Shown: positions 1 to 64,000 of the stretch, one piece after another
How the letters are laid out: every line of letters starts with the position of its first letter
How positions within the stretch are numbered: the first letter of the stretch is position 1
Source: Candidatus Poribacteria bacterium
GTDB taxonomy: Bacteria > Poribacteria > WGA-4E > JAJDTR01
Reading direction: 5' to 3'
Length of the DNA: 64,000 nt
Assembly (NCBI GenBank): GCA_965222225.1
Contig: CBDCTK010000002.1
Location: 1,952,001 to 2,016,000, forward strand
Notes under the pieces: model-generated
Databases searched by the model: none
Seen by the model: the letters and a program-made list of their open reading frames with translations, nothing else
Told to the model about the DNA's origin: nothing
Position numbers and translations under genes: made by a program

Positions 1-24
1 GCTTGCCATGCGCAAACTGACGGC

Positions 25-876
25 TCAGTTTCCAGTGACGGGAGGAGTGAATCCCCACAGGAGCACCGTCCCGTCCAGGCTCCCACTGGCAAGCGCGCTG
101 CCATTTGAGCTGAACGCTACGCTTTCGACTGCAGCCGTATGCCCGGTGAGTGTGCGCAGATGTTCCCCCGATGTCGCATCCCACAGTCGCGCCGTCTTAT
201 CCGAACTCGCGCTGGCGAGTGCGCTGCCATCCGGGCTAAACGCTACGCTTGAGACCCCCGACCTATGACCGGTGAGCCTACGCTGGTGTCGCCCCGTTTC
301 CGCATCCCACAACCGCACCGTCTTGTCCGAACTTCCACTGGCAAGCGCCCTGCCATCCGGGCTGAACGCTACGCTATTGACTCGAGACTTATGCCCGGTG
401 AGTGTGCGCAGATGTTCCCCCGATGTCGCATCCCACAACCGCACCGTCTTGTCCCAACTTCCACTGACAAGTGTGCTGCCATCTGGACTGAGCGCTACGC
501 TAATGACCCGATTCGTATGCCCGGTGAGTGTGCGCTGATGTTCCCCTGTCTCCGCATCCCACAGCCGCACCGTCTTGTCCGAACTTCCACTGGCAAGCGC
601 CCTGCCATCCGGGCTGAACGCTACGCATTCGACTTGAGCCGTATGACCGGTGAGCAGGGCGACCCCTTGAAGCGTCGCCGTATCGTAGAGCCAAATACCG
701 ATAGAACCGGCGACGGCAAGCCGAGTGCCGTCCGAGGAATAGGTTATGTCATTTATCGTGCCTTTACCCAGTCGCGATTTAGCGCCTTCGGGTAATCCCC
801 ATTGCGTGTAGTCTTGGGCGGGGGTGTTGCATCCTAGCACAGCCAGAAGAAGAAGCAATGTAACGGTGAATTTCAT
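25..876 (-). CDS. Secreted/lipoprotein WD40-repeat protein
   Basis: Signal peptide with lipobox-like LGC, QDYTQWGLPEGAKSRLGKG motif and repeated GH..V..VAFSPDG..LASGS.DKTVRLWD units. Confidence 0.9.
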   Translation of the reverse strand: MKFTVTLLLLLAVLGCNTPAQDYTQWGLPEGAKSRLGKGTINDITYSSDGTRLAVAGSIGIWLYDTATLQGVALLTGHTAQVECVAFSPDGRALASGSSDKTVRLWDAETGEHQRTLTGHTNRVISVALSPDGSTLVSGSWDKTVRLWDATSGEHLRTLTGHKSRVNSVAFSPDGRALASGSSDKTVRLWDAETGRHQRRLTGHRSGVSSVAFSPDGSALASASSDKTARLWDATSGEHLRTLTGHTAAVESVAFSSNGSALASGSLDGTVLLWGFTPPVTGN

Positions 877-1036
877 TTGAGGTACCGCCTTTCTGAGTTA
901 GTTGCCATCCGTTTGATTTGATGATTGTAAAAGGAGAAGAAATCCGCGCGGGCTGTGTCTCCCTAAGCGATTGCAGATCTCATGGATGATAAGCGATTCA
1001 TCTTACTTTGACGAATAAAATCGTGTGCGATGAAGC

Positions 1037-1135
1037 GTTGGGTTTCACTTCAATCTCGGCAGTATTATGCGAACTGAAAGGCCCCAAGCCCTCCTGGGTG
1101 TGATTTCTCATGGATTTCGTTTCAACCCGACCTAC
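1037..1135 (-). repeat. GTAG-type bipartite REP-like element
   Basis: gttgggtttcac ... ttcaacccgacctac; the same family recurs at 39735-39765 and 41433-41534. Confidence 0.6.
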
Positions 1136-1494
1136 GCACTGAAAGTTCCGTTTCCGGTGGCGGGAGGGGTGAATCCCCACAGCAGCACCGTCCCGTCATG
1201 ACTCCCACTGACATGTGTGCTGGCATCCGGGCTGAACGCCACACATTCGACTGGCCCCGTGTGGCCGGTGAGCAGGGCAATCTCTTGAAACGTCGCCGTA
1301 TCATAGATCCAAATACCGATAGAACCGGCGACGGCAAGCCGAGTGCCGTCCGGGGAATACGTGATGTCATTTATAGTGCCTTTGCCCAAGCGCGCCTTAG
1401 CGCCTTCCGGTAACCCCAATTTCGTGTAGTCTTGGGCGGGGCTACTGCATAGGAACAACCGCAATAGAGCAAGTGAGACCTCTGTAGAGTTCAT
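1132..1494 (-). CDS. Minimal WD40 protein (internal repeats deleted; possibly non-functional)
   Basis: Same N-motif and C-terminus (DGTVLLWGFTPP.TGN) as 25..876 but only one GH-WD unit. Confidence 0.75.
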   Translation of the reverse strand: MNSTEVSLALLRLFLCSSPAQDYTKLGLPEGAKARLGKGTINDITYSPDGTRLAVAGSIGIWIYDTATFQEIALLTGHTGPVECVAFSPDASTHVSGSHDGTVLLWGFTPPATGNGTFSA

Positions 1495-1720
1495 CGGAAG
1501 TACGGCCTTTCTGAGTTAGTTGCTATCCGATTGATTTAATAAATCGCGGATTCCACAGGGGGAATTGGAATTCTTTCAAAACAGCGTCTTCTTACGGAGA
1601 CAACGCAGGACGAGTTAAGCAATCGTGGGCGGCAAAAAAAAATGTGTGAGTCATTCCTTGAATCACGCCCCATTGATTGGATGATTGAAAATCGTTCAAC
1701 CCAACGTGCGCACCAACAAC

Positions 1721-3537
1721 TCAGCGCCCTGTGGCGAAAGAGGTGAAATCCCACAGCAGCACTGTTCCGTCCGAACTCCCACTGGCAAGCGTCTTTCCAT
1801 CCGGGCTGAACGCTAAGCTATTTACTGGATCTGTATGCCCGAGGAGTGTGCGCTGATGTTCTCCCGTTTTAGCATCCCACAGTTGCACTGTCTTGTCCAA
1901 ACTTCCAATGACAAGCGTTCTGCCGTCTGGACTGAAGACTGCGCTCAAGACCGCACCAGTATTTACTGCCAGCGTGTGAAGATGATTCCCCGTAACGGCA
2001 TCCCACAGTTGTACGGTCTCATCGCTACTTCCACTTGCAAGCCTTTTTGCGTCTGGACTGAACGCTACGCTATAGATTGCCCTCGTATGCCCGGTGAGTA
2101 TGTGCAGATGTTCCCCAGTGACAGCATCCCAAACTCGTACCGTAATGTCCTCGCGCCGGTCCCAGGACCCGCTGGCACTAGCAAGCATCTTTCATCCGGG
2201 CTGAACGCTAAGCTATTTACTGAATCTGTATGCCCGAGGAGTGTCCAGAGATGTGTCCCCGTTTTTGCGTCCCACAGTCGAACTGTCGTGTCATCACTCC
2301 CACTAGCAATCGTCTTTCTATCTGAACTGAACGCTATGTCATTAACTGAACCCAAATGCCCATGGAGCGTCCGCACACGTTCTCCCGTGTTGGCATTCCA
2401 CAGTCGCACGGTGTCATCATAACACCCACTGCTGGCAAGCCACTTTCCATCCGGGCTGAACGCTACGCTACGAACTGGACTGAACACTGGGCTCCTAATC
2501 GAATTCGTATTATCGTCGAGTGCGCGCACTCGCTCTCCCGTATTGGTATTCCACAGTCGCACTGTGCCATCATCACTCCCGCTGGCAAGCGTCTTTCCAT
2601 CTGGGCTGAATGCCACGCTATTGACAGAACGCGTCTGCTCGGAGAGCGTCCGTGGGGGTCCTGCTGGTCTGACATCCCACAGTTGTATCAAATTAGGCGG
2701 ACTCGCACTAGCTTCCCACAGTCCCAACCTTCCGCGGCTGCCCCCACTGGCGAGCCACTTGCCATCCGGGCTGAACGCGACGCTATAGACCACATTGTTA
2801 TGTCTAGTAAGTGTCTCCAGATGTGTCCCAGCGACGGTATCCCACAGTCGGACTGACTTGTCCCTACTGCTACTGGCAAGCCTTTTTCCGTCCGCGCTGA
2901 ACGCTATGCTATTGACGTAATCCGAATGCGCGACAAGCATGCGGTGATACCTTCCCGTTTCCGCTTCCCACAGTCGTATCGTATTGTCCTGACCCGCACT
3001 AGCAAGTTTGCTGCTGTCCGGGCTGAATGCTACGCATTCGACCGCAAATGTGCCGCAGTTTAGCGTTCGCAGACATTCCCCAGTTTTGGCATCCCATTGT
3101 CGAACTGTGCCATCATCACTCCCACTAGCAAGCATCTTGCCATCCGAACTGAACGCTACATCCCAAACGATACCCGTATGCCCGGAAAGTGATCGTTCAT
3201 GGTCCCCAATTCTGGTGTCCCATAGTCGAACTGTTCCATCAGCACGCCCACTGGCGAGTGTCCCATCCGTGTTAAATGTCACGCATAGGTCCGCGCCAGA
3301 CATCTTCCCGGTTAGCAGGGCTACCGCTTGATGCGAATTTGTATCATAGAGCCAAATTCCGATAGAACTAGCGACAGCGATCCGTGTGCCGTCCGGTGAA
3401 TAAGTGATGTCACTTATCGTGCCTTTACCCAAGCGCGCCTTGACGCCTTCGGGCAACCCCCACTGCATATAATCTTGGGAGGAGGTACTGCATAGAAACA
3501 GCGGCAAGAGTGTAAGTGAGGTCTCTTTAGTGTTCAT
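1721..3537 (-). pseudogene. Long WD40-repeat protein split by a -1 frameshift near 2193
   Basis: ORFs 2065..3537 and 1721..2188 join. tttcatcc at 2190-2197 lacks one C relative to the sister repeat tttccatcc near 1794. Could be an assembly error. Confidence 0.8.
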
Positions 3538-3584
3538 CTGAAGTACGACCTTTCTGAGGAAGTTGCCGTCCGATTGATATGATA

Positions 3585-4628
3585 TAGGAGTTACGCAGTT
3601 GGCTGAAGCGTATAAAGAGGTTGTGCCAAATAAGCCCGTACCGCATCTCTGACAATAGAGAGTTTTGCATCAAACCAACTGATACCGGTATGATAGCAAT
3701 AGTGCTCAATTCTCAGAAAGGCTCTCAGCGCTAAACCGATATGATTTCTTTGAGTGCGAGCAGAGCGCACTTGTGCGCGTTCAATGCCAACAAATTGCTT
3801 AATCCCGCGATGATATTCTTCTATTGTCCAAGACCATTCGGCATATTTGAGACGCGTCAATTCGTCCATCTGTAAATCATTCGTTGCCCAATATTCAATG
3901 TCACCTTCTGGAGTGTCAACCTTAAATACTCGAATCAATCCATAGCCTTTGAGATGGACAATTGTACCTGTTGATTCACTCGGAAGCGTACTCACCGGAC
4001 GGTTACCGGAATAATCTTTACTGACAAGTCGGTTGGCAGCTAGACGAGTAAGCCACTTCCAACCATGACCTCGCACCGCTTTTAGATTCTTTAGACTGGC
4101 ATACCAACTATCAAAACACACACATTCAGGAGCAAAACCGCGTGTTTTCGCTTCTTCAAGCATGGCGCGGAAATGCTCATTCTTCGTCAAGCCGTCTTTG
4201 GCTTTATCATAGATTCGATAATCACACGGAATATGTCTATCGCCATCCGTCCAGAGCAAAGTGACCAAGTTAATCCCATTCACAACTCGGTGGTGTTTCC
4301 CTGACCAGTGTTTTGTCACGAGTTCAATCTTTTGTGAATAAGGTTTATCCAGAGTCGAGTCATCTATAACTAAAATTCCGGATTCTAATTTCACCTGATT
4401 TCTCGATTCTTGCCACAGTTTGCCAGTATCGGGTTCCTCTCGATGCAAGAGCCGTGTTATCGAATCGTGAGCCGGAGGATTATCAGCTTGGGGTTGAACT
4501 TTTTCCGATTCAAGACAACTGTAACTTTTCTGAGCGGCTACCAAGAAATCAATATAGTCAGTGTCAGTATATTTAGGGGGATTCATACTCAAATTATAAC
4601 CTATTTTCACTCAACTGCGTAACTCCTA
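3585..4628 (-). mobile_element. IS701-like insertion sequence, copy 1 (1044 bp)
   Basis: 17-bp TIR TAGGAGTTACGCAGTTG at both ends; flanking direct repeat ATGATA (3579-3584, 4629-4634). Confidence 0.9.
3591..4610 (-). CDS. DDE transposase, IS701-like
   Basis: LVIDDSTLDK, CFDSWY and WTIEEYHRGIKQ motifs; stop codon lies within the TIR. Confidence 0.88.
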   Translation of the reverse strand: MKIGYNLSMNPPKYTDTDYIDFLVAAQKSYSCLESEKVQPQADNPPAHDSITRLLHREEPDTGKLWQESRNQVKLESGILVIDDSTLDKPYSQKIELVTKHWSGKHHRVVNGINLVTLLWTDGDRHIPCDYRIYDKAKDGLTKNEHFRAMLEEAKTRGFAPECVCFDSWYASLKNLKAVRGHGWKWLTRLAANRLVSKDYSGNRPVSTLPSESTGTIVHLKGYGLIRVFKVDTPEGDIEYWATNDLQMDELTRLKYAEWSWTIEEYHRGIKQFVGIERAQVRSARTQRNHIGLALRAFLRIEHYCYHTGISWFDAKLSIVRDAVRAYLAQPLYTLQPTA

Positions 4629-4685
4629 ATGATAATCGCAGATCCTATAGGCGTAATGGAATACTTTAAAAGGCTGGGAGGATTT

Positions 4686-4715
4686 CTATCGCACTTGTTA
4701 TTCACTCGCTTGATC
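4686..4715 (-). repeat. 30-nt covarying hairpin element (first of about 42 full copies)
   Basis: ctatcgcacttgttattcactcgcttgatc matches the + strand consensus CTATCGC NN TC NN TA NN C NN TC NN TTGATC. Confidence 0.9.
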
Positions 4716-4788
4716 GCAATAAGAGGGAAATCGGCGATTCGCCGATCGCCGATCGCAGCCTACAGAATGGGGGAACGTGAAGATTATA

Positions 4789-6114
4789 CTAACCTAGGCG
4801 GACGCAGAGAAACGGAATCAACATCTCGTCCGGCGTCAAACCGCCGTGCTTGCCGCCGGTATAATACGGCTTCTCTTTGACAGACGAGTAGAAGGCGTAG
4901 TTGTCACGCATGATGGCGACGAGGTTGCCCATTCGATCGGGCACCTCCGGATGCACGTCCCCGTATCCCCACAGCCCGGAACTCAGCGCCTTCGACGAGG
5001 GAATGGTGACAAGCTGATCAGAGAGCTGATCCTGCAGGTAGGAGCGCAGCGCCTCGAGCTTGCCCTGCTTGGCGTATAGGTACGCCGCCCGAAAATCCCC
5101 CGTTGGCGGCAATAGGAGATTGTCCTTGATTTTCGCGTGTCGATCGACCCGCACCAGTTTGTTGTCGGGCACCGTCACTTGGCCGTGGTCGGCAGTCAAA
5201 ATGAGAAGTGTGGTTCCCGAGATCTGGGAGTCGACGCAATTGATGAATTCGCGCTCGAGGGAATACGAAAGATTCCGCACCTCCGCCGCAAACGCCTCGC
5301 TGTTCGCGCCGTAGGCATGAGAGATTGAGTCGATCGCATCCCAATAGACCAGAATACACGTCCGTTCATCGGGCTTCTCTTTTACCAATCTTCGTAGCGT
5401 CACGAACATGTCCGAAGAGTTCACAAATCCGTGCACCTTCTTTGAACCGTTGTAAAACATCTTGGACAGAGGGCTTTCCTTATAGATGCTCTTGATGAGC
5501 ACATACGAATCAATACCCGCGTTTGTCAGGCGTTGGTTTAGTGTCTCGGCTCGGAGAAACTGTTTAGGCTCAAGTCCCATCCGCAGCAGACGCTCGTGCT
5601 CGCCGTCATAAATCGGCGTAAACCCGATCATATCGGCGACGGTCGCGTACTCCCTGAGGAAAAGGCGATAGCCGAGCATGCCGTGTTCTTGGGGAGTTAA
5701 ACCGGTGCTAAGGCTTGTCAGCGCCGCCGCCGTTGTGGATGGGAAAATTGAGGTGAGGGGGGCGAATCGACCGCGGCTGATGAGTTCGTTGAGAATCAGG
5801 TTGGGTTCGGATCTTAACACCGCCCGAAGTTGATTGTATCCCAAGGCGTCGACGATGAACAAAATCACCTTCCGCACCCCTTCCGTTTGCCCTTCGGTCA
5901 AGTCGTCGGGCAAGGGGGCATGATGCGGGATGCGGATGTTGAAAAGCTTCAGCAGCGTGGCGGGAATGTTGACTAACGAAAGGTCGGAATAGGCGGGGTA
6001 GATGAATTCGCCGGGGCGTAGCCCTTGATTTATCTGTTTGATACTTCTGCTGCGGATCCGAGCTTCAATCCGATCGGCTAATGTTTGAGGCACTGCGGAA
6101 TCCCGATTTGCCAT
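4789..6114 (-). CDS. Alkaline phosphatase superfamily / type I phosphodiesterase-nucleotide pyrophosphatase
   Basis: VDALG, FPSTTAAALTSLSTG..P.EHG, D.ISH.YG, TADHG and G.HGG motifs. Confidence 0.85.
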   Translation of the reverse strand: MANRDSAVPQTLADRIEARIRSRSIKQINQGLRPGEFIYPAYSDLSLVNIPATLLKLFNIRIPHHAPLPDDLTEGQTEGVRKVILFIVDALGYNQLRAVLRSEPNLILNELISRGRFAPLTSIFPSTTAAALTSLSTGLTPQEHGMLGYRLFLREYATVADMIGFTPIYDGEHERLLRMGLEPKQFLRAETLNQRLTNAGIDSYVLIKSIYKESPLSKMFYNGSKKVHGFVNSSDMFVTLRRLVKEKPDERTCILVYWDAIDSISHAYGANSEAFAAEVRNLSYSLEREFINCVDSQISGTTLLILTADHGQVTVPDNKLVRVDRHAKIKDNLLLPPTGDFRAAYLYAKQGKLEALRSYLQDQLSDQLVTIPSSKALSSGLWGYGDVHPEVPDRMGNLVAIMRDNYAFYSSVKEKPYYTGGKHGGLTPDEMLIPFLCVRLG

Positions 6115-6195
6115 ATAACGGGTATTCTCCTATCCAGACACATTCTTATCGGCTACAACTCCGATCCCTGCTAGTCTGTGCAGGGCTGTTGAGGA

Positions 6196-6693
6196 TCAAG
6201 AACAGGTGCCGATGATCAGAACGGCGGCTGGTAATGACGTGGCTTGCGCTTTTTGAAATGCACCGCTGATGGAATGGATATCGTCATCGGTTTCGATGAT
6301 GTTGTAGGGGAATCCCCACGCTTTGAGCGTAGGTTCCAGAAATGTCGCCGCGGAATCGGCGTGGAGTCTGCTCCCAGGCTGAAGTGTCTGATACCCGCGA
6401 TAACCGATAAGCGTTACCAACGGGATTTCCATATTGACGGCGGTGCCTCGGATGGCATCTCCGGATTCCAAGAAACCCGTGTTCTGGATGAGCACCACCG
6501 GCTGCTTGCCGCCGACATACAACCCGGACGCAATGGCGAACGCCTCGCCCTCGCGGGTGACGCTGATAACATCGATTTCCGGCTCGCCGCGAAGTTTTTC
6601 GTAGAGCTTCGCCGACCCGTTATCCGGAAGTCCAATCACATGGGTAACGTCCCATTTCTTTAATTCGTCAATAATCTTCTGCGCTGATGGCAA
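6196..6693 (-). CDS. TPP-enzyme N-terminal subunit (sulfopyruvate/phosphonopyruvate decarboxylase alpha-like)
   Basis: GLPD, VTREGEAFAIASG, IQNTG and GYRG motifs; no beta subunit adjacent. Confidence 0.8.
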   Translation of the reverse strand: MPSAQKIIDELKKWDVTHVIGLPDNGSAKLYEKLRGEPEIDVISVTREGEAFAIASGLYVGGKQPVVLIQNTGFLESGDAIRGTAVNMEIPLVTLIGYRGYQTLQPGSRLHADSAATFLEPTLKAWGFPYNIIETDDDIHSISGAFQKAQATSLPAAVLIIGTCS

Positions 6694-6736
6694 ATCGTAT
6701 CCCTCCTCATCTCGTCAGGAATGGCAATGCGTGTTT

Positions 6737-6802
6737 GTAGGGTGCGCATTGCGATTAAGCGAGTGGATAACGAGTGCGATAGCGATCCTATACCAGCCTT
6801 TG
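6737..6802 (+). repeat. GTAG REP interrupted by a hairpin element (6753-6782)
   Basis: gtagggtgcgcattgc[gattaagcgagtggataacgagtgcgatagcgatcctat]accagcctttg. Confidence 0.85.
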
Positions 6803-6842
6803 AATGTGCCACTCATCACTAGCCACTCGCCACTGTCGTTCC

Positions 6843-8786
6843 CTACTTCCTGCCCTCAACCAATGAATCGACGACCCCCGGCTCCGCGAGCGTCGAGATG
6901 TCGCCGAGGTCCGAGATATCGCCTTCGGCAATCTTCCGCAGCACGCGCCGCATAATCTTGCCGGAGCGCGTCTTGGGCAGCGCCGGGGTGAATTGAATCT
7001 TGTCGGGCGAGGCGTGCGGACCGATATGCCGACGCACCGCCTGTCTGATACCGGTCTCAACTTCATCCGAGCCGGACTCCCCGGTCATCAACGTGACATA
7101 GGCGTATATCCCTTGCCCCTTGATATCGTGCGGATAGCCGACGACCGCTGCCTCAGCCACCGCGCTGTGTTGTCCGATGGCGCCTTCGACCTCCGCGGTG
7201 CCCAATCGGTGCCCGGAGACGTTTAGCACGTCGTCCACGCGCCCGGTAATCCAGTAATAGCCGTCTTCGTCGCGCCGTACGCCGTCGCCCGTCATGTAGT
7301 AACCGGGGAAACGCTCGAAGTAGGTCTGGCGGAATCGCTCGTGATCGCCGTACACCGTCCGCATAATCCCGGGCCATGGGGACTTGATGCAAAGATAGCC
7401 GCTGGCAGGATTTCCCTCGATCTCAACCCCGCTCTCGTCCAAGATAACCGGCTCGACCCCAAAGAGCGGGAACGTCGCCGATCCCGGTTTTAGCGGAGTC
7501 GCCGCAGGCAATGGCGAAATCAACATGCCGCCGGTTTCCGTTTGCCACCAGGTGTCAATGATAGGGCAGCGCCCCTCGCCGACGACATTGTAGTACCAGA
7601 GCCATTCGGGTTCCTTGATGGGTTCGCCGACGGTGCCCAGCAACCGAAGGGTTGACCTGTCATACTTCCTCACCCATTCATCCCCCTCCTTCATCAAGGC
7701 GCGGAGCGCGGTGGGCGCGGTGTAGAAGATTTCGACGTTATGTTTCTCGACCACCTGCCAGAAACGCCCGAAGTCGGGATGGTTGGGTACGCCCTCAAAC
7801 ATGATGCTGACGGCTCGATTCGCCAGAGGCCCATAGATAATGTAGGAGTGCCCGGTGACCCAGCCGATGTCAGCCGTACACCAGAAGATGTCGCCTTCGT
7901 GGTAGTCGAAGACGTTGTGGTGAGTGTAGGACGCATAAACGAGGTAGCCGCCTGTGGTGTGGAGCACGCCCTTGGGCTTGCCCGTCGAACCGGAGGTGTA
8001 GAGAATGAACAACGGGTCTTCGGCGTCCATCTCCTCCGGCGGACATTCGTCATCGGCGGTCGCCATGGCTTCGTCCCACCAGATGTCGCGCGGTGATTCC
8101 CAATCCACCTCATCGCCGGTGTGGCGTACAACGATGATATGTTCGATGGAAGGGCACTCCGCCGCCGCGGCGTCCGCATTGAGTTTCATCGGGATGCCGC
8201 TGCGGGGTCCGCGAAAGGCGGTGTCCTGCGTAATCAACATCTTGCACTGCGAATCGTTGATGCGGTCTCGCAATGACTCCGCCGAGAACGCTCCGAAAAC
8301 GATGGAGTGCACCGCGCCGATGCGGGCGCACGCCAACATTGCAATCGCCAACTCGGGAACCATCTGCAGGTAGATGCAGACGCGGTCGCCCTTCTTGATG
8401 CCGTGCGATTTCAGTACGTTGGCGAAGCGTTTCACCTCACGCAACAGTTCGCTGTAGGTGAAGGTTTTGTCCGCCGACGGATCGTTGCCCTCCCAGATAA
8501 TCGCGGTGTCGCCGCCGTGCCCAGCCTCAACGTGGCGGTCGAGGCAGTTGTAGGAGGCGTTCAGTGTGCCGCCCTCGAACCACTTTATATGCGCGTTAAC
8601 AAAGTCGTACTCTCGGACGTTATCCCATTTCTTGAACCACGAAATTCGTTCGGCGATATTCGCCCAGAACGCCTCCGGGTTTTTTATGGATTCTTCGTAG
8701 ATTTCTTTATACTGTTCGATGCTGCTCACGTGGGCAGTGTTGATGGGGTAATGCGTATCCCCCGGCGGGAATATTTTCGTAGCCAT
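6843..8786 (-). CDS. acs: Acetate--CoA ligase
   Basis: [21 protein letters not shown] and [12 protein letters not shown] motifs; ATG at 8786 with a GGAGGG RBS. Confidence 0.96.
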
Positions 8787-8807
8787 AAGTCCCTCCAAAC
8801 GTCGGTA

Positions 8808-9830
8808 TTATTCGAATAATTGTGTCTGAGTTGCATAGCGGTTGTTGGTTCGGTGAAGTACCTTGTCACGGTCTTCTTCTAGCACCTTGAGATAATTAAC
8901 GATGTTGAAATCTGGTTTCTTGATTTCATTTTGAAATGAATTCATCCAATGGCCAGCCAATCTTTGTAAGGAATTCATATCCCTGCGGAAGTAACGATTG
9001 CGCTCGATTGGGTTTGATGCCAAATCGGTAATGGCATTGAATAGTGAATAAGCATTCTCGCCTGATTCCTTGATATATCTTTCCAGTTTTGTATTGATGA
9101 CAGTTAGAAGACCTTCGTATTCCCACTTGTTTTCCTGCTTGGCACGGAAATCTATTTCTGACACTTTCTTCATTCCGAACAGTGCGAGGATTAGGCGGAA
9201 GGAATCGCCTTTAGATATGTTATGAGCTTTGAGTCTTCTCGCGTAAGATACGAATCTATCAAAGAGCGCTTCCATTTTGGCGTTTTCATGGACAAATGAG
9301 ATATCATCAAGTTCCTGCTTTACATGACTGAATTTGAACTTAACTGTCTCGGACTCAAAAATGACACCGTTAGAACAGATTTCCCTGCAAAATCCAACAT
9401 CAAACCTTAATGCGCGCGACGTGTTGTAACTATTCGTAACCCTGATGTACGGAATGTAAACATCAGATTGCAAATCTTCGCCCCATAGATTCATAACATA
9501 GTTTGTATGCACCAGATCAATATGACAATAAGTTGCCGTTGATGGCGCATCTACCTTGAAGATGTTAATATTGGACGCTTCGTTTGCTCCAAAAAGATCA
9601 GTCCAGCATCTTTTACCGAGTTCTACGGCTCGTTCATTTGTGATGAGCTTATACTCTTTATTTACCACCCCAAGGACCTTTCCTGACTCAGTGTTTACAA
9701 CAGCCCTGCTATTGTTTACTTGGATTTGTTTTGTTTGTTCTTCAAGATCTATATGGTTGACATAAACTGGTCTCAATTCAACCGGAAACGTAAGTGTCTC
9801 GAATGAAGTGATTCTTGCCATGGTATACAC
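8808..9830 (-). CDS. DUF932-like protein
   Basis: LGVV..Y.LITN, VTNSYN.SRAL.FDVGF.R.ICSNG and NAY.LFNAITD.A patterns; AT-rich. Confidence 0.7.
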   Translation of the reverse strand: MYTMARITSFETLTFPVELRPVYVNHIDLEEQTKQIQVNNSRAVVNTESGKVLGVVNKEYKLITNERAVELGKRCWTDLFGANEASNINIFKVDAPSTATYCHIDLVHTNYVMNLWGEDLQSDVYIPYIRVTNSYNTSRALRFDVGFCREICSNGVIFESETVKFKFSHVKQELDDISFVHENAKMEALFDRFVSYARRLKAHNISKGDSFRLILALFGMKKVSEIDFRAKQENKWEYEGLLTVINTKLERYIKESGENAYSLFNAITDLASNPIERNRYFRRDMNSLQRLAGHWMNSFQNEIKKPDFNIVNYLKVLEEDRDKVLHRTNNRYATQTQLFE

Positions 9831-9973
9831 CCTTTATCATCAAACCAAGAGATAACTAGCAGTCGTAAAATTTGGGCTAGCCGATTTCTATCCGAAAAGA
9901 TCCCATTCGCTAACCATGAACTATCACAGCTAACGATATTGTCAACAATGATACTGTTTGAAGATTACCTTTT

Positions 9974-10882
9974 TCAGAAAGGAGGTGCAAATCCTTTTTT
10001 GCCTTCACCGAGGGTCGGCAACTTCTCTTGAAGGACGTTAAAAACCGCCTTATAGTGTTTCAGATAATCCTCGCGGAATGATGACGGTGCACTACCTAGT
10101 TTTTTCGCCATAATTGCGAATGCTTCCTTACGTGTGCTTGCAATAAACTTTCCGCGCTGGAAGTGGAACGGCTGCGCGATAAATTTTCTTACTCCGGTTT
10201 CCAACAAACTCTCACTGAAGGCATGCGCATCCCTCACCAGCAACAGCGGTGTCATCGTAATGCAAGCATCAATGCCGGCAGCCATGATTTCTGCAATCGC
10301 CCGCATTCGCACAGAATTGGATGGACAGTACGGCTCGAAGGTACGCCTGATGTCTTCGTCATCAGTGGTGACTGTCATATTCACCTGTACGCGGCCTCCG
10401 TTGTCTTCGATGCTCTGAAAAAGATCGCAGTCTCGGGTAATCAGCGGACTGCGTGTTTGCACTACCAGCTTGGGTTTGTGCCGCTCTGCCAAGATTTTCA
10501 ACAGGTCGCGGGTTATCTTCAGTTTGTGTTCAATGGGTTGGTAGGGATCGGTCACACTGCTCATATAAATTAGCTTTCCATCCAGTGAGCGCTTGAAACG
10601 TTCCATCTTGCTGACAGCGTTGTCTTTGACGGTTATCCAATAGCCCCATCTGTCTCGCTTTTCACGGCTCATACTGAAGAAAGCGGCGTAGCAGTAGGTA
10701 CAACCAAAGGAGCAGCCGCTGTAAGGATTCAACGTATAGTCGTATTCGCCCATGAAACCGCTCGCCCGTGTCAGAATGTCCCGCACCGGAGAATATTCGA
10801 CTGCCGCCTGTCCGAGTTGATTAGGACGATCTGGGCGTACAGGTTCCTCGAAAGGTAGAGATTGTTGAATTGGAATACTCAC
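9974..10882 (-). CDS. Spore-photoproduct-lyase-like radical SAM protein
   Basis: NPYSGCSFGCTYCYA (CxxxCxxC), SSVTDPYQPIE and QTRSPLITRD. Confidence 0.85.
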   Translation of the reverse strand: MSIPIQQSLPFEEPVRPDRPNQLGQAAVEYSPVRDILTRASGFMGEYDYTLNPYSGCSFGCTYCYAAFFSMSREKRDRWGYWITVKDNAVSKMERFKRSLDGKLIYMSSVTDPYQPIEHKLKITRDLLKILAERHKPKLVVQTRSPLITRDCDLFQSIEDNGGRVQVNMTVTTDDEDIRRTFEPYCPSNSVRMRAIAEIMAAGIDACITMTPLLLVRDAHAFSESLLETGVRKFIAQPFHFQRGKFIASTRKEAFAIMAKKLGSAPSSFREDYLKHYKAVFNVLQEKLPTLGEGKKGFAPPF

Positions 10883-10885
10883 GAT

Positions 10886-11836
10886 CTAATTTCCTCTCAA
10901 GATTCTTGATAGAACCGCGCTAGATTTATCCGGCGCCCATTCCACGGGACGGTTGTACAACAAACTGGCTACGCTATTGCGAGTGTTTTCCGGCAACTTG
11001 CTAACTAAGCGTCTTCGCCATTGAGTCGTTTCACGAAGTTCCCCTTGTAATGTTAGTTCGTCGGAGTTCAGCTTTTTGAAGCGGGCGTCTTCACCAGCTA
11101 CAAAACGGGCTATACCGCTCCTTGATTCATGCGATGTAACAAGAATTACACCGGGAGAATAATGGTCGCGGAGTGACCGTAAAGTGCCATTAATTTTTTC
11201 CTTGTTCGACTCATACACCGCATGTACAGCTGTCAGCCAACGTTCGGGACGCGGATTGACGTGTGAATAACCACAACAATACGAGGAATGCGAGTCGAAT
11301 AATTCGCAGTTGTTGGTCATATAATCGCAAGTACGTGATAAGTCCGATAGTTCAGGATGATCGCATAGAATAGACCAGAACTCCAACCATAACGTCTCGC
11401 CAATCTTCTTCATCGGTTCACTTGGGTCGATTCCATTTACAGTAAGGTAGTTACCCTCCCTTTGATACGCCGTTTCCAGTATCGCCATGGCAAATTGTAC
11501 AGCCAGAGCGCCACATCCGACATCAATAATGTGAAGCGGTAAATCCGGCCCCTGCCATTTTCGGACATCTTGATATAATTCCTGTAAGATGCTGAGCGCC
11601 AAGTTGATTTGGCGCGGTTGATACCATGTGACGTAGAAAAGCGCATCCCACTCGTTGTATTCAGGTTCCAAACCATCTCGGAGTTTGGCCAGCGATTCAA
11701 GTGCCGCTTTGATGTTCTCTCCTACCTAGGCGACATTATTTGTGATTTCGCAGAGCCGATTGAATTCTTCCTCAGCCACGGTCGCGATTGCCTCGTCTAT
11801 AACGCAAGCGACTAGTTTTCTGAGTTCCAAGTTATC
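10886..11836 (-). pseudogene. SAM-dependent methyltransferase-like protein, 5' end cut by an IS and frameshifted
   Basis: IIDVGCG motif I and GIDPSEPM. Removing the IS restores ATG(12825) TCT CTA ATA GAT (MSLIDNLELRK), with a frame change near 11740. Confidence 0.6.
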
Positions 11837-11841
11837 TATTA

Positions 11842-12813
11842 ACCAATGGTGCTAGTTTGAAATTTGGAGGTTAATAAGCATAACATTCCCTTTTGGCTTT
11901 GCTTTAACGCGAAAGGTATCAGGGCATGAGACGATTTCCTCGATTCTACCGTTAATTTGAGTATCGGTAGCTATCAAATAACGGGAGGAAATCTAGACTC
12001 ATGACCATAGTAGATTTTATCACAGAACTGTTTTGTTGTGTTGATGATAAACTCTCACAGCACGGTAAAAACCATAAGCATAGCCATGCCAAACTTTATC
12101 CGTCTGAAGTGGTTACCATTGCCATGCTCTTTGCGCTCAAGGGTGTGGGTAATCGAGCCTCCTATCGCTGGATAGCGAACAATTTCAAATCCTTATTTCC
12201 GATGTTACCCGAGCGTACCCGATTGTTCCGCTTATTCGACGGGCATCAACATCTCATTGACGTTTTTATGGCGAATCCTTCGCTTATCGGTGGAATTGAC
12301 ACGTACGGTATTGAATTGATTCACCCGCGCCGAGAAGGGCGCTCTAAACGTCAAATCGGACGCAAAGGCATTTCCAACCAACGATGGATTGTAGGTGGAA
12401 AACTTTGCTTGCTACACAATCATCTCGGACTGATTGTCAACTGGGACTGCGACACTGCCAATGTACATGATGGGAGTGCCTTCCAACATCTCGTTGATGG
12501 GGTCAGTGACCAGATGGTTGTTTTTGCCGATGTAAATTTCGCCAAAGCGGATTGGTTCCCTTCCAACTTGCGTCTGTGCCGACGTGGCGAGTGGAATTCT
12601 CGGATGCTGGTAGAAACGATTTTGTCCATGTTGACGCTAGTGTGCCATTTTAAGAAAGTCATGCACCGTCGTTGGAGTTACTTCAAAACGCGAGTCGGCT
12701 TTACAATGGCTTTGGTCAATCTCTTGGTACAGTGGAATGGATTGTCGATTGACGACGATGGCTTTGTGCCTCTGTCAATAGCTCAATTCAGTCTCTAAAC
12801 TAGCACCAAAGGT
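11842..12813 (+). mobile_element. IS982-like insertion sequence
   Basis: Imperfect TIRs accaatggtgctagttt / aaactagcaccaaaggt; TATTA direct repeats (11837-11841, 12814-12818). Confidence 0.8.
12001..12798 (+). CDS. DDE transposase (IS982-like)
   Basis: KLYPSEVVTI, LFP.LPERTRLFR, IDTYGI, ANVHD, FAD and R..VETI.S.L motifs. Confidence 0.8.
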   Translation: MTIVDFITELFCCVDDKLSQHGKNHKHSHAKLYPSEVVTIAMLFALKGVGNRASYRWIANNFKSLFPMLPERTRLFRLFDGHQHLIDVFMANPSLIGGIDTYGIELIHPRREGRSKRQIGRKGISNQRWIVGGKLCLLHNHLGLIVNWDCDTANVHDGSAFQHLVDGVSDQMVVFADVNFAKADWFPSNLRLCRRGEWNSRMLVETILSMLTLVCHFKKVMHRRWSYFKTRVGFTMALVNLLVQWNGLSIDDDGFVPLSIAQFSL

Positions 12814-13063
12814 TATTAGAGACATGGACTAAAACAGTCTGTTTATCTTGCCCATCGGCAAGCCCCTTCATTCAACAGTTGGTTTGGAGGGAGGTAATTC
12901 GCTGATGCCTTACACGTTCTTTACTTTGATGTCTGTCTATGGTGCAAATCGGCGTCAAATTTCAAGCAAAGCCCACAAGTTTTCAAACGGCGGTCGGTAG
13001 AATTATTATAAGCGAATAGCGCTTGTTGTCAATCAAAATCAGGTGACGCTGTGTCAACGACCT

Positions 13064-13813
13064 TCACCGGATCATGACGGCAATCAGATCCATCGAGGCG
13101 GCAACCAGCCAGTGGATGGCGGCGCCGTAGATAAACGACCGCGTTTCAATAGCCACAACTCCAAGCAGCAGGCCGGCAACGATAGAGCCTATAGCCTCCG
13201 GAAAGGGCTTGGAGTAGTGCATCACGGCGAAGGGGATGGTCTGGATTAGAATGCTATAGTTCCCGAACCGTTTCTCCAGCCCGAAGAGCATGAATCCACG
13301 GAAGAAGAACTCCCAAGCGAACAGGTAGGCGCCGTAGGCAAGTTCGTAGAGGAGGAGGGTTTTCCAACTGGTAGCGGCGAGTTTGTTGAGCGGGTATTTC
13401 GCTAGGAATGCGGGGAATAGGTGAACGGCGAGGAGGAGCAGGGGAAGCATGAGCATCCAACCGCCAATGGCAAATCCCCAGCCCAGCTTTCCGTTGCTCA
13501 GACGGCAGCCGTAATCGCGGAGGCGCCCCTTGACCCCGAACGTCATGACCAGCATCGGGAGCAGCAGAAGCGTCACGAGGCTTGTGAGGAACCAGTAGTA
13601 GTGGCGGTAGAGTCCGGCGAGCGGGAGGTGGGCGACGTATTTCGCGAGGTGTTTCCGGAAGAAGGTGCGGCTACTATAGAATCTATAGAGCGTTAATAGG
13701 ATTGCCGAGGCGAGCAGGATGATTGTCGGCTGGCGATCCCAGCCGCTCAAATACTTGTCTTTCTTGTCCTGCAACCACGCCTTTAGGGGAGATTGGTTTT
13801 CCGAGCCGCTCAC
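13064..13813 (-). CDS. CPBP (CAAX-like) intramembrane protease
   Basis: WEFFFRG, FAVMH and IHW motifs; multiple TM helices. Confidence 0.88.
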   Translation of the reverse strand: MSGSENQSPLKAWLQDKKDKYLSGWDRQPTIILLASAILLTLYRFYSSRTFFRKHLAKYVAHLPLAGLYRHYYWFLTSLVTLLLLPMLVMTFGVKGRLRDYGCRLSNGKLGWGFAIGGWMLMLPLLLLAVHLFPAFLAKYPLNKLAATSWKTLLLYELAYGAYLFAWEFFFRGFMLFGLEKRFGNYSILIQTIPFAVMHYSKPFPEAIGSIVAGLLLGVVAIETRSFIYGAAIHWLVAASMDLIAVMIR

Positions 13814-13839
13814 AACCGCCTCCGATTGAAATTTCGGTT

Positions 13840-13868
13840 AGTATAGCACATCGTACGGAAGCGTGCAA
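13840..13868 (-). promoter_or_regulatory. Sigma70-type promoter of the CPBP gene
   Basis: TTGCAC-N17-TATACT with an extended TG; near-identical copy at 18476-18504. Confidence 0.6.
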
Positions 13869-14004
13869 ATTTGAGCTATAATCACGGGAGGGCACAGGGG
13901 CCGTCCCCAACAATCAGTCACGGCCTCAAGAGGAATCTCTATGATGAGCCGAGTAGACAACGAGCAGAAGATTCTATCGCAGCCACTATCCATTCCTTTA
14001 ATCG

Positions 14005-15048
14005 TAGGAGTTACGCAGTTGAGTGAAAATAGGTTATAATTTGAGTATGAATCCCCCTAAATATACTGACACTGACTATATTGATTTCTTGGTAGCCGCT
14101 CAGAAAAGTTACAGTTGTCTTGAATCGGAAAAAGTTCAACCCCAAGCTGATAATCCTCCGGCTCACGATTCGATAACACGGCTCTTGCATCGAGAGGAAC
14201 CCGATACTGGCAAACTGTGGCAAGAATCGAGAAATCAGGTGAAATTAGAATCCGGAATTTTAGTTATAGATGACTCGACTCTGGATAAACCTTATTCACA
14301 AAAGATTGAACTCGTGACAAAACACTGGTCAGGGAAACACCACCGAGTTGTGAATGGGATTAACTTGGTCACTTTGCTCTGGACGGATGGCGATAGACAT
14401 ATTCCGTGTGATTATCGAATCTATGATAAAGCCAAAGACGGCTTGACGAAGAATGAGCATTTCCGCGCCATGCTTGAAGAAGCGAAAACACGCGGTTTTG
14501 CTCCTGAATGTGTGTGTTTTGATAGTTGGTATGCCAGTCTAAAGAATCTAAAAGCGGTGCGAGGTCATGGTTGGAAGTGGCTTACTCGTCTAGCTGCCAA
14601 CCGACTTGTCAGTAAAGATTATTCCGGTAACCGTCCGGTGAGTACGCTTCCGAGTGAATCAACAGGTACAATTGTCCATCTCAAAGGCTATGGATTGATT
14701 CGAGTATTTAAGGTTGACACTCCAGAAGGTGACATTGAATATTGGGCAACGAATGATTTACAGATGGACGAATTGACGCGTCTCAAATATGCCGAATGGT
14801 CTTGGACAATAGAAGAATATCATCGCGGGATTAAGCAATTTGTTGGCATTGAACGCGCACAAGTGCGCTCTGCTCGCACTCAAAGAAATCATATCGGTTT
14901 AGCGCTGAGAGCCTTTCTGAGAATTGAGCACTATTGCTATCATACCGGTATCAGTTGGTTTGATGCAAAACTCTCTATTGTCAGAGATGCGGTACGGGCT
15001 TATTTGGCACAACCTCTTTATACGCTTCAGCCAACTGCGTAACTCCTA
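14005..15048 (+). mobile_element. IS701-like insertion sequence, copy 2
   Basis: Same TIRs and 1044-bp length as copy 1; AATCG direct repeats (14000-14004, 15049-15053); inserted at the end of hairpin element 13974-14003. Confidence 0.9.
14023..15042 (+). CDS. DDE transposase, IS701-like
   Basis: Protein identical to 3591..4610. Confidence 0.88.
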   Translation: MKIGYNLSMNPPKYTDTDYIDFLVAAQKSYSCLESEKVQPQADNPPAHDSITRLLHREEPDTGKLWQESRNQVKLESGILVIDDSTLDKPYSQKIELVTKHWSGKHHRVVNGINLVTLLWTDGDRHIPCDYRIYDKAKDGLTKNEHFRAMLEEAKTRGFAPECVCFDSWYASLKNLKAVRGHGWKWLTRLAANRLVSKDYSGNRPVSTLPSESTGTIVHLKGYGLIRVFKVDTPEGDIEYWATNDLQMDELTRLKYAEWSWTIEEYHRGIKQFVGIERAQVRSARTQRNHIGLALRAFLRIEHYCYHTGISWFDAKLSIVRDAVRAYLAQPLYTLQPTA

Positions 15049-15192
15049 AATCGATAGAAAATCCTACTCCCAATTCGGTCGCTTGAGAGGATCTCTATCG
15101 CACTCCCTATGCAGTCGCTTGATCCCCTACGTTTGTATTTCGAGAGGGCTTGTGATACAATGTCACATCACGGGAGACGAGGATACGTAAAG

Positions 15193-15569
15193 ATGGGAAT
15201 TCGCAGAGGACTTCGAGTGATTCTGAAGTTGATAACGTGCACGGTTGGGGGTGTAGTGGCGTGGCTCGCACTTTCCGTGTTCGCGCCAGCGGTTTATAAG
15301 AACGCAATAGAGGGATTTGTGCACGTGAAAGTTTGGCACTGTGCCGCGTTCGGTCTGGACGCCGGTATTGGCTGGGCTGTCGGATACAAGAAGAGATGGG
15401 GAATATTATCGCGGCTGCATTAATGGGATGGGCAATCGCAGTGAGGTTTCAGCTTTTGAGGCAGGTCGATACCCTGTGGCCTGTGTACCTTGTGTTGTCG
15501 TCGCTTATCCTGGCTGTCTTCCTGGTTCTCACGGGGGGCGTGTTTCGCAAAAAGGAGGGTGTGGAGTAA
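15193..15569 (+). pseudogene. Small membrane protein with a frameshift near 15400
   Basis: Two hydrophobic ORF halves overlap at a G run (KKRW / GNIIAAALM). Confidence 0.5.
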
Positions 15570-15602
15570 GGGAAGCTTCACTACAATCATAAAGGAGACT
15601 CC

Positions 15603-15831
15603 AATGTATCAGGACCAACCTATAGACTGGATGCACATCACTAATCGTCTTGAAGAGTTTGACGACTATCCGGAACAACCACCTGTGGGGTGGAAGGATT
15701 TTCACGACATGTCCCCGCGCCAGGCACGTCGATTACAAGAAGAACTTGCCAAACCCCAAAATTCTCCAGACAACCGCAGTTTCAATGTCAACGAATTAAT
15801 GAAGAGCATTCTCGTTGAGGTACCCGAATGA
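15603..15831 (+). CDS. Hypothetical protein
   Basis: AAGGAG RBS before the ATG (MYQDQPIDW...). Confidence 0.45.
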
Positions 15832-16380
15832 AGAGTTCCCTATATCTAGACCAAAAATAGCAAGAAATGAGTCAGACATTAAGGAGAGGTCTTGAGCGTC
15901 GTACGCTGTTCAAACGAGTTCAATTCTAACACCATATTGGCGAGGGGGTAAACACTTGGTCAACAGAATTTGAACGATTATCAAGCCCAGATAACCGAGT
16001 ATGCCTGAACACTGTGTGAGCGTATGACTAGCAAGGTAGGACACAATCGTTTGGTTGAAACATGGGAAGTGGGCAAGCCGAAATTCAGGGAGTTAACGCG
16101 GATTCTAATGCGCAGGTGGGATGGGTAAAATTACCCATCCCACTCTGGACATATTCACGCAACGATTGGCTCAGATATGTAATGTCGGGTTTATGGTGTT
16201 GTGACCGAGCGGGGCTGCACTCACATGGCCGCCCAAGACAGTAAATATTACCACAGCAGGACCGTTGACGCAAGGAAATCTGCAAACCTCGGGCAGATTG
16301 AAAAACTCTCAAATGTCGGTGCATTATGTGTGGGTTGAACTAGGAGAACGGGGCACTATCGCTCGGTCATTCTATGGGAA

Positions 16381-16995
16381 GTGATAGGGGAAATAATGGG
16401 AGCAATATATCGAATTTGGAATGAGGCCAATGGTAAGTCTTATGTTGGACAGTCGAGTAGACCGTATCGTCGGGTGTTGCGCCATTTGATGCCCGGGGAA
16501 CATGGGGGGTCGAAAGAAATACAAAAGGATTTGTTAAAGTATTACCCCGATGTCTGGAATTGGAGAATTGTGGCAGATGAAAAGGATTATCCAGGCGTTA
16601 CTTTGGACGAGCTTGAGACAGAATTAATCAAGAAATGGGATAGCTCCGAAAACGGGTATAATAATGCGCCAGGAGGCGGGGTAGGGGCCTCAAAATCAAC
16701 GCACACCGAACAGTATCTCAGTATTAAGGGAAAATTGTTCGCTATATCGGAGATGCGGGAAGGGATAAAAGACGCAATAGCAGATTACCAATTCGAAGCG
16801 TCTCACGGTATGAGCCGTACTGAGTATAGCTGGCGGAAAACGATTATTTCACAGTACGGGTCCCTTGAAGCTTACGATCAACACATGAAGGCGGAACGCG
16901 AGAGAAAGGAACGCGAGAGCCAGCAGTTTGCGCGCAGATGTTTTTGGTGGGTTGTAGTGCTGTTAGTGCTAATCTTTTTGGTTGGAAGATGTTGA
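16381..16995 (+). CDS. GIY-YIG nuclease-domain protein with a C-terminal TM helix
   Basis: AIYRIWN...SYVGQS...R...H, ELE and GYN motifs; hydrophobic tail FWWVVVLLVLIFLVG. Confidence 0.75.
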   Translation: MIGEIMGAIYRIWNEANGKSYVGQSSRPYRRVLRHLMPGEHGGSKEIQKDLLKYYPDVWNWRIVADEKDYPGVTLDELETELIKKWDSSENGYNNAPGGGVGASKSTHTEQYLSIKGKLFAISEMREGIKDAIADYQFEASHGMSRTEYSWRKTIISQYGSLEAYDQHMKAERERKERESQQFARRCFWWVVVLLVLIFLVGRC

Positions 16996-17403
16996 GATAA
17001 AGGCCTAACGCTGTCAAGGCAGCGATGTTACTGCAAGAATTTAAAGATGACAGGGAATCACGCCCAAAAAAATCTAGCGGAACAGAACGCGGTCACGCGT
17101 ACTCAATAGGGCAATAGAACAGATTAACGCGTTTATGCCGTGATTCTCTTGAACCAGTCAGAGTTTTCAGGGACGGTAAGTTACAGTCTCGGGCAACGGG
17201 CCATTACGAAAAAATGCTTAGAAAGCAATTCTGAAGGATTTTTTCTTTGAAAAACTCGGTATATAGCGACGATAAACGTTTTAATCAGTGACAGGCCGTA
17301 TCTGTATGGTCTCTATCGCACGGGAATTTCTATCTCAGTCGCTGTTCGCTTCTTCCATCGTTATCCACTCGTTTGAATGATTTCTATCGCCCTCGCTATT
17401 CAC

Positions 17404-17580
17404 TCAGTTAATCTTAATCATTTCGTTCAAGAAGGAGGCGCGGAGTTCCGCGCGCAGTGAACGTCGGGACACCACATCCACCTTGCATCCCAATACCCCC
17501 TCCAAGTATTGACCCAGTCCAACGAGATCGAAGAGATTAGCGTTATCATCGAAATCCACCAAGAGATCCAGATCGCTGTC
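17404..17580 (-). pseudogene. 3' fragment of a minimal nucleotidyltransferase gene
   Basis: Encodes DSDLDLLVDFDDNANLFDLVGLGQYLEGVLGCKVDVVSRRSL; close copy of 18111-18275; bounded by hairpin-element sequence. Confidence 0.8.
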
Positions 17581-17807
17581 CGATCGCTTGAGGGCACTTC
17601 TATTGGGGTTAGCTATCGCCTTCGCTGTCCGCTCAGTTGATCTGTCCCTATCGGTTCCATTGATTGGTCATTTGCCTTGTTGCGAACAACAGAAACGTGA
17701 TATAATTCTCGAAATTCATCGTCAAACACTCAAAAACAACACAATTAGTAAATATCTGGATTCGTACACCGGGAAAACTCTCCGCGCTAGAATGGGAGGC
17801 AATCGAA

Positions 17808-17978
17808 ATGGAACATTGGATGCCGACAATCCCTCTGCTATTAGCCATCGCCGGATTATGGTGGAAACTTACCACCAGCGTCGCCACCAAAGAGGATATC
17901 AAGGAACTTAAGGCGGACATGCGCGAGATTCGACAGATGCTATTCACTCATATCGGCGACAGAGAGAAACACTCTTAA
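17808..17978 (+). CDS. Small TM + coiled-coil protein (56 aa)
   Basis: GGAGG RBS; MEHWMPTIPLLLAIAGLWWKLTTSVATKEDIKELKADMREIRQMLF; below the ORF-track cutoff. Confidence 0.7.
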   Translation: MEHWMPTIPLLLAIAGLWWKLTTSVATKEDIKELKADMREIRQMLFTHIGDREKHS

Positions 17979-18110
17979 ATGTGAACTTCTTCTCAAGTTG
18001 AAATCTTCGATCATTGAGCGATGCGATTCATCGCGAGCGTGGATGACGAACAGGATTGTCTATCGCAGTCGCTGTTCGCTCCCTTGATCGTTGTTTACTC
18101 CCTAAATCCC

Positions 18111-18390
18111 TCAAATCCTTATCATTTCGTTCAAGACGGACGCGCGGAGCTCCTCGCGGAGTGAACGTCGGGACACCACGTCCACCTTACACCCCCTCCA
18201 AGTATTGACCCAGTCCAACGAGATCGAAGAGATTGGCGTTATCATCGAAATCCACCAACAGATCCAGATCGCTGTCCGCGTGGAAATCGCCACGCGCGTA
18301 CGAGCCGAAGATTCCTTTAATCTCAGCCTTATAGCTGCGGCGTATTTCGTCTTTCTCTTTGGCGATTGTCTTCTGAATTTCTTCAATCAT
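18111..18390 (-). pseudogene. Minimal nucleotidyltransferase (MNT antitoxin-type) with a small deletion frameshift
   Basis: GIFGSYARGD..DSDLDLLVDF; about 7 bp missing near 18190 relative to the 17.5-kb copy; no HEPN partner adjacent. Confidence 0.8.
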
Positions 18391-18475
18391 TTGTAAGCCG
18401 CCGCCTATTTTCGAGGATGAGTAGAGGGATGGGAACTGTCTACCCTTAAAGCCTCCACTGCTTGCACTATCGGTT

Positions 18476-18504
18476 AGTATAGCACATGATACGGAAGCGT
18501 GCAA
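18476..18504 (-). promoter_or_regulatory. Sigma70-type promoter (duplicated module)
   Basis: TTGCAC-N17-TATACT. Confidence 0.55.
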
Positions 18505-18765
18505 ATCGGAGGAGGTACGCTTGGCAGGGCAATTGCACTCGACCATCAACCGATTGTGTTGGCGTTTTCCGACTGAGTGCCGTTCAGCGCGGAGCAGAAT
18601 TTATTGGACGGCAAATGCCAACATCTATAGCCATCAACCAAGTGGACAACGAACAGGATATTCTATCGCGACCTGGAGATCGAGGGATTTCTATCGCGCT
18701 CCTTATCCAGTCGCTTGATGATTAAAGGATTTCACGGATTAGGTTTCGCTAAGTGATATATCTCG

Positions 18766-18850
18766 TAGAGTCGGGCTAGAAGCCCGACCTACAGAAGTTG
18801 TAGACCGAGTGTCTTGTGTTGTATGGGCGGGTCCGAAACCCGCCCAACCA
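18766..18850 (-). repeat. REP-like palindromes
   Basis: gtcgggctagaagcccgacctac and gggcgggtccgaaacccgccc. Confidence 0.7.
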
Positions 18851-18914
18851 AGGTTCAGGAGCAAGTTTCTTGCGCCAATCCCATAAGTTAATTACTTAGC
18901 GAGAGCACCACTTA

Positions 18915-19043
18915 GGTCCTGTTTGAAAAGTAGGTGGCAAAGCCATTGTTCGGTCATTTGAGGGCAAAAGTTATCGGATTTTCAAGACATTTTCCCCAAA
19001 ATAGCCTCTCTCGAAGACGAATTCGGACTTTTCAAACAGGCTC
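18915..19043. mobile_element. MITE (IS5-like ends)
   Basis: TIR core CCTGTTTGAAAAG, TTA on both flanks; related ends at 34997, 39201-39459 and 41559. Confidence 0.7.
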
Positions 19044-19298
19044 TTAGTGATTTACTTTCTAAATATATGCGGTAAGTGTTGTGCGCAGGTGCAGTTAGAA
19101 ACCGCACCTACCGGCGATTCTTGCAAGTAAAGGAAGTCGCGACCTGGAGAAGATCTCTATCGCACTCACTGTGGGATCTTCTATCGCTTTCGTTATCCAC
19201 TCAGTTGATCGTTCGCTTGATCTCCTACAAGTAATGATGGTGTGTGTTTATATTCTTGTAAGCAGAAACCCGGGTTACGTATGAATGAGGAGGAAAAG

Positions 19299-20267
19299 AT
19301 GTCATTCAGAACTAGACGCTACTTCAAGTCAGTGCTTGTGCTCTCCCTGATGTTCCAGATGCATATTGCACAAATCAGTTACGCTGCGCCTCCAGCCAAG
19401 ATTGCATTCACTTCGATGAGAGACGGAAACTATGAAATCTACGTTATGGATAGTAACGGAGGCAACCAGGTAAGACTAACGGATGACCCGGCGGTTGATT
19501 GGGATCCGACGTGGTCTCCTGACGGCGATAGGATCGCGTTTGTCTCCGGTAGAGATATTAGTTTTCGAATCTACGTGATGGATTCCGATGGACGGAATTT
19601 GATGCAACTAACAAAAGAGTCGAATGATTCGGAACCGGCGTGGTCGCCTGACGGAGGGAAGATTGCGTTCACTCGGCCCAAAGAGCGGAAAGAACAGGTT
19701 TGGGTAATGGACGCTGACGGGGGTAACCAGGTACAGTTGACGCATTTAGGGTCGAACCATTTTCCAGCGTGGTCGCCTAGCGGCAATAGATTAGCCTTCG
19801 TAACCTGGAAAAGGCACCGGGGAACTGAAATCTACGCAATGGATAGCGATGGCAACAATCAAGTAAGGATTACCCACGATTTGAGGCCTAAGAATTATCC
19901 TTCGTGGTCTCCCGACGGTCAATTGATTGCGTACAGCGCGATCAGAAACGAGGTTCAACAAATCTATGCCGTCAGAACCGATGGCAGCGGTCTGACAGAA
20001 AGACTAACGCACAACCTACCGAATAAATCAGTCCCGGCATGGTCCCCCGACGGCGACATGATTGCATACACGTTATGGAGTTCCGGCGTTCCCGCGACGA
20101 TTCACTTGATGACCCCCGATGGAGGGCACCTTAAGCAACTCAGTGCGGACCGCGGCTATGATTACGATCCCGACTGGTTTGATCCGGTGGCACCGCCTGT
20201 GTCTCCCGCCGCGAACTTTGTGACAATCTGGGGCGAGATCAAACAGCCAACATTGGAACTTCGATGA
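19299..20267 (+). CDS. TolB-like PD40 beta-propeller secreted protein 1
   Basis: Signal peptide, P.WSPDG..IAF repeats and C-terminal [15 protein letters not shown]. Confidence 0.88.
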
Positions 20268-20318
20268 TGTGTATGACGCACTTGAGAAATTTCGCTAATT
20301 TCAACCAAGGAGGAACAG

Positions 20319-21287
20319 ATGTCATTCAAAGCTAGACGATTCTTGACTGCAGCGCTTGTCATCTCCCTGCTAATCCAGATGCACATAGCCAAAAGTGGTT
20401 ACGCCGCAGGGAGACCCAAGATTGCTTTCAGCTCTACGAGAGATGGAAACAGCGAAATCTATGTTATGGATAGTGACGGAGGTAATCAGGTAAGGTTAAC
20501 GGATAATCCGGCTATTGACTCGGATCCGTCGTGGTCTTCCGACGGCAAAAGGATTGCGTTTGTGTCCAGAAGAAGTGGAGTCAGACAAATCTACGTGATG
20601 GATTCCGATGGACAGAATTTGATGAGACTGACAGAGGAAGCGGTAAATCGGGACCCGACGTGGTCTCCCGACGGCAATAAGATTGCGTACACTCGCAGCA
20701 AAGGAGGGAAGCAGGTTTGGGTAATGGATGCCGACGGGGGTAACCAGATTGAGTTAAATCAAATGGGATCGAACAGTCATCCAGCGTGGTCGCCTGATGG
20801 GGTACGAATTGCCTTCGTATCCAGTAGGGATGGGGGGGCCGAAATATACGTAATGGATGAGAACGGTAATAATCAGGAAAGACTTACCCAACACATGGCG
20901 ATTACGGGCCATCCATCGTGGTCCCCCGACGGTCGATGGATTGCGTATTCATCTCTTGACGTAGAGAAGGTTTTTCAAATCTACCTCGTGAGAGCCGATG
21001 GCGTTCCTCAAAAAAACAGACTGACACGCAAACTGCCGCACAAATATCATCCTGCATGGTCCCCGGACGGTGATGCAATCGCATACACGTCAGAGGATCC
21101 GCCCTTCATTCGTACGACGATTCACTTGATGACGGCTAAAGGAGTTTACCTGAAACAACTCGGTGAGGTCGCCGATGGATCGGATAGCGGTCCCGATTGG
21201 GTTGACCCGACAGCATGGTCGGTGTATCCAGCCACGAACTTGGTCACAATATGGGGCGGGATTAAAAAGCTAACATCGGGGCTATAG
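20319..21287 (+). CDS. TolB-like PD40 protein 2
   Basis: Same architecture; AGGAGG RBS. Confidence 0.88.
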   Translation: MSFKARRFLTAALVISLLIQMHIAKSGYAAGRPKIAFSSTRDGNSEIYVMDSDGGNQVRLTDNPAIDSDPSWSSDGKRIAFVSRRSGVRQIYVMDSDGQNLMRLTEEAVNRDPTWSPDGNKIAYTRSKGGKQVWVMDADGGNQIELNQMGSNSHPAWSPDGVRIAFVSSRDGGAEIYVMDENGNNQERLTQHMAITGHPSWSPDGRWIAYSSLDVEKVFQIYLVRADGVPQKNRLTRKLPHKYHPAWSPDGDAIAYTSEDPPFIRTTIHLMTAKGVYLKQLGEVADGSDSGPDWVDPTAWSVYPATNLVTIWGGIKKLTSGL

Positions 21288-21397
21288 GGCGACCGGCGAT
21301 CTGTATGACTGTCAGTTGTCACGGAGAGGATCTCGGTGATTCGACGATTGCCGATTGCTCGCTGCACAAAGGATATGTTTCGTGGAAGCAATGAGGT

Positions 21398-21880
21398 CGC
21401 GACCTGGAGGGAGATCTCTATGGGAGCTCTACGGGATTTCTATCGCGCTCCTTATCCAGTCGCTTGATCTATTCGCTCCCTTGATCGTTGAGCCCAACCT
21501 ACGAATATGACTGGGCAAAGCCGCATGTTTGCACCGTGCAGGGCAACGGGAATGAGATCCCTGACCTATTCCGTGCACCGGGGGCACGAAACCCGTCATC
21601 GGGAGCGGTATGATTGGGTTTTCTACTGGCATGGATGTTGCGCTGTGGCGAAGTATACACGACCATCCATTGGGCTCACGCAGGTTGCCCCGATTCCTAG
21701 GAAAAGATAGAGGGTGAGGTAATACGCTATCGCCCGGGATTCGCTATGGGAACGCTATCGCCTTCGTTAATCACTCAGTTGATCACTCGCTAATCGCTCG
21801 CTTGATTCTAATCAGTCGGTTGATCGATAGAGATCCCAAGGCGATAGTTTGTCCTACTCGTTATCCAGTCGCTTGATTTC
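21398..21880. repeat. Clusters of full and partial hairpin elements with REP remnants
   Basis: Full copies at 21440 and 21755, with fragments in both orientations. Confidence 0.85.
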
Positions 21881-22324
21881 CTCTGGAGCGCGGAGGAGAA
21901 GCGTAAGCAGATGGAGGGATTCCTATCGAGGTCCTTCCCTTGATTCCACCTTACGACGTCGGAGTGCACATGAAGAGTAACCGTGCCTGCAATGCGCAAA
22001 CTGACAGTTTGCGCTACAAAAACGGCGGTGGATGTCTAGAATCCTGTGAGTCGTAGGCGGTAAGAGAAGGGATTGGTGATTCGACGAATGCCGGTTGTTC
22101 GCTGCACAACGGATATTTTTCGTGGAAGCAATGAGGTCACGACCTGGAGGGGGAGCTCTATAGGAACTCTATCGCACTCACTATTCACTCGTTTGATCGT
22201 TCCTTTGATCCCACCCTACATAATGCTTGCGATGCGCAAACTAACAGTTTGCGGTACAGAAAAAGGTGGTGGATGTCTAGAATCTTGTAATTAGCAACTT
22301 GGGTTATCTATTACCAAGGAGGAA

Positions 22325-23176
22325 ATGATGTTATTCAAAGCTAGACGATTCGTGACCGCAGCGCTTGTCCTCTCCCTGTTTATACAGATGCAAATTGCGG
22401 CAAACGGTTACGCCTCTCGCGGAACCAAGATTGCCTTCACATGCGTGGGAGTCGACGGGAATCGCGATATTTGCGTTATGGATGGTGACGGAGGCAATGA
22501 GGTAAGACTAACGGAAGACCCAGCACGGGACGAGGGTCCGTCGTGGTCCCCCGACGGCACAAGGATTGCGTTCACTCGATTCAAAGCGTTGAAAAATCAG
22601 ATTTGGGTAATAGACGCCGACGGGGGTAACGAGGTCCAGTTAACTCAATGGGGAAAGAACTATAATCCAGCGTGGTCGCCTGACGGCAATCGAATTGCCT
22701 TCGTAGGCACCGATAGGCAAGGGGGGGCTGAAATCTACGCAATGGATACTGACGGCAGCAATCAAGTAAGGCTTACCCACGATTTGGAGGAAAAAGATAA
22801 TCCATCGTGGTCTCCCGACGGTCAACAGATTGCGTATGAAGCGAGTCGCCAAGGTGCGGTTTTTCAAATCTATGTGGTGGAAGCCGATGGCAGCGGTCGG
22901 AAAAAAAGACTAACACACGACGCACCACACAAAACGCGTCCTGCTTGGTCCCCTGATGGCGACACAATCGCATACGCTTTACGGGTTCCCGCCGTTCGTA
23001 CGACGATTCACTTGATGACTGCTAACGGAGATTACCTAAAACAACTCAGTGGGGAGCACGGTGGCGATGATACCGGTCCCGATTGGTTTGATCCGGTAGC
23101 ATGGTCTGTGTCTCCAGCAACGAACTTTGTCACTATCTGGGGCAAGATTAAAGTGCCAGCCTCGGTTCGCAGATGA
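22325..23176 (+). CDS. TolB-like PD40 protein 3 (one repeat shorter)
   Basis: Same architecture. Confidence 0.88.
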   Translation: MMLFKARRFVTAALVLSLFIQMQIAANGYASRGTKIAFTCVGVDGNRDICVMDGDGGNEVRLTEDPARDEGPSWSPDGTRIAFTRFKALKNQIWVIDADGGNEVQLTQWGKNYNPAWSPDGNRIAFVGTDRQGGAEIYAMDTDGSNQVRLTHDLEEKDNPSWSPDGQQIAYEASRQGAVFQIYVVEADGSGRKKRLTHDAPHKTRPAWSPDGDTIAYALRVPAVRTTIHLMTANGDYLKQLSGEHGGDDTGPDWFDPVAWSVSPATNFVTIWGKIKVPASVRR

Positions 23177-23224
23177 TACGCACCGCGTGCTTGAAACTTC
23201 AGCTCATTAACCAAAAAGGAGGAA

Positions 23225-24205
23225 ATGATGTCATTCAAAGCTAGACGCTTGTCTGCAGCAGCGCTTGTCGTCTCCCTGTTTATCCAGATGCAATTTGTGG
23301 CAAACGGTTACGCCTCTCGCAGAACCAAGATCGCCTTCACCTCTTGGCGTGAAGGGAATGGGGACATTTATGTCATGGATGGTGACGGGAGTAACCAGAG
23401 AAGAGTAACGGTGAATCCGGCAAGGGACGAATATCCGGCATGGTCTCCCGACGGCAAAAAGATTGCCTTTGTTTCCAATAGAAACAACGTAAACAAAGAT
23501 CACAAGCAAATCTGGGTGATCGACGCCGACGGGAAGAACCCGATTAGACTGACGGACGGGTTGGTGGACTCTTATCCGGATTGGTCGCCAGACGGCACGA
23601 AAATTGTGTACGACGCCCATCTTCATCCAGAGGAACATCATGTAGCCCCCGCCGGGATTACTGTAATGGATGCGGATGGGAACAACAAGAGACTACTTAC
23701 GCGTGAAGGCGCACATCCGACCTGGTCGCCCGATAGCAAAAGGATAGCATTTATCTCCGCAGTTGATGTCATCAGTCATGTCTTCGTGATGGATGCCGAC
23801 GGACGAAATCGGATGCAGTTAACGCATGACTTTGTGCGAAAACGTTTGCCATCATGGTCACACGACGGGAGGCGCATCGCATATGTGGGCGATAACGTGA
23901 TTTGGGTGGTGGATAGCGACGGAGAGAATCCGAGGCAACTCACGTGGCATGTTACGGAAGAACACCCTACATGGTCACCGGACAGTGGATCCCTCGCGTT
24001 TACCTCGCGTGGAAGGGATCCTGGAATTGTTGGGATTTACACGGTGGATGTAACTAACGGCGCTGTCGACGCTTTGCCACGTGATCCCGACGTCCTGAAT
24101 TACGATCCGGATTGGCTATATCCCGGAGGACTCTCCGTTTCGCCGGAGGGCAGCCGGATTACAATTTGGGGCAGGCTGAAGAATACTGTGCTCAGCCTCC
24201 GGTGA
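23225..24205 (+). CDS. TolB-like PD40 protein 4
   Basis: Same architecture; C-terminal VSPEGSRITIWGRLK. Confidence 0.88.
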   Translation: MMSFKARRLSAAALVVSLFIQMQFVANGYASRRTKIAFTSWREGNGDIYVMDGDGSNQRRVTVNPARDEYPAWSPDGKKIAFVSNRNNVNKDHKQIWVIDADGKNPIRLTDGLVDSYPDWSPDGTKIVYDAHLHPEEHHVAPAGITVMDADGNNKRLLTREGAHPTWSPDSKRIAFISAVDVISHVFVMDADGRNRMQLTHDFVRKRLPSWSHDGRRIAYVGDNVIWVVDSDGENPRQLTWHVTEEHPTWSPDSGSLAFTSRGRDPGIVGIYTVDVTNGAVDALPRDPDVLNYDPDWLYPGGLSVSPEGSRITIWGRLKNTVLSLR

Positions 24206-24850
24206 GGAGTGCGCTTGGTGGACGGTAAGAGGAGGGATAGGGGATTCGTCGGTTGCCGGTTGATCGCTGCATAACGGACATGTTTCGTGCAAATAACGAG
24301 GTCGCGACCTGGGGGGATCTCTATCGCACTCATTATCCATTCGTTTGATCGCTCCTACAAGTGATGGCGGACGGGGGAGTTCTATCGATCAACGAAGGCG
24401 ATAGGAATTCTTACTCACTGTTTATTCTTTTGAGCCCACCCTACGATTGAACAGAAATATTTGGTCAATCTTGAACTTTGGAGTGTATCTGAAATGAATC
24501 CGTGCTTGCGATGCGCAAACTAACAGATCAAGCGAGCGAATAGCGAGTAGGACAAACTATCGCCCTCCCTATCCAGTCGGTTGATCGTTTCTTTCCCGGT
24601 CAGTGGCAGGGGTTCCGTTGGGTTTCACTATGCTTCACAAGGATTGAGCGCCATAGAGCGTCAGAACTTGGGTGGAACGCCGCGCGTTCCATTGGTTGGT
24701 GCCGTTCAACCCAACCAACGAACTTCGGAGTGCACATGAAGAGTAACCGTGCCTGCAATGCGCAAACTAACAGTTTGCGGTACAAAAATCGGTGGCGGAT
24801 GTCTAGAATCTTGTAATTAGCAACTTGGGTTATCTATTACTGAGGAGGAA

Positions 24851-25700
24851 ATGATGTTATTTAAAGCTAGACGATTCTTGATTGCAGCGCTTGTCGTCTC
24901 CCTGCTGATCCAGATGCAGCTTGCGGAAAACGGTTACGCCTCTCGCAGAACCAAGATTGCCTTCGCCTCTAGCAGGGACGGGAATTATGAAATTTATGTC
25001 ATGGACGGCGACGGGAGAAACCAGAGAAGATTAACGGTGCATCCAACGATTGATCAGTATCCGACATGGTCGCCAGACGGGAAAAAGATTGCATTTGTTT
25101 CCAATCGAAACGGAGGTTATATTCAAATCTGGGTGATTGACGCCGATGGGGGAGAACCCGGTTAGACTGACGGATGGTGTGTGGGACCGAAATCCGGACT
25201 GGTCTCCCGACGGGACGAAGATCGCGTACGACTTCCTTCTCAATCCGTGGGACAATGATAGATGGAACCGTACCATCTACGTGATGGACTCGGATGGAAA
25301 AAACAATCGGCAACTGATTAAGAAACCGGGGTGGGACACAAGTCCGTCCTAGTCGCCCGACGGGAGCCGCATCGCGTATTACACCAACGATCATATTGGC
25401 GTGATGGATAGCAACGGAGAGAATCCAAGACGACTCACGAAGAATGGATGGCATGAGCATCCGACATGGTCGCCGGACGGCGGCAGCATTGCATTTCATT
25501 CTTGGGACGAGGACGGACTTGAGTTTACGATTGTCACAGTAGGCGCGGAGGGTGGCGCCGTCAACCCAATCGGCCAGGTTCAGCGCCAACATGATTTTGA
25601 ACCGGATTGGCTTTATCCCGGAGAGCTCTCGGTTTCGCCGGAGGGCAACCGCATCACAATTTGGGGCAGGCTCAAGAGAGTTGCGTCCAGCCTTCGGTGA
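24851..25700 (+). pseudogene. TolB-like PD40 protein 5 (frameshift and nonsense codon)
   Basis: Extra G near 25150; TGG>TAG at 25350-25352 in the PSWSPD motif. Confidence 0.85.
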
Positions 25701-26500
25701 GGTGTACGCAGTTGGTGGGCGGTTAGAGACGCATTTAGTGGTTCGATGGTTGCCAGTTTCACGGGACGTGAAAGATATGCTCTGTGGATTTAAAGCTAAG
25801 TGGTTTAATCTCTGAAGATAGAGGGCCCGAGGTTTGCGTATCCTAGTCTACTGACAGAGAGACGCGCACAGACGGCAACCGCACATGGCACTCCGCTGGA
25901 TCGCAAGACGGTCATAGAGCCACGTTCTATCAACATGACGCTCCGCTGGAGCGTGACTGTCGTATTCCTATGGCTAGCTGTTGGTCGGGACTTTCTCTCC
26001 AAGGGAGAACGAGTGAGAAATTAATGATGGACAATCAATTCCAACATACATGAAATACTTTGCGCAAAAACCCTTTAGTGGTTTACTCGATAAGCGTTTA
26101 ATGCGAATATGGAGGTCGCGATTCGTAGAGGGATATACTATCGCCCGCCTTAATCAGTCGGTTGATCGCTCCGACAGCGAGAGGTCGGATGATTGCACCG
26201 GACAGAGAGTTGGGCGGGGCAAGGGGATCTCTATCGATCAACTGACCGAATAGGGAAGGCGATAGATTATCTTTTAACCGTCTGGTCTTTCTGGTTGACC
26301 ATTGAAAAAGTCTCGAGCGGTTTCTGGTGCGATATAGCCTGTCACTCGTCGCTCTTTCAAAGGCTGGTGCGCAGTGCACACCCTACAGACTTTAGTGTTG
26401 TACAGAGTCGAGCTATCGCACTCACTTCCATTCGCTTGATCCCGTACAGGGGATGGGTGCATGTGAATGTGATGACAGGTTTGGGAGAGGAAACTTCCAT

Positions 26501-29097
26501 ATGAAGACAACCTTTTCGTCACTCATTCTTCTCCCGTTGTTTCGCTCAGCACCATTGCTCAAGATACTTTCCAATGGGGGTTGCCCGAGGGCGCCAAAGC
26601 GCGACTTGGAAAGGGCAGAATTTTTGATCTTAAGTATTCCCCGGACGGCACACGACTGGCGGTGGCAGGCGGCATCGGCGTTTGGCTGTATGATTTGACG
26701 ACCGGTGACCCCGTCGACCTGATGCGGCGCGGGAATTTATTTTTTGCTACCGGACTCGCGTTCAGCTCGGATGGCCGGACGCTTGCCATCCGTAGTGGTA
26801 CTGTTCTCAGCCTTTGGGACGCGGTGACGGGGGAACTAAGACACACGCTACCTACAGACTTAAGATCGCTGCATAATCTTGCCTTTAGCCCGGATGGTCG
26901 GACGTTTGCAGTCAGCGATGGTGCGATAGTCTATGTTAGCGACGCGCAGACGGGTGAGAAGAAACACACCTTGACCGGGGAGCGTGTCGGTGACGTCTGG
27001 AGCCTCGCCTTCAGCCCGGACGGTCGGACACTTGCCAGCGGGCACGAGTCGGCTAGTGCGGGCAATAGTTCGAGCGGTAGCATTCGTCAGTGGGATGCGG
27101 CGACGGGCGAACTCAAAGACATACTGTATTTGGGCCACAGTGACCCCGTGAGTCTCGCTTACAGTCCCGACGGTCGGACACTTGCTGTTGGGAATTCGCA
27201 TTGGTCGTATGCTTATGGCACATCCGGTTGGGCTACGCTAATAGATGCGGCGACGGGCGAACTCAAGCACGAACTGACAGGGCATACCGGTGCTGTCGTT
27301 AGCCTATCGTACAGCGCGGACGGACGCATCCTTGCGAGTGGGAGCCGGATCGATGAGAACGGCAGCCGCAGGGGAGGCGCTACAGTAAAGCTTTGGGACG
27401 CGGAAACGGGGGCGCACCTACGCTCGCTGGAAGCCTATGTATGGGAAGGGCGCAGCCTTGCACTCAGCCCAGACGGCGGCACGCTAGCCGTTGCGAGTAG
27501 GGACGGTAGACTCTCCTTGTGGGATACGGCGACGGGAACACAGAAGCGAAAGGTGGAAGGACATTCGGGCCCAATCTCCAGTGTCGCGTTCAGCCCCTAC
27601 GGCCGCACAGTTGCCGCTGGGAATCGGGTCGGTATTAGGAATAGCGGTTCGGGTTGGGCAGGTACGGTGCGTCTTTGGGATGCGGCGACGGGGACGCAGA
27701 AAAAAACGTTGGAAGGGCATAGAGACGGCATTACAAGCGTAGCGTTCAGCCCGGATGGACGCACGCTTGGCAGCGGGAGCTGGGACAAAACGGTGCGTCT
27801 TTGGAATGCGGCGACAGGTGAGAACATTCGCACGCTGGAAGGGCATGCGAGTGGAGTCACTAGCGTAGTGTTCAGCCCGGATGGCAACACGATTGCGAGT
27901 GCGGGCGGGGCGGATGACGGGACCGTGCGCCTGTGGGATGCGGGGACGGGGGTGCACAGGCTGACACTGAATGGGAGCAATGGAAAAATTGTCAACGTGG
28001 CGTTCAGTCCTGACGGCAACACGCTTGCCAGCGCTATCGGTGGAGAAATCCATCTGTGGCATGCGGAGATAGGGGTGCTCAATCGTACACTAACCGTGTC
28101 GGCGGAAAACAGCTCTCTCAATAGCGTGGCGTTCAGTCTGGATGGCGGCATGCTTGCCGCAGGGGGTCGGGACGCAATTCATTTTTGGGATGCGGCGACG
28201 GGTGTACAAATGCCCTCACTCGATGTAGATGGAGGTGGGGATACTATCGTAACGTACAGTCCGGACGGTTACACGTTCGCGAGCGGGAGTACCGACAACA
28301 CGGTACGTCTGTGGGATGCGGCGACGGGGGCGCACCTACGCACGCTGGAAGGGCATACAGGTGATATTTATAGCGTCGCGTTCAGTCCGGATGGGCGTAC
28401 GCTTGCCAGCGGCAGCAGCGACGGCACAGTGCTGCTCTGGGAAATCATGCCGTCCCCCTACCCTCTGCAGGACGAGCGCCCGCCAATTAAACCTGATGTG
28501 AACGGGGACGGGGGCGTGGATGTACAGGACCTCGTATTGGTTGCAGCGCGTTTGGGCATATCCGCAGAGAACCGCACGGACGTGAACGGGGATGGGACTG
28601 TGAACGTCCTGGACCTGGTGCTAGTTGCGGGGATGGCGGATGATGCAGCGGGTGTGCTGCCCATGTTTTCCAACGGCGCGATGATGCTTCGGACGACCGA
28701 GGTTAAGGAGTGGCTGGACGATGCGCGTCGGTTAGCCCTGGCGGATGCGACGTTACGGAGAGGTATCGAGTATTTGGAGAATCTGTTGGAGGCGTTGACT
28801 CCGGAAAGGACGGCGCTGTTGCCGAACTTCCCGAATCCGTTCAATCCGGAGACGTGGATTCCGTATCAACTCGCGCGGGATTCGGTTGTCCGAATCTCAA
28901 TTTATAACGTGAAGGGTATCTTGGTGCGGCAATTGGATTTGGGGCTCCAGCCGGAGGGATACTATACCGACAAGCACTATGCGGCGTATTGGGACGGGCG
29001 CAACGATAGCGGAGAGTTACTTGCAAGCGGACTCTATATCTATGTATTCCGCGCGGGGAGCTACCGCGGCGCACGCCGCATGGCAATTGTCAGGTAG
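26501..29097 (+). CDS. WD40 repeats + dockerin-like + FlgD-Ig/CTD protein; signal peptide out of frame by one base near 26540
   Basis: ORF 26581..29097; DVNGDG.V.V.DLVLVA twice; LLPNFPNPFNPETWIPYQL; ATG 26501 with an RBS encodes the leader. Confidence 0.85.
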
Positions 29098-29407
29098 CGC
29101 CAAATACAAGGGACGAGAATCCGAGTTTTTGCACGCGATGGATGTCATCATCTTTGTAGGCGGTTTTTGGATTCTCCCAAGGCAGGTCACGACCTGTTGA
29201 GGTCTTGGGATCTGGCGGTTCATGTATCCGGACAAACACAAAGTGGGTTACCAAATATGTAACGAGACAGAACAGAACAAAAATGATAACGAATCGCCGG
29301 TCTTTTAAGAGCACCCAAGGTAAAAGAAGGGCCAGTAGAATCAACAGTAAAACAATGTATGGAAGCTCTAGTAGAAACATAGGTAGAAGGCAACGCCCGC
29401 AAATCAA
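29090..29407 (-). CDS. Hypothetical membrane protein (possibly a remnant)
   Basis: Two hydrophobic segments. Confidence 0.4.
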   Translation of the reverse strand: MICGRCLLPMFLLELPYIVLLLILLALLLPWVLLKDRRFVIIFVLFCLVTYLVTHFVFVRIHEPPDPKTSTGRDLPWENPKTAYKDDDIHRVQKLGFSSLVFGAT

Positions 29408-30105
29408 ACTGATCTGTGGGCGTTTTTGTTTTACTTCTGGCGATTCAGCGGGGCATTGCGCCGAAACACATAGCGGACGAGACGCGTTACGCCCTTACCG
29501 AACAGGTCATCCCACTCGCGCCTAGCGGCACAATATACAATTGCCGCAATGACCGCGATTCCAAGTCCCAAGCTCTCGAAATACATTGCCATCAACCCGG
29601 CATAGAATACAAAAGATTACTCCGCCGCTCGCCTGAACACGGGAAATATGGATTTCCCGCGTGTCCCCTTTTCACCGAGAACGCTTATGCCAAAGCAGGC
29701 TACCGCAATTGCTATAAGTAGGGTTGGTTTAGTCATCCTTCACACTCATTGTGTTAAGAATTGCTCCCATAGCGGGAACCCCTTTGAGATGGCACAGTGT
29801 GGGGGTTGGTCTCCGCTGATTCATCCCCGCCAAAGTTGTCATCACACATGACAAATTGCTCTGAATTAGTTCGTTTGAAAAAGCCTTGATGACGGCAATC
29901 ATCGGGACTTTTTCCATTTCCGCGTGATGTTGATGCCGCTTTGACTTGCACTATATTCGCCCACAATTCTAAGTGGTAAATTTTCTAAGAGTATATGCTA
30001 AGTGTTGGGGGCCGGTGCGGTTAGAAACCGCACCTACGGGAATTGTGGAATAGGTCTCTTGTGCCAGTCCAGGAAGACATAAATGCTTAGCGAGAAAACC
30101 GCCAA

Positions 30106-30600
30106 TTATGGACGCATCAAAGAGAGGAGACAGTCCGCTCTGTTATCCACTATGTTAACGGGATGATTAAGATTGCGACGCCGACGCCGAGAAGGACGTT
30201 GCCAACGGTGAGATAGAAAAGTCTGTGCTTGTGGGTCTTGTCTCCTAATCTCCGTAGAATTAGAAACCCGACGATTGCCAAGATGCTTGCGATTATAAAC
30301 TTTTGGTCGTTTGACCAAGTGTCAATGAAGAGATGGAGCAATACCATTATTGCCGCGACTATGAAGCCGCTAATAAATAAGGCGATGAATTCGTTGGGAG
30401 TCGTTTTTGAAATACGCGGTGTTAATGCAACCAATCGAAAAAGGCGCTGACCACGATGGCTACTCCCGGTCCCGTGTCAGCCGTTGCGATTACGGTTATG
30501 GTCCCAACGGCGAATGAAACCAGTGAAAGAAAAGGGTAATCCGGCGCTCTATCTGGGGAATTCATTGAGTCAGGGCGGAGTTTCATAGCCTAGTTTGACG
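30106..30600 (-). pseudogene. Degraded membrane-protein gene, copy A
   Basis: Near-copy of 32405-33010 (WSNDQKFI.ASILAIVGFLILRRL.DKTHKHR). Confidence 0.6.
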
Positions 30601-30810
30601 AACTTATCATGTTGTATCAGCCATGAACGATGCCAGTGCATTAGAAATGACGGACAAGCGTTATTACGTTGAAAACTATATTCAGGACGCAAAGCACACC
30701 ATACTCACACAACAGTATTATCAAGAATGTCCGCACACACGAAGATAGCCAAGTCCCTTTACTGTGGAGGGCTAATGCTAGGAGTAGAGCAAAGAAGCAC
30801 AACATGAAGT

Positions 30811-31053
30811 TCATTTGTAGCTTTGTGTGTCAGTTGGTCCAATAGAATATGTTGCCCGTAATTTCTCTTTCCTTTCCCATAAAGCATCAAATCGGGAAAA
30901 CCATGCCACGATTTTAGCGTGTAACTCTCGTTTCTCCTCCGAATTCAGTGAGAGAAAATCGGCTGGATCGGCAGGAATTATATACATCAACACACATCGT
31001 GACGCCAAGCCTTCGGCATCAAGCTCAACGCTTTTTTCCACATATGTCGGCAA
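30811..31053 (-). CDS. Hypothetical protein
   Basis: ORF only. Confidence 0.35.
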   Translation of the reverse strand: MPTYVEKSVELDAEGLASRCVLMYIIPADPADFLSLNSEEKRELHAKIVAWFSRFDALWERKEKLRATYSIGPTDTQSYK

Positions 31054-31319
31054 GTTTGTTTAAATGTCACTAAACTGCTTTTCATTTTCCCTAACCTACG
31101 CCACGATGTCGGCATAATTCATATGTAAAACGAAATGTATAATCAGATGCACGCCCGCGTTCGCGATGAAAAGCTTGCATTTTCGTAGCTAATCCTTGCC
31201 ATTATCATCAATGAGAGACACTGTTATCTTTCCTTTCCACGAGGTTGCGGATGACGCACTAATCCGACGAGGGTGCCGACCAAGACTAGCGTGTATTGGT
31301 CAACATGCCAAATGCTAAC

Positions 31320-31580
31320 TTACTCGAAATACACTCCTCTCTTATTCATTTCCTTGATAAAATCATCAATTCCTCGGTCGGTTAGGTCAGCCAAACCATA
31401 TTCGCGTAGTTCTTCCGTCAAGATCATCGTAAACGCCTCCAAATACTGTTGACGCTCCTCAAGGGATAGTCGCGATAAATATTTAGCGGTGCTTCTACGC
31501 CCCTCTTCAAAAAGCGGTGCGGCTAACCAATCAAGCACCGATTCATCCTGCCGGTGCTCTCCAGAGAGATTCGAATCCAT
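31320..31580 (-). CDS. Hypothetical protein
   Basis: ORF directly downstream of 31592..32200. Confidence 0.5.
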   Translation of the reverse strand: MDSNLSGEHRQDESVLDWLAAPLFEEGRRSTAKYLSRLSLEERQQYLEAFTMILTEELREYGLADLTDRGIDDFIKEMNKRGVYFE

Positions 31581-31591
31581 GCGATCACCCG

Positions 31592-32200
31592 CTAATCTCC
31601 TTGCTCGATCCAGGGTTGCTCAATAGCAGTCTGCGGCAGTTCACCGAAGACAAGCTGAGCGGGAGTGCCGACCTCGTAATGCCACGATAAGCCATGATTC
31701 CACAGATGGGTGGTGTCGGACGCGCGCACAATCCGGACGGTACATATCCAATCCTTATCTTTTTCGATTCGGCGGCTGCCGGAATTTGAAGAGAGATGCC
31801 GAGAATACGGAATTGCACGTGATTCGATAGTCCCGGATTCGCACAGAATGAGACGCTCTCTTTTGTACGCCTCCCAGCCGGTGCGCCCACGGGGAAAGTA
31901 AGCGGTCTCAACGAGATGCACGGCGCGAGGGGAGCGGAGTGGAGCATTCCAACGTAATCGGTAAAAATAAGGTGCGTAGCGAAAATCTTCATAAGATCGT
32001 TCGGCATAAGAACCCAAGCCGTACACCTCGTAGAACGCATCGGGACTCGTGCCGCCATGCAATTCGACAAGTTCCAGGGGTTCTTCAACGAGATTTACAA
32101 TCGGGGTTGAATTATCTACATGAGCACTCATGCCGTTGCATGAGAGAAGAAGCGCTAATAAAGCGAGTAATACTTTCACGGGGAATCTCCTAATGTACAA
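31592..32200 (-). CDS. Putative lipoprotein
   Basis: LLSC lipobox; C-terminal YEVGTPAQLVF resembles the 63186-63671 product. Confidence 0.6.
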   Translation of the reverse strand: MYIRRFPVKVLLALLALLLSCNGMSAHVDNSTPIVNLVEEPLELVELHGGTSPDAFYEVYGLGSYAERSYEDFRYAPYFYRLRWNAPLRSPRAVHLVETAYFPRGRTGWEAYKRERLILCESGTIESRAIPYSRHLSSNSGSRRIEKDKDWICTVRIVRASDTTHLWNHGLSWHYEVGTPAQLVFGELPQTAIEQPWIEQGD

Positions 32201-32404
32201 GAAGGGACTGAGCTTTCGGGTCTTTGTGCTCAGCCTCGTGCGGATTGGTCGTCGTTGAATCGGTTAATTTCGTTTCGAGCGTTGACTGCGATTGAAGTTG
32301 AAAGCCTCGGTGGTGGTGACCATCAAGGCTTTTTTCGTGTCCGCGTGTCGTCGATTCCGCGCTGACTTGCACGGTATTCGTTCACAACTCCACATGCAGG
32401 CGCA

Positions 32405-33010
32405 TCAATGAGAGGAGACAATCCGCTCTGTTGCCCACTTTATTAACGGGATGGTTAAGATTGCGACGCCGACGCCTAACAGAACGTTGCCAACGGTGAG
32501 ATAGAAAAATCTGTGCTTGTGGGTCTTGTCTCTTAATCTCCGTAGAATTAGAAACCCGACGATTGCTAAGATGCTTGCGACTATGAACTTTTGGTCGTTT
32601 GACCAAGAGTCAGTGAAGAGATGGAAGATTATCATTATTGCCGTGAACACGAAACAGCTAATTGCTACGGCGATGAGATCGTTGGGAGATATTTTTTCCA
32701 TACGCGGTGCTAATACAACCTGTCGAAAAAGGCGCTGACAAAGATGGCTGCGTTCGTTCCAGTGACAGCCGCTGCGATTGCGGCGTAATAAAAGAGATGT
32801 TTATAACGTTGGTAACTAATCGCCCCAAACCCTAGAATGCCGCGGAATGTGAGGGCATGTCCGATAATGTGGGAGGTATCAGTGTCGGTATTCGCCGTGG
32901 TGATTGGAGCAGATACGCCCACTATGTTCACAACGGCGATTATAACCCGTATACGTATAAGGAAATCTGGCGCTTTATCTGGGGAGTTCATTGAAGTCAG
33001 AGCGAACTTA
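32405..33010 (-). pseudogene. Degraded membrane-protein gene, copy B
   Basis: ORFs 32405..32701 and 32710..33045 appear to be halves of one gene. Confidence 0.6.
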
Positions 33011-33350
33011 CCATGTTGCGTCAACGATGAACGATGCCAGTGCATTAGAAATGACGGTCAAGCGTTGTTACGTTGAAAACTATATTCAGCACGCAAAGCA
33101 TACCATACTCACGCAACAGAATTATCAAGAATGTCCGCACACAAGAGAGACAATGTTTGTTTTCGTTTCAACGAGGTTGTGGATGACGCGGTTGTCGGAG
33201 AAAACCGGCTCTCAGCGATGCGGATAGTATAGCGCGCCTCGTGCGTTATGTAAAAACTTACCTTTCGGCGGTAATGGCGTGGAATCCGGGGATCGCTGCG
33301 TACGGCTGCAGGGCACAATCGGTCTCGGAGAATGGCGTTGACGGGTTAAA

Positions 33351-34035
33351 GAATTCCTATCGATCAACTGACCGAATAGGGAAGGCGATAGGAATTCTTG
33401 CTCGCTGTAAAATCTCTATCGCACTCGCTAATCGCTCGCTTGACTGGCCGCGACCGGGAGAGGGAGCTCTATCGCAGTCATTATCCATTCCTTTGATCCT
33501 ACAAGAAATGGTGGGCGGCGCCCACCCTACAGGAGCTCTATCGCGCGGGATTTGCCGCGGGAATCGGTGCGGACAGAGTCGGGGCAAGATGCCCCTCCTA
33601 CGGTGTATTTGTTTGTATCCAGCGAGAAGAACGGCGGTGCAGGATGCGCACCTTACAACGGCTAAAGGGCGGTGCGGGGGAACCTTAGGGGATTTCTATC
33701 GCACGGGATCTACTATCGCCCTCACTATTCGTTCGGTTGATCGTTATCCATTCGTTTGATTCCCTCCTACAAATTGGTTAATCGCCCGTTGTCCAGTCGA
33801 AAAAGGACATTCTTTGTCTGGTAACTCGATTGTCATCTGTGCGATAATATGACACTGATAAGGTATTTGGACTACCCCGGATTGGTCAGATTTTCTACCT
33901 CAAGGGATTTGCTATAGGAACCCTATCCGGACTTGCTATCGCACGGGATTTTCTATCGCGGTCACTAATCGGTCGGCTGAGGGGTCGCGACCGGGAGGTC
34001 GCTCCTACAAGAAATCATTCATTCGCTTGATCCTT
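33351..34035. repeat. Dense cluster of hairpin elements and GTAG REPs
   Basis: Full copies at 33362 (reverse), 33416, 33469, 33713 and 33953; intact REPs at 33577-33601 and 33983-34008. Confidence 0.88.
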
Positions 34036-34054
34036 CCTAGGAGAACCTGACACA

Positions 34055-34996
34055 ATGTATAGCGCTGCAAAAATCTTTGAACAGATTCCGAACTTCCCGT
34101 CCTGTCATGCGTCAACGATTGCGGAGATGCCCGACGGAGAGCTGCTTGCCGCATGGTATGCCGGATCGCGAGAAGGGGCGAAAGATGTGGCGATCTTTAC
34201 CTCCCGACGGACATACGGGGGTGAACGCTGGATGCAGCCGGAAATGGTTGTGAACACTCCGAATTGCTCGGAAGGCAACCCTGTCTTGTTTGTCGATGCG
34301 AACCGTCAGATCTGGCTGTTCTACGTTACGATGTATGGCAACCATTGGAAACAGTGCAAGATGTATTACCAGAAGTCGAGCGCGATGGGAAATAGTTGGG
34401 ATGAGAGAGGTGTTCTCCGCGATGAGTTGGGGTGGATGACGCGCAACAAACCGCTCTATCTCTCAAACGGCGAAATCTTGCTGCCGGTCTATGATGAACG
34501 CAATTGGCATTCAATGGTGATGATTTCCGGCAATGGCGGCGAGACATGGAACACGTATGGAGATTTGTCGAGCCCGAAGGGCGTCATCCAGCCAACCGTT
34601 GTTCAGCGGGATGACGGTAGTTTGCTGATGCTAATGCGCAGTCGGGATGGCGAGATTTGGCGTTCAACCTCCAATGATTTGGGACAGAGCTGGGAGGCGG
34701 CACACCCAACGGATCTGCCGAATCCCAACTGCGGAGTTGATATGGCGCGCTTGCACAATGGAAACATCGCTCTCGTTTACAATGACACACGGCGTGGGCG
34801 AACACCTCTGACAGTCGCGCTATCTATCGACGAAGGGGAAACGTGGGGATACAAACAACATCTCGAAATCGAGGAGGGAGAATACTCCTATCCCGCCATT
34901 ATTCAAGCCCAAGACGGCGGTATCCATATCACCTATACCTACCGACGCATCAGCATCATGCACGTTGAAGTCGATGAGGCGTGGATTCGCGACTAA
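34055..34996 (+). CDS. BNR-repeat sialidase-like protein
   Basis: Asp-boxes S.NGGETW, S.DLGQSW, S.DEGETW; HASTI and EYSYP. Confidence 0.85.
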   Translation: MYSAAKIFEQIPNFPSCHASTIAEMPDGELLAAWYAGSREGAKDVAIFTSRRTYGGERWMQPEMVVNTPNCSEGNPVLFVDANRQIWLFYVTMYGNHWKQCKMYYQKSSAMGNSWDERGVLRDELGWMTRNKPLYLSNGEILLPVYDERNWHSMVMISGNGGETWNTYGDLSSPKGVIQPTVVQRDDGSLLMLMRSRDGEIWRSTSNDLGQSWEAAHPTDLPNPNCGVDMARLHNGNIALVYNDTRRGRTPLTVALSIDEGETWGYKQHLEIEEGEYSYPAIIQAQDGGIHITYTYRRISIMHVEVDEAWIRD

Positions 34997-35087
34997 GAGC
35001 CTGTTTTGAATAATCGGTGGCAAAGCCATTTGTGGTCATTTGTAGGGAGTTTTTCATGTTTTTATTGTTGTCTGCTGCGTACCTGTA

Positions 35088-35365
35088 GGATCTCTATCGC
35101 AATGGAATCTCTATCGCGGTCGCTATTTGCTCCCTTGATCCTTCCTTAATCAGTCGGTTGATCCTCATTCAGTTGCTTGATGGTCGCGACCGGGAGGTCG
35201 CTCCTACGGGATAGCTTTAGGCGGGGCAAGATGGGATCTCTATCGCACTCGCAGAAAGGCTGGTAAAATCTCAATCAGAATCTTCTATCGCCATCACAAT
35301 GGGATCTCTATCAAGAATTCCTATCGGGATTCTCTATCGCACTCGCTATCCGCTCGCTTGATCAT
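35088..35365. repeat. Hairpin-element cluster
   Basis: Full copies at 35111 and 35334, with many GATCTCTATC fragments. Confidence 0.88.
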
Positions 35366-36146
35366 CCGCGACGGGCACGTATTCCGGAAAGACCTTCGGA
35401 TAACGGCGTCCGGTTGAGACCTGACGCGTTGCCGCATCAATATAGCATACACTGAATGCTCGCCGCGGACGATTCGTGGTGTTGACCTCCGAGCGGTGCA
35501 ACGTCCAGTTGTGGAGCAGCGCGACCTCTCCCATCTCCATCTCCAGATAAAGCCGCTTCTCGTTCGGTGCGTGGATCGCTCGCTCCTCGGGAGATAACAA
35601 ATCGCCTTTTTCGGGGATGGGGCTTTTGTGCGACCCCGGAATAATTTGCAGACAGCCGTTGGCGACGCTCGTCGCATCCATCGCGGTCCAGATTGTCACC
35701 TTTGGCGGAATGCTCAACCTCCAGCCGCCTGCGCCATCTTGATGCCAATTGATGGGGATCCCTCGCCCCGCAGGCTTGTTGAAGAACATCGTCCGAAAGG
35801 CGGAGATCCCCTCGCCGATAATCTTCCGTGTAATGTCCCGAAACAGCGGGTGTTGTATGTAAGGGAGAAACAATGGGTCCTGTTCAAGGTCTTGAACTTT
35901 TCGGTAGTTTAGCGTAGAACCCTTCAACACCTTTGTCTGCTTCGATAATTCCTGATGGCCGGCTGACGGGCATAACTGCATGAGCATGTTGTCGTAGCGA
36001 ATCTTCCCCAGCATGATATCATCAATACGCTGGCAAAGTGCTTTAATCTCTTCGTCCGGTGCGACTTTGCCCAAACGTACATAGCCCTGTTCCTGAAATG
36101 TCGCAAGCTCGTCGTTAGTCAAGATGGGACCGTGCAGCTTTGTCAT
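35346..36146 (-). CDS. Phytanoyl-CoA dioxygenase (PhyH) family
   Basis: WHQD, NGCL.IIPGSH, LHRSE.N and RRA motifs. Confidence 0.9.
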   Translation of the reverse strand: MTKLHGPILTNDELATFQEQGYVRLGKVAPDEEIKALCQRIDDIMLGKIRYDNMLMQLCPSAGHQELSKQTKVLKGSTLNYRKVQDLEQDPLFLPYIQHPLFRDITRKIIGEGISAFRTMFFNKPAGRGIPINWHQDGAGGWRLSIPPKVTIWTAMDATSVANGCLQIIPGSHKSPIPEKGDLLSPEERAIHAPNEKRLYLEMEMGEVALLHNWTLHRSEVNTTNRPRRAFSVCYIDAATRQVSTGRRYPKVFPEYVPVADDQASG

Positions 36147-36319
36147 CGTAGCGCCTCCTGAGAGCGTATGAGGGATATTTGGGTGTATCTACGGGAACGT
36201 GTGGAGTTGGGTTTCGCGGTGCTCTTTGGGATTTCTATCATTTGCTTGATTCCGCCTTACAACCGGCTGTTGAAAAAGGAGCGGGCGCGGAGACCGCGCC
36301 CCTACGGGGGAGGCACGAT

Positions 36320-36547
36320 CGGTCGGTCAGTTGATGATCGCGACCGGGAGGGAGGATTTACTATCGCCCTCACTATCCGTTCGCTTGATCGCTCCTACAG
36401 GGCGGGTTTAGCTATGGGATTGCTATCGCACTCGCTATCCGCTCGGTTGATCGATAGAGATCTTGATAGCAAAGAAGCAGCTGACTGATAGGGAACAAGA
36501 GTTACTATCGCGTTCGTTATCCACTCACTTGATCGCGCGCTTGATCC
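36320..36547. repeat. Hairpin-element cluster
   Basis: Full copies at 36361, 36423 and 36505. Confidence 0.88.
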
Positions 36548-36565
36548 CGTGTGTTCAATTCGGCG

Positions 36566-38443
36566 CTAGCGGGGGAAGTCCCACAACAGTATCGTGCCGT
36601 CGAGGCCCGCACTCACCAGTGTGCTGCCGTCCGAGCTAAAAACGAGGCTGCGGACCCACTCACTGTGTGCCTTCAGTGTCTTCCGGTGCGCACCGGTGTC
36701 GGCGTCCCAAAAATCGATGCTGCCGTCCGTGCCCCCAGTTGCTACTTCGCCGCCATTCGGGGTGAAAACCACACTCATGGCACCCATTTCCGGTTGAAGC
36801 GTGTGGCGATTCGCGCCTGTCTTGGTGTCCCAGAGCCGCACGGTTTTGTCGCCGCTAACGCTTGCCAGCGCGCCGCCGTCCGGACTGAAGGCGACGCTAA
36901 CGATGTCCAACTCATGCCCCTTCAGTGTGTGTAGAGGGGTGCCCTCTGCCGTATCAAATAGACGAATCGTATAGTCGTCGCTACCGCTCGCCAGCAGTTT
37001 ACCATCGGCGCTGAACGCGAGACTGGTGCGAACCGGTCGATATATGGTCATCGGTACACGTGCGGTTTCCCATTTGAGCGATTTCAGTTCCGCGCCTGTT
37101 TTGGCGTCCCACAGCGTGGCGGAACTGACGCCATCTCCGCTGGCGAACATGGAGCCGTCGGAACTGTATGCAAAGATAACGTCATCTCCGGCATCGGGTA
37201 CCAAGGTTCTCAGTTCGCTGCCTGTCATAACATCCCAGAGTCTAATGCTGTGAAAATCGTCTCCCCTCACCAATGTTTGTCCATCTGCGCTAAAGACGAA
37301 ATTGGGCGACAGGGACATATCGTGCAGAAACGAACGCTTGTATGCCCCCGTGACAGCATCCCACACACGAATGGGGGATCTTCCGCCCGCACTTGCCAGC
37401 GTCGTGCCATCCTGGCTGATAGCCACGAAATCGAACGAGTCGAGATGCCCTCCCATGCTACCCAAGTGTGCGCCTGTTGCTGTTTTCCACAGGTTGATGG
37501 TGGTACCCGCGGTCGCCATTCGCGTCCCATCGGGGCTGAACGCAATCGCGATAATCCTATCCGTATGCCTTCGCAGCGTTCGCAGAAGTTCCCCCGTGGC
37601 GGCATCCCACAATCGGGCAGAATTGTCGCTGTACCCGCACGCCAGCGTGCTTCCATCCGGGCTGAATGTCATGCACCCGACCCAAGTCTCCCAATCCTCC
37701 AGTTGACGCAGATGATTGCCGGTGCCGACATCCCACAAACGAATACTATCGCGTCCACTCCCACTTGCCAGCATCGATCCGTCCGGGCTAAATGCAACGC
37801 TCGAAATGTACTCCGTATGTCCTACCAGGGCGCGCAGATGTTCTCCCGTTGACGCATCCCATACGTCAATGTTGTTGTTGGCAAAACTCCAACTTGCCAG
37901 CATTGTGCTATTCGGGCTGAATACCGCACCTACGCCCCTAGACGACATATCTTCCTGTGTCCGCGCATCGAATGACTGTTCCTCCTCACCCGTCAAGGTA
38001 TCCCAAAAACGGACGGTATTGTCAAAATCTACGCTTCCCAGTGTGGAGCCGTCACGACTAAAAATCACGTCGATGATTCTCGACGTGTGACCCTCCAACG
38101 TGCGCAGATGCGCGCCTGTTGAAGCATTCCAGAAACGAATGGTTCCGTCCGAACTTCCACTCGCCAATACACTCCCATCCGGGCTATAGGCTAAGCACCA
38201 GACAACACCTGCATGGGCAGCGAACAGGGCGGCTTCCTTACGGTTCGATGTGTCGTATATCCAGATCCCGATGCCTGTTCCCACCGCGAGCCGAGTGCCA
38301 TCGGGCGAATACTGTATTTGGGTAATCTTACCGTTTCCAATGCGCAATCTAGCGCCGTCGGGCAGTCCCGATTGAGGGAATTCTTGGGCGGCGCCCAGTG
38401 TGGAGAGCACAAAAAGTGATAGTAAGGTCAAAAATATCTTCAT
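36566..38443 (-). CDS. Secreted WD40-repeat protein
   Basis: Signal peptide, GLPDGARLRIGNG motif and WD repeats. Confidence 0.9.
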   Translation of the reverse strand: MKIFLTLLSLFVLSTLGAAQEFPQSGLPDGARLRIGNGKITQIQYSPDGTRLAVGTGIGIWIYDTSNRKEAALFAAHAGVVWCLAYSPDGSVLASGSSDGTIRFWNASTGAHLRTLEGHTSRIIDVIFSRDGSTLGSVDFDNTVRFWDTLTGEEEQSFDARTQEDMSSRGVGAVFSPNSTMLASWSFANNNIDVWDASTGEHLRALVGHTEYISSVAFSPDGSMLASGSGRDSIRLWDVGTGNHLRQLEDWETWVGCMTFSPDGSTLACGYSDNSARLWDAATGELLRTLRRHTDRIIAIAFSPDGTRMATAGTTINLWKTATGAHLGSMGGHLDSFDFVAISQDGTTLASAGGRSPIRVWDAVTGAYKRSFLHDMSLSPNFVFSADGQTLVRGDDFHSIRLWDVMTGSELRTLVPDAGDDVIFAYSSDGSMFASGDGVSSATLWDAKTGAELKSLKWETARVPMTIYRPVRTSLAFSADGKLLASGSDDYTIRLFDTAEGTPLHTLKGHELDIVSVAFSPDGGALASVSGDKTVRLWDTKTGANRHTLQPEMGAMSVVFTPNGGEVATGGTDGSIDFWDADTGAHRKTLKAHSEWVRSLVFSSDGSTLVSAGLDGTILLWDFPR

Positions 38444-38609
38444 CTCAATACCTCCTACATTTTATGGATAATGGGAGATTGTTAAATCCCCGACTGCTCA
38501 ATACAAAGACTCAAAGGCTGGTGCACAGGGGAACTCTATCGCGCTCATTATTCATTCGCTTGATCGTTATTCACTCAGTTGATCGGTCGTGTTGTGCATG
38601 GATGTTGGG

Positions 38610-39107
38610 TCAGAAACGGGGAGCGGTGAAACGAATTAGCAGACCTATTCCGACTACGACAACTAGCACCCACAGCACTATATTGCCTGTCTCTCTATCA
38701 CTTTGCTCGCGCCGCTTGTGCATTTCAATCTCCGTCCTGAGGTTGGCCATTTCCACCTCTGCATCCGCTAGTGCAAGTTTAAGTTTGGCATTCTCTTCCC
38801 TCAATTGCTTTATTGTCCTGCCCTGATTCTGTTCGCCATCTTGACCGGGTAAGCGTTTATCAGGTACCGTGGATATGGGTGTCTCAACCTTGGCGATGGT
38901 TTCAGGTATGATGTCTCCAATCTTTGGCTCGGACTGCACGTCGGCTAGCAGAACGAGACTCCAGGTGCCCAAGTAGGTGAACACACAAAACACAACAAGG
39001 ATTAGCATGAATCGCGAAGGGTACCCCTGAACGTGCATAATGTTGTTTCCTCGCGAAATACTCAGTCGCGAGACATGGGGAGAGCCTCGTATTCGTGTCG
39101 TTTTCAT
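38610..39107 (-). CDS. Hypothetical membrane protein with a coiled coil
   Basis: N- and C-terminal TM segments around a heptad region; start uncertain. Confidence 0.55.
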   Translation of the reverse strand: MKTTRIRGSPHVSRLSISRGNNIMHVQGYPSRFMLILVVFCVFTYLGTWSLVLLADVQSEPKIGDIIPETIAKVETPISTVPDKRLPGQDGEQNQGRTIKQLREENAKLKLALADAEVEMANLRTEIEMHKRREQSDRETGNIVLWVLVVVVGIGLLIRFTAPRF

Positions 39108-39200
39108 AGGTTAACCCGGTTTTTGCGATTTGTCAACTGACACACCAGCATAGTCAGACACAAGTCATGTTGTATGTGTCGGTCGCTATTCATTCCCTTA

Positions 39201-39459
39201 GAGCCTGCTTGAAAAATAGATGTCAAAGCCATTCTGAAGCTGTTGAGTGCTATAATCTGTCGGTCCGCTGGGGCTTAAGTGCGTGGGGTTTCGGCGTTTC
39301 TACACACCTTCAAGATCTCTATCGCACTCGCTAATCGCTCGGTTGATCCCACTCTGGGGCTTTTAGATGCTGGTGCCCTGTGCGCACCCTACAAGAGCCC
39401 TGATGAAAACCTTGGTTTTGAGGCGAAATGTGCGACAAAATGAATTTTCAAGCAGGCTC
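39201..39459. mobile_element. MITE with nested REP and hairpin element
   Basis: TIRs gagcctgcttgaaaa / ttttcaagcaggctc with TTA flanks. Confidence 0.65.
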
Positions 39460-39479
39460 TTAATGGCGCGCTACAAAAA

Positions 39480-40005
39480 CTCAAAAGCTGGTGCAGGATC
39501 TCTTTCGCAGTCATTGTTCATTCCTTTGAACGGTGCCCACCCTCCATCTTGCTCGTTTGAGGATGGTGGGCGGGTGATTTCAGCGCTACGCGAAGGATGC
39601 TAGTCGCGAAGCAGATTGTTACACGGTGGTCAGCGGGGCAAGGAGATCTCTATCGTCCTCGCTATCCGCTCGGTTGATCCCCGCCTACAGGGACGGATAG
39701 AGTATATCTGTTTGTATCTTCGGTATCCAATGAAGTTGGGTTTCGCTGTGCTCAACCCAACCTACGTCGTTGATTGGGTGTCTACCACATTGTGCTCCTC
39801 GCGAGCGCTTGAGAGAAACATGTACCCGTTCTATCGACATGGCGCACCTCCCGAGCCAGGAGTGGAGACGGTACGGGGTCGGAGGGATTTCTATTGGGGG
39901 TTCTATCCCAGTCACTATTCGCTCCATTGATGGTCGCGATTCGGAGATCGCTCCTACGGGGCGGGATTTACTATCGCCCTCCCTAATCAGTCGGTTGATC
40001 CCCAT
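39480..40005. repeat. REP/hairpin-element cluster
   Basis: Full copies at 39502, 39650, 39903 and 39971. Confidence 0.85.
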
Positions 40006-40158
40006 ACGGGGGATGGGATTTCGCGCCACTTTTGCTTGACTGAGACGGATTATAGTGCCATACTTCTATGGTACGGGAAACGGGAAGGATATCTGCCACG
40101 CCTAGGGGGCGTGACAGGATTCTTGAGGAGTTTCAGATAAAAAACAGTGAGGTGATTA

Positions 40159-41355
40159 ATGATGTTCACAAGTCGGATCGCAACTTTGGTTATTGTATGC
40201 CTGATTGCAGCCCCAGTTCTCGTGTTGTCCTCCTGCGATGAACTCGTGTCTATTTTGTCCGGGGGAGACATTGTCGAAGCGCCTGATGCAGTTTCTGTCG
40301 GCGTGGTTCTGCCGCGGACGGGCTATCTCGGTCCGGGCGAATTTGGTCCCGGCGCGCTTGTTATGGAGAACGGTTTTAACTTGGCGCTCGAAGAGATTAG
40401 CTACTCGCAACCCGAGAAGGCAATCCTGAAGTTCATCATTGAGGACGATCGAAGCACCGTAGACGGCGCGGTTGCCGCATTCAACACACTGATACATCAA
40501 GACAAAGTGCCGGTAATTCTCGGAGTTTGGACGTCAGAGGTTGCGCAGACCGTCTTTTCGATTGCGCAGGAGAATCGGGTTGTGGCTTTCAGTCCTGTCG
40601 TGGTAGCAGGCGGGTTGACCGAAATTGGCGACTTTATTTTTCGCGCGGCGCAACCCACGGATGTGCTTATTCCCGCGGGGGTTAAGGTGACGCAGGAGCA
40701 ACTCGGCTATCAACGGGTGGCGACAATTGCCGACTCTGACGATCATTTCGCCCGGACCAGCAGCGAAGAGCTAGAGCAGACGCTAAGTGATTCCGGCGTC
40801 GAGATATTGCAAGCCGAGAACTTCCAATCAGGTGAAACAGACTTTAACGCACAACTTACTCGCATAAAGGACGCTGATCCGGAGGCGATCTTCGTGTCAG
40901 CTCAACAGATTGAGACGATTCTAATCTTTAAGCAGGCTCGCGCACTTGGCATTACCTCCGATGTTCCGTTTATCACTGCGTCGCTGTCGTCGGACGACAT
41001 AGAAAGTGCCGAGGGGGCTGCCGAGGGAGCAATTACTTTTGCGTCATGGAGCAGCAAAACGGACACGCCGGGAAACCAAGCGTTTGTCGAGAAATACCGC
41101 GCCCGGTACGGACGGGAGCCTAGCGTATGGTCTGCGCTGTCGTATGCGTCCGTTCATATCCTAGCCGAAGCCGTCGCGAATGCCGAATCGACGGATTCAG
41201 TCGGGATTCGAGACGCTTTGGCGAATATTAGCGATTTTGACACCGTTTTGGGGCAGTTTTCGTTTAATGAGGTCGGCGACGGGGCTTACGATCCAAAGGT
41301 ACTGATCGTGAGGGATGGTAGGCTTGAGGCGTTCGGAGAAGGCGGCACGCCGTAG
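40159..41355 (+). CDS. LivJ/LivK-like ABC substrate-binding lipoprotein
   Basis: Lipobox LSSC; VGVVLPRTG, IEDD.S, DFIFR, TDFNAQLTRI and GQFSF...GD. Confidence 0.88.
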   Translation: MMFTSRIATLVIVCLIAAPVLVLSSCDELVSILSGGDIVEAPDAVSVGVVLPRTGYLGPGEFGPGALVMENGFNLALEEISYSQPEKAILKFIIEDDRSTVDGAVAAFNTLIHQDKVPVILGVWTSEVAQTVFSIAQENRVVAFSPVVVAGGLTEIGDFIFRAAQPTDVLIPAGVKVTQEQLGYQRVATIADSDDHFARTSSEELEQTLSDSGVEILQAENFQSGETDFNAQLTRIKDADPEAIFVSAQQIETILIFKQARALGITSDVPFITASLSSDDIESAEGAAEGAITFASWSSKTDTPGNQAFVEKYRARYGREPSVWSALSYASVHILAEAVANAESTDSVGIRDALANISDFDTVLGQFSFNEVGDGAYDPKVLIVRDGRLEAFGEGGTP

Positions 41356-41639
41356 CGGAACGTGTTAAGTGGAGAGTGACGAGTGGAGAGTGAAACCTAA
41401 CACCTCAATCCAGGCCTAGAGTTGATTGTAAAGTTGGGTTTCACTAGATTTGAAAGGGTTCTAAACGGAATCGTGTTCCTGGAAGGGAGTGTGAGGACGG
41501 GTGTTTATGACTGCAGCCGTTCAACCCAACCTACGTGTTGACTACAACTTTCCGATAAGAGCCTGTTTGAATAATCGGTGGCAAAGCAATTTCGGTCACT
41601 TTGGGCGCGGCTTTTTCATGCTTTTGTGGTAGCCTGCTA

Positions 41640-42066
41640 CATACCTGTAGGATCTCTATCGCACTCACTATCCGTTCGTTTGATCCCCGCAGGGGCTTTA
41701 GATTTGTTGTGTTGTCTTCGTTCTATAAACCTTTCGCACCTCCGGTGCTTACAAAGGCTGGTGGGCGGGGGACCTCTTTCGCACAGGATCTACTATCGCC
41801 CTCCCTAATCAGTCGGTTGATCCCAACCTACGGACCTGATGCCTATGGGGGGCGGGGCAAGAAGATCTCTATCGCACTCACTATCCAGTCGATTGATCCC
41901 CTCCTACGAGTTAGATGAGGTAAGTTCTATGGGATCTCTATCGATCAACCGACTGTATAGAATCAACTGAGCGGATGGCGAAGGCAATAGCAAATCCTGC
42001 TCATTATCCATTCCCTTGTTCGCACGTTGTGGCCGTGAAAGGTTGGTGCGCGATGCGCACCCTACA
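41640..42066. repeat. REP/hairpin-element cluster
   Basis: Full copies at 41656, 41793 and 41869; intact REP at 42045-42065. Confidence 0.85.
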
Positions 42067-42067
42067 A

Positions 42068-43240
42068 CTAAAACGCCTCGAACGCTCCGTCGCGCGCAAT
42101 CAGAACGATTGGGTCATACACCGCGTCGCCGACGGCTTCGAAAGAGAAGCTGCCGAGAACGGTCTCAAAGTCGCTTGTGCCAGCCAACGCCTCCCGTATC
42201 GCACCCGAATCGGTTGACCCAGCCTCAGAAATCGCATTCACTAAGAGTTTCACGGACGTGTATGACAATGCGCTAAAAACCGAGGGCGCCGCGTCGTATT
42301 TCGCGGTGTAGTTCCGGACAAACGCCTGATTCCCCGGAGTTTCCGCCGTACCGGACCAAGCGGTAAACGTAATTGCCCCCTCCGCGGCTGTGCCCGCCTC
42401 CTGCACTTCGCCCAAACTCAGCAACGGTACAATTAAAGGTACATCGTCGGGAATCCCGACTTCGCGCCCCTGAACGAGTATCTTCGTCTGGTCAAACGAG
42501 TTCGCCGCGACAAGAACCGCCTCCGGATTCAAGTCCCGAATCCGCGTTAACTGGGCACGCAGATCTGCCTCGCGGGTAGTGAACGTCTCTGTCGTCAAAA
42601 TATCAACGCCAATCGCCGTGAGCGTCTCCGAATACACGTCATTGGTGCTGCGGGAGAACAGATCGAGGGTGTCAACTATAATTGCGACGCGCTGATACCC
42701 CAGTTTTTCTTGTGTAAGGTGTACACCAGGTGGGATCAGTTTGTCCACGGTCAGGTTCACGCGAAAAACAAAGTCCCCAAGCGCGCTCAGTCCTTGCGAC
42801 GCGGATGTCGGCGCAATTGCCACAATTTGATTCTCTTCCGCCACCGGGAAGGCTATCTCCGTTAGGGTCAATGTGGCGGGGCCCAGAAGCGCGACCACCC
42901 CGTCCTCGTGGATCAGCTTGTTGTATGCCGCAATTGCGCCCTCTGGTGTGCTCTTATTATCCTCAAGGATGAAGCGGATCTGCGGCGGCGCGAGCTGTGT
43001 GCTGTTAATCTCGTCGCGCGCCAAATAGAAGCCGTTTAGATACCTGATTATGTCCGGGTCGTCGGGGCCGTCGACGAAGGCGCCGGACTGCGGCATCACC
43101 ACGCCGATGAGGAGTTCATCGGGCAACGGCGTCGGCGCTTCGCCGCCGGAGAGAACCGACACCAATTCCTCACAGCCGCAAAGCCCCAAGATGAGCGCGG
43201 CGCTTATAACCAATAAACAGATTTTCTTGATAGGATTCAC
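42068..43240 (-). CDS. LivJ/LivK-like ABC substrate-binding lipoprotein (paralogue)
   Basis: Same motifs as 40159..41355. Confidence 0.88.
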   Translation of the reverse strand: MNPIKKICLLVISAALILGLCGCEELVSVLSGGEAPTPLPDELLIGVVMPQSGAFVDGPDDPDIIRYLNGFYLARDEINSTQLAPPQIRFILEDNKSTPEGAIAAYNKLIHEDGVVALLGPATLTLTEIAFPVAEENQIVAIAPTSASQGLSALGDFVFRVNLTVDKLIPPGVHLTQEKLGYQRVAIIVDTLDLFSRSTNDVYSETLTAIGVDILTTETFTTREADLRAQLTRIRDLNPEAVLVAANSFDQTKILVQGREVGIPDDVPLIVPLLSLGEVQEAGTAAEGAITFTAWSGTAETPGNQAFVRNYTAKYDAAPSVFSALSYTSVKLLVNAISEAGSTDSGAIREALAGTSDFETVLGSFSFEAVGDAVYDPIVLIARDGAFEAF

Positions 43241-43296
43241 TATGTTGGGCCTCCTTAATTCATTGCAATTTGTTGTAGGAATGAAACATATGCATC

Positions 43297-43575
43297 GTAG
43301 GTGAGGGGACGACTCGTTCCCCCTGTGAACGCGAGTATTTTATCCAACTCGGCGACATAATTCAAGCCCGTTGCGAAGCCTTGGGGCGCTAATCTGCCGA
43401 GTTGCCCTGTTACGTTCCCGGTTCCGCTTGCGTCTGATGGCGGGCTACTGTTAAACGGTAGCCGTGATGGCAGCGTTTCTTGGCGCAGAAGTTGTCCACA
43501 TTCAACGCACCGGATATGGTCTAACCCGCTTACCGGGGGTTCGGCGGTGCTACCGGATTGCGGCGACCGAGACAT
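43297..43575. ncRNA. Candidate structured non-coding element
   Basis: Multiple stems; no family recognised. Confidence 0.3.
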
Positions 43576-43711
43576 GAGGATAGGGACTATTCGTGCGGTT
43601 ACACGGAATTTGGGGGTTGGTTGGGGGGATTTTTTGAGGGCGTAGGCGGCATGCGATCGGCATGAAGTGACCCCGAAAATCTCGTCAGTTTGCTTGAAAT
43701 TTCAATATATC

Positions 43712-43739
43712 TTGCTTGGAAGGTGAGATATGGTATAAT
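43712..43739 (+). promoter_or_regulatory. Extended -10 promoter
   Basis: TGGTATAAT at 43731-43739, followed by a GAGGAGG RBS. Confidence 0.55.
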
Positions 43740-43772
43740 CTAGGTAGTTATTCAACGAGGAGGAAGATTATC

Positions 43773-44000
43773 ATGGCAACAGAGAAGGAAAAGATTCACA
43801 TGGCATCGCCTGCCATCGACTCAATGCCAGGACGAACAGCGGAAGCAGACCACGAGGAGTGGGATGGAACGCAAGAGTTGCTTGATGATCCTGTCTTTAT
43901 GAAAAGCCATGAACGGGCGGAGAGGGACAGGGCAAATGGAGTCTCAAAGAAGTTTGCGGAAATCAGAAGAATTGAATTGCTCTGTCGAACAATCTCGTAA
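43773..44000 (+). CDS. Antitoxin-like small protein (no intact toxin seen)
   Basis: TQELLDDPVFMKSHERAERDRANG resembles YefM/RelB-type C-termini. Confidence 0.5.
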   Translation: MATEKEKIHMASPAIDSMPGRTAEADHEEWDGTQELLDDPVFMKSHERAERDRANGVSKKFAEIRRIELLCRTIS

Positions 44001-44240
44001 CGGGAGCTAAAAAGGATTAACCTTCCTCTTTGATGACCGATAGTATCGCACGTGATCCCTCTCCCGTAAATTCCCACAAGTTACTAGACCCTTCACGAAT
44101 CGCCTCCAATGAAACCGAAATCTGTAACTGGACAATATGAGCAAGTAGAATAATCTTCGGGACCGAGAGTCTGAAGATAAATATCTATCCTAAAGGCGGG
44201 GAACATCCGACCAATCCTTCCGCATTGAAGGAAATAAGAG

Positions 44241-45610
44241 ATGACAGAGGAACGAAAGCAGGAACTGAGGCGGTTGCTTGAGGAAGCGATGGGGGATCTG
44301 GAAATACGATCGCGTTTACGCGATAGGGATTCATTGCCTGTGGATGTACATACATATAGACAGTACCTACAACTACTTTGGACATTTTATCCATCATATT
44401 CCTTATGGGGGCCAATGAGTTTTGAACCTGAGATGGTAAGTAAGGTGACTCAATCAAAAATCATCGGCTTTATCAGAGATGAATTTGCTCCATTTATTCA
44501 CGAAGACAAGATTTTGTCCGCTCGTCGTTTGTACAAGGTGGTCCAGACCATGGATTGCCTCTGGAGAGACCTCTGGCGCAACTTCTGAAAATTGCCGTTG
44601 TTAAGGGAATTGAGGAGTCGGTATCGGCTTTTGATGAGTATGTTGGAGGGACACATGATGGTTCTTTTCAGTATATTGCACTACTTAGCGGAGTAACGCT
44701 AAGAACAGAAATCCAAGTCTTTGAGGGAATTCGGCTTGTCCCGCTTCCTAATTCAACATCAGAACTCCCGCGCTATTTACCTGATCCTTCTGTCCTTCCG
44801 TTTGGAATGTTCGCCTCCCAGTATACAGTGCTCATCATTGATCTCTTTGTATCTCCAATATTACACAGGCCTCTCCCAAGAACAATTCAAGAATACTCCG
44901 AGCTAGTAAATCCCCTATTTCGGGATGAAGTAAGTAGCGGGAAGCGTGTAGGCCTCAAGGAGAATGATTTCTATAAGACGTTCTGTCAAGCATTGTCTCT
45001 AGCTTACAATTTCGCGGTGGAAACTGTTGTTAAATGGCGATTGTCAGCGGAGACTGATTTCTTCCATCCGTACAACGAAGAGGGAATAGTTCATACTTCT
45101 TCTCCGCTTGATAGTCCTACTGAGGTCGGAGATGATCAGATGGAGCAAGCCAAACGCATATACAAGATATTGGTCAACCCGAATTCAGAGGTTGTGGCAA
45201 AATTGAAGATACCGATTGACAGATGGATAAAGTCGAAAGCAGGAACAGATCCTGTCAATAAAATTATTGACTTAGGCATAGCTCTAGAAGCCCTCTATGT
45301 ACAAGATGGTGGCGGGGATATCACTTATAAATTTGCTATTCGTGCTGCTCGGCACTTGGGAGCGGACAAAGAGGATCCCGAGAAGTTGCCGACAAAGTTC
45401 AAAGACATATATAGGTGCCGTTCTAATGCGGTTCATAGCGGAACACTTGACCCAGATGCTAGATTTGGAGAAGAGCGGATTCCTATATCAGAGTTTATCG
45501 AAAGAGCGCAGGGCTTATGTCGACAATCTATAATACAGATTGTGAAAGATGCAAAGGAAGATGGGGAATTCCCCGAGTGGGATAGTTTGATATTGGGCAG
45601 CAAACCTTGA
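44241..45610 (+). pseudogene. Apea-like HEPN domain protein, frameshifted near 44530-44560
   Basis: IIDLGIALEALY and YRCRSNAVHSG (RxxxxH). Confidence 0.75.
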
Positions 45611-45746
45611 CGGGTAAGATCAACCTTGAATATAATGGCAGGCATGAACTGAACTCAGTGGATAGTTGAGAACCGTAATCGTTGTGCGATGGCTGGCGAA
45701 AGAAGATTGACTAACCGAGCAAGGCGTTCAAATAAGGAGTTGTAGC

Positions 45747-46868
45747 ATGTTACGAAAACTCGAAGTAAAGGGTCTGAATAACCGCGTTAATGGTGCTTGG
45801 GAATTCAATGAAGATTTGAACATTATTACGGGAAAGAATGGCGCAGGAAAAACAACCTTATTGAAACTTATTTGGTTCTTAATCAGTGGTAATCTTGAGC
45901 GATTTATTCCCGAGTTTCCGTTTCGGTCAGTTTCTATCGAAACTGATTCGTTTTCGCTGTTTATTGAGGTTGCGTCTAGAAAGGGGAAACTTCGTCTCGA
46001 GTCTGCTGAGCACAGTCCAATGGAGACGGAAATTAGCATACCATTACTAACGCCAGATGATGAAGAAATACACAAGTTTAACGTCCGCATTGCAAAGGCG
46101 AAGCAGAGCAGTCTATTCTTTCCAACCTTTCGAAGACTTGAAGGGGGTTTTGCCAGGGATTCTGGATACTATGTGGAGGAGGATTCAGTTGCGTACCATG
46201 CTGATCGACGCGCCCGAAGATTTGGAGATCGAGCGACAGAACTGCTTCAGGATGCGATGTCGGGGTTTTCAACTGAGATATCGGTTTATGATCACAAATT
46301 CATCGCTTCAATTTCAACCAACGACATACGTGACCTTGTCACGGAGAAATACGCCGATGTGATGGGAAAGAGAAATGATCTTAATGTAAATTTGTCGAAA
46401 GACATTATACAGAGAATCTCCAAACGCAGTGAAACCGACGATGCAATCCGAATATTGGACGGCATTCAGAAAACAGTTGAATCGGTGAATGAGCAACAAG
46501 ATGCGTTATGGAAGCCCTTTTCTGTGTTAGCGGAGCGAATTCGGGGCATTTTTCAATACGAAGGAGTTCGCCTCACAGCGAGCATTACACTTGGAGAGGT
46601 GAAGGAGGCTATCGAATCTGATAAACTTTCTGCTGGCGAGCAGCAGATGCTCAGTTTTCTGTGCTACAATATCTTTTGCGAAGACGCAGCTATTTTCATT
46701 GATGAGCCAGAGTTAAGCCTCCACGTAGACTGGCAAAGACGTCTACTACCAACTTTGCTTGAACAGGGTACGGGCAACCAGTTTTTCATTGCCACACACT
46801 CGCCGTTCATCTATGCCAAGTATCCTGACAAAGAGATTCAGTTAAGCGAAGACCGCGGAGGAGATTGA
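45747..46868 (+). CDS. ABC/AAA_21-type ATPase (AriA-like)
   Basis: GKNGAGKTT, LSAGEQQ, FIDEPELSLH and ATHSP. Confidence 0.88.
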   Translation: MLRKLEVKGLNNRVNGAWEFNEDLNIITGKNGAGKTTLLKLIWFLISGNLERFIPEFPFRSVSIETDSFSLFIEVASRKGKLRLESAEHSPMETEISIPLLTPDDEEIHKFNVRIAKAKQSSLFFPTFRRLEGGFARDSGYYVEEDSVAYHADRRARRFGDRATELLQDAMSGFSTEISVYDHKFIASISTNDIRDLVTEKYADVMGKRNDLNVNLSKDIIQRISKRSETDDAIRILDGIQKTVESVNEQQDALWKPFSVLAERIRGIFQYEGVRLTASITLGEVKEAIESDKLSAGEQQMLSFLCYNIFCEDAAIFIDEPELSLHVDWQRRLLPTLLEQGTGNQFFIATHSPFIYAKYPDKEIQLSEDRGGD

Positions 46869-47629
46869 TGCCAAAAACAGATTTGACGGTAGATGAATGG
46901 GTGGCGGCGCTTGGTCACGCGGAATTTCCAACGGTCATCGTTGAAGGCGATGACGACATGCGAATATATCGGTGGCTGGAAGAGCGCGTTAGTAATCAGA
47001 AGGTAGATGTGCAGCCTGTAGGCGGTAGAAAGACTCTTCTCTCGGTATACGCGAGGAGAGATGAATATGCTGATTTGCCAGTTGCTTTTTTAGCCGACAG
47101 GGATTTGTGGTTGTTCTCGGGGATCCCGCCGGACTATCCAGACATCATTTGGACCCAAGGGTACAGCATTGAGAATGATCTCTACGCAGGTGCCGATTTG
47201 GAAAAGTTGTTAGATGCCCATGAAGTTCAAGAACACCGACAGCTATTAGATTCAATCATCAAATGGTTTGCGTTTGAAGTCGAAGAGTATTTGGAAGGAA
47301 GGGATGCGCACGTTGATATACACATCAACAGAGTTGTACCGCCAGGTTGGACCGAAATGGATAGAGATTTCTGCACATGTCGCGGATTTCGTTTGCCTAA
47401 TGAGGAACTCCATCAAGAAATAAAGGACGAATATCAGTTTAAGCTGAGAGGCAAATCGCTGTTTGAGGTACTGGTTCGCTTTCTAAATGCTCCGAGTCGT
47501 GGTTCCAAACATAACACCTTACCACTTCACGAGATTGCGTTGAAGATGACACCATCTCACGAATTGATGAATCGGTTGATAAAGGAGATAGACCGCACAA
47601 TCGCGGAACACACGCCAGTGAGTCGATGA
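46865..47629 (+). CDS. DUF4435 TOPRIM-like protein (AriB-like)
   Basis: IVEGDDD, GGR, ADRD, YSIEN and RGK; coupled to the ATPase stop. Confidence 0.82.
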   Translation: MMPKTDLTVDEWVAALGHAEFPTVIVEGDDDMRIYRWLEERVSNQKVDVQPVGGRKTLLSVYARRDEYADLPVAFLADRDLWLFSGIPPDYPDIIWTQGYSIENDLYAGADLEKLLDAHEVQEHRQLLDSIIKWFAFEVEEYLEGRDAHVDIHINRVVPPGWTEMDRDFCTCRGFRLPNEELHQEIKDEYQFKLRGKSLFEVLVRFLNAPSRGSKHNTLPLHEIALKMTPSHELMNRLIKEIDRTIAEHTPVSR

Positions 47630-47733
47630 AATGAATATAGCAATACACATGGAATACATAATTGTTTGCTGATGCCAAATCGGCTAAGTAGGAATCGGGA
47701 ACTATCAAAAATTGATGTGTAAGGATACATATC

Positions 47734-48897
47734 ATGGCTAAATCTGTGAAAGCACTCATTACGCCGGAAGTTCTCAAGTGGACGCGTGAAAGACGCATCA
47801 AAATGTCCCTTGACTATGCGGTGAAGAAATTAGATGTAAAGCCCGATCAACTTGAGAAGTGGGAAGCAGGGACGGATCAGCCTTCCTTCGCGCAATTGAA
47901 GGCGATCGCCAAGCTCTACAGAACGCACATCTCTGTTTTCTATTTGCCGGAGCCACCTACTGAATTTAAACTGCTCGCGGATCACCGCAGATTGCCGGAG
48001 TCTCTCATTGCAGACGATGAGCAAGCGTATAAATTGAATTCCAACGTTCTAGAGGCGTTTGAGCGGCGAGAGGCGATTATTGAATTTTATGGATTGTTGG
48101 AGGATCCCCCGCCTGAAGTAACGCTGGAGCTGGATGAAACAGATAATCCGGAGCGTGCCGCACAAGAAATTAGAGAATTTCTTCAGTTTAATACTGGACT
48201 GCTACAACAATGTAATGATGATCGTGCCACGTTGAAATTTTGGAGAGAACGACTCGAAGCTAAGGGAATTCTCGTGTGTCAGACATCCGTCAACCCACAT
48301 CTCTCCATTGCACTGCAAACTGTGCGAGGGTTTTGCATCGCACAGAAACCGTTTCCGGTGATTGTGCTCAACCCCAAAGACAGCCCTTACGGTCGCGTAT
48401 TTACCATCATTCACGAGTTGGTACACGTTGCACTTGGGAAAAGCGTCATACAGAACACGGGATTTAGGGGGCATGCGAATCTGAACCCGACTGAAGTCTT
48501 CTGCAATGAGGTGGCTGGTGAAGTCTTGGTTCCCAAGGATGAATTGTTAGAGAGAGTTAATCTGCATACGCTTGAAACAGACCTTCCTAAACTCTCCAAA
48601 CACTTTCATGTGAGTCGCGGGGCCATTATGACACGGTTGCGAACAATTGGTTATATTTCGAAACCAACCTACGAAGCGTATATACAGAGCCAACAGGAAA
48701 AGTATAAAGATAGTCCACCCACCGGCGGACCTATACCGTATCATACGCGGCTGCTTAATGCTGCCGGAGAGCACTTCGCGCGAACCGCTTTTACGGCTTA
48801 TTACGAGCAGAAAATCACACTCGCCGATTTAGCTGCTTCCTTTTCCAAGTGCGATCCAAAACACATTCCCAAACTTGAAAGCGCTATCTTCGCATGA
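47734..48897 (+). CDS. XRE HTH + ImmA/IrrE metallopeptidase
   Basis: N-terminal HTH; FTIIHELVH (HExxH); EVFCN..AG..LVP. Confidence 0.9.
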   Translation: MAKSVKALITPEVLKWTRERRIKMSLDYAVKKLDVKPDQLEKWEAGTDQPSFAQLKAIAKLYRTHISVFYLPEPPTEFKLLADHRRLPESLIADDEQAYKLNSNVLEAFERREAIIEFYGLLEDPPPEVTLELDETDNPERAAQEIREFLQFNTGLLQQCNDDRATLKFWRERLEAKGILVCQTSVNPHLSIALQTVRGFCIAQKPFPVIVLNPKDSPYGRVFTIIHELVHVALGKSVIQNTGFRGHANLNPTEVFCNEVAGEVLVPKDELLERVNLHTLETDLPKLSKHFHVSRGAIMTRLRTIGYISKPTYEAYIQSQQEKYKDSPPTGGPIPYHTRLLNAAGEHFARTAFTAYYEQKITLADLAASFSKCDPKHIPKLESAIFA

Positions 48898-49391
48898 ATT
48901 CGCTGTTCAATCAAAACATGGTCGTTTACAGCCTTGACCTCAGTGCGCTGTTTGCTGCTTTTAACGAGCGGTATCCAATCGCAAATTTCCCCGCTTTTTG
49001 GTGCAAATTCGAGGAATTAATCAAAAACGATCGACTGAAAATTGCGGAAATTGCTTTCGATGAAGCACTCAGAGACGAAGGCGTTAAGAAATGGTGTAAA
49101 GAGAATCAATTAAGACCAAATTTCCGATGGGCAACTAATGACCCTATACAGCGTAAGGTTAGTGAGATACTAAAGCTATTCCCAAAACTGCTAGACGATC
49201 GGCGGGGAAAATCAGGCGACGACCCATGGGTGATTGCTTTAGCAATGGTATCCCAGAACTGCATCGTCGTGACCGAAGAAAAGCCGACGGGTAGTCCGCT
49301 TAGACCTAAAATCCCTGATGTCTGTGCTCATTTTAACCTTCAGTGTATTCAACTGGTCGAACTTGTACAAAGAGAGAATTGGGTCTTTTAG
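48894..49391 (+). CDS. DUF4411 PIN-like protein
   Basis: YSLD, YP...FP.FW, DPWVIALA, VVTEE and KIPDVC; ATGA overlap. Confidence 0.85.
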   Translation: MNSLFNQNMVVYSLDLSALFAAFNERYPIANFPAFWCKFEELIKNDRLKIAEIAFDEALRDEGVKKWCKENQLRPNFRWATNDPIQRKVSEILKLFPKLLDDRRGKSGDDPWVIALAMVSQNCIVVTEEKPTGSPLRPKIPDVCAHFNLQCIQLVELVQRENWVF

Positions 49392-49522
49392 CGAAGAATC
49401 CGGTAGGCAACTGAACTTTCGGGGTGGGAGTATGTCGGATGATGTGACGCTGGCGCCTAGTGAATTCAGCGCGACTCGGAACATGCTGATTCGGTAGCAG
49501 CACAAGGTAACAAGCCAGAATA

Positions 49523-49584
49523 AAAGGCTGGTGCGCAGGGGATCTCTATCGCAGTCATTGTTCATTCCCTTGATCGCACCCTAC
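49523..49584 (-). repeat. REP with a hairpin element (49546-49575) in its loop
   Basis: aaaggctggtgcgca[ggggatctctatcgc...ttgatc]gcaccctac. Confidence 0.9.
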
Positions 49585-50428
49585 AACTATTATGACAAGC
49601 TTAGCACGTACGAAGGGCCAACGTCCCCTCGTTAGAATCACGGGGCATACTGAAAGTTGGGGTACATTTTCCGACTCAAACGCGCAAACGAAAGGAGTCA
49701 GACAATGATAAACGGTAGAGTGGCAATTCTTCGGATCGTCACCTGCGCGATTGGGGTCGTAGTTTTTCCCCTACTGCTTTTTAGCTTTATTCCATACGCA
49801 TCGGGTCTTGATGCCTGAGTATTCGGCTATGAGGCTCATGTATGGGATTCTTATGCTTTCTTGCCAGCTATGGGACTGCCATTTCCATTTATCCTGTCGA
49901 TTGCTGGCATTGGGGCTCTTCTCGGCCTCCTGCCGGGGATCGCTTGGGCGATTGACCATAGGTCGGCGCGGCGGCGAGTGACGAAGAGGTTGAGCGGCTC
50001 TCGAAACGTTTCTCCGAGATTCTCGAAAGCGGGAAATTGACTTCGGAGCGCCTTGATGAGCTTATTGACGCTGCGGAGGAGATGGCGATTGATGCCTATG
50101 CGCAAATCTATGGAAACGCGTTGCTTGAGGCGTTTGATAAAGAAGTGCTTCGGGAGGCGTTAATAGCAACCAGCTCAGGCATCGGCGCGGAGCAGACGGA
50201 GCCGGAGGAAGCAGAGCAGGAACGGGAAGGTGAATGAGTTGTGTTGGAGCGAGCCGGGGGTTCAAAGTAAGGTTTCGGAGCCGCAGGAAGGGAAATCAAC
50301 GGGGTGATGATTGAAGATTGTTCCTGCAGGAATATGAAATAGAGAAACCGAGTTTTAAGAAAAAAAGTCTGCTTCTTCCTCCTATCTTTTCCTTCTTCCT
50401 CACTCTCCACTAGCCACTCACCACTGTT

Positions 50429-51421
50429 CTATCGATTTCCGTGTTTTACCTGCTCCCACGTCATAATCAGCTTGTCCTCTGGAGAAACCAACGTTGGTGA
50501 AGTATCCAACCATGTTCCGCTGTTATCATCTGCCGGATGATTTGTGAGATCAAGAGGATTAGAGCCATCGACGTTCATGCTGTAGATTTCAAAGTTGCCA
50601 TCGCGCACGGTATTGAAAAGAATCTGAGATCCGTCCGGCGACCGCCATGGCCCCGCATCCCATCCACGGTGATTGGAAAGATTGACCGGATGTGTTCCGT
50701 CGACATTCACCACGAAGACATCCATATCCAAGACCTCGCCGATGTCCGATTGAAACGCTATTTTGGTCCCGTCCGGCGACCAAGAAGCGTGTGTGGAGTC
50801 CGTGAAACCATCCGTAAGATTAGTCAAATTCGAACCGTCGGCGTTCACGACATAGATGCTCCGGAGAAAGTCGGGATCCGCAAGCCCGAGAAAAGCAACC
50901 TTTGTTCTGACCGGCGACCAAGAAAGAAATCCTGTGCTGCTACCGGGAAGATCAGCCAGTTTGACGCGCCCGGAACCGTCAGCGTTCATGACGAAGATTT
51001 CCCAGTCTCCGTTGCGATCCGACTCGAACACAATCTCCATAGCATCTGGAGACCAGCGCGGGTGTTTGTCCCATCCTTCGTCATTCGTAAGATTCACACG
51101 ATTAGCGCCGTTTGAATTCATGACGAAGATTTCCGCAGGTCCCCGCACCACGTCTAGCACGCCACCGTCGTTCACAAACCTCTGGTCGCCGGGGCGTTCT
51201 GATGCGACGAGAATCTTCGTGCCATCGGGCGACCAGACTAGGTTTGCGCGTACGTCAAGTTCCTCGTATAGATTAACAGGGTCGGTACCGTCAGGGTTCA
51301 TTACGAAGAGCGAATACCTATCGCCATCCCGGTTCGACGAAAAAAGAATGCGCGTGTCGGCAAAAACCCGAATCGCTACTGCCATCAAAACCAACATCAG
51401 AACAACTATCAGATATTTCAT
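50429..51421 (-). CDS. TolB-like PD40 protein 6
   Basis: Signal peptide, WSPDG repeats and C-terminal VSPEDKLIMTWEQVK. Confidence 0.88.
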   Translation of the reverse strand: MKYLIVVLMLVLMAVAIRVFADTRILFSSNRDGDRYSLFVMNPDGTDPVNLYEELDVRANLVWSPDGTKILVASERPGDQRFVNDGGVLDVVRGPAEIFVMNSNGANRVNLTNDEGWDKHPRWSPDAMEIVFESDRNGDWEIFVMNADGSGRVKLADLPGSSTGFLSWSPVRTKVAFLGLADPDFLRSIYVVNADGSNLTNLTDGFTDSTHASWSPDGTKIAFQSDIGEVLDMDVFVVNVDGTHPVNLSNHRGWDAGPWRSPDGSQILFNTVRDGNFEIYSMNVDGSNPLDLTNHPADDNSGTWLDTSPTLVSPEDKLIMTWEQVKHGNR

Positions 51422-51691
51422 TGCACGCCTTCCTTACAAGTCGGATAAATGCTCTGTCACCTTCTATTTCGTGAAAACTCTTGGGTCAACCGACGTGAAG
51501 CGAATCCCACCCAATCTCCCGTTGCGCGATTGTATCACAAAGCGTCTAGCAACGCAAACGGCACCTAATTGTACGGGATCGAGTGAACGAATTTAGGCTT
51601 GTCTAGAATTAGATTCGACCGCAAACAGATCAGGTTTTCTGTTTCCTTCCTTTTGCGCCCGTGCTATAATGACAGCGATGGGGGCTATGAC

Positions 51692-51907
51692 ATGGACAAG
51701 ACAATCATCTCGGTGGCAGTCGTGGGCGGGGGATCGACGAAAGAAATGAATCCGGCGCTGCCGTATACGCCGAAGGAGATAGCCGACGCCGCAATCGAAT
51801 GCTGCGCGACGGGTGCGGCGATTACGCACATCCACGTCCGCAACCCCGAAACCGGAATCGTGTGTTCACGGTTTGAACTCTTCCAAGAGGATCAAGCGAA
51901 TGGATAA
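51692..51907 (+). pseudogene. Truncated beta-keto acid cleavage enzyme (DUF849/BKACE)
   Basis: [23 protein letters not shown]; ends abruptly in a hairpin element at 51890. Confidence 0.85.
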
Positions 51908-52093
51908 TGAGCGCGATAGCAAGTCCCGCGCGATAGAAAGTTTTGATAGATATCCTCTCGCCCACCATCACCTCAGACTCGGTAGGAGCGATTTCCCGAT
52001 CGCGACCGATTGACCGACTGAATAAGGATCAAATGACCGGTTAGGGAGTGCGATAGGGATCTTTTCGCGATAGAGAATATTGATAGAGATCCC
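51890..52093 (+). repeat. Hairpin-element/REP cluster in the opposite orientation
   Basis: Full copies at 51890-51919 and 52027-52056; REP at 51982-52007. Confidence 0.88.
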
Positions 52094-52188
52094 AACAGTC
52101 GTTGCTAAGGTTCTCCGACAGGGAAGGCTGATGTTCAAGAAATAGCGTAGGAGATGAAACTCAAACAACGCAGATAGGAGACTAAGAT

Positions 52189-53475
52189 ATGCCGACTGAT
52201 CTGGCACAACACATTCAGGAAACCGCTTTGGTCGATACGCATGAACACTTGCGGCGAGAGCACGAGTGGGTGGAAAACGGCCCCGACATTCTACAAGACC
52301 TGTTCGGAAATTACGTTACCGCAGACCTCGTCACCGCGGGCGCGTCGCCGCAGGGGATGATCCGCCTGATGGATGGAACAGACCCGGACATCGGCGGTCG
52401 TTTTGAAGGCATCCGGAACGCGTGGGAAGCGACACAATTTACCGGGTACGGCGAAGCTGTCCGACTCATTGCAAAACACGCCTACGATGTTGAGGAACTG
52501 AACGGTAAAACCCTCGAATGGGCGCAAAAAAAGACCCGCGTCCTGCGAGGGCCGGGCGAACGTTATCGGTTGCTGCACGACGTAGCCAACCTTGAGCACA
52601 CGCAGACCGATGACGGGCTTTGGTCTTGTGCGCCCGACGAATCGGGGCTGGACTTCTTTCTCTACGACCTTTCGTGGCGGGCGTTCTGCAATGGCGACAT
52701 TGATTCCGAGCAGATTGAGGCGGAAACTGGCATTGTCGTTACCGATCTCGGCTCGCTCAAACGAGGCATGGAAGCCATTTTCGCAAAGCACGCCCCGAAT
52801 GCTATTGCCGTAAAAGCCCAGCACGCCTACAGCCGCACCCTTGATTGGGTCGAGCGCACCGATGCGGAAGCGTCTACCGCCCTCGCCGCTGTGTTGCGCG
52901 GAGAGGAGATTGACCTCCAAACCCGGCTCTGCCTCGGTGATTGGTGCTGGGCGCGAGGGGTCGAACTGACAATCGAACACAACCTGCCGTTTAAGATTCA
53001 TACCGGCTATTACGCCGGAAATGATCGTATGCCCGTGAGTCGGATTCCCGCGGGGAATATGTGCGACCTCTTTGCCCGCTATCTGGATGCCAAATTCGTG
53101 CTGATGCACATCGCCTATCCGTACAACGATGAGCTGGTCGCCCTCGCGAAGCACTATCGGAACATCTGGGTGGACCTGTGTTGGGCGTGGAGCATCGACC
53201 CGTACAGCTCTCGCGACTTTTTGCGCCGCTTTGTCCATGCGGTACCGATTAACAAGATTTTCGCATTCGGCGGCGACACGCACTGGCCGACAAGCGCCAT
53301 GGCGTATGCCATCCAAGCGCGGGTTGAAATCACGCGCGCTCTCGAATCGGAGATTGCGGATGGCTATATGACCGAGAAGCAAGCGATGGCTATCGCCACA
53401 CGCATTATGCGGGACAATCAGTTTGACTGTTTCGATGTCGGCGGCACTCAAGCGAACATCCAAGCCGCCGCTTGA
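52189..53475 (+). CDS. Amidohydrolase-family protein
   Basis: VDTHEH, KIHTG, FVLMH, WVDLCW and FGGD. Confidence 0.85.
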   Translation: MPTDLAQHIQETALVDTHEHLRREHEWVENGPDILQDLFGNYVTADLVTAGASPQGMIRLMDGTDPDIGGRFEGIRNAWEATQFTGYGEAVRLIAKHAYDVEELNGKTLEWAQKKTRVLRGPGERYRLLHDVANLEHTQTDDGLWSCAPDESGLDFFLYDLSWRAFCNGDIDSEQIEAETGIVVTDLGSLKRGMEAIFAKHAPNAIAVKAQHAYSRTLDWVERTDAEASTALAAVLRGEEIDLQTRLCLGDWCWARGVELTIEHNLPFKIHTGYYAGNDRMPVSRIPAGNMCDLFARYLDAKFVLMHIAYPYNDELVALAKHYRNIWVDLCWAWSIDPYSSRDFLRRFVHAVPINKIFAFGGDTHWPTSAMAYAIQARVEITRALESEIADGYMTEKQAMAIATRIMRDNQFDCFDVGGTQANIQAAA

Positions 53476-53950
53476 TGACCGTTAAGTTGTAGTCGTTGTA
53501 GGGTGCGAACAAAGGGACGATTGGTGAAGGGGACTTGCTATCGCCTTCGCTATTCGCTCAGTTGATCGATAGAACTCCCATCCAGACTGATCCGTCACGT
53601 AGGAGGGGCATCTTGCCCCGACCCCTTGAGGAAGAGAACCCTAATTATGAAGTGCGATGGCTTTCCTACAGCCTCCGCGACAGAGATCCTCTCCCGTTCT
53701 AGCGCATAACGCCAGCGTTTATTAATATACAATCTAATATGTGTAAATATAAATGACTATAGGGGAGGTTCAGTCAACCTAAGGCATTCTGCCGGGAGGA
53801 CATGTCAGGGTTGGATTGAGGACAACATCTAACTGAGGAGGGGGTTCTGCTCAAGAGGGACGTTGAAGTGGAGGTTGCGACACCCGATGGCGCACGGGAG
53901 ATGCTGGGCATCGCTTAAAGCTACTCCTCACTAGTCGCTGACCACTGCCT

Positions 53951-54361
53951 TTAGTTGTTTTGGGCGCCGTCATTGATCCAATCCGTGATGAGTTGAACCT
54001 GCGCGGCATCCAGAGGAGGTCCTCCCAGCGGCATTCTTCCCGTTGAGATTTGGTTGACGATCTCGCTACCAACCGCATCGCCCGCAACGACGATAGCGCC
54101 GCGTTGCCCGCCCTGTAGAACTGACTCATAGGTGCGGAGATCGACCCCGAGCGGTCCCCCGGCGACATGGCACCCTGAGAACGCGCATCGTTGCGTGAGA
54201 ATAGGCAGAATATCGTTCTGAAAGGAGGTCCCGCTACCCGTCGAACCATCGACTACCCCGCCCATTTCATCGGTAGAATCGTCATCACTTGTGCCGCAGC
54301 CGTAAACCCAAATCGCGGACGCAGCCAGTAAGAACGCCATTCCTAATTTTATCCCATTCAT
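53951..54361 (-). CDS. Lipoprotein with a planctomycete-type cytochrome c domain
   Basis: SF..DILPIL...CAFSGCH, MP...PPL and I..WI..GA. Confidence 0.8.
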   Translation of the reverse strand: MNGIKLGMAFLLAASAIWVYGCGTSDDDSTDEMGGVVDGSTGSGTSFQNDILPILTQRCAFSGCHVAGGPLGVDLRTYESVLQGGQRGAIVVAGDAVGSEIVNQISTGRMPLGGPPLDAAQVQLITDWINDGAQNN

Positions 54362-54458
54362 AGTAATAATCTATTCCTTTCATTGATAGCTTTGAAAGCG
54401 AGATTGGTCGTCTGCCGTCTAAACGATAGACCTTTCTTAGCCTCGAACCCTGCCGGGG

Positions 54459-54877
54459 TTAGTTGTTCTTGGCGCCGTCATTGATCCAATCAATGATGAG
54501 TTGAATCTGAGCTGGGTCCAGAGGCGGTCCCTCAGGGGGCATCGTGTCTCCAACGAGAACGCTAACAATGTGGCTCTCTCTCGCCGACCCGGGAATGACT
54601 ATCGCCTCGTGTTCTCCGCTCTCTTGAATGGTCTCGAAACTCCTGAGATCGACGTCGTGCGGCCCATCGGCAACGTGGCAACCTGCGAGCGCGCACCGCT
54701 GGTCAGTATAGGGTGTATATCATTCTGGAAAGAGGGGCTGGGTCTGCCGCCATCTGCCGGATTGTCAAATACCAATCCGAGTTCTTCGGCAGAATCGTCG
54801 AAACTTGCGCCGCAACCACAAACCCAAAACGCGAACCCGACCAATAGGAACGCCATTCCTATCTTTATATCGTTCAT
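54459..54877 (-). pseudogene. Degraded tandem paralogue of the cytochrome c lipoprotein
   Basis: Same 5' and 3' ends, with frameshifts. Confidence 0.75.
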
Positions 54878-55074
54878 GCAATAGTTACCTTCCCTTCCAA
54901 TCCAAGTCTTGATAACGTAACGAGTAACATGCGATTTGCTTATCAAAAATTGAAACGTGTTTTAGTGTAATTCCCATTTTTGTGGTATTCGTAAATCCAA
55001 TTCAAGAAATCATTTTTGTACGGCAGATTTATATATCAGGGTGAGAATTTCCCTAGCGATTCCCTTGATAGCTG

Positions 55075-56004
55075 TTAATCCCACAAGTGCGTACTGAAAT
55101 AGCGCTCCCCGAGGTCGTTGAACACGGTCACGATGGTTCCCTTCCCGATCCGCTTGGCGACTTCATAAGCGCCCTTCAGATAGCCGCCGGAGGATTGTCC
55201 GACGAACCACCCGCGTTTTGCCAGACGACCGCATATATCGTACGCCTGATCGATGGTGACGGGGATTTTGCAATCGACAACGCTCTCGTCGAGGATCTCC
55301 GGCACGATGTCCCCCGGATTGCCCAGCGGTTTGAGTCCTTCGATTCCCGGGAAATCATCGGGCGTGATGCAACAGATTTGGATGTCGGAATTGTACTCTT
55401 TGAGCCGTCGTCCGGTGCCCGTCACGGTGCCGCCCGTCCCTACGCCCCCGACGAAATGGGTTAGTTCGCCTCGGCTCTGTTCCAAGATTTCGACGGCTGT
55501 TGTGTCGTAATGAGCGCGCCAGTTGTTCTCGTTCTTGTACTGATCGGCGAAGAAGTATTTGTCGGGCGATGCCTCGAAGCGGCGGTGAACCTCGCGCAGC
55601 GCTTCGTCATATCCGAGGATAGCATCCGTGTACACAATCTCCGCGCCGTGCGCTGTGATCCGTTTCTTCCGCTCCTCGCTCGCGTTGTCGGGGAGGACAA
55701 GCTCGACACGATACCCCAACACCGAGCCAATCATGGCATACGCGATTCCGGCGTTTCCCGAGCTTGAGTCCAGAATGGTTTTGTCCCGATTCAACTCCCC
55801 GGACCGGATGGCTTCCGTCAACATCCGCAGCACAGAACGATCTTTGATTGACCCGCCCGGGTTGTACATCTCGGCTTTTGCGTAGATTTCAACATCCGGC
55901 AGTTCGTCGGAGAAAACATCAATCTTAACCAGCGGCGTATTTCCAATCTGTTGGAGGATGGGGTACGTCGAAAGGTCCACGGCGTGCGCGGCTTGGTTAC
56001 TCAT
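55075..56004 (-). CDS. PLP-dependent cysteine synthase family protein
   Basis: IGNTPLV, NPGGSIKDR, SSGNAG and GTGGT. Confidence 0.92.
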   Translation of the reverse strand: MSNQAAHAVDLSTYPILQQIGNTPLVKIDVFSDELPDVEIYAKAEMYNPGGSIKDRSVLRMLTEAIRSGELNRDKTILDSSSGNAGIAYAMIGSVLGYRVELVLPDNASEERKKRITAHGAEIVYTDAILGYDEALREVHRRFEASPDKYFFADQYKNENNWRAHYDTTAVEILEQSRGELTHFVGGVGTGGTVTGTGRRLKEYNSDIQICCITPDDFPGIEGLKPLGNPGDIVPEILDESVVDCKIPVTIDQAYDICGRLAKRGWFVGQSSGGYLKGAYEVAKRIGKGTIVTVFNDLGERYFSTHLWD

Positions 56005-56080
56005 TATACGGTTTGTTGTCCATTTCTAACGAAGTCTATACAAAGAAGGTGGCACAGACGCTGTGCCGTTGCGCAAGCTC

Positions 56081-56713
56081 CTAATTCGATACAGCAGGCT
56101 CGAAACCCATCCCCAATCGTTGTTCCAGTAATGCGGCGACGTGGTCTCTTGCGGCGTTGTCTACGAGCTCCCCGTGAAGAATCTCGGAGACCTCAAACTC
56201 GGCTATGCGCAGCGTCGGACGAAGTCCGTGCAACGGCGGCAGCCAATCCCGAAAGGTGTCGAAGAAGGCGCGTTGCGCGGCGCGTCCATTGACGAAAGGG
56301 AAATCGGCGGTTTTGCGCCGAAATCGATCTGTGCCCTTCCGAAGCGCCGACTCATGATGTTCCGCACAGAACCGGAGGTATTGCCCCCGATCAAACGCCA
56401 ACGGCACATGCGCCGGATAAAGCGTCAAGGTCTTCTGCCGGGGGGCGGTGAAGTGCTGCAGCTCGTCGAACTCGAAGATGAAATGATACGGCTCCGGGAA
56501 ATAGGCGTCCGGAGTCAAGTAGCCGTCCGCCTTCGCGAATAATCCGTCCTTATCGCCGCCCAATTCCTCAAAGAGGCGGAGTATTCTCGGGTAATAACCT
56601 CCAAAATGCTCAGCCGTCGGTTTGTTTTTCAGCCAATCGAATTGCGCCTGCCGCTCGGCAGGAACGCCCAACACTTCGGCAACAAGCGCGATGATACCGA
56701 CTTCAAGCCGCAT
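56081..56713 (-). CDS. Hypothetical PD-(D/E)xK-like nuclease-fold protein
   Basis: LTPDAYF....IFEFDE.QHF. Confidence 0.55.
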   Translation of the reverse strand: MRLEVGIIALVAEVLGVPAERQAQFDWLKNKPTAEHFGGYYPRILRLFEELGGDKDGLFAKADGYLTPDAYFPEPYHFIFEFDELQHFTAPRQKTLTLYPAHVPLAFDRGQYLRFCAEHHESALRKGTDRFRRKTADFPFVNGRAAQRAFFDTFRDWLPPLHGLRPTLRIAEFEVSEILHGELVDNAARDHVAALLEQRLGMGFEPAVSN

Positions 56714-57259
56714 GGCGAATCTGGGTTGAGGTAAGGCTACTTCCGATGAGGGAACAGGATTCTATTTGTCTTATTGCCCCGCTTGTTATACTCTACAGTT
56801 TCCTTCAACGCAGCGGTAAAGGTGCGTCTCTCTATTGGTCAAAAGCATACCACAAATGCAACCGTGTTTCAAATGGAAATACGAGATCTTGTCCGCAACC
56901 ACCAAATCCCCAATGTCCTCTTTCTCCTTTGTAGGTTGGGTTTCCAAGCGCGACAATCGCTGATTTCTCCTCTTTTTGCCACTTATCCGACCGGTGACGG
57001 ACAAGTATGAACAACAATTTTTGTTTGACAGCGCCTTTGATTCTTGGCACACTATGTGCGCTACTTCAATGGCTGCATACGGCTCGCTACCCGGTGATGT
57101 CCGTCGCTCTCCAATACTGAACCATTACGGACTCCAAGTCTGCAATCTGGATACACTTGATAACTTAACACACATATAGTACAATTTGCCGAAGTGTTGA
57201 AAAGGACAAGAACACAACACTCAGTAACCAATCACTTGTGGAATGAAAGGATCAACCGA

Positions 57260-57675
57260 ATGAATAGCGAGGGCGATAGTTTTCTGACGTTGACGTGGCC
57301 AGATTTTTATCCAGCAGACTGTCCGCCTGCGGAAGCCGAATCTGCTTCCGGTACAGTTTACCGCCTTGTAAAACACGACCCGGCACGGGCAGAAGATTTC
57401 AAATCAGTCTTTGAAGAAAACCTAAGAGGAGTCAAAGAAAAGCAAACTGTGAATCTCTATGGACTCTCCGTCCATAGAGATTCACAAGACAGCGAGCGAC
57501 TACGCGAGCGACTAAAGAACAGGGCCAGAAAATTCAAAAACAGACAGATTGCGGAAGGTAGTCTAAATTCAACGCTTGGAATGATTCGACATACACCATC
57601 AATAGAGGAATCACACATACTTGGTGGGTACCTATTGGAGCGGAGCCTAGGCTTGTTTTTAACGTAATCCGGTAA
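57260..57675 (+). CDS. Hypothetical protein (probable 3' frameshift); likely start codon lies inside a hairpin element
   Basis: WP..YP..CPP..A...VYRLV and GLSV; ATG 57260 within the element at 57250-57279. Confidence 0.55.
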
Positions 57676-57707
57676 AAAAGGCAGACAGTCATTTGGTGAG
57701 GAGGTAA

Positions 57708-58877
57708 ATGATGGATGACTTACTCAATATCCCAATGTTGGGAAGACTCGAAATCTTAGAAACCTTCGAATACTACGATCAGCCAGTTCTCTTTTCCTGC
57801 AAAAACGCCGCTGGACATCTCTACCTTGTTGTTGCCGCTGATGAAAACGACCAACACGAAACATGGCTGTACGCCGGAGTTTCCGAGGAACGCCTCAAAC
57901 TCATCCGATCCGGAGCGATTGACCTGCACGACGCATTCGCCGATCCTGAAGATGGCTATGTACTCCAAGCAATAGTTCCATACGACAACCAAACCGGAAT
58001 CCAAACCGACTTCATCCAGCCCGATCGAATCACTGAAGACATGCTCCCCATACCCGGTGAACGCCTCGATCTTAAGACCAATACACTTCCGACACTCAGT
58101 AGTCCAGAAGAAATTGCAAAATCGGGAAAGCGAGAAATTCTAAACCTGACTCTCAACTTCGATGGCGTATTCAGGACAGAAGCGCCTGCTGCTGCCCTAA
58201 GTAGGATTCTTGGGACACTCCAAGACGTGATTAACACAATTGGAATGGCCCGTTGTAACTCAACTCAAATCACTGAAGACATCAGGCGCGAAATGCAGAT
58301 TTCGCTAATAGAAGTCGGTGCTGGGTCATTCGACATTCGGCTCGCCTCTACAGAGATTGTTGACCTTTTTAGTAATTCTGATTTCGGAAATGCAATTGAA
58401 GAATTCCTCAATCTCCTTGTTGCCGGGAGTGACCAGAACGAACTCAGGATACTCCTAGGACGACTCAAATCAAGAGTTGCGGAGAACTACACTACATTTC
58501 TCAAATCGCTCAGCGAATCCGTAAGCGATACTAAACTCACATGGACATCGCCAAATCCACAGCGAGGAGGAACAGCATACTTATCCAAACCGCAAATGCA
58601 AGAAGCGATTGAAATTCTCCAAAGATTTCAAGAAGAAACGCCGTCAACGTTCACTGTTATTGGCACGTTAATCGGTGCCTTCCTTAAATCCAAAAGATTT
58701 GAAATTGAAACTACAGAAAAAGTCTATACTGGGTCCATCGCAGACGAAGCCATTAAGGTCGTAAGTACCGCCACACTTAGCCGAGAATACACCGCAACAA
58801 TTCAAGAAATCACCAAAAAACGCGAAACCACAGATGAAATCACCAAGCCGAAATACCAGCTCTTGAGTCTCCGCTGA
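57708..58877 (+). CDS. DUF6575-like protein
   Basis: FEYYDQPVLFSC.N..G..Y N-terminus; GAGSF; GAGGAGG RBS. Confidence 0.65.
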   Translation: MMDDLLNIPMLGRLEILETFEYYDQPVLFSCKNAAGHLYLVVAADENDQHETWLYAGVSEERLKLIRSGAIDLHDAFADPEDGYVLQAIVPYDNQTGIQTDFIQPDRITEDMLPIPGERLDLKTNTLPTLSSPEEIAKSGKREILNLTLNFDGVFRTEAPAAALSRILGTLQDVINTIGMARCNSTQITEDIRREMQISLIEVGAGSFDIRLASTEIVDLFSNSDFGNAIEEFLNLLVAGSDQNELRILLGRLKSRVAENYTTFLKSLSESVSDTKLTWTSPNPQRGGTAYLSKPQMQEAIEILQRFQEETPSTFTVIGTLIGAFLKSKRFEIETTEKVYTGSIADEAIKVVSTATLSREYTATIQEITKKRETTDEITKPKYQLLSLR

Positions 58878-59332
58878 CAAGAAGACTTATTCTCCGCAGC
58901 GAGTTTGAAATTTCGACCAACTACTAAAATCACATGAGCCCAGTCGGACAGCTTGCTAAGATTGGTCGCTCGTAGTCAGATAATGCTAGGCTCGCGGAGA
59001 CTGCAAATCGGACGCTCCCCGATTTCCATCAACAATCGTCATTCGTCAAATTCCCGCCTTCTCTTACTCCGCCCACCACACGTGGTAAAGTCAAAAAACG
59101 CCAGTACAAATCCCCACCCGACGCAACCCCAAAGCACTTGCAACACAACTGGATGTGTGATATAAACCTCAATGCGAATCCTCGGCGATTTAATTGAAGG
59201 CTTCCAGATGCCGTGCGCCCGCATGGCTGGTGCTTTGACGTTGCTCAAAGTTGCCGCTTCTGCTAAAATGTTCTCTAACAACAGTCAGAGTTTGCAAGAC
59301 GGAACAATGCCTTAACAATCAAAGGAGCTCAC

Positions 59333-60367
59333 ATGATACGGCAAACCACAGTAATCCTACGGGTACTCATTTTGTTGCTCATTGTCACGGCGAGTGGATG
59401 TGAGAAGGGCAGCGAACTCCCGGCAAGCGCCATCGTGGCTGGGAAATATATCATTCTGGACACGCGGACGGATCAGGGCGACTCGGCGACGGCAAAGAAG
59501 AACGCCGAAAACACCCTGAAGAAATATCCCGATATCAACGCAATGGTCGGGCTTTGGGCGTACAATACCCCTCAATGCCTCGAGGCAGTGAAGGATGCCC
59601 GCATGGAGGGGAGGGTGAAGTTGATCTCTTTCGACGAAGACAATTTGACGCTGCAGGGAATCAAAGATGGTCATGTGCACGGAACTGTCGTGCAACAGCC
59701 TTATGAGTTCGGCTACCAGTCGATGAAATACCTCAAAGCGCTGGCGGAGGGCGACACATCCGTGATCCCGCCAAACAAGATGTTGGATATCCCGACGAGG
59801 GTGATTAAGAGGGACAACGTTGATGAATTCTGGGCTAATCTTAAGGAACTCAGTCAGTTGGGTGAGACCGCGAAAGACGCGGAAAAACCGACGGGCGGGC
59901 ATCATTTCGCCTTCGTGGTGAACGTCCCCAACGAGTTTTGGAATTACGCCAGAGCCGGTTGTTACAAAGCCGAACAGGATTTCGGTCTGCTCTGCGATTT
60001 CAAGATTCCCCACGACGGTTCATCGGCGGAGCAGAATCGAATCCTCGAAACGCTCGTTCAGAAGGACGAAATTAAGGGAATCGCCGTGAGTCCGCTCGAC
60101 CCCAAGAATCAGACGGCGATTCTCAACCAGGTGGCTGAGAAGGTCACACTCCTGTGCCACGACAGCGACGCGCCGGACAGTAACCGTCTGTTTTATCTGG
60201 GCACAAACAACTATCTCGGTGGTCGGCAGGTTGGCAAGTTGGTCAAAGAGGCTTTACCAGACGGCGGCAAACTGATGATTTTTGTTGGGAAATTGGATGT
60301 GCTGAATGCGCAGCAGCGGCGGCAGGGAGTGATTGACGAGCTCATGGATAAGCCGATGCCGGAATAA
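59333..60367 (+). CDS. Sugar ABC substrate-binding lipoprotein, circularly permuted
   Basis: Lipobox ASGC; RbsB-like halves in swapped order. Confidence 0.85.
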   Translation: MIRQTTVILRVLILLLIVTASGCEKGSELPASAIVAGKYIILDTRTDQGDSATAKKNAENTLKKYPDINAMVGLWAYNTPQCLEAVKDARMEGRVKLISFDEDNLTLQGIKDGHVHGTVVQQPYEFGYQSMKYLKALAEGDTSVIPPNKMLDIPTRVIKRDNVDEFWANLKELSQLGETAKDAEKPTGGHHFAFVVNVPNEFWNYARAGCYKAEQDFGLLCDFKIPHDGSSAEQNRILETLVQKDEIKGIAVSPLDPKNQTAILNQVAEKVTLLCHDSDAPDSNRLFYLGTNNYLGGRQVGKLVKEALPDGGKLMIFVGKLDVLNAQQRRQGVIDELMDKPMPE

Positions 60368-60391
60368 ATCTGGATTGGCGCAATTTATTCG

Positions 60392-60428
60392 GAGAAACCG
60401 AGTTTTCAAGAAAAAACTCGGTTTCTTC
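60392..60428. repeat. Palindromic repeat / possible terminator
   Basis: agaaaccgagttttcaagaaaaaactcggtttct; relatives at 50342 and 62140. Confidence 0.6.
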
Positions 60429-60497
60429 TACTGGAAACTCGTAACATGCCCGCCTATCCCATACTCCTTCGGCGAACCAACAAATCCCGGAATTTCT

Positions 60498-62033
60498 ATG
60501 CAGAACGGTGATGTAAAACCCTTCCTAGAGGCGACCGGAATCCACAAACGCTTCCCGGGGGTGCACGCGCTCAACAACGTGAACGCGACCTTTTTCCTCG
60601 GCGAAGTAGTCGCTGTCATTGGGGAGAACGGCGCAGGCAAAAGCACCTTGATGAAGGTTATCGCCGGCGTCCATCCACCCGACGCGGGAACCATTACGCT
60701 TGAAGGAGAACCGGTAACCATCCCCACCGTCTCCAAGGCGACCGAACTGGGAATCGCATTCATTCATCAGGAACTCAACCTCTCGGACAATTTGAGCGTT
60801 GGGGCGAACATCTTCTTGGGGCGGGAGCCGCGTAAGTTTGGGCGCCTCGGCTTAATCAATCAGAAGTCGATTCGCCGCCATACCCGCGACATCCTCGATC
60901 AGTTGGAGATGGACTGCGATCCGGAAACAATCGTCCGCGAGCTTTCCATCGGGCATCAGCAGATGGTAGAAATTGCCAAGGCGTTATCCCAGAACGCCCG
61001 GATGATTATCATGGATGAGCCGACGAGCAGCCTGACGCAACACGAAACGGATTGCCTCTTTAATCTTATCCGCAGCCTGAAATCCCAAGGCGTTTGTGTC
61101 GTCTACATCTCCCATCGCCTGATGGAGGTCGGTCAGATTGCCGACCGCGTGATTGTCCTCCGAGACGGCGAAAATAGCGGCGAGTTGGCTCGTGACGAGA
61201 TTGACCACGAGCGCATGGTATCGCTGATGGTGGGTAGATCTCTGACGCAGTTTTATCAACACAAAGAACATCAGATTGGATCGCCGGTGCTTGAGGTTTC
61301 CGATTTGGTGGTGCCCGGGCATTCGGATCTGCGTATCAATTTCACGCTCCATGCGGGCGAGGTGGTTGGAATGGCTGGCCTCGTGGGTGCGGGACGGACA
61401 GAGCTGGCGCAGGCAATCTTCGGCGTTGACGGCGCTGTTTCCGGGACGCTCAAGGTTGATGGCGAAATCGTGGAGATTCACAACCCCCGTGACGCAATCA
61501 ACGCGGGCATTGCGCTCGTTCCGGAGGATCGTCGCGATTACGGGCTGATAACGGAATTTGCCGTTCGCGACAACATCTCATTGTCCGCGCTTGACCGTTA
61601 TCAGACGGCGAAGTTTGTGCGCCAGAAAAAGGTCGCCGACCTCGCCCGCGAGGCGGTGGATGAGTTCAACGTGAAAACAACCTCTATCGAAAACGAGGTT
61701 GGGCTGCTCTCCGGCGGCAATCAACAGAAGGTTGTGCTTGCCAAGTGGATATCCCTGAAACCGAAAGTTCTGCTTTTGGACGAACCTACAAGGGGCATTG
61801 ATGTCGGCTCCAAGAGCGAGATTTACCAGTTAATCGAAGACTTGGCAAGTCAAGGCGTGGCTATCCTGGCAATTTCCAGTGATCTTGAGGAGATTCTGCG
61901 GATCTCGGACCGCGTGTTGGTCATGCACGACGGAGCGCTGACGGGCGAACTCGCGCGTGACATGCTCAGTGAAGAGGCGGTCATGGGGCTGGCAACTGGA
62001 TCAAGCGACCGAATAGATCAACTGAGCGGATAG
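60498..62033 (+). CDS. Sugar ABC ATP-binding protein (RbsA-like)
   Basis: GENGAGKSTL, DEPTSSL, LSGGNQQKV and DEPTRGID. Confidence 0.93.
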   Translation: MQNGDVKPFLEATGIHKRFPGVHALNNVNATFFLGEVVAVIGENGAGKSTLMKVIAGVHPPDAGTITLEGEPVTIPTVSKATELGIAFIHQELNLSDNLSVGANIFLGREPRKFGRLGLINQKSIRRHTRDILDQLEMDCDPETIVRELSIGHQQMVEIAKALSQNARMIIMDEPTSSLTQHETDCLFNLIRSLKSQGVCVVYISHRLMEVGQIADRVIVLRDGENSGELARDEIDHERMVSLMVGRSLTQFYQHKEHQIGSPVLEVSDLVVPGHSDLRINFTLHAGEVVGMAGLVGAGRTELAQAIFGVDGAVSGTLKVDGEIVEIHNPRDAINAGIALVPEDRRDYGLITEFAVRDNISLSALDRYQTAKFVRQKKVADLAREAVDEFNVKTTSIENEVGLLSGGNQQKVVLAKWISLKPKVLLLDEPTRGIDVGSKSEIYQLIEDLASQGVAILAISSDLEEILRISDRVLVMHDGALTGELARDMLSEEAVMGLATGSSDRIDQLSG

Positions 62034-62214
62034 CGCGCAGGATTTTCTATCGGAGTTCTATCGCACTCATTATTCATTCGCTTGATCCCTCCTTATCCGG
62101 TCGGTTGATCTATAGAAATCCCGTGCGATAGAGTTCCCTTTTCAAGAAAGAAAACTCGGTTTCAGGGCAAATTGGGCTACTACAAATAGATCTTCAATCA
62201 GGCTCTTAAGGTAC

Positions 62215-63183
62215 ATGAAAAAGACGCTGGGCATTTTCCTGCTCTTGGCAGCCATTTTCCTCATCACCGGGATAATCGAACCACGCTTTCTGAGAGTCGG
62301 CAATTTGACGAACATGGCGCGGTGGACGGGGCTTTACGGTATCCTCGCCATCGGCGCAGGGTTTGTGATTATCACTTCGGGTATCGATCTCTCGATTGGA
62401 TCGTTGATCGGGTTGACCGGATCGCTTTTCCCGCTTTTTCTCGTCGGGGTGGGGCTGCCCGTGGGCGTCGGGTTCGCATTGGTCATCCTGCTGGCGTTGG
62501 CAATCGGCTTCGCGCACGGGGTGTTAATCACCAAGCTCAAGCTACAGCCCTTCATCGTCACGCTCTGCGGACTGTTCATCTACCGCGGCGTCGCCCGGCA
62601 CATCACGGGCGAGATAAACCAAGGCTTTGGCAACGATTTCCAAGGGTTGCGCCTCATCGTGAAGTATCGGGTGTTTGACGTTATCCCGATGCCGTTCGTG
62701 ATTGTTCTGCTGCTTGGGGGTATCGCCGCACTCTTTCTCAACAAAACGATCTACGGACGCTACCTGCTGGCGCTGGGGCGAAACGAGAAAGCGGCGCGTT
62801 TCAGCGGCATCAATACGGATCGGATGGTCATCTGCGCCTATATGATTTGCTCGCTTCTGGCGGGCTTCGGCGGGATGCTGTTTGCGCTGGATCAGAATTC
62901 GGTCCAACCCTCGACGTTCGGGAACTTTTACGAGTTGTATGCCATTGCGGGAGCGGTGCTCGGCGGGTGCAGCCTTCGCGGCGGCGAAGGGACGATTGGG
63001 GGCATCATCTGCGGGGCGGCGATGGTCGAGGTGATAAAGAATTCGGTTTTTTTCCTCAACGTTCCCACGGAGTCCGAGTTCACGGTGATCGGTTGCGTGA
63101 TTCTCATCGGCGTCACGGTGGACGAGTTCATAAAACGCTACGCCGCCAAACGTCGCGCCAAGCAACAAGCTGGTAGTGCATAA
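62215..63183 (+). CDS. Sugar ABC permease (RbsC-like)
   Basis: GIDLSIGS, PFIVTL, G.NE.AARFSGI and YEL.AIA.AVLGG.SL.GG. Confidence 0.93.
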   Translation: MKKTLGIFLLLAAIFLITGIIEPRFLRVGNLTNMARWTGLYGILAIGAGFVIITSGIDLSIGSLIGLTGSLFPLFLVGVGLPVGVGFALVILLALAIGFAHGVLITKLKLQPFIVTLCGLFIYRGVARHITGEINQGFGNDFQGLRLIVKYRVFDVIPMPFVIVLLLGGIAALFLNKTIYGRYLLALGRNEKAARFSGINTDRMVICAYMICSLLAGFGGMLFALDQNSVQPSTFGNFYELYAIAGAVLGGCSLRGGEGTIGGIICGAAMVEVIKNSVFFLNVPTESEFTVIGCVILIGVTVDEFIKRYAAKRRAKQQAGSA

Positions 63184-63185
63184 AA

Positions 63186-63671
63186 ATGAAAATCCTTGCA
63201 TGCCTTTTAACGCTCGTGATGTTCATCGGATTCAGTTGCGGTGGTGGTCGTTATGTCTGTGACTGTGGTGTTCCCGATAACTACAGTCCAACCGTCCGAT
63301 TGGTACAAGATACAGATCGAAGTTTTCACTTTCAGTGGGATGATACGCTCTTGGCGGAGCGCATCGTTTTAGCGCGATACACTTACACAAACATTAATTC
63401 GGCGGGCGCGGGCTTTGAGCCGTGACCGCTCGAATTACACCGCTTCAACCCCGGTCAGTTTCGATCAGGGCCCCTCATGGTATTCGACCGCGAGTTCAAC
63501 GACACCCAACACGTTATGGTCGAGATACTCCCCGCAACAGATCGGCTCACACTCAAACTTCCGTACCGGGTGCAAGGCGGAAGTGCTGTCCTTGTCGAAC
63601 ACCCCTTCAAGCATTACGACGTTGGCACACCGTCAAAGCTGACATTTTCTCGAAAGGAAAAATCACAGTGA
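63186..63671 (+). pseudogene. Putative lipoprotein with an in-frame TGA at 63423-63425
   Basis: ORFs 63186..63425 and 63477..63671 share a frame. Confidence 0.6.
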
Positions 63672-63985
63672 CACAACAAAAGAGGCAACGTCAACCGAGC
63701 AAGCAAACACGCCAGCGCAATTACAAGTCGTATCTGGGATCGCCGAGATGGAAAGCAAAACGAGAGACCATCATGAAAAAATCGGGCGGGACGTGTCGGA
63801 TCTGCGGCGCTCCCGCCACCGAGGTTCATCATGTGAATTATGAGCGCCGCGGCAAAGAGCGACTCACAGATTTAACCGCGCTCTGTCGCGAGTGTCATGA
63901 GCTCTACCACGCGAAACTGGAAGAAAAGAAAAAGCACGAAGCTAGCAAAACTCGGAAGACCGCTCGCACATACTGGCGCAGATGA
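63668..63985 (+). CDS. HNH endonuclease
   Basis: YL.S..W..KR, CRICG, EVHH..Y and LCRECH...H; GTGA overlap with the upstream stop. Confidence 0.8.
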   Translation: MTQQKRQRQPSKQTRQRNYKSYLGSPRWKAKRETIMKKSGGTCRICGAPATEVHHVNYERRGKERLTDLTALCRECHELYHAKLEEKKKHEASKTRKTARTYWRR

Positions 63986-64000
63986 ATCTTGGACATTTTT

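Follow-up and report, generated by a model that had tools for sequence, protein, structure and literature searches.

E30, a short structured repeat of Candidatus Poribacteria that appears to be a new miniature mobile element of DNA, inserting into other hairpin repeats and into itself

E30 copies in the window and their fold

The 64-kb stretch of DNA analysed here (the window), from a Candidatus Poribacteria sponge symbiont, carries many copies of a short structured repeat, which we named E30 and whose 30-base core follows the pattern CTATCGCNNTCNNTANNCNNTCNNTTGATC. With up to two mismatches allowed, the pattern matched 39 times in the window and never in 100 dinucleotide shuffles; with up to three, it matched 42 times. 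An earlier note on this DNA had listed about 42 copies, 41 of which were recovered at the looser threshold (35/36 forward, 6/6 reverse). The remaining one, at 26413, is 29 bases long with a 1-base deletion, and one extra reverse copy, absent from that list, lies at 41961. The unit is longer than the 30 nt then proposed: in this genus a 7–8 base leader, GGGATYT, lies 5' of CTATCGC, giving a unit of some 37–38 bases. In the list below, the strand is the one that carries CTATCGC, and the foldable strand is its complement. Rows opening with 'E30 core' are pattern matches with at most two mismatches unless another basis is stated.

4686..4715, +, E30 core, 1 mismatch
6753..6782, -, E30 core inside GTAGGGTGCGCA-type REP hairpin (also from the sequence as read)
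13974..14003, +, E30 core, 2 mismatches
15095..15124, +, E30 core
17384..17413, +, E30 core
17613..17642, +, E30 core
18060..18089, +, E30 core; identical copy beside the aligned syntenic block in relative G019 (also from alignment)
18691..18720, +, E30 core
19181..19210, +, E30 core
21440..21469, +, E30 core
21755..21784, +, E30 core
22169..22198, +, E30 core
24321..24350, +, E30 core
24557..24586, +, E30 core
26138..26167, +, E30 core
26236..26265, -, E30 core
26413..26441, +, 29-base E30 core, 1-base deletion
33362..33391, -, E30 core
33416..33445, +, E30 core, 2 mismatches
33469..33498, +, E30 core, then directly CTACAAG
33510..33533, +, classical REP (hairpin GGTGGGCG/CGCCCACC, then CTACAGG); context, not E30
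33696..33704, +, split outer E30, head, positions 1–9 (CTATCGCAC)
33705..33742, +, inner E30 inserted in the outer: 8-base leader GGGATCTA plus core 33713–33742
33743..33761, +, split outer E30, tail, positions 12–30; stem bases complementary to those in the head
33953..33982, +, E30 core, degenerate 3' end, 3 mismatches (match at ≤3 mismatches)
35111..35140, +, E30 core, then stacked tails
35334..35363, +, E30 core
36361..36390, +, E30 core
36423..36452, +, E30 core, then inverted head (GATAGAGATC)
36505..36534, +, E30 core
38536..38565, +, E30 core
39319..39348, +, E30 core within a ~130-base composite repeat built on a GCCCC..GGGGC REP
39502..39531, +, E30 core, degenerate, 3 mismatches (match at ≤3 mismatches)
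39650..39679, +, E30 core
39903..39932, +, E30 core, 2 mismatches
39971..40000, +, E30 core
41637..41700, +, E30 (core 41656–41685, ≤2 mismatches) inside GCCCC..GGGGC-type REP: ..CATACCTGT / AGGATCT + core / CCCGCAGGGGCTT
41793..41822, +, E30 core
41869..41898, +, E30 core
41961..41990, -, E30 core, 3 mismatches (match at ≤3 mismatches), additional to the earlier list
49546..49575, +, E30 core
51890..51919, -, E30 core
52027..52056, -, E30 core
53538..53567, +, E30 core
57250..57279, -, E30 core
62058..62087, +, E30 core

Across the 39 window copies, 97.1% of 273 cells pair, compared with 77.8% in shuffles, and none of 500 shuffles reached 97.1%; with the partner columns slid by 1 to 3, pairing was 23–49%. 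Eight of 156 variable cells are unpaired; a previous count by hand had given about 11 of 168. At up to three mismatches, 1085 copies, 662 of them distinct, are scattered over the entire chromosome of this 5.7-Mb genome. Among these 1085, the pairs 8-24, 9-23, 12-20 and 13-19 rank as the top four by mutual information. Watson–Crick pairs occur there in 755, 973, 998 and 893 copies, respectively; A.C, which is G.T on the GATCAA strand, in 260, 35, 35 and 148; and G.T on the CTATCGC strand in 15, 28, 21 and 22. The proposed covariation of the first with the fifth and the second with the fourth variable dinucleotide holds for four base pairs in window and genome alike, and the counts support the proposed strand-specific hairpin of two 2-bp stems, an invariant GA/GA and a pentaloop, which reads G-R-A-T-A. 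Wobbles had been said to work on one strand only; genome-wide, there are 478 G.T-type wobbles on the GATCAA strand and 86 on the CTATCGC strand, a strong preference for GATCAA...GCGATAG that amounts to 'almost only' but is not exclusive.

At the place in G019 aligned to 33469..33498 there is an E30 copy with six variable bases different, and the next 137 bases differ at three places. Duplicated islands keep identical flanking E30 copies, and another species shares one copy without any difference. Since stem bases are stable in these cases, stem diversity reflects family history and turnover and not local hypermutation.

With RNA parameters, the proposed hairpin was the minimum-energy fold in 245 of 300 GATCAA-strand copies as against 91 of 300 complements, with a mean minimum free energy of -4.8 kcal/mol on the GATCAA strand. 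With DNA nearest-neighbour parameters the hairpin was marginal (mean -1.1 kcal/mol) and was the minimum-energy fold in merely 34 of 300 copies. This predicted stability, marginal for DNA and clearly better for RNA, counts against reading E30 as an ssDNA element. It favours an alternative in which E30 is mainly RNA, a short hairpin with tandem G.A and a GNRNA-like pentaloop that serves protein binding or processing in transcripts, its genomic spread being secondary; the wobble asymmetry, too, fits G.U as well as G.T. Comparison with Rfam 15, which the earlier note had called for, gave no match to E30 and speaks against RNA. No family reached its gathering score in the window, 18 E30-bearing Poribacteria loci totalling 143 kb matched a group II intron only, and no relevant family appeared at E up to 10 in a 231-base stretch holding three E30 copies. 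With our own E30 model, true copies score 54–60 bits. A motif named Poribacteria-1, mentioned in the earlier note, would like E30 be a small hairpin repeated in genomes of this phylum. So either E30 is no family of the Rfam 15 library or that motif is absent from the library; a literature search by the term 'Poribacteria-1' found no occurrence of the name.

Surroundings, strand bias and taxonomic range

E30 midpoints lie outside ORFs in 803 copies and inside them in 282 (crude ORF calls, whole genome), and 226 of the latter fall in ORFs shorter than 150 aa, which are probably spurious. E30 is therefore a short imperfect palindrome of high copy number and mostly extragenic position, like the repeats of REP/REPIN-RAYT systems. 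Copies are irregularly spaced (median 1949 bases, without a dominant period), and this excludes a CRISPR repeat; a regular-repeat scan gave two other tandem repeats and no E30 array. Neighbours at most 300 bases apart are direct in 269 cases and inverted in 79. The view that E30 belongs to no known REP, CRISPR or attC class stands, as it has no GTAG tag, no regular array and no integron boxes.

Co-directional, divergent and convergent spacers hold 496, 153 and 154 copies, roughly in proportion to spacer length, which argues against a role in transcripts. In co-directional spacers the foldable strand is sense slightly more often (277 vs 219), as the RNA alternative would have it. Orientation, however, follows GC skew and not gene direction (r = 0.34 and r = -0.07, respectively): 723 of 1082 copies have CTATCGC on the strand that is locally G-rich. 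DNA is therefore favoured over RNA, and since a functional RNA site would not survive the nested insertions that break many copies (see below), we regard a mainly RNA role as unlikely.

By the usual GC-skew logic, the foldable strand would mostly be the leading-strand template. IS200/IS605 elements use the lagging-strand template. The corresponding strand of this genome's GTAG-type REPs shows the same bias (94/132 and 146/230), and the E30 bias persists in 380 of the 592 copies that have no REP within 60 bases. Since true REPs share it, the bias argues against a simple IS608-like model but not against mobility.

Among the matches listed from the genome collection, all E30-bearing stretches are from Candidatus Poribacteria, and within the phylum E30 is abundant in two genera only. 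It is present in 9/9 genomes of its own genus (567–1262 copies at up to one mismatch) and in 4/4 genomes of a genus of another family (about 200 copies each); the core is common to both genera and the leader differs. The sister genus in the same family does without E30, and none of 100 genomes of a third family (f3) carries it.

Twenty fixed positions are 85–99% conserved genome-wide, while the eight stem positions each have two or three frequent bases that pair. A host-binding role has been proposed for BIME/REP sequences in enterobacteria, and E30 might likewise be a DNA site maintained by the host for a nucleoid, topoisomerase or replication-linked protein, its copies kept by selection and mobility being merely their origin. 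Conservation of the fixed positions over some 1000 copies and two genera, with stems saturated with changes, looks like purifying selection on many copies, and the orientation bias is linked to replication. Yet the sister genus and all 100 f3 genomes manage without the site, copy number ranges from about 200 to 1262, copies interrupt one another and occur where two RAYT genes are cut short, and no candidate binding protein tracks E30. We therefore consider a host-maintained site improbable.

Insertion into REP hairpins and nesting

What the earlier note had missed is that E30 is an insertion, complete with leader, in a REP/RAYT-rich setting, and that it nests in itself. Three species carry an empty site, CACCTGT-CGC-CCC[T/G]CTGGGGC, directly 3' of the same IS200-like gene. 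One orthologous site (L108) is filled and reads CACCTGT-(GGGGATTT + core)-CCCGCTGGGGC. The insert recurs at another filled site (L110), whose right junction, CCTCTCTGGGGC, is not a clean replacement. Within the GGTGSGCAGTGCSCACCCTAC REP, 24 E30 copies were found, with the left junction GGTGSGC plus two bases (AG in 22/24) and a right junction that is always GCACC or CCACC; in the 22 with the AG junction, TGC is replaced. Overall, E30 lies within hairpins of at least four classical GTAG-type REP families, at fixed junctions. To our knowledge, the replacement of 2–3 target bases fits no known transposition chemistry. No fresh insertion was seen between near-identical strains, for which the public-run contigs break at repeats.

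A truncated head abuts the leader in 110 of 1006 full copies. Where a tail immediately follows a full copy, it begins at position 8 (119), 12 (42), 13 (21), 14 (31), 19 (45) or 21 (25), that is, mostly at stem-strand edges, the 21 at position 13 lying inside a stem strand. In split outer copies, the stem bases of head and tail were compatible in 89/104 cases, as against 67/104 when the head was matched to the inner copy as a control; with so high a control, the test is supportive but not overwhelming.

These insertions could also be a by-product of REP/RAYT activity, in which short DNA is copied or ligated into RAYT-nicked REP hairpins, so that E30 would be a hyperparasite or scar without an enzyme of its own. 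The fixed junctions inside REP hairpins are in keeping with this, as are copies that flank or truncate RAYT genes, the strand bias common to E30 and REPs, and the 283 of 1085 copies followed by CTAC within 12 bases. In 658/1085 copies the next 40 bases contain no CTAC; where there is one, it is part of an adjacent or invaded REP. On the other hand, 592 of 1082 copies lie more than 60 bases from any REP motif, RAYT families and their REPs are widespread in genera without E30, and the E30-in-E30 sites have no GTAG tag. Such an origin seems to us very unlikely.

Altogether, we favour, at a probability of roughly 0.55, a REP-like, structure-recognised, non-autonomous ssDNA element moved by a putative trans-acting enzyme. 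E30 would work as ssDNA on the GATCAA...GCGATAG strand, folding into three invariant pairs, an AA/GC internal loop, a 2-bp stem, the tandem GA/GA, a second 2-bp stem and the GRATA loop. The enzyme may recognise the sequence of the invariant flanks and of the unpaired bases and the shape of the two short stems, so that stem bases could drift freely yet remain complementary. New copies would enter intergenic DNA, with a preference both for hairpins of other kinds, namely classical REPs of several families, and for the helix edges of existing E30, with 2–3 target bases replaced.

Candidate enzymes and comparison with known systems

The enzyme moving E30 was not found among Y1/RAYT, tyrosine recombinase, IS110 and TnpB proteins. 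In a survey of five PF01797 loci and one further fragment, each Y1/RAYT type was flanked, in relatives, by its own GTAG-type REP and not by E30; E30 copies near RAYT loci are inserted into the REPs of those loci. The earlier note had suggested looking for co-occurring HUH/RAYT or tyrosine recombinase genes, but five RAYT types and one tyrosine recombinase did not follow the E30 distribution, nor did any other protein tested. A multi-copy tyrosine recombinase adjoins some copies and is equally common in genera without E30; E30 copies also lie beside the genes of its island. IS110 and TnpB had no match in this genome (95% complete). A Y2/IS91 search had none here either, and its control matched 0/14 reference genomes, so this result is uninformative. 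No multi-copy ORF family among those listed is consistently bounded by E30. An HUH/Y1 (RAYT-type) transposase, of which these genomes have many, is only the default suspect as mobiliser.

A DDE-derived MITE was rejected: terminal inverted repeats would be expected, but an inverted head follows only 42 of 1085 copies, and junctions show 2–3 bases replaced and no target-site duplication. E30 resembles integron attC in keeping its fold despite a variable sequence and in having a single functional strand. attC sites measure 57–141 bases, with R/L boxes and GTTRRRY. They lie in cassette arrays beside intI, whereas E30 is dispersed over the chromosome, not in cassette arrays, and has no R/L boxes. 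With no integron integrase found in the genome (best TIGR02249 score 41 bits, cut-off 265), the analogy drawn earlier is unsupported.

E30 is close in form to REP/REPIN-RAYT repeats, which are likewise short (20–40 base) imperfect hairpins, number in the hundreds, lie mostly between genes and are restricted to certain lineages; it also shares the replication-strand bias of this genome's own REPs. It differs in that its core lacks a GTAG or CGTC tag at the hairpin 5' end and its stems are merely 2+2 bp with an invariant tandem GA. It also inserts into REPs, it has no doublet habit (close neighbours being mostly direct, unlike in REPINs), and no examined RAYT is flanked primarily by E30 as a cognate, with inverted flanks and a shared distribution, would be. 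Like the palindrome-associated elements of IS200/IS605 (ssDNA 'peel and paste', Y1 HUH), E30 may be a strand-specific hairpin recognised as ssDNA, and it has short conserved stretches next to the hairpin and does not obviously duplicate its target. In contrast to them, it has a single hairpin in place of distinct left and right ends, replaces 2–3 target bases, shows a bias opposite to the lagging-template rule of IS608, and resides in a genome with no TnpB match. A further parallel is found in the mobile hairpin clusters of organelles (yeast mitochondrial GC clusters and sponge mitochondrial repetitive hairpin-forming elements; PMC2800124). These are organellar, of other sequences and with no known bacterial link; like E30, they are tiny hairpin insertions invading intergenic DNA and each other.

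Anatomy, covariation and fold of E30

The dispersed pattern claimed in the earlier note, here called E30, was borne out in the window: there were 39 matches at ≤2 mismatches against none in 100 shuffles, and 97.1% of the cells in these copies are paired, a value equalled in 0 of 500 shuffles and to be compared with 23-49% for slid partners, both shuffle tests being inflated by the relatedness of the copies. Of the 42 copies claimed there, 41 were recovered at ≤3 mismatches; the one at 26413 carries a 1-base deletion, and an unlisted copy lies at 41961. The window's own genome, G000 (5.70 Mb in 2 contigs, 50% G+C), holds 1085 copies at ≤3 mismatches, of which 559 are perfect, 307 carry one mismatch, 140 two and 79 three. 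These comprise 662 distinct sequences, the most frequent full sequence occurring 45 times.

A profile of all copies has 20 fixed positions at 85-99% identity. CTATCGC is preceded by the leader GGGATYT, which occurs in two registers (7 or 8 bases), and a weaker S-C-T preference follows 3' of the 30-base core. Read on the complementary, foldable strand, the unit is 5'-GATCAA NN GA NY GRATA RN GA NN GCGATAG ARATCCC-3'. Its four stem pairs are the top four by mutual information among 435 position pairs. Two or three bases are in frequent use at each stem position, giving about 10 outer and 8 inner stem types and 181 combinations in 866 copies. Cells that are not Watson-Crick are mainly A.C on the CTATCGC strand, which corresponds to G.T or G.U on the other (478 vs 86). 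The mutual information and the wobble counts uphold the covarying, strand-specific hairpin proposed from the window alone; the structural reading is well supported, and the foldable strand is identified as the GATCAA side. Three more pairs (A-T, T-A and C-G) could close the base of the hairpin, but they are no proof of it because they are invariant throughout.

When folded as RNA, the GATCAA strand has a mean energy of -4.8 kcal/mol, and the proposed hairpin is the exact minimum-energy fold in 245 of 300 sampled copies; for the complementary strand the count is 91 of 300. Folded with DNA parameters the hairpin is marginal (-1.1 kcal/mol; 34 of 300 copies); DNA nearest-neighbour rules are not known to give sheared G.A pairs special credit.

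Active hypermutation of the stem bases was rejected in favour of turnover, since duplicated copies and one cross-species copy are identical: copies flanking duplicated islands stay the same, and the window copy at 18060 is identical in the species represented by genome G019. The window copy at 33469 and its aligned G019 counterpart differ at 6 variable positions, against 3 differences in the adjoining 137 bases, and homology stops at the left edge of E30. We read this difference as a replacement or as an independent insertion at a hot spot.

Insertion of E30 into REPs and into its own copies

Comparison of empty and filled sites showed that E30 is an insertion. In three species, an intact REP (a short hairpin repeat, classically GTAG-tagged), CACCTGT-CGC-CCC[T/G]CTGGGGC, lies just 3' of the same IS200-like gene. 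At the corresponding loci of two other species, L108 and L110, an insert made of GGGGATTT and the core follows CACCTGT. The right junction at L108, CCCGCTGGGGC, is a clean replacement of CGC, and that at L110, CCTCTCTGGGGC, departs further from the empty sites. A second REP, GGTGSGCAGTGCSCACCCTAC, contains 24 E30 copies across both of its main sequence variants. On their left these copies adjoin GGTGSGC and two further bases (AG in 22 of 24), on their right always GCACC or CCACC, and TGC is replaced in the 22 copies with the AG junction. E30 was also found inside REPs flanking another RAYT (REP-associated Y1 tyrosine transposase, PF01797) and, in relatives, inside REPs beginning GTAGGAG and GGTAGGTGCGG.

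E30 inserts into itself as well. A truncated head abuts the leader in 110 of 1006 full copies, usually ending at position 9, 10 or 16, and tails directly after a full copy start at positions 8, 12-14, 19 or 21. These starts are mostly edges of stem strands, with the exception of 21 tails at position 13, which falls inside one. The stem bases of the head pair with the matching tail in 89 of 104 cases, vs 67 of 104 for the head and the inner copy; head and tail are therefore two halves of one older copy.

Clear example of nested E30
Window 33696-33761: E30 within an older E30 copy

In each class of junction, which may include amplified composites besides independent events, 2-3 target bases are replaced (CGC, TGC, and TC or YC, on the CTATCGC strand). 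Of the junction models tried, among them a 'TC' target, a 'TCGC' core and a GATC duplication, none fits all classes. A composite repeat of about 130 bases at window 39240-39400 recurs in about 10 other places in G000 as a block copied at 83-90% identity, and combines a pair of GCCCC..GGGGC REPs with an embedded E30 and a GGTGCGCAGTGCGCACC REP. Because this block is copied with E30 inside, E30 can also spread as a passenger. In public data, Logan contigs from four runs break at the repeats and yielded no empty site that could be used.

Genomic distribution and candidate mobilising enzymes

By a crude ORF call, 803 E30 midpoints in G000 are intergenic and 282 lie in ORFs, 226 of these in ORFs of <150 aa, many of which simply run across the repeats. 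Of the spacer copies, 496 are in co-directional, 153 in divergent and 154 in convergent spacers, roughly in proportion to spacer length. Orientation is unrelated to nearby gene direction (r = -0.07) and follows local GC skew (r = 0.34): 723 of 1082 copies have CTATCGC on the locally G-rich strand. In two families of classical REPs, used as calibration, the CCTAC-ending strand is the G-rich one for 94 of 132 and 146 of 230 copies. Since the bias is the same, the foldable strand of E30 has the orientation of the GTAG strand in true REPs. The bias persists where no REP motif lies within 60 bases of E30 (380 of 592 copies). Skew along C2, the 5.6-Mb main contig of G000, is patchy, with many sign changes and no two clean arms, a pattern for which numerous rearrangements, or joins made at repeats during assembly, could account. 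On the strength of the orientation data we favour, as likelier though not proven, that E30 acts as ssDNA rather than RNA.

In a scan of species-representative genomes, the 80 matches listed, of at least 101, were all Candidatus Poribacteria MAGs, and viral contigs gave 0 matches. We surveyed 151 Poribacteria genomes at ≤1 mismatch, kin genomes not being independent. All 9 genomes of the window's genus are rich in E30 (567-1262 copies), as are all 4 of a second genus placed in another family (about 200 each), which keeps the core and the covariation and has an RRAAGA-like leader in place of GGGATYT. A sister genus within the window's family gave 3 hits, and family f3 gave 0 in 100 genomes. The few hits in genomes G127 and G001 are probably binning contamination, because they are confined to a handful of small contigs. 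The closed genome G061, of another genus, carries a lone small cluster of nested E30 pieces with a GGGATC-type leader (C1:1255800-1255950; L160:1460-1580), between two convergently oriented ORFs and with no informative gene nearby; it may be a trace of DNA transfer out of the E30-rich genus. In the relative OZ244829.1, an E30 copy has domains V-VI of a group II intron about 900 bases away (L001:2800-2878; Rfam RF00029, 59.8 bits).

The Y1 inventory of G000 comprised five PF01797 loci and one further RAYT fragment.

RAYT/Y1 loci
L102, C2:3080255-3080728: IS200-like gene, G000
L104, C2:3089075-3089347: G000
L105: G000
L106: fragment, G000
C2:1545570-1545977: RAYT fragment, G000
L108-L120, L134-L148, L197-L226, L258-L261: related loci

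At least five RAYT/Y1 types occur in these Poribacteria, each with a GTAG-type REP family of its own on its flanks, in relatives too (GCCCCAGCGGGGCGACAGGTGTATAG, GTAGGAGCGACCTCCCGGTCGCGA, GTAGGGTGCGCACTGCGCACC, GTAGGGGACGCAGATCTGCGTCCCCTAC and GTAGTAGGCAC among them), an unusually rich set within one genome. L102 and L106 have inverted E30 copies on their flanks, as in classical REP-RAYT systems, and two RAYT genes of G000 have E30 at their truncated N-terminal ends. Both L102 and L106 were rejected as the cognate RAYT: in relatives, other REPs flank their homologues, and it is inside those REPs that E30 lies in G000. The L104 paralogues, with E30 within their REPs, were dropped too, as were the Y1 genes of the second genus and the fragment at C2:1545570-1545977, each with REP flanks of its own. 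Judged from these arrangements, E30 is a later guest in the RAYT-flanking REPs.

E30 also lies beside the genes of a tyrosine recombinase island present in 4-5 copies. The recombinase was dropped as mover because a 76-77% identical protein occurs in genera without E30. Across the 151 genomes, neither it nor any of five RAYT types is confined to the two E30 genera. The island encodes the recombinase (PF00589) and a 330-380 aa protein without a Pfam match; some copies add a 599-aa protein with a P-loop-like motif, and some, not all, have E30 in their spacers.

Island sites on C2 of G000
458772-461202
1313884-1316304
3331014-3336533
3989320-3991387
4161168-4170285

The only RVT_1 hit in G000 is a weak domain (27.5 bits) in a 670-aa ORF at C2:4499560-4501572 (L227:514-2526, - strand), which may be a defence-type reverse transcriptase and shows no sign of a link to E30. 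IS110 and TnpB had no match in G000, nor did a Y2 search whose control matched nowhere either. Among the HUH/RAYT, reverse transcriptase and tyrosine recombinase genes examined, kinds of gene that the earlier note had proposed to look for, no mobilising enzyme for E30 was found. Two ORF families are also repeated in G000, one of 339 aa, probably an IS transposase, with 24 near-identical copies (window 3591-4610, -, and 14023-15042, +, among them), and one of 284 aa with 46 copies; E30 was not seen as a consistent boundary of either.

E30 compared with known repeat families

Rfam 15, which the earlier note had proposed for comparison, yielded no family at gathering score in the window and none for E30 in 143 kb from 18 related E30-bearing loci; at E up to 10, including 231 bases with three copies, nothing relevant appeared. 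True copies score 54-60 bits with a covariance model made from those in the window; had a family for E30 existed in Rfam 15, it would have been detected. The same model found no diverged relatives in 149 kb of genomes without E30. A 2017 survey is said to have named a motif Poribacteria-1. In the papers searched, neither that name nor anything on Poribacteria repeats was found.

A CRISPR repeat was rejected, as spacing is irregular and a scan for regularly spaced repeats returned no E30 array, flagging two other tandem repeats. These two, short regular runs at C2:1685487 and C2:1547512 in G000 (4-5 units, spacing 50-95 bases), are unrelated to E30 in sequence. The analogy to integron attC sites is without support, no integron integrase having been found in G000.

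REPs, small hairpin repeats, are the most abundant mobile DNA in many bacteria, and we know of a mechanism only for those of the GTAG/RAYT type. The landing of E30 in hairpins of other kinds and within its own loops points to REP and E30 hairpins extruding as single strands in the cell, and to one selfish element, E30, preying on another, the REPs. With a probability of roughly one in four, E30 would represent a new class of hairpin-targeting, shape-recognised ssDNA element, a hyperparasite of REP/RAYT systems moved by an enzyme from a family hitherto not linked to transposition. It would then, at 37-38 bases, be among the smallest such elements known, recognised mainly by shape through a tandem G.A platform and pentaloop, and would integrate specifically at helix edges of DNA hairpins in extruded form, its own copies as well as REPs.

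With about 1000 natural variants of a single small fold per genome, in which the unpaired bases are invariant and the stems covary freely, E30 comes close to a ready-made mutational scan of the requirements of a structure-reading enzyme. E30 also widens knowledge of genome architecture in an uncultivated phylum, and repeats of its kind break short-read assemblies. Compared with REPs, E30 lacks the GTAG tag, a cognate RAYT and the doublet arrangement, and therefore falls outside that class, but it resembles them in being small, defined by shape, non-autonomous and biased to the same strand.

Follow-up and report, generated by a model that had tools for sequence, protein, structure and literature searches.

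The window analysed here, the whole 64,000-nt stretch of DNA from a Candidatus Poribacteria bacterium (GCA_965222225.1 CBDCTK010000002.1:1952001-2016000; coordinates are window positions), contains 41 copies of a hairpin element with the consensus (G)GGATYT-CTATCGC-NNTCNN-TATYC-NNTCNN-TTGA(TC), which is present about 1,060–1,160 times in the genome. The host genome is that of a sponge symbiont. Copies in the window interrupt REPs of several families, intact members of which lie nearby (Table 1). The original prediction quoted intact and interrupted REPs from this window, and every quoted sequence is found where it was reported, give or take a few bases; the two forms also coexist genome-wide. 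The family-1 REP at 6737 is interrupted as described, with the element in the second (GTAG-distal) arm and not in the loop. The hairpin at 24526, described as a fourth GTAG family, is indeed cut, but it lacks the strict GTAG tag: the family reads CGCAAACTAACAGTTTGCG(G/C)TAC, with a GTAC or CTAC tag, and is struck at AACAG^ in both orientations. Among family-2 REPs, most genome copies read GCGATC..GATCGC and not GCGACC..GGTCGC. Nested repeats occupy much of the intergenic DNA in the host genome and its closest relatives, and short-read contigs are broken by them.

Table 1 Element copies, interrupted REPs and intact REPs in the window
Feature	Position	Strand	Remarks
Family-1 REP, GTAG-first, element in second arm	6737..6802	+	Element unit 6753-6789, CTATCGC..TTGATC sense on -
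Family-2 REP (gtcgcgacctggag ... ctcctac), host copy split by nested second copy 19174-19210	19136..19228	+	
Family-2 REP interrupted by element unit 24314-24350, then gctcctac	24300..24358	+	Opposite strand: insertion 10 nt from GTAG, as gctcctac follows TTGATC
Hairpin family CGCAAACTAACAG^TTTGCG, cut after AACAG by partial copy in GATCAA sense	24513..24586	+	Full copy next, 24550-24586
Family-2 REP (ggtcgcgattcgtagag ... gctccgac), element at 26131-26167	26114..26175	+	
Family-3 left arm (ggcggggcaag) and 5′ module GGGATCTCTATCG of host copy	26218..26272	-	Opposite-sense copy 26236-26272 at CTATCG^; 'palindromic' form
Element, TTGATC directly adjoining CTAC (GTAG-GATCAA on opposite strand)	33462..33502	+	Class inserted right after GTAG
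Intact family-1b REP, GGTGGGCGGCGCCCACCCTAC	33510..33530	+	
Intact family-3 REP, GGGGCAAGATGCCCCTCCTAC	33581..33601	+	
Intact family-2 REP, GCGACCGGGAGGTCGCTCCTAC	33987..34008	+	Second intact copy 35186-35207
Family-2 REP, element at 36354-36390	36335..36398	+	
Element in non-GTAG hairpin (ctacacaccttc / element / ccactctggggc)	39312..39348	+	Second case 41649-41685
Family-3 REP (gcggggcaag ... ccccgcctac), element at 39643-39679	39634..39688	+	
Nested copy, then ccaacctac = GTAGGTTGGG arm of family 4	41786..41831	+	
Family-3b REP (cggggcaag ... cccctcctac), element at 41862-41898	41853..41907	+	
Intact family-1 REP, GGTGCGCGATGCGCACCCTAC	42045..42065	+	
Family-1 REP (ggtgcgcag ... cgcaccctac), loop interrupted by element 49539-49575	49530..49584	+	

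The element pattern does not arise by chance, because the 14-nt core motif (≤3 mismatches) matches the window 37 times against 5.76 expected (shuffle maximum 12; 0 of 100 shuffles reach 37), the genome holds 1,161 copies (≤4 mismatches in 19 fixed positions) against 0 in the block-shuffled chromosome, and core length is constant, with CTATCGC and TTGATC exactly 30 nt apart in 749 of 762 strict genome matches. The element is a very small non-coding mobile DNA unit, among the smallest known: the inserted unit measures 35–36 nt, with a full range of 34–38 nt. Only 69 of 1,059 copies lie wholly within crude ORF calls, in keeping with a short extragenic palindrome of high copy number. Counts out of 1,062 below refer to the genome copies found at ≤3 mismatches.

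Each unit forms a single hairpin. On the strand that reads GATCAA...GCGATAG, hereafter F, which also carries the GTAG of the host REPs, it folds as ATC-AA-NN-GA-NN-GRATA-NN-GA-NN-GC-GAT, a 7-bp interrupted stem with tandem G·A pairs that exist on this strand only. The hairpin covaries: its four variable pairs are Watson–Crick in 743, 955, 979 and 874 of 1,062 copies, and the non-Watson–Crick pairs at these positions are mostly G·T on F (253, 35, 35 and 145, versus 14, 25, 20 and 22 on the other strand). Pairing in the 41 window copies reaches 96.9%, as opposed to 76.4% when shuffled (0 of 500 shuffles as high), with a covariation score of 0.647 against 0.231 and slid controls at most 49% paired. 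Of 829 copies, 732 fold more stably as F than as the complement under RNA parameters, and 600 do so under DNA parameters.

Element copies are also oriented with respect to base skew. Of 845 copies, 601 have the CTATCGC sense on the strand that is locally richer in G (p = 1e-34). Copies distant from REPs (322 of 453) and intact REPs (71–83%) share this bias, and the window, where skew is positive, obeys the rule with 34 of 41 copies on the plus strand. F occupies the C-rich strand in 71% of copies; this is the leading-strand template if the G-rich strand is taken as leading, an assumption that gene orientation supports at 59%. Element orientation is unrelated to that of flanking genes, with 354 of 658 copies in co-directional gaps being co-directional. 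The replication-linked strand bias shared by element and REPs is a hint of a single-strand mechanism. The element is confined to the genera labelled g1 and g3, and of 125 matching stretches in genome contigs, all those among the matches listed (80 of 125) belong to Candidatus Poribacteria.

Comparison of interrupted REPs with their empty counterparts defines the insertion. An 'empty' paralogue outside other element copies exists for 489 of 1,062 copies. For six REP consensus families, tabulated junctions reveal losses of 0–5 nt of REP, with zero bases lost in some insertions, and no target duplication, bearing out the proposal of insertion into unrelated GTAG-REP families at the cost of a few REP bases; in gapless empty/filled comparisons, the commonest insert lengths are 35 nt (40 cases) and 36 nt (31). 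Junctions shift by a few bases, two registers offset by one base are also present, and overall the junctions look less exact than those of IS608-type peel-and-paste. Entry occurs immediately 3′ of G or GA on F, so that GATCAA is regenerated, with a weak target-flank preference.

The predicted order of GTAG, REP arm, GATCAA..GCGATAG and AGATCCC holds genome-wide, with 150 copies in the same polarity relative to GTAG and 1 in the opposite polarity. Enrichment in REPs over other intergenic DNA, also foreseen, is 52-fold: a REP-arm tag lies within 16 nt of 14.1% of element copies, compared with 0.27% of 200,000 random intergenic positions. Of 1,095 copies, 367 have GTAG on F no more than 30 nt upstream and 728 lack it there; the distances peak at 10–11 nt (157), 6–8 nt (64) and 18 nt (41), whereas the CTAC control gives a count of 55 and no comparable peak. 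Insertion is most frequent exactly 10 nt downstream of the G of GTAG, a register seen with 20 or more different arm sequences; as these REPs share one architecture, this 10-nt ruler is confounded with a position just before the loop. Filled family-1 REPs carry 35 distinct stem variants among 61, and one stem variant, with 51 copies, occupies many family-1 loops as well as family-2 REPs and ..ctcctac sites, and it also nests in other copies. That the element is mobile and enters REPs in a fixed polarity is very probable.

The element is not REP-specific, and the original prediction of a hyperparasite of REPs does not hold in that form. About a third of copies (336 of 1,062) are nested in or abut other element copies, 71 copies sit in a non-GTAG hairpin that flanks an IS200-like gene, and clean 35-nt insertions are also found in unique DNA. 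Self-insertion takes place at the element's own loop (TAT^TC), at its own 3′ boundary (TTGA^TC), where tandem copies arise, and at CTATCG^C. Other target classes are the position right after GTAG(G), the distal REP arm, the Y1-flanking hairpin and, occasionally, unique DNA. Only the 44 'palindromic' forms look TIR-like, and orthologue comparison shows them to be one copy inserted into another. At the two window sites that had been singled out as exceptions to the general polarity, a partial copy follows AACAG in the GATCAA sense (24526) and a second copy of opposite sense lies at CTATCG^ of a first copy within a family-3 REP (26236).

Orthologous empty and filled sites exist between species, providing the alleles that had been proposed as a check on insertion. 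The hairpin downstream of the Y1 gene holds an element in genome G019 and none in G031, between flanks that are identical in the two. Comparison of genome G000 with G019 reveals three nested-copy gains, and one 35-nt gain and one gain of roughly 34 nt lie in unique DNA at orthologous sites. An 85-nt unit consisting of REP and element is present in G000 and absent from the orthologous site in G019. Across ~222 kb of aligned G000/G019 sequence, 11 sites are shared, and five G000 copies and one G019 copy face a gap. REP–element composites continue to spread, and this composite amplification comes on top of independent insertion.

These observations bear on several explanations other than strand transfer of a mobile unit. 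A repair scar that disarms REPs had been suggested, and a filler view would have a pre-formed ~37-nt copy patched into single- or double-strand breaks at hairpins, the breaks being made by RAYT or by a hairpin nuclease such as SbcCD and joined through 1–2 nt of microhomology (G/GA, C/TC). The 1–2-nt overlaps of junction and target (G^ATCAA or GA^TCAA), the losses of 0–5 nt, the inserts of 34–38 nt and a target range made up mostly of hairpins of several unrelated kinds, the element's own included, are consistent with such filling. Duplex end-joining would not, however, yield a polarity of 150 to 1, no replication-linked strand bias would be expected, and some insertions occur without any base being lost. 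Stem variants are moreover inherited in sub-families, such as the 51-copy variant found across contexts, and new copies therefore derive from other copies in the genome, not from a single template. As the REP–element composites, such as the one present in G000, go on spreading, the REP is not disabled and the disarming scar is unsupported; filler DNA in general we consider improbable.

Independent insertion could also be denied altogether, the element being the long loop of a few REP variants that was amplified by the REP machinery and took its polarity from the founders. The 12-mer GTAGGGTGCGAT, with 61 copies, has a consensus extension that is one element variant, the 51-copy stem variant sits many times in the family-1 loop, and species differ by the gain or loss of the whole 85-nt unit, all of which fits such an origin. 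It does not account for the same polarity and 10-nt register in at least 20 different GTAG arm sequences, for several junction positions per family, for the 35 stem variants among the 61 filled family-1 REPs, for one variant in different REP families and outside REPs, or for orthologous sites at which clean 35-nt gains lie in unique DNA or within other copies. Amplified loops without independent insertion are thus largely refuted and highly improbable as the explanation. An RNA-based route would have F act as RNA, either a cellular structured motif or a retro-element template, and be copied by reverse transcription into DNA. The G·U-type wobbles and tandem G·A pairs are typical of RNA, RNA energy parameters predict a clearer fold than DNA ones do, and parts of the region are present in RNA runs; yet G·T and sheared G·A pairs are also stable in single-stranded DNA, orientation is unlinked to flanking gene direction, and no Rfam family reaches the gathering score in the window. 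We regard an RNA route as very unlikely.

The explanation that, taken as a whole, we lean towards is a 35-nt mobile unit moved as single-stranded DNA by a Y1 HUH nuclease of the IS200/RAYT superfamily. The element would be cut out or copied and then strand-transferred, and a Y1 enzyme bound to GTAG and hairpin would make or hold a strand break at the REP, which could be why REPs are favoured as targets; such a route would account for the use of one strand and one direction only. Excerpts of the biochemical literature (PMC3479197, PMC8266576) describe TnpA-REP as binding GTAG and hairpin on single-stranded DNA, cutting on either side and being able to transfer strands, and the characterised RAYTs in them cut between C and T or C and A, unlike the inferred element cuts, which fall after G or GA. 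The many targets without GTAG, the limited exactness of the junctions and the position of F on the leading-strand template, contrary to the IS200/IS605 rule, also speak against this route.

Genes of the RAYT/TnpA-Y1 type, for which a search had been proposed, are present in the genome. There are five Y1_Tnp matches, among them one intact 157-aa gene above the NCBIfam IS200/IS605 cut-off (65.8 versus 55). The hairpins flanking this IS200-like Y1 gene are element hot spots, and two elements in inverted orientation enclose a degraded Y1 copy. Two of the five Y1 loci are flanked by the element left and right; for the intact one, at least, these copies are insertions into another hairpin family. 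This non-GTAG hairpin type accompanies the IS200-like Y1 gene throughout Poribacteria and is its conserved flank in element-free genera. One close relative without a Y1 match, G001, has only four element copies. In REP/RAYT systems a cognate RAYT gene is flanked by the repeat (REPtron) and shares its distribution. Across the Poribacteria genomes compared, Y1 families and element show no co-distribution: the 157-aa family occurs in 76 of 121 genomes, element-free genera included (18 of 32 in g4, 33 of 45 in g6), the 157-aa query finds no match in two of four g3 genomes, each with about 240 element copies, and a 247-aa RAYT-like gene occurs in only three of eight g1 genomes. That a Y1/RAYT enzyme moves the element is a real possibility, which we put forward tentatively. 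A more specific and rather unlikely version would make the element a tagless REP/RAYT parasite that becomes a substrate 10 nt or directly downstream of a host GTAG, borrowing its guide in cis. If this were true, it would be the smallest known transposable unit and a natural reporter of the positions at which a Y1 nuclease holds and cuts a REP in vivo, and the cyanobacterial SDRs, long unexplained, might be understood in the same way.

The movement of very small dispersed repeats has been an open question since the cyanobacterial description of 2008, and proof of how REPs themselves spread in vivo is still awaited. With some 1,000 copies in a genome, sharp junctions, absolute polarity relative to GTAG, a 10-nt register common to many REP families, replication-linked strand bias and gains and losses between sister species, the element offers a testable system: short oligonucleotides and the few Y1 proteins of the genome allow the question of enzyme, strand and cut to be put directly to biochemistry. 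REP populations are themselves colonisable, which is relevant to models of REP/RAYT as stable, vertically inherited replicators.

The closest described relatives of the element are the cyanobacterial SDRs and the REP/RAYT systems. SDR1–8 of Nostoc punctiforme and relatives, reportedly described by Elhai et al. in 2008 (in Genome Res 18:1484), are said to be cyanobacterial units of 21–27 nt that form hairpins with compensatory changes, nest and have occupied and empty homologous loci. Like the element, SDRs are non-coding dispersed repeats of tens of bases, with no transposase known to be assigned to them, whose hairpins show compensatory changes and which nest in other repeats and in each other at precise insertion points. 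The element shares these hairpin, nesting and empty/filled traits and falls outside the 21–27-nt cyanobacterial unit, being 35–36 nt long and belonging to the phylum Poribacteria, in a comparison made by description and not by sequence. We know of no report for SDRs of GTAG-REP hosts, absolute polarity, a fixed 10-nt register or replication-linked strand bias. The 2008 study and the occurrence of SDR5 in HIP1 are mentioned in excerpts of two papers (PMC4390886, PMC3116915).

REPs, according to an extract of PMC6006769, have GTAG or GTGG 0–2 nt 5′ of the hairpin foot; the element is unlike them in that only 64 of 1,095 copies have GTAG 0–2 nt before GATCAA (6–8 nt before TCAA). Similar to the element, REP/RAYT systems involve short extragenic hairpins in hundreds of copies without target duplication, as passages of PMC3116915, PMC3479197, PMC8266576, PMC6006769 and PMC3733652 have it. 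They also show strand-specific recognition of a single-stranded hairpin and hairpin-flanked Y1 HUH genes, and the element's folding strand is the GTAG strand. The element differs in its free stem variation as opposed to near-uniform families, in its insertion into REPs and in inferred cuts that are not between C and T. Tobes and Pareja (2006), cited in PMC3733652 and PMC3116915, reportedly described insertion sequences that target REPs, namely IS1397, ISKpn1, ISPpu9/10 and IS110-family members. As with the element, REP hairpins are their specific landing sites and insertion is orientation-specific, but these sequences are 1–2 kb long and encode a transposase, whereas the element has 35 nt and encodes nothing.

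IS200/IS605 elements, in the sections of PMC5027513 consulted, resemble the element in lacking target duplication, in hairpin recognition and in replication-linked orientation bias, and they too insert directly 3′ of a short target that is kept at the element's 5′ side, so that insertion can be repeated at the same point, as in the tandem element copies at TTGA^TC. By the rule given there, their active strand is on the lagging-strand template. The element has one hairpin instead of a left end and a right end, a target of only G or GA, inexact junctions and the opposite sign of strand bias; an IS200/IS605-derived miniature element was rejected on its two-end hairpins, fixed tetra- or pentanucleotide target and strand bias. 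A MITE, which would have terminal inverted repeats and a target-site duplication, was likewise rejected, with no duplication at 70 distinct gapless sites or at orthologous gains. In an excerpt of Di Nocera et al., REPs are guests in other palindromes, nested hairpin in hairpin, whereas here REPs are the hosts.

All the sequences quoted in the original prediction are confirmed in the window and belong to one repeat, a 35–36-nt non-coding hairpin unit whose consensus on the CTATCGC-sense strand (T) is (G)GGATYT-CTATCGC-N1N2-TC-N3N4-TATYC-N4'N3'-TC-N2'N1'-TTGA(TC); the other strand, reading GATCAA...GCGATAG, is hereafter F. A 14-nt core motif matches 37 times in the window with up to 3 mismatches against 5.76 expected, and full units number 41, 34 on the + strand and 7 on the − strand (up to 3 mismatches in 19 fixed positions). 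Across the source genome (5.70 Mb in 2 contigs, with the window at C2:1952001-2016000), we identified 1161 copies at up to 4 mismatches (496, 333, 154, 79 and 99 copies with 0, 1, 2, 3 and 4 mismatches, respectively) and 0 in a block-shuffled chromosome, and the span from CTATCGC to TTGATC is exactly 30 nt in 749 of 762 strict hits genome-wide. The repeat is real and beyond chance. Two registers of equal length occur, GGATCT..TTGAT at ..G^C targets and GGGATCT..TTGA at ..GA^TC targets, with the caret marking the insertion point. Counts given out of 1062 refer to the genome-wide copies with up to 3 mismatches in the 19 fixed positions. The window gives 0 Rfam matches at the gathering score, and a Poribacteria-directed literature search found no published description of this element.

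The element is a hairpin with a preferred folding strand. Its four variable dinucleotide positions covary as Watson–Crick pairs, with mutual information of 1.22, 1.11, 0.85 and 0.48 bits, and the non-Watson–Crick cases are mostly A-C or C-A on T, equivalent to G.T wobbles on F. At the four pairs of the 1062 copies, G.T counts are 253, 35, 35 and 145 on F compared with 14, 25, 20 and 22 on T, and the invariant TC/TC between the paired dinucleotides becomes a tandem G.A on F. Structure prediction extends the pairing by an outer ATC/GAT helix; the predominant predicted F fold,.(((..((..((.....))..))..)))........., accounts for 521 of 829 copies. Under RNA parameters F is the more stable strand in 732 of these 829 copies, and under DNA parameters in 600. 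Over the 41 window copies, this structure is 96.9% paired as opposed to 76.4% in shuffles (0 of 500 as high), and the covariation score is 0.647 versus 0.231, with slid controls at or below 49%. The wobbles, G.A pairs, stabilities and pairing together indicate that F is the strand that must fold; F is also the GTAG strand of the host REPs, the GTAG-tagged hairpin repeats in which many copies reside.

Among the Poribacteria genomes searched at up to 2 mismatches, the element is present in 8 of 8 genomes of genus g1, with 727–1438 copies each, and in 4 of 4 genomes of g3, a genus of another family, with 225–249 copies. One further genome (G001) has 4 copies, 2 others have single hits and the other 106 have none. 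A scan of one genome per species returned Candidatus Poribacteria records only, among the matches listed (80 of 125 stretches). In the g3 copies, AAGA or AAAA precedes CTATCGC, where g1 has GGGATYT; CTAC follows 0–12 nt downstream in 14 of 40 and GTAG lies within 20 nt in 0 of 40. About ten of the 40 (genome G003) precede GTTGGGTT(T)CGC, a sequence similar to the part of REP family 4 after its GTAG but opposite in sense.

Insertion is documented by REPs that exist with and without the element. Genome-wide, the most frequent GTAG-initiated 12-mers represent several REP families and an element of ~47 copies, and interrupted REPs appear among these same 12-mers (GTAGGGTGCGAT, 61; GTAGGGTGGGAT, 26; GTAGGCGGGGAT, 25). 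A family of ~46–49 near-identical copies with long conserved flanks and 12-mers such as GTAGTGATGATG and GTAGCTTGTAGC is probably an insertion sequence. Defining a paralogous empty site as a copy's left-flank 9-mer followed after 0–6 nt by its right-flank 9-mer, we found partners for 628 of 1062 copies, and for 489 once partners overlapping another copy were removed; aligned empty and filled paralogues are clean (table). Alignment to six family consensus sequences gives 61, 41, 12, 11, 28 and 21 filled REPs with both arms recognizable, the last two sets overlapping, in which inserts are 34–38 nt, 0–5 REP bases are lost and nothing is duplicated. Gapless solutions peak at inserts of 35 nt (40 cases) and 36 nt (31 cases), and partial modules in nested position account for the secondary peaks at 41 and 47 nt. 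A model with GATC duplication was rejected, as the left junction at ggaga^tcgc reads ggagaGGGATC, not ggagatc. REP family 1 itself lies, throughout the source genome, within a ~130–150-nt unit (TTCATGTTTTCATTGTTGGCTGCTACATACCTGT - GCCCC hairpin - TTTTAGAGGCTGG - GTAG REP - CAAACTGTACTTTTCAAACAGGCTCT) with two separate element hot spots.

Repeat families, paired sites, candidate genes and other features of the source genome, with positions in the window unless a contig is named.
Feature	Position	Strand	Sequence	Observation
REP-family 12-mer			GTAGGAGCGATC	143 copies
REP-family 12-mer			GTAGGGTGCGCA	129 copies
REP-family 12-mer			GTAGGGTGGGCA	91 copies
REP-family 12-mer			GTAGGTTGGGTT	90 copies
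Empty/filled pair			gctggtgcgcag[TG]cgcaccctac	36 nt replaces TG; 80 empty sites
Empty/filled pair			gaggctggtg^cgcagtgcgcaccctac	35 nt in, 0 lost; 77 empty sites
Empty/filled pair			gtcgcgattcggaga^tcgctcctac	35 nt in; 57 empty sites
Empty/filled pair			ggcggggcaag[ATG]ccccgcctac	36 nt in; 16 empty sites
REP family 1 unit, examples	41620-41700; 39290-39400			~130–150-nt unit
Differing stems at orthologous sites (versus G019)	33462-33498; 33706-33742; ~33946-33982			Flanks ~90–97% identical
85-nt REP+element block	C2 ~3105-3107 kb			Absent at orthologous site in G019 (C1 ~3179623)
Y1 gene 1				Intact, 157 aa, at C2:3080258-3080728; NCBIfam IS200/IS605 passed (65.8 vs cut-off 55), REP_Tyr_transpos failed (30.6 vs 80)
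Y1 gene 2				RAYT-like, 247 aa
Y1 gene 3				In-frame TAG
Y1 gene 4			GTAGTAGGCATAC	Lies between REPs of this type
Y1 gene 5				Fragment, bracketed by inverted element pair
Inverted identical stretches	4236; 14397	+; −		At least 80 nt, ~10 kb apart; may represent gene duplication or the termini of a larger mobile element
Near-identical gene segments	~30217; ~32505	−		2.3 kb apart; look like tandem paralogues
Internal repeats	700-3400	−		Typical of a WD40/beta-propeller gene; same 25-nt stretch at 705, 1323 and 3366

Within REPs, the element has a single polarity and a fixed register. When six families were scored by strict arm tags, 150 copies had the GTAG-proximal arm at their TTGATC side and 1 had it at the opposite side. 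A replication bias common to element and REPs would, by our own arithmetic, give ~60% agreement, and the polarity is therefore a property of the insertion itself. GTAG occurs no more than 30 nt upstream on F in 367 of 1095 copies. Measured from its G to TCAA, 115 copies have a spacing of 11 nt and 42 a spacing of 10 nt; targets of the latter class themselves end in GA, and the target contributes exactly 10 nt in both classes. This 10-nt register is found in at least 24 different arm sequences. Further peaks comprise 64 copies at 6–8 nt, abutting GTAG or GTAGG, and 41 copies at 18 nt, within the distal arm. The wrong-tag control CTAC gives 55 copies with no comparable peak. A REP-arm tag follows within 16 nt downstream in 14.1% of the 1062 copies versus 0.27% of 200,000 random intergenic positions, a 52-fold enrichment, and CTAC lies within 0–14 nt of 26.9% of copies compared with 4.8% of random intergenic positions. 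Checked against its three possible failures (no empty alleles, random polarity, no enrichment over other intergenic DNA), the original prediction holds on each.

Insertion with polarity thus stands, but the predicted specificity for REPs is too narrow: of the 1062 copies, 336 precede a partial or nested module, 71 lie in the non-GTAG hairpin cacctgt(CG)^CCCCnCTGGGGC, 334 have other flanks and 44 are 'palindromic'. Recurrent gapless sites occur inside the element itself, at the loop TAT^TC, at the 3′ boundary TTGA^TC, which yields tandem copies, and at CTATCG^C. At nearly all sites, one rule applies on F, entry just 3′ of G or GA, regenerating GATCAA. The idea that insertion is always into a hairpin was rejected; complementarity of the flanks is weakly enriched, with a complementary run of at least 5 bases in 212 of 1062 copies versus 159 with shuffled partners.

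Filled REPs arise in more than one way. The 61 filled family-1 REPs carry 35 different stem variants at several junction positions. The 51 copies of one stem variant, AGTCATTATTCATTCCT, are spread over the family-1 loop, family 2, ..ctcctac sites and nested positions within other copies, and many of them share the same REP context. An 85-nt block, a GTGG-tagged family-3-like REP already carrying the element with ATG at both ends, is present in the source genome and absent at the orthologous site in another Poribacteria genome (G019), so the filled REP travelled, or was lost, as one block. Both processes operate, independent insertion as well as composite spread, and pure composite amplification as the sole process is excluded. 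As the 51-copy variant and the 85-nt block show filled REPs still spreading, they argue against the alternative that the element is a repair scar that disarms REPs, which is probably wrong.

The genes of the window are syntenic with those of five same-genus species at 76–96% identity, and most intergenic gaps there differ in REP and element content and do not align. Against G019, only 33300-34060 of the window is alignable; all compared element sites are filled in both, and stem variants differ. Elsewhere, an orthologous empty allele is seen: the hairpin just downstream of the IS200-like Y1 gene has no element in genome G031 (taattcacctgtcgcccctctggggc...) but carries one in G019, and the downstream flank is the same in both. 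Gains also occur within shared copies. In one copy common to the source genome and G019, the source genome alone holds a further 36-nt copy, of opposite sense, at CTATCG^, and G019 has two extra copies, each inside copies shared with the source genome. Over 400 kb of G019 compared with the source genome, gains of 35 nt and ~34 nt lie in unique DNA, in addition to larger clusters. The best-aligned blocks, ~222 kb in all, contain 11 shared element sites; 5 copies in the source genome and 1 in G019 face a gap, and 10 and 3, respectively, face non-element sequence. Across these 11 pairs, differences per site amount to 0.386 in the eight stem positions versus 0.062 in the other 22 (~6-fold); 3 pairs are identical and 8 carry several compensatory changes. 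This divergence looks like replacement, repeated hits at hot spots or gene conversion, not drift. Different, internally compensated stems within closely similar flanks are also observed at orthologous sites in the window (table). For public reads, the 22 runs listed exist as Logan contigs; in four of them, from four studies, compared with window 33000-42900, contigs end at repeats, and the 15 contig joints listed of 273 are cross-matches between repeat copies, with no 35-nt skip among them.

Element orientation is linked to replication. Of 845 copies at an absolute skew of at least 0.01, 601 have T on the strand that is locally richer in G (71%, Fisher p = 1e-34), including 168 of 224 REP copies and 322 of 453 copies without nearby GTAG or CTAC, and intact REPs have the same skew sign (71–83%, small numbers). 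In the window, skew is positive from ~8 to 56 kb and the preponderance of + copies matches this rule. Crude gene calls are co-oriented with skew at 59%, and genome-wide, gene direction does not predict element orientation. A bias of this kind marks out elements whose movement takes place as single strands at the replication fork (PMC5027513, PMC6006769). Compared with IS608, the sign is opposite here, with F and the REP GTAG strand on the leading-strand template.

Genes of the expected nuclease superfamily, whose presence the original prediction left to be established, were found: the genome has five Y1_Tnp matches, one of them RAYT-like (table). The 157-aa protein is nearest, among solved chains, to the putative transposase 2fyx and to 2xm3, 2xma and 2xo6, deposited as 'transposase'. 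At 14 Poribacteria loci, arrays of hairpin tatacacctgtCGCCCCgctGGGGCtt border its gene, in most cases to the left and the right, with the orientation reversed between the two sides; these hairpins are element hot spots in genus g1. In element-free genera (loci L011, L013–L019), the Y1 gene is flanked by up to four or five tandem units of ~50–60 nt ending in a GCCCC-AGC-GGGGC hairpin, an arrangement like that of a REPtron, with a protein scoring as IS200/IS605 and not as RAYT. The 157-aa family occurs in 76 of 121 genomes, element-free genera included, and some Y1 match is found in 4 of 4 g3 genomes; G001, with its few element copies, has no Y1 match, and across 121 Poribacteria genomes no Y1 family co-distributes with the element. 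The 247-aa RAYT-like gene was rejected as the driver, with just 3 of the 121 genomes carrying it. Also rejected was the idea of a recurrent gene enclosed by inverted element pairs: of 361 neighbouring pairs spaced 150–3000 nt, 112 are inverted, and clusters of enclosed ORFs have no consistent arrangement.

How the element moves can be framed by the known chemistry of REP nucleases. TnpA-REP recognizes GTAG together with a hairpin in single-stranded DNA; the tag bases A3 and G4 direct the cut to a point between C and T (or C and A) on either side of the hairpin, and strand transfer can follow, through resolution of the covalent intermediate by a free 3′-OH (PMC3479197, PMC8266576). If a Y1 enzyme acted on a single hairpin and cut once on each side, exactly such a unit would be released, and an enzyme seated on a REP would give a single polarity, a fixed GTAG register, no duplication and a strand bias. 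This model is an inference. Cuts after G or GA, junctions that vary by a few bases and targets free of GTAG count against its simple form, as do the opposite sign of the strand bias and the lack of Y1 co-distribution. Filler DNA joined through microhomology at breaks in hairpins is the main rival; the ragged junctions agree with it and the polarity does not. An RNA route for the movement is a less probable alternative.

REP/RAYT systems and the element have their hairpin logic in common, but the element has no GTAG of its own. Insertion sequences that target REPs, and REPs nested in other palindromes, are known (PMC3733652). In the literature searched, no 35-nt guest inside REPs was found described. 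New here are copy counts across the genome, the identification of F as the folding strand, the 150:1 polarity in REPs, the 10-nt register, the bias with respect to replication, the gains at the species level and the restriction to two genera. Their interest is chiefly that the mechanism of very small mobile repeats and the processing of REPs in vivo become directly testable. The closest described phenomenon is the small dispersed repeats of Nostoc from Elhai 2008 (cited in PMC4390886 and PMC3116915), which are reported to be 21–27 nt long, to nest in other repeats and to share a covarying hairpin.

Follow-up and report, generated by a model that had tools for sequence, protein, structure and literature searches.

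What process could string partial copies of one short repeat together in a single intergenic spacer, as at 21725-21880 of the 64-kb window (the whole stretch of DNA analysed here)? The original prediction read this locus as two head fragments, a full copy, two tail fragments, an inverted head and another tail. Our own reading of 21724-21878 agrees with that order, as set out below, where NN is a variable dinucleotide and positions within the unit run from 1 to 37.

21724..21735, + strand: outer head fragment, approximately unit positions 5-16, NN = CC; left half of the oldest unit
21736..21747, + strand: second head fragment, unit positions 1-11 plus one extra base; left half of the middle unit
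21748..21784, + strand: innermost complete 37-bp unit (regex; position-weight score 45 bits, positions 1-37)
21785..21807, + strand: tail, positions 15-37, with its hairpin preserved; right half of the middle unit (scan 14-36, 33 bits)
21808..21825, + strand: tail, positions 20-37; right half of the oldest unit (24 bits)
21826..21847, - strand: inverted head pieces fused to the preceding tail via a common GATC, junction TTGATCGATAG
21856..21878, + strand: further tail, positions 15-37 (scan 15-36, 33 bits)

The locus is not a misassembly, because it was reproduced wholly or in part by short-read contigs from four studies (X1, X3, X5 and X9, of which X1 may be the source sample). A 539-nt contig of X1 spans 21450-21988 with 0 differences, and a 447-nt contig of X5 spans 21450-21896 with 2 differences. 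Two X9 contigs cover 21646-21834 and 21819-21988, again with 0 differences, and X3 contigs cover 21691-21813 (1 difference) and 21838-22106 (0 differences). X5 is an RNA-library run, and its coverage of the locus was not taken as a sign of transcription. Annotators of these metagenome-assembled genomes should take "stutter" in spacers as real sequence and not as assembly noise.

The fragments derive from a 37-bp intergenic repeat composed of a 14-nt head, a hairpin with variable pairs and a TTGATC tail. The head, GGGATYTCTATCGC, is followed by NN-TC-NN-TATYC-NN-TC-NN and then by TTGATC. The four NN dinucleotides make up two 2-bp helices that flank a conserved 2x2 mismatch, which on the complementary strand is a tandem GA/AG. 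Four covarying pairs and three invariant pairs form the stem of the unit. A strict regular expression detected 561 full 37-bp units genome-wide and 19 in the window; 477 of the 561 were distinct, and 163 NN combinations were present. With up to two mismatches the head pattern matched 42 times in the window (100 shuffles: mean 1.00, largest 4), and with up to one mismatch the tail pattern matched 69 times (shuffles: 24.4, largest 38). With a cutoff of 18 bits, a position-weight scan of the genome, using a profile derived from copies picked by our own pattern, gave 2956 non-overlapping matches where the reversed-sequence null gave 549; at 20 bits the two counts were 2246 and 130. The ends of the matches were constant (positions 1-37 exactly, n = 433; 2-37, n = 141; 3-37, n = 85). 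Tails truncated at the 5' side with an intact 3' end were also common (8-37, n = 197; 14-37, n = 137; 20-37, n = 78; 17-37, n = 77), the fragment boundaries given by the scan being set in part by where the profile holds information. The main texts of the literature searched contained no description of this family.

The structure of the unit was revealed by covariation. Among the full copies, mutual information was highest for the position pairs 19-27 (1.15), 16-30 (0.91), 15-31 (0.68) and 20-26 (0.45), with the next value at 0.17. A second set consisted of 71 distinct copies, drawn from the window and from other Poribacteria records. Here pairing held in 91.1% of cells (shuffles, 73.3%) and the covariation score was 0.480 (shuffles, 0.155); neither observed value was reached by any of 500 shuffles, and slid controls gave at most 0.112. 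Thermodynamic folding of single units with DNA or RNA parameters did no better than shuffles (z-scores of 12 folds, -1.02 to +1.50), and it is therefore covariation that defines the hairpin. The covarying structure was returned only by the RNA-parameter fold of the complementary strand, for 2 of 3 units. On the head-to-tail strand the wobble pairs were 266 A-C and 33 G-T, an excess which argues that the complementary strand is the one that folds.

Strings of partial copies were present at all eight loci named by the original prediction, and 25 of the 55 loci in the window are multi-fragment. The other arrays, the first of which is paralogous to 21724-21878 and lies in the same spacer, are as follows.

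21413..21486, + strand: 11-nt head module in three copies, remainder of a full unit, single tail (20-37) (period 11; scan)
22151..22210, + strand: pair of head modules, then a unit with a short tail behind it
33689..33760, + strand: head (1-16), inner unit and tail (17/19-36); a nest of the 16/17 class
33903..33974, + strand: three head fragments, then a unit with a shortened tail
35087..35181, + strand: head, full unit and two tails
35233..35363, + strand: several head fragments plus one full unit (35327-35363)
41931..42021, both strands: head fused to a pair of inverted tails, followed by a direct tail
52013..52093, - strand: two heads, a full unit (52027-52061) and a tail
61999..62138, both strands: two inverted tails, a direct full unit (62052-62087) plus tail, and two inverted heads

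A palindromic composite at 33350-33397 carries the same rare head variant on both arms.

These arrays obey a grammar. Genome-wide clustering gave 1859 loci, of which 380 were a lone full unit and 573 contained 2-12 fragments; none of the 549 null loci was multi-fragment. Heads preceded full units 135 times and followed them 10 times, full units preceded tails 202 times and followed them 31 times, and heads preceded tails in 160 cases against 19 in the reverse order. Of 410 clean full units, 71 were preceded by a head and followed by a tail, 34 were only preceded by a head, 62 were only followed by a tail and 243 lacked both, so that upstream head and downstream tail are coupled (odds ratio 8.2, p 4e-18). 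Head ends also match tail starts (chi-square 50.1, p 3.5e-10), the main split classes, written as head end/last missing tail position, being 11/13 (n = 22), 17/19 (n = 11) and 16/16 (n = 8). At the locus considered above, the head at 21736-21747 falls in the class in which the head ends at 11 and the tail starts at 14/15.

The head and tail on either side of a full copy proved to be the two halves of one hairpin. For 74 pairs from 37 arrays, positions 15-16 of the outer head were compared with positions 31-30 of the outer tail. Across the insert, 41 of the 74 pairs were Watson-Crick, 16 were A-C, 3 were G-T and 14 were mismatched; mismatched controls gave Watson-Crick pairs in 18 and 25 of 74, and the NN of the inner units paired in 66 of 74. 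At 21724-21878, the CC (positions 15-16) of the head at 21724-21735 is complementary to the GG (positions 30-31) of the tail at 21808-21825, and the NN of the tail at 21785-21807 is unlike that of the inner unit at 21748-21784. Since head and tail NN pair across the inserted copy, most patchworks stem from insertions that cut older units in two: a new copy lies inside an older one, mostly after position 11, 16 or 17. Each insertion leaves the old head 5' and the old tail 3' of the new copy, and repeated rounds yield head-head-full-tail-tail nests. Under nesting, the 62 tail-only and 34 head-only full units call for decay, a detection threshold or slippage.

The original prediction likened the patchworks first to multi-round additions by a polymerase or reverse transcriptase of low processivity, telomerase-like or end-joining-like, which we take to mean aborted synthesis that strings partial copies together. 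The part of it that envisaged several rounds of addition at one site is borne out by the nested arrays, and the abundance of 5'-truncated tails with an intact 3' end is in keeping with it. The polymerase itself is not supported, because stutter would not place the two halves of a hairpin on either side of a full copy, as in the 41 of 74 pairs above. Heads are truncated at the 3' side, with intact 5' ends, and stand on the other side of the full copy from the tails. Moreover, the array at 21725-21880 is the same in the contigs of four studies, and no template RNA or reverse transcriptase is linked to the units. We consider aborted synthesis highly improbable, and the evidence points instead to the unit being a very small mobile DNA element. 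The further suggestion of successive ssDNA strand transfers comes close to nested insertion at one site.

Arrays also change after they have formed. An extra 11-nt head module is present behind 22150 in X3, X5 and X9 contigs with unique flanks, and the X1 contig is identical to the window there; in X9 the extra module is a perfect tandem copy of its neighbor. Small indels occur at 21422-21430, within the array at 21413-21486, in other populations. The module at 22150 and four indels of 1-5 nt were the only array-length changes among the four runs. No presence/absence polymorphism of whole units was detected in the 1.1 kb compared with contigs, which hide rare variants. Other "joints" in the contigs lie between repeat copies and come from other loci, and were left out of the reading.

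An interspecies comparison was made between 33000-43600 and G005, the closest genome found. Unique spacer sequence aligns with few mismatches, whereas the intervening arrays have other split points, another number of pieces and another inner NN (CC..GG versus GG..CC), and structure differs in all six unit-bearing spacers compared. At the place orthologous to 33689-33760, G005 has a nest with another split point and another inner NN. At 33903-33974, 12 nt between two ATC repeats are missing from the window, and the G005 spacer that matches 35087-35181 contains a single unit. Thus arrays later change by slippage of the 11-nt head module and by small deletions between internal ATC/TC repeats. The elements are the fastest-changing parts of the spacers compared between these two sponge-symbiont genomes, and so could serve as strain markers. 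For the spacer at 21288-22324, the flanking PD40 genes belong to a large tandem family, so that no orthologous spacer could be assigned across the genus.

Slippage could in principle build arrays of this kind without any insertion, by duplicating head and tail modules locally in tandem, with drift afterwards. The head modules have an 11-nt period and the tails an 18-23-nt period, populations whose flanks are otherwise identical differ by the 11-nt module, and the 12-nt deletion relative to G005 lies between ATC repeats. Gain or loss of the module at 22150 indicates that slippage contributes, yet it cannot explain the nests: head and tail presence is coupled (odds ratio 8.2) at matched break points, and head-tail NN pairing spans the inner unit (41 of 74 against 18 and 25). 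The NN of neighboring tails are unrelated yet internally complementary, which under this scheme would need many compensatory double changes, and units are also found inside other repeats of which empty copies exist. Adjacent pieces at 21724-21878 do carry different NN, and the earlier argument that neighboring fragments are not slippage copies of each other holds, although one outcome named there as refuting, tandem duplication, does apply in part, to the 11-nt head module. As the main cause of the patchworks tandem duplication is largely refuted, and we regard it as very unlikely.

Further evidence for insertion comes from other hairpin repeats. The unit also lands at fixed places in GTAG-tagged REPs and in a CCTGTCGCCCC...GGGG repeat, and an empty paralogous site is known for 54 of 224 solitary units. 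Comparison of filled with empty sites showed no target-site duplication; instead a few bases are lost, the unit replacing GC, TC, TGC, CGC, TTGC or ATGC. As scored, the loss amounts to 2-4 bases, all ending in C, or to 0-3 if the final one to three bases of the unit are credited to the target. The lost bases resemble the unit's own 3' end, TTGATC. At one REP site all seven inserted units have different NN, and two further sites have 6 NN combinations among 11 units and 10 among 18, the differing NN denoting separate insertion events. At a fourth site one NN is common to 10 of 13 units, and here the composite was copied whole. For the CCTGT...GGGG repeat there were approximately 33 empty-like matches and 50 matches to a pattern of CCTGT plus the unit, and most among the 45 matches listed end in that GGGG hairpin. 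In two other genera, homologues of the neighboring Y1 gene have the empty form of the repeat on their flanks.

Crude ORF calls cover 82% of the genome, and 649 of the 748 full-type matches fall outside them. The head-to-tail strand was the locally G-rich strand in 706 of 997 single-orientation loci (p 2e-40), and in 457 of 605 loci when the absolute skew was at least 0.02, so the folding, complementary strand is mostly on the C-rich strand. This skew-linked orientation is independent of the direction of flanking genes, and no bias was seen relative to co-directional flanking genes (209 same, 234 opposite). The window belongs to a Candidatus Poribacteria genome: the nearest records all come from that group, and a cyanobacterial origin, which WD40-like repeats and GATC-rich motifs had hinted at, was rejected. 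Hundreds of copies occur in all 10 genomes of the genus, and 111-126 copies in all 4 genomes of one genus from another family. Among 151 genomes sampled in the phylum, one further genome has 13 copies, three others have 1-2 and the rest have none. In a scan of public genomes, all 80 loci among the matches listed were Poribacteria records. Rfam gave 0 matches in the whole window at gathering scores, and nothing on the units at 21300-24700 at E up to 10. A hit to the Rfam family RT-12 was rejected, as it lies beside and not on the units and scores 18.7 bits (E 6.1) against a gathering score of 44.2.

A further possibility is that the units are sites selected by the host, such as sites for nucleoid, methylation-dependent or RNA-binding proteins or signals for transcript processing, with the layout of the arrays preserved by selection and mobility secondary or absent. 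Such a role would accord with the strongly conserved unpaired positions, among them two GATC sites and the mismatch TC/TC (GA/GA), and also with the covariation and the intergenic placement; the locus is also covered by an RNA-library run, which does not show transcription. Host function gives no account of the unbiased orientation relative to neighboring genes (209 versus 234), of array structures that differ between species next to conserved unique spacer, or of nested copies that destroy older hairpins. The family is absent from most genera of the phylum and matches no Rfam family. We judge host selection an unlikely origin.

An enzyme that might mobilize the units was sought with the Pfam Y1_Tnp model, the NCBIfam RAYT model and a 157-amino acid IS200-like protein in 31 genomes. 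Units are inverted around Y1 transposase genes at no fewer than 9 of the 17 loci of one gene family in the genus, as against 39 of 4392 random genes. These units seem to flank Y1 genes because they were placed inside those genes' own REPs, and for this reason no transposase was assigned. Model searches, flank scans and inspection of inverted repeats tied no transposase to the unit, and none of the RAYT types follows its distribution cleanly. Genome G000 has no high-scoring RAYT type; its best match to the model of REP-associated transposases scores 133.9 bits and contains an in-frame TAG. The idea that units are the termini of a larger element was also discarded: 203 head...tail pairs 150-6000 bp apart have no preferred length, and the short pairs are merely neighboring arrays.

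Our preferred reading, which we hold to be probable, is that the repeats of the window are a lineage-restricted family, very small and non-coding, which is probably mobile and whose patchworks arise by nesting. Copies would spread via a single-stranded DNA intermediate at the replication fork and would be recognized as a hairpin by a protein acting in trans, for which a Y1 (HUH) transposase is the first candidate. If recognition is of this kind, only pairing stems would be copied, and the stems would thus stay complementary while their sequence drifts. The variable length of the target loss and the likeness of the lost bases to the unit's 3' end count against an HUH enzyme or a recombinase, and fit a copy process guided by microhomology as well. 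Together with the single mini-hairpin bearing a GA/AG mismatch, the variable target loss speaks against the classical footprints of HUH, DDE and serine or tyrosine recombinases. A bolder version, which we put forward only tentatively, is that the units are among the smallest mobile DNAs known, 33-37 nt long and devoid of coding capacity, inverted ends and target duplication. They would home to hairpins, both their own stem and the loops of unrelated REPs, via ssDNA at the replication fork and by a chemistry unlike those described, with the stem kept purely by selection for copying.

A process without a dedicated transposase can also be envisaged, in which, during replication or repair, a nascent strand stalled at a hairpin repeat pairs over a few bases with a unit elsewhere, copies it and returns, so that the stalled site acquires a unit. 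Such copy-choice is the "template switching" of the original prediction in a form that also gives nests. It would accommodate the variable target loss, with lost bases (TC, ATC-like, TGC, TTGC, ATGC) like the TTGATC end, and the overlaps at junctions; the microhomology for which the original prediction proposed a check was found in 122 of 133 full-to-tail junctions, in the short form of 1-2 nt (C or TC). Insertion is into hairpins, namely the loops of REPs and the stem region of the unit itself, orientation follows GC skew and not genes, and the search for a cognate enzyme was negative. Inverted fragments, which make up 137 of 1097 adjacent pairs, share an ATCGAT core at their junctions, CTATCGATCAA occurring 55 times genome-wide and the reversed string once; joining through this palindrome, and the rare head variant on both arms of 33350-33397, would likewise follow. 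However, the constant ends of the insert are more typical of ends defined by an enzyme, the hits on one REP site by units with differing NN (7 of 7) imply a preference beyond 1-3 nt of homology, and copy-choice provides no reason for stem complementarity in the inserted copies (66 of 74). We therefore consider it improbable, and favor nested insertion of a mobile element.

How REPs and small dispersed repeats (SDRs) multiply is poorly understood, and this family offers a testable case for the structure-directed insertion of DNA of approximately 35 nt. The internal evidence is unusually clean, consisting of covarying stems, nests that can be re-paired, repeated hits on the same site with empty copies, and an orientation bias. 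To our knowledge, covariation of two helices around a tandem mismatch, matched split points, complementarity across an insert and orientation by GC skew are new.

Among known systems, the SDRs of heterocystous cyanobacteria are reportedly 21-27 nt long; Elhai et al. (2008) are said to have described several hairpin-forming families inserted in one another and in other repeats, and to have argued mobility from filled and empty sites without identifying an enzyme. The present units are likewise very short, non-coding, high-copy and inserted within each other and within other repeats; they differ in length (37 bp) and in host (Poribacteria). In size, copy number and intergenic position the unit resembles REPs, which are short (about 20-40 bp) and high-copy, and the four covarying pairs give it the imperfect palindrome of a REP stem-loop, though its predicted stability equals that of shuffles. 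It does not resemble a MITE, an element of 70-300 bp or more with terminal inverted repeats and a target-site duplication, being 37 bp long with ends, GGGAT.. and ..TTGATC, that are not inverted repeats, and losing target bases instead of duplicating them.

SDRs of heterocyst-forming cyanobacteria are also mentioned in PMC3116915 and PMC3733652, which treat REPINs (Bertels and Rainey 2011) and GTAG/CGTC-tagged REPs (Di Nocera et al. 2013), respectively. Like the REPs treated in these two papers, the units are short (20-40 bp), intergenic, hairpin-bearing, lineage-specific, present in hundreds of copies and found beside Y1 genes. Unlike the tagged REPs described there, the consensus contains neither GTAG nor CGTC on either strand, and unlike REPINs the copies mostly occur singly or nested in direct orientation rather than as inverted doublets. 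Nearby GTAG tags belong to other REPs that host the unit.

In the BIMEs of Escherichia coli, REPs stand in alternating opposite orientation with fixed linkers. Both BIMEs and the present loci are mosaics of a few short modules in regular order, but here heads, full copy and tails are on one strand and were made by nesting. Elements of the IS200/IS605 family have hairpins near both ends and a fixed short target, a tetranucleotide, that is kept intact, and a replication-strand bias of their transposition was reportedly documented by Ton-Hoang et al. in 2010. The units share with them a mismatch-bearing hairpin as the likely recognition element, an absence of target duplication and a skew-linked orientation, local GC skew serving here as a stand-in for replication direction. 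They differ in having one hairpin per unit, in losing target bases, in having no cognate TnpA tied to them and in the strand that folds best. This is mostly the C-rich one, whereas IS608-type elements use the lagging-strand template, which by the usual convention is not C-rich. IS1397 and ISKpn1 are protein-coding insertion sequences that enter REP hairpin loops in one orientation, with target duplications. The units, too, enter REP hairpins at the loop region and in a single orientation, but the inserted piece is only 33-37 bp long and non-coding.

The unit is 37 bp long. Its first 14 nt, the head, match GGGATYTCTATCGC; the next 17 nt follow the pattern NN-TC-NN-TATYC-NN-TC-NN, and TTGATC forms its tail. 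In the window the head pattern gave 42 matches where 1.0 was expected, and the tail pattern gave 69 where 24.4 were expected. Full units number 19 in the window and 561 (477 of them distinct) in the 5.70-Mb, two-contig genome. The public records closest to this genome are without exception metagenome-assembled genomes of Candidatus Poribacteria, so it is not cyanobacterial. The spacer at 21288-22324 is flanked by tandem paralogues coding for PD40 beta-propeller proteins. These TolB-like paralogues span 19242-24205 with 70-80% DNA identity, and the corresponding arrays of related genomes are much bigger. A conserved leader of ~75 nt lies 5' of successive PD40 paralogues (21966-22050 and 22225-22300) and precedes many paralogues in the genus; its match to RT-12 in Rfam was weak and non-significant (18.7 bits, E 6.1). 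The 126-bp (42-codon) tandem repeats at 83-654 and 2176-2406, which match at 74-84%, are probably propeller-type protein repeats.

The region at 21720-21880 and seven further loci had been described as strings of partial copies, and all of them read as pieces of this one short repeat. A profile scan of the genome at a threshold of 18 bits returned 2956 matches, compared with 549 in the reversed sequence used as the null. The 2956 matches formed 1859 loci, 573 of them multi-fragment; none of the 549 null loci was. Fragment order was strongly directional: head preceded full unit 135 times and followed it 10 times, full unit preceded tail 202 times and followed it 31 times, and head preceded tail 160 times and followed it 19 times. 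Neighbouring fragments were on the same strand in 960 cases and inverted in 137. Nearly all partial pieces retain one true end (8-37, 14-37, 17-37, 20-37, or 1-11 to 1-17). Fragment ends thus cluster, as the original prediction proposed to check, although part of this signal reflects where the profile carries information.

Among 410 clean full units, 71 had both an abutting head 5' and an abutting tail 3', 34 a head alone, 62 a tail alone, and 243 neither; such flanks occurred at 0.7% and 0.4% of random positions. The presence of a head was coupled to that of a tail (odds ratio 8.2, p 4e-18), and their break points were matched, with head end/tail start most often at 11/14 (n=22), 17/20 (n=11) or 16/17 (n=8; chi-square 50.1, p 3.5e-10). 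Pairing across the insert was scored in arrays whose head reaches positions 15-16 and whose tail holds 30-31. Head NN paired with tail NN in 41 of 74 pairs, a further 16 being tolerated A-C combinations, whereas outer halves paired with inner-unit halves in 18/74 and 25/74 in the controls; the inner units paired internally in 66/74. The excess of pairing over controls shows that the head and tail flanking a full copy once formed a single older unit, which a newer one has split. The older, split units are somewhat decayed since insertion. The locus at 21724-21878 reads as a nest of three such units, and an inverted head and an extra tail adjoin it.

Units nested at 21724-21878
21724-35 and 21808-25: oldest unit, its CC pairing with GG
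21736-47 and 21785-807: middle unit
21748-84: inner unit

Contigs of four public runs, each from a different study, reproduce the array at 21725-21880 whole or in part and show 0-2 differences apiece, so the patchwork there is no assembly artefact. At 22150 an extra 11-nt head module is present in three runs with otherwise identical flanks, and in one of the three it copies its neighbour perfectly; gain or loss of this module shows that slippage reshapes arrays after they have formed. Local tandem duplication therefore has a later role at 22150 but is contradicted as the sole cause of the patchworks. Turnover was also seen against G005, the closest relative genome found, whose coding DNA is ~84-94% identical to the window. 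The unique spacer sequence at ~33600-34060 has few mismatches, whereas the arrays within it differ in split point, piece number and inner NN (CC..GG versus GG..CC); a deletion has also removed 12 nt between ATC repeats in the window relative to G005. Structure differed in 6/6 unit-bearing spacers compared.

Covariation within the unit defines a hairpin. Mutual information was 1.15 for positions 19-27, 0.91 for 16-30, 0.68 for 15-31 and 0.45 for 20-26, the next value being 0.17; strong covariation is confined to these four pairs and is of Watson-Crick type. A formal count used 71 distinct copies from the window and other Poribacteria records, 500 shuffles and slid controls. Pairing cells reached 91.1% versus 73.3% in shuffles, both-side changes 112 cells versus 41, and the covariation score 0.480 versus 0.155 (slid controls at most 0.112), with 0/500 shuffles reaching any of the three observed values. 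The two 2-bp helices are separated by an invariant TC opposite TC, which is a tandem GA/AG mismatch on the complementary strand. The head-to-tail strand carries 266 A-C combinations versus 33 G-T; since A-C there is G-T on the complement, the complementary strand, which tolerates wobble, is most likely the one that folds. Of the folds, only those with RNA parameters on that strand recovered the covarying structure, in 2/3 units. By nearest-neighbour energies the hairpin is weak (z-scores -1.02 to +1.50 over 12 folds), and a protein partner would be implied. An Rfam search found no family matching the unit.

For 54 of 224 solitary units an empty paralogous site exists elsewhere in the genome. 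The hosts are mostly hairpin repeats of other families, including GTAG-tagged REPs and a CCTGTCGCCCC-loop-GGGG repeat that flanks an IS200-like Y1 gene. The unit lies in or next to the host loop, in a single orientation relative to the host, and replaces GC, TC, TGC, CGC, TTGC or ATGC, all ending in C and similar to the unit's own end. At one REP site 7/7 inserted units differed in NN, while the 11 units of a second site had 6 combinations and the 18 of a third had 10, indicating independent insertion events; at a fourth, one NN common to 10/13 units indicates that whole composites have been copied too. GTAG-tagged REP hairpins of several families, read here as hairpin plus CCTAC, occur at 33975-34008 and 35183-35210; they flank many units genome-wide, and their loops often hold units, empty copies being common. 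A dispersed repeat of up to ~260 bp at 39190-39470, which blastn matched 57 times genome-wide and which also occurs in relatives, has a unit inside it at 39312-39348. Another of ~110-150 bp (41550-41700 and 34996-35086) ends in the CCTGT... repeat. With 80 genome-wide matches by blastn, it may be a miniature form derived from the IS200-like element.

The window's own genome (G000) has an intact 157-aa IS200/IS605-type Y1 gene at G000:C2:3080255-3080728 (L023 556-1029, minus strand; NCBIfam 65.8 bits, cut-off 55) with inverted CCTGTCGCCCC-loop-GGGG repeats on either side. Within the genus this repeat contains the 37-bp unit, and beside Y1 homologues of two other genera it is empty; units thus appear to flank Y1 genes because they sit in the repeats that do. 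Transposase-family searches and inspection of flanks assigned no cognate enzyme to the unit. Units also lie near a REP-associated tyrosine transposase gene with an in-frame TAG (G000:C2:3088913-3089326, L025) and a 73-aa remnant of another (G000:C2:3560325-3560519, L024).

Unit orientation is indifferent to neighbouring genes: relative to co-directional flanking genes, 209 units ran in the same direction and 234 in the opposite. Orientation follows local GC skew (706/997 loci concordant, p 2e-40, units masked), and this dependence on skew suggests a replication-linked, single-strand step. The folding strand is mostly on the C-rich strand, at odds with the IS608 model. All 10 genomes of the genus carry the family in abundance, with 280-761 core matches each. 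In a second genus, of another family, 4/4 genomes (G012, G015, G021 and G027) have 111-126 matches that lack the first seven head bases. Elsewhere among the 151 genomes sampled in the phylum it is rare or was not found, G132 being a further carrier. A public genome scan gave at least 80 loci, all Poribacteria among the matches listed. Occurrence in two genera of different families could reflect horizontal transfer or repeated loss.

We consider it probable that the patchworks are the work of a very small mobile hairpin repeat. A new unit would enter hairpin DNA, either another repeat or one of its own older copies, and the arrays would then be altered by slippage and small deletions. Stuttering by a low-processivity polymerase, as first proposed, is contradicted. 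Template switching survives in one form, microhomology-guided copy-choice, as a live but rather unlikely rival for the insertion chemistry, the mobile hairpin repeat being preferred. The literature searched on Poribacteria contains no description of this family. By the defining tests of those classes, the unit is not a tagged REP, a REPIN, a MITE or an IS200/IS605 element. The closest known systems are the SDRs of cyanobacteria and REPs, and on the best reading the family belongs with the very small mobile repeats.
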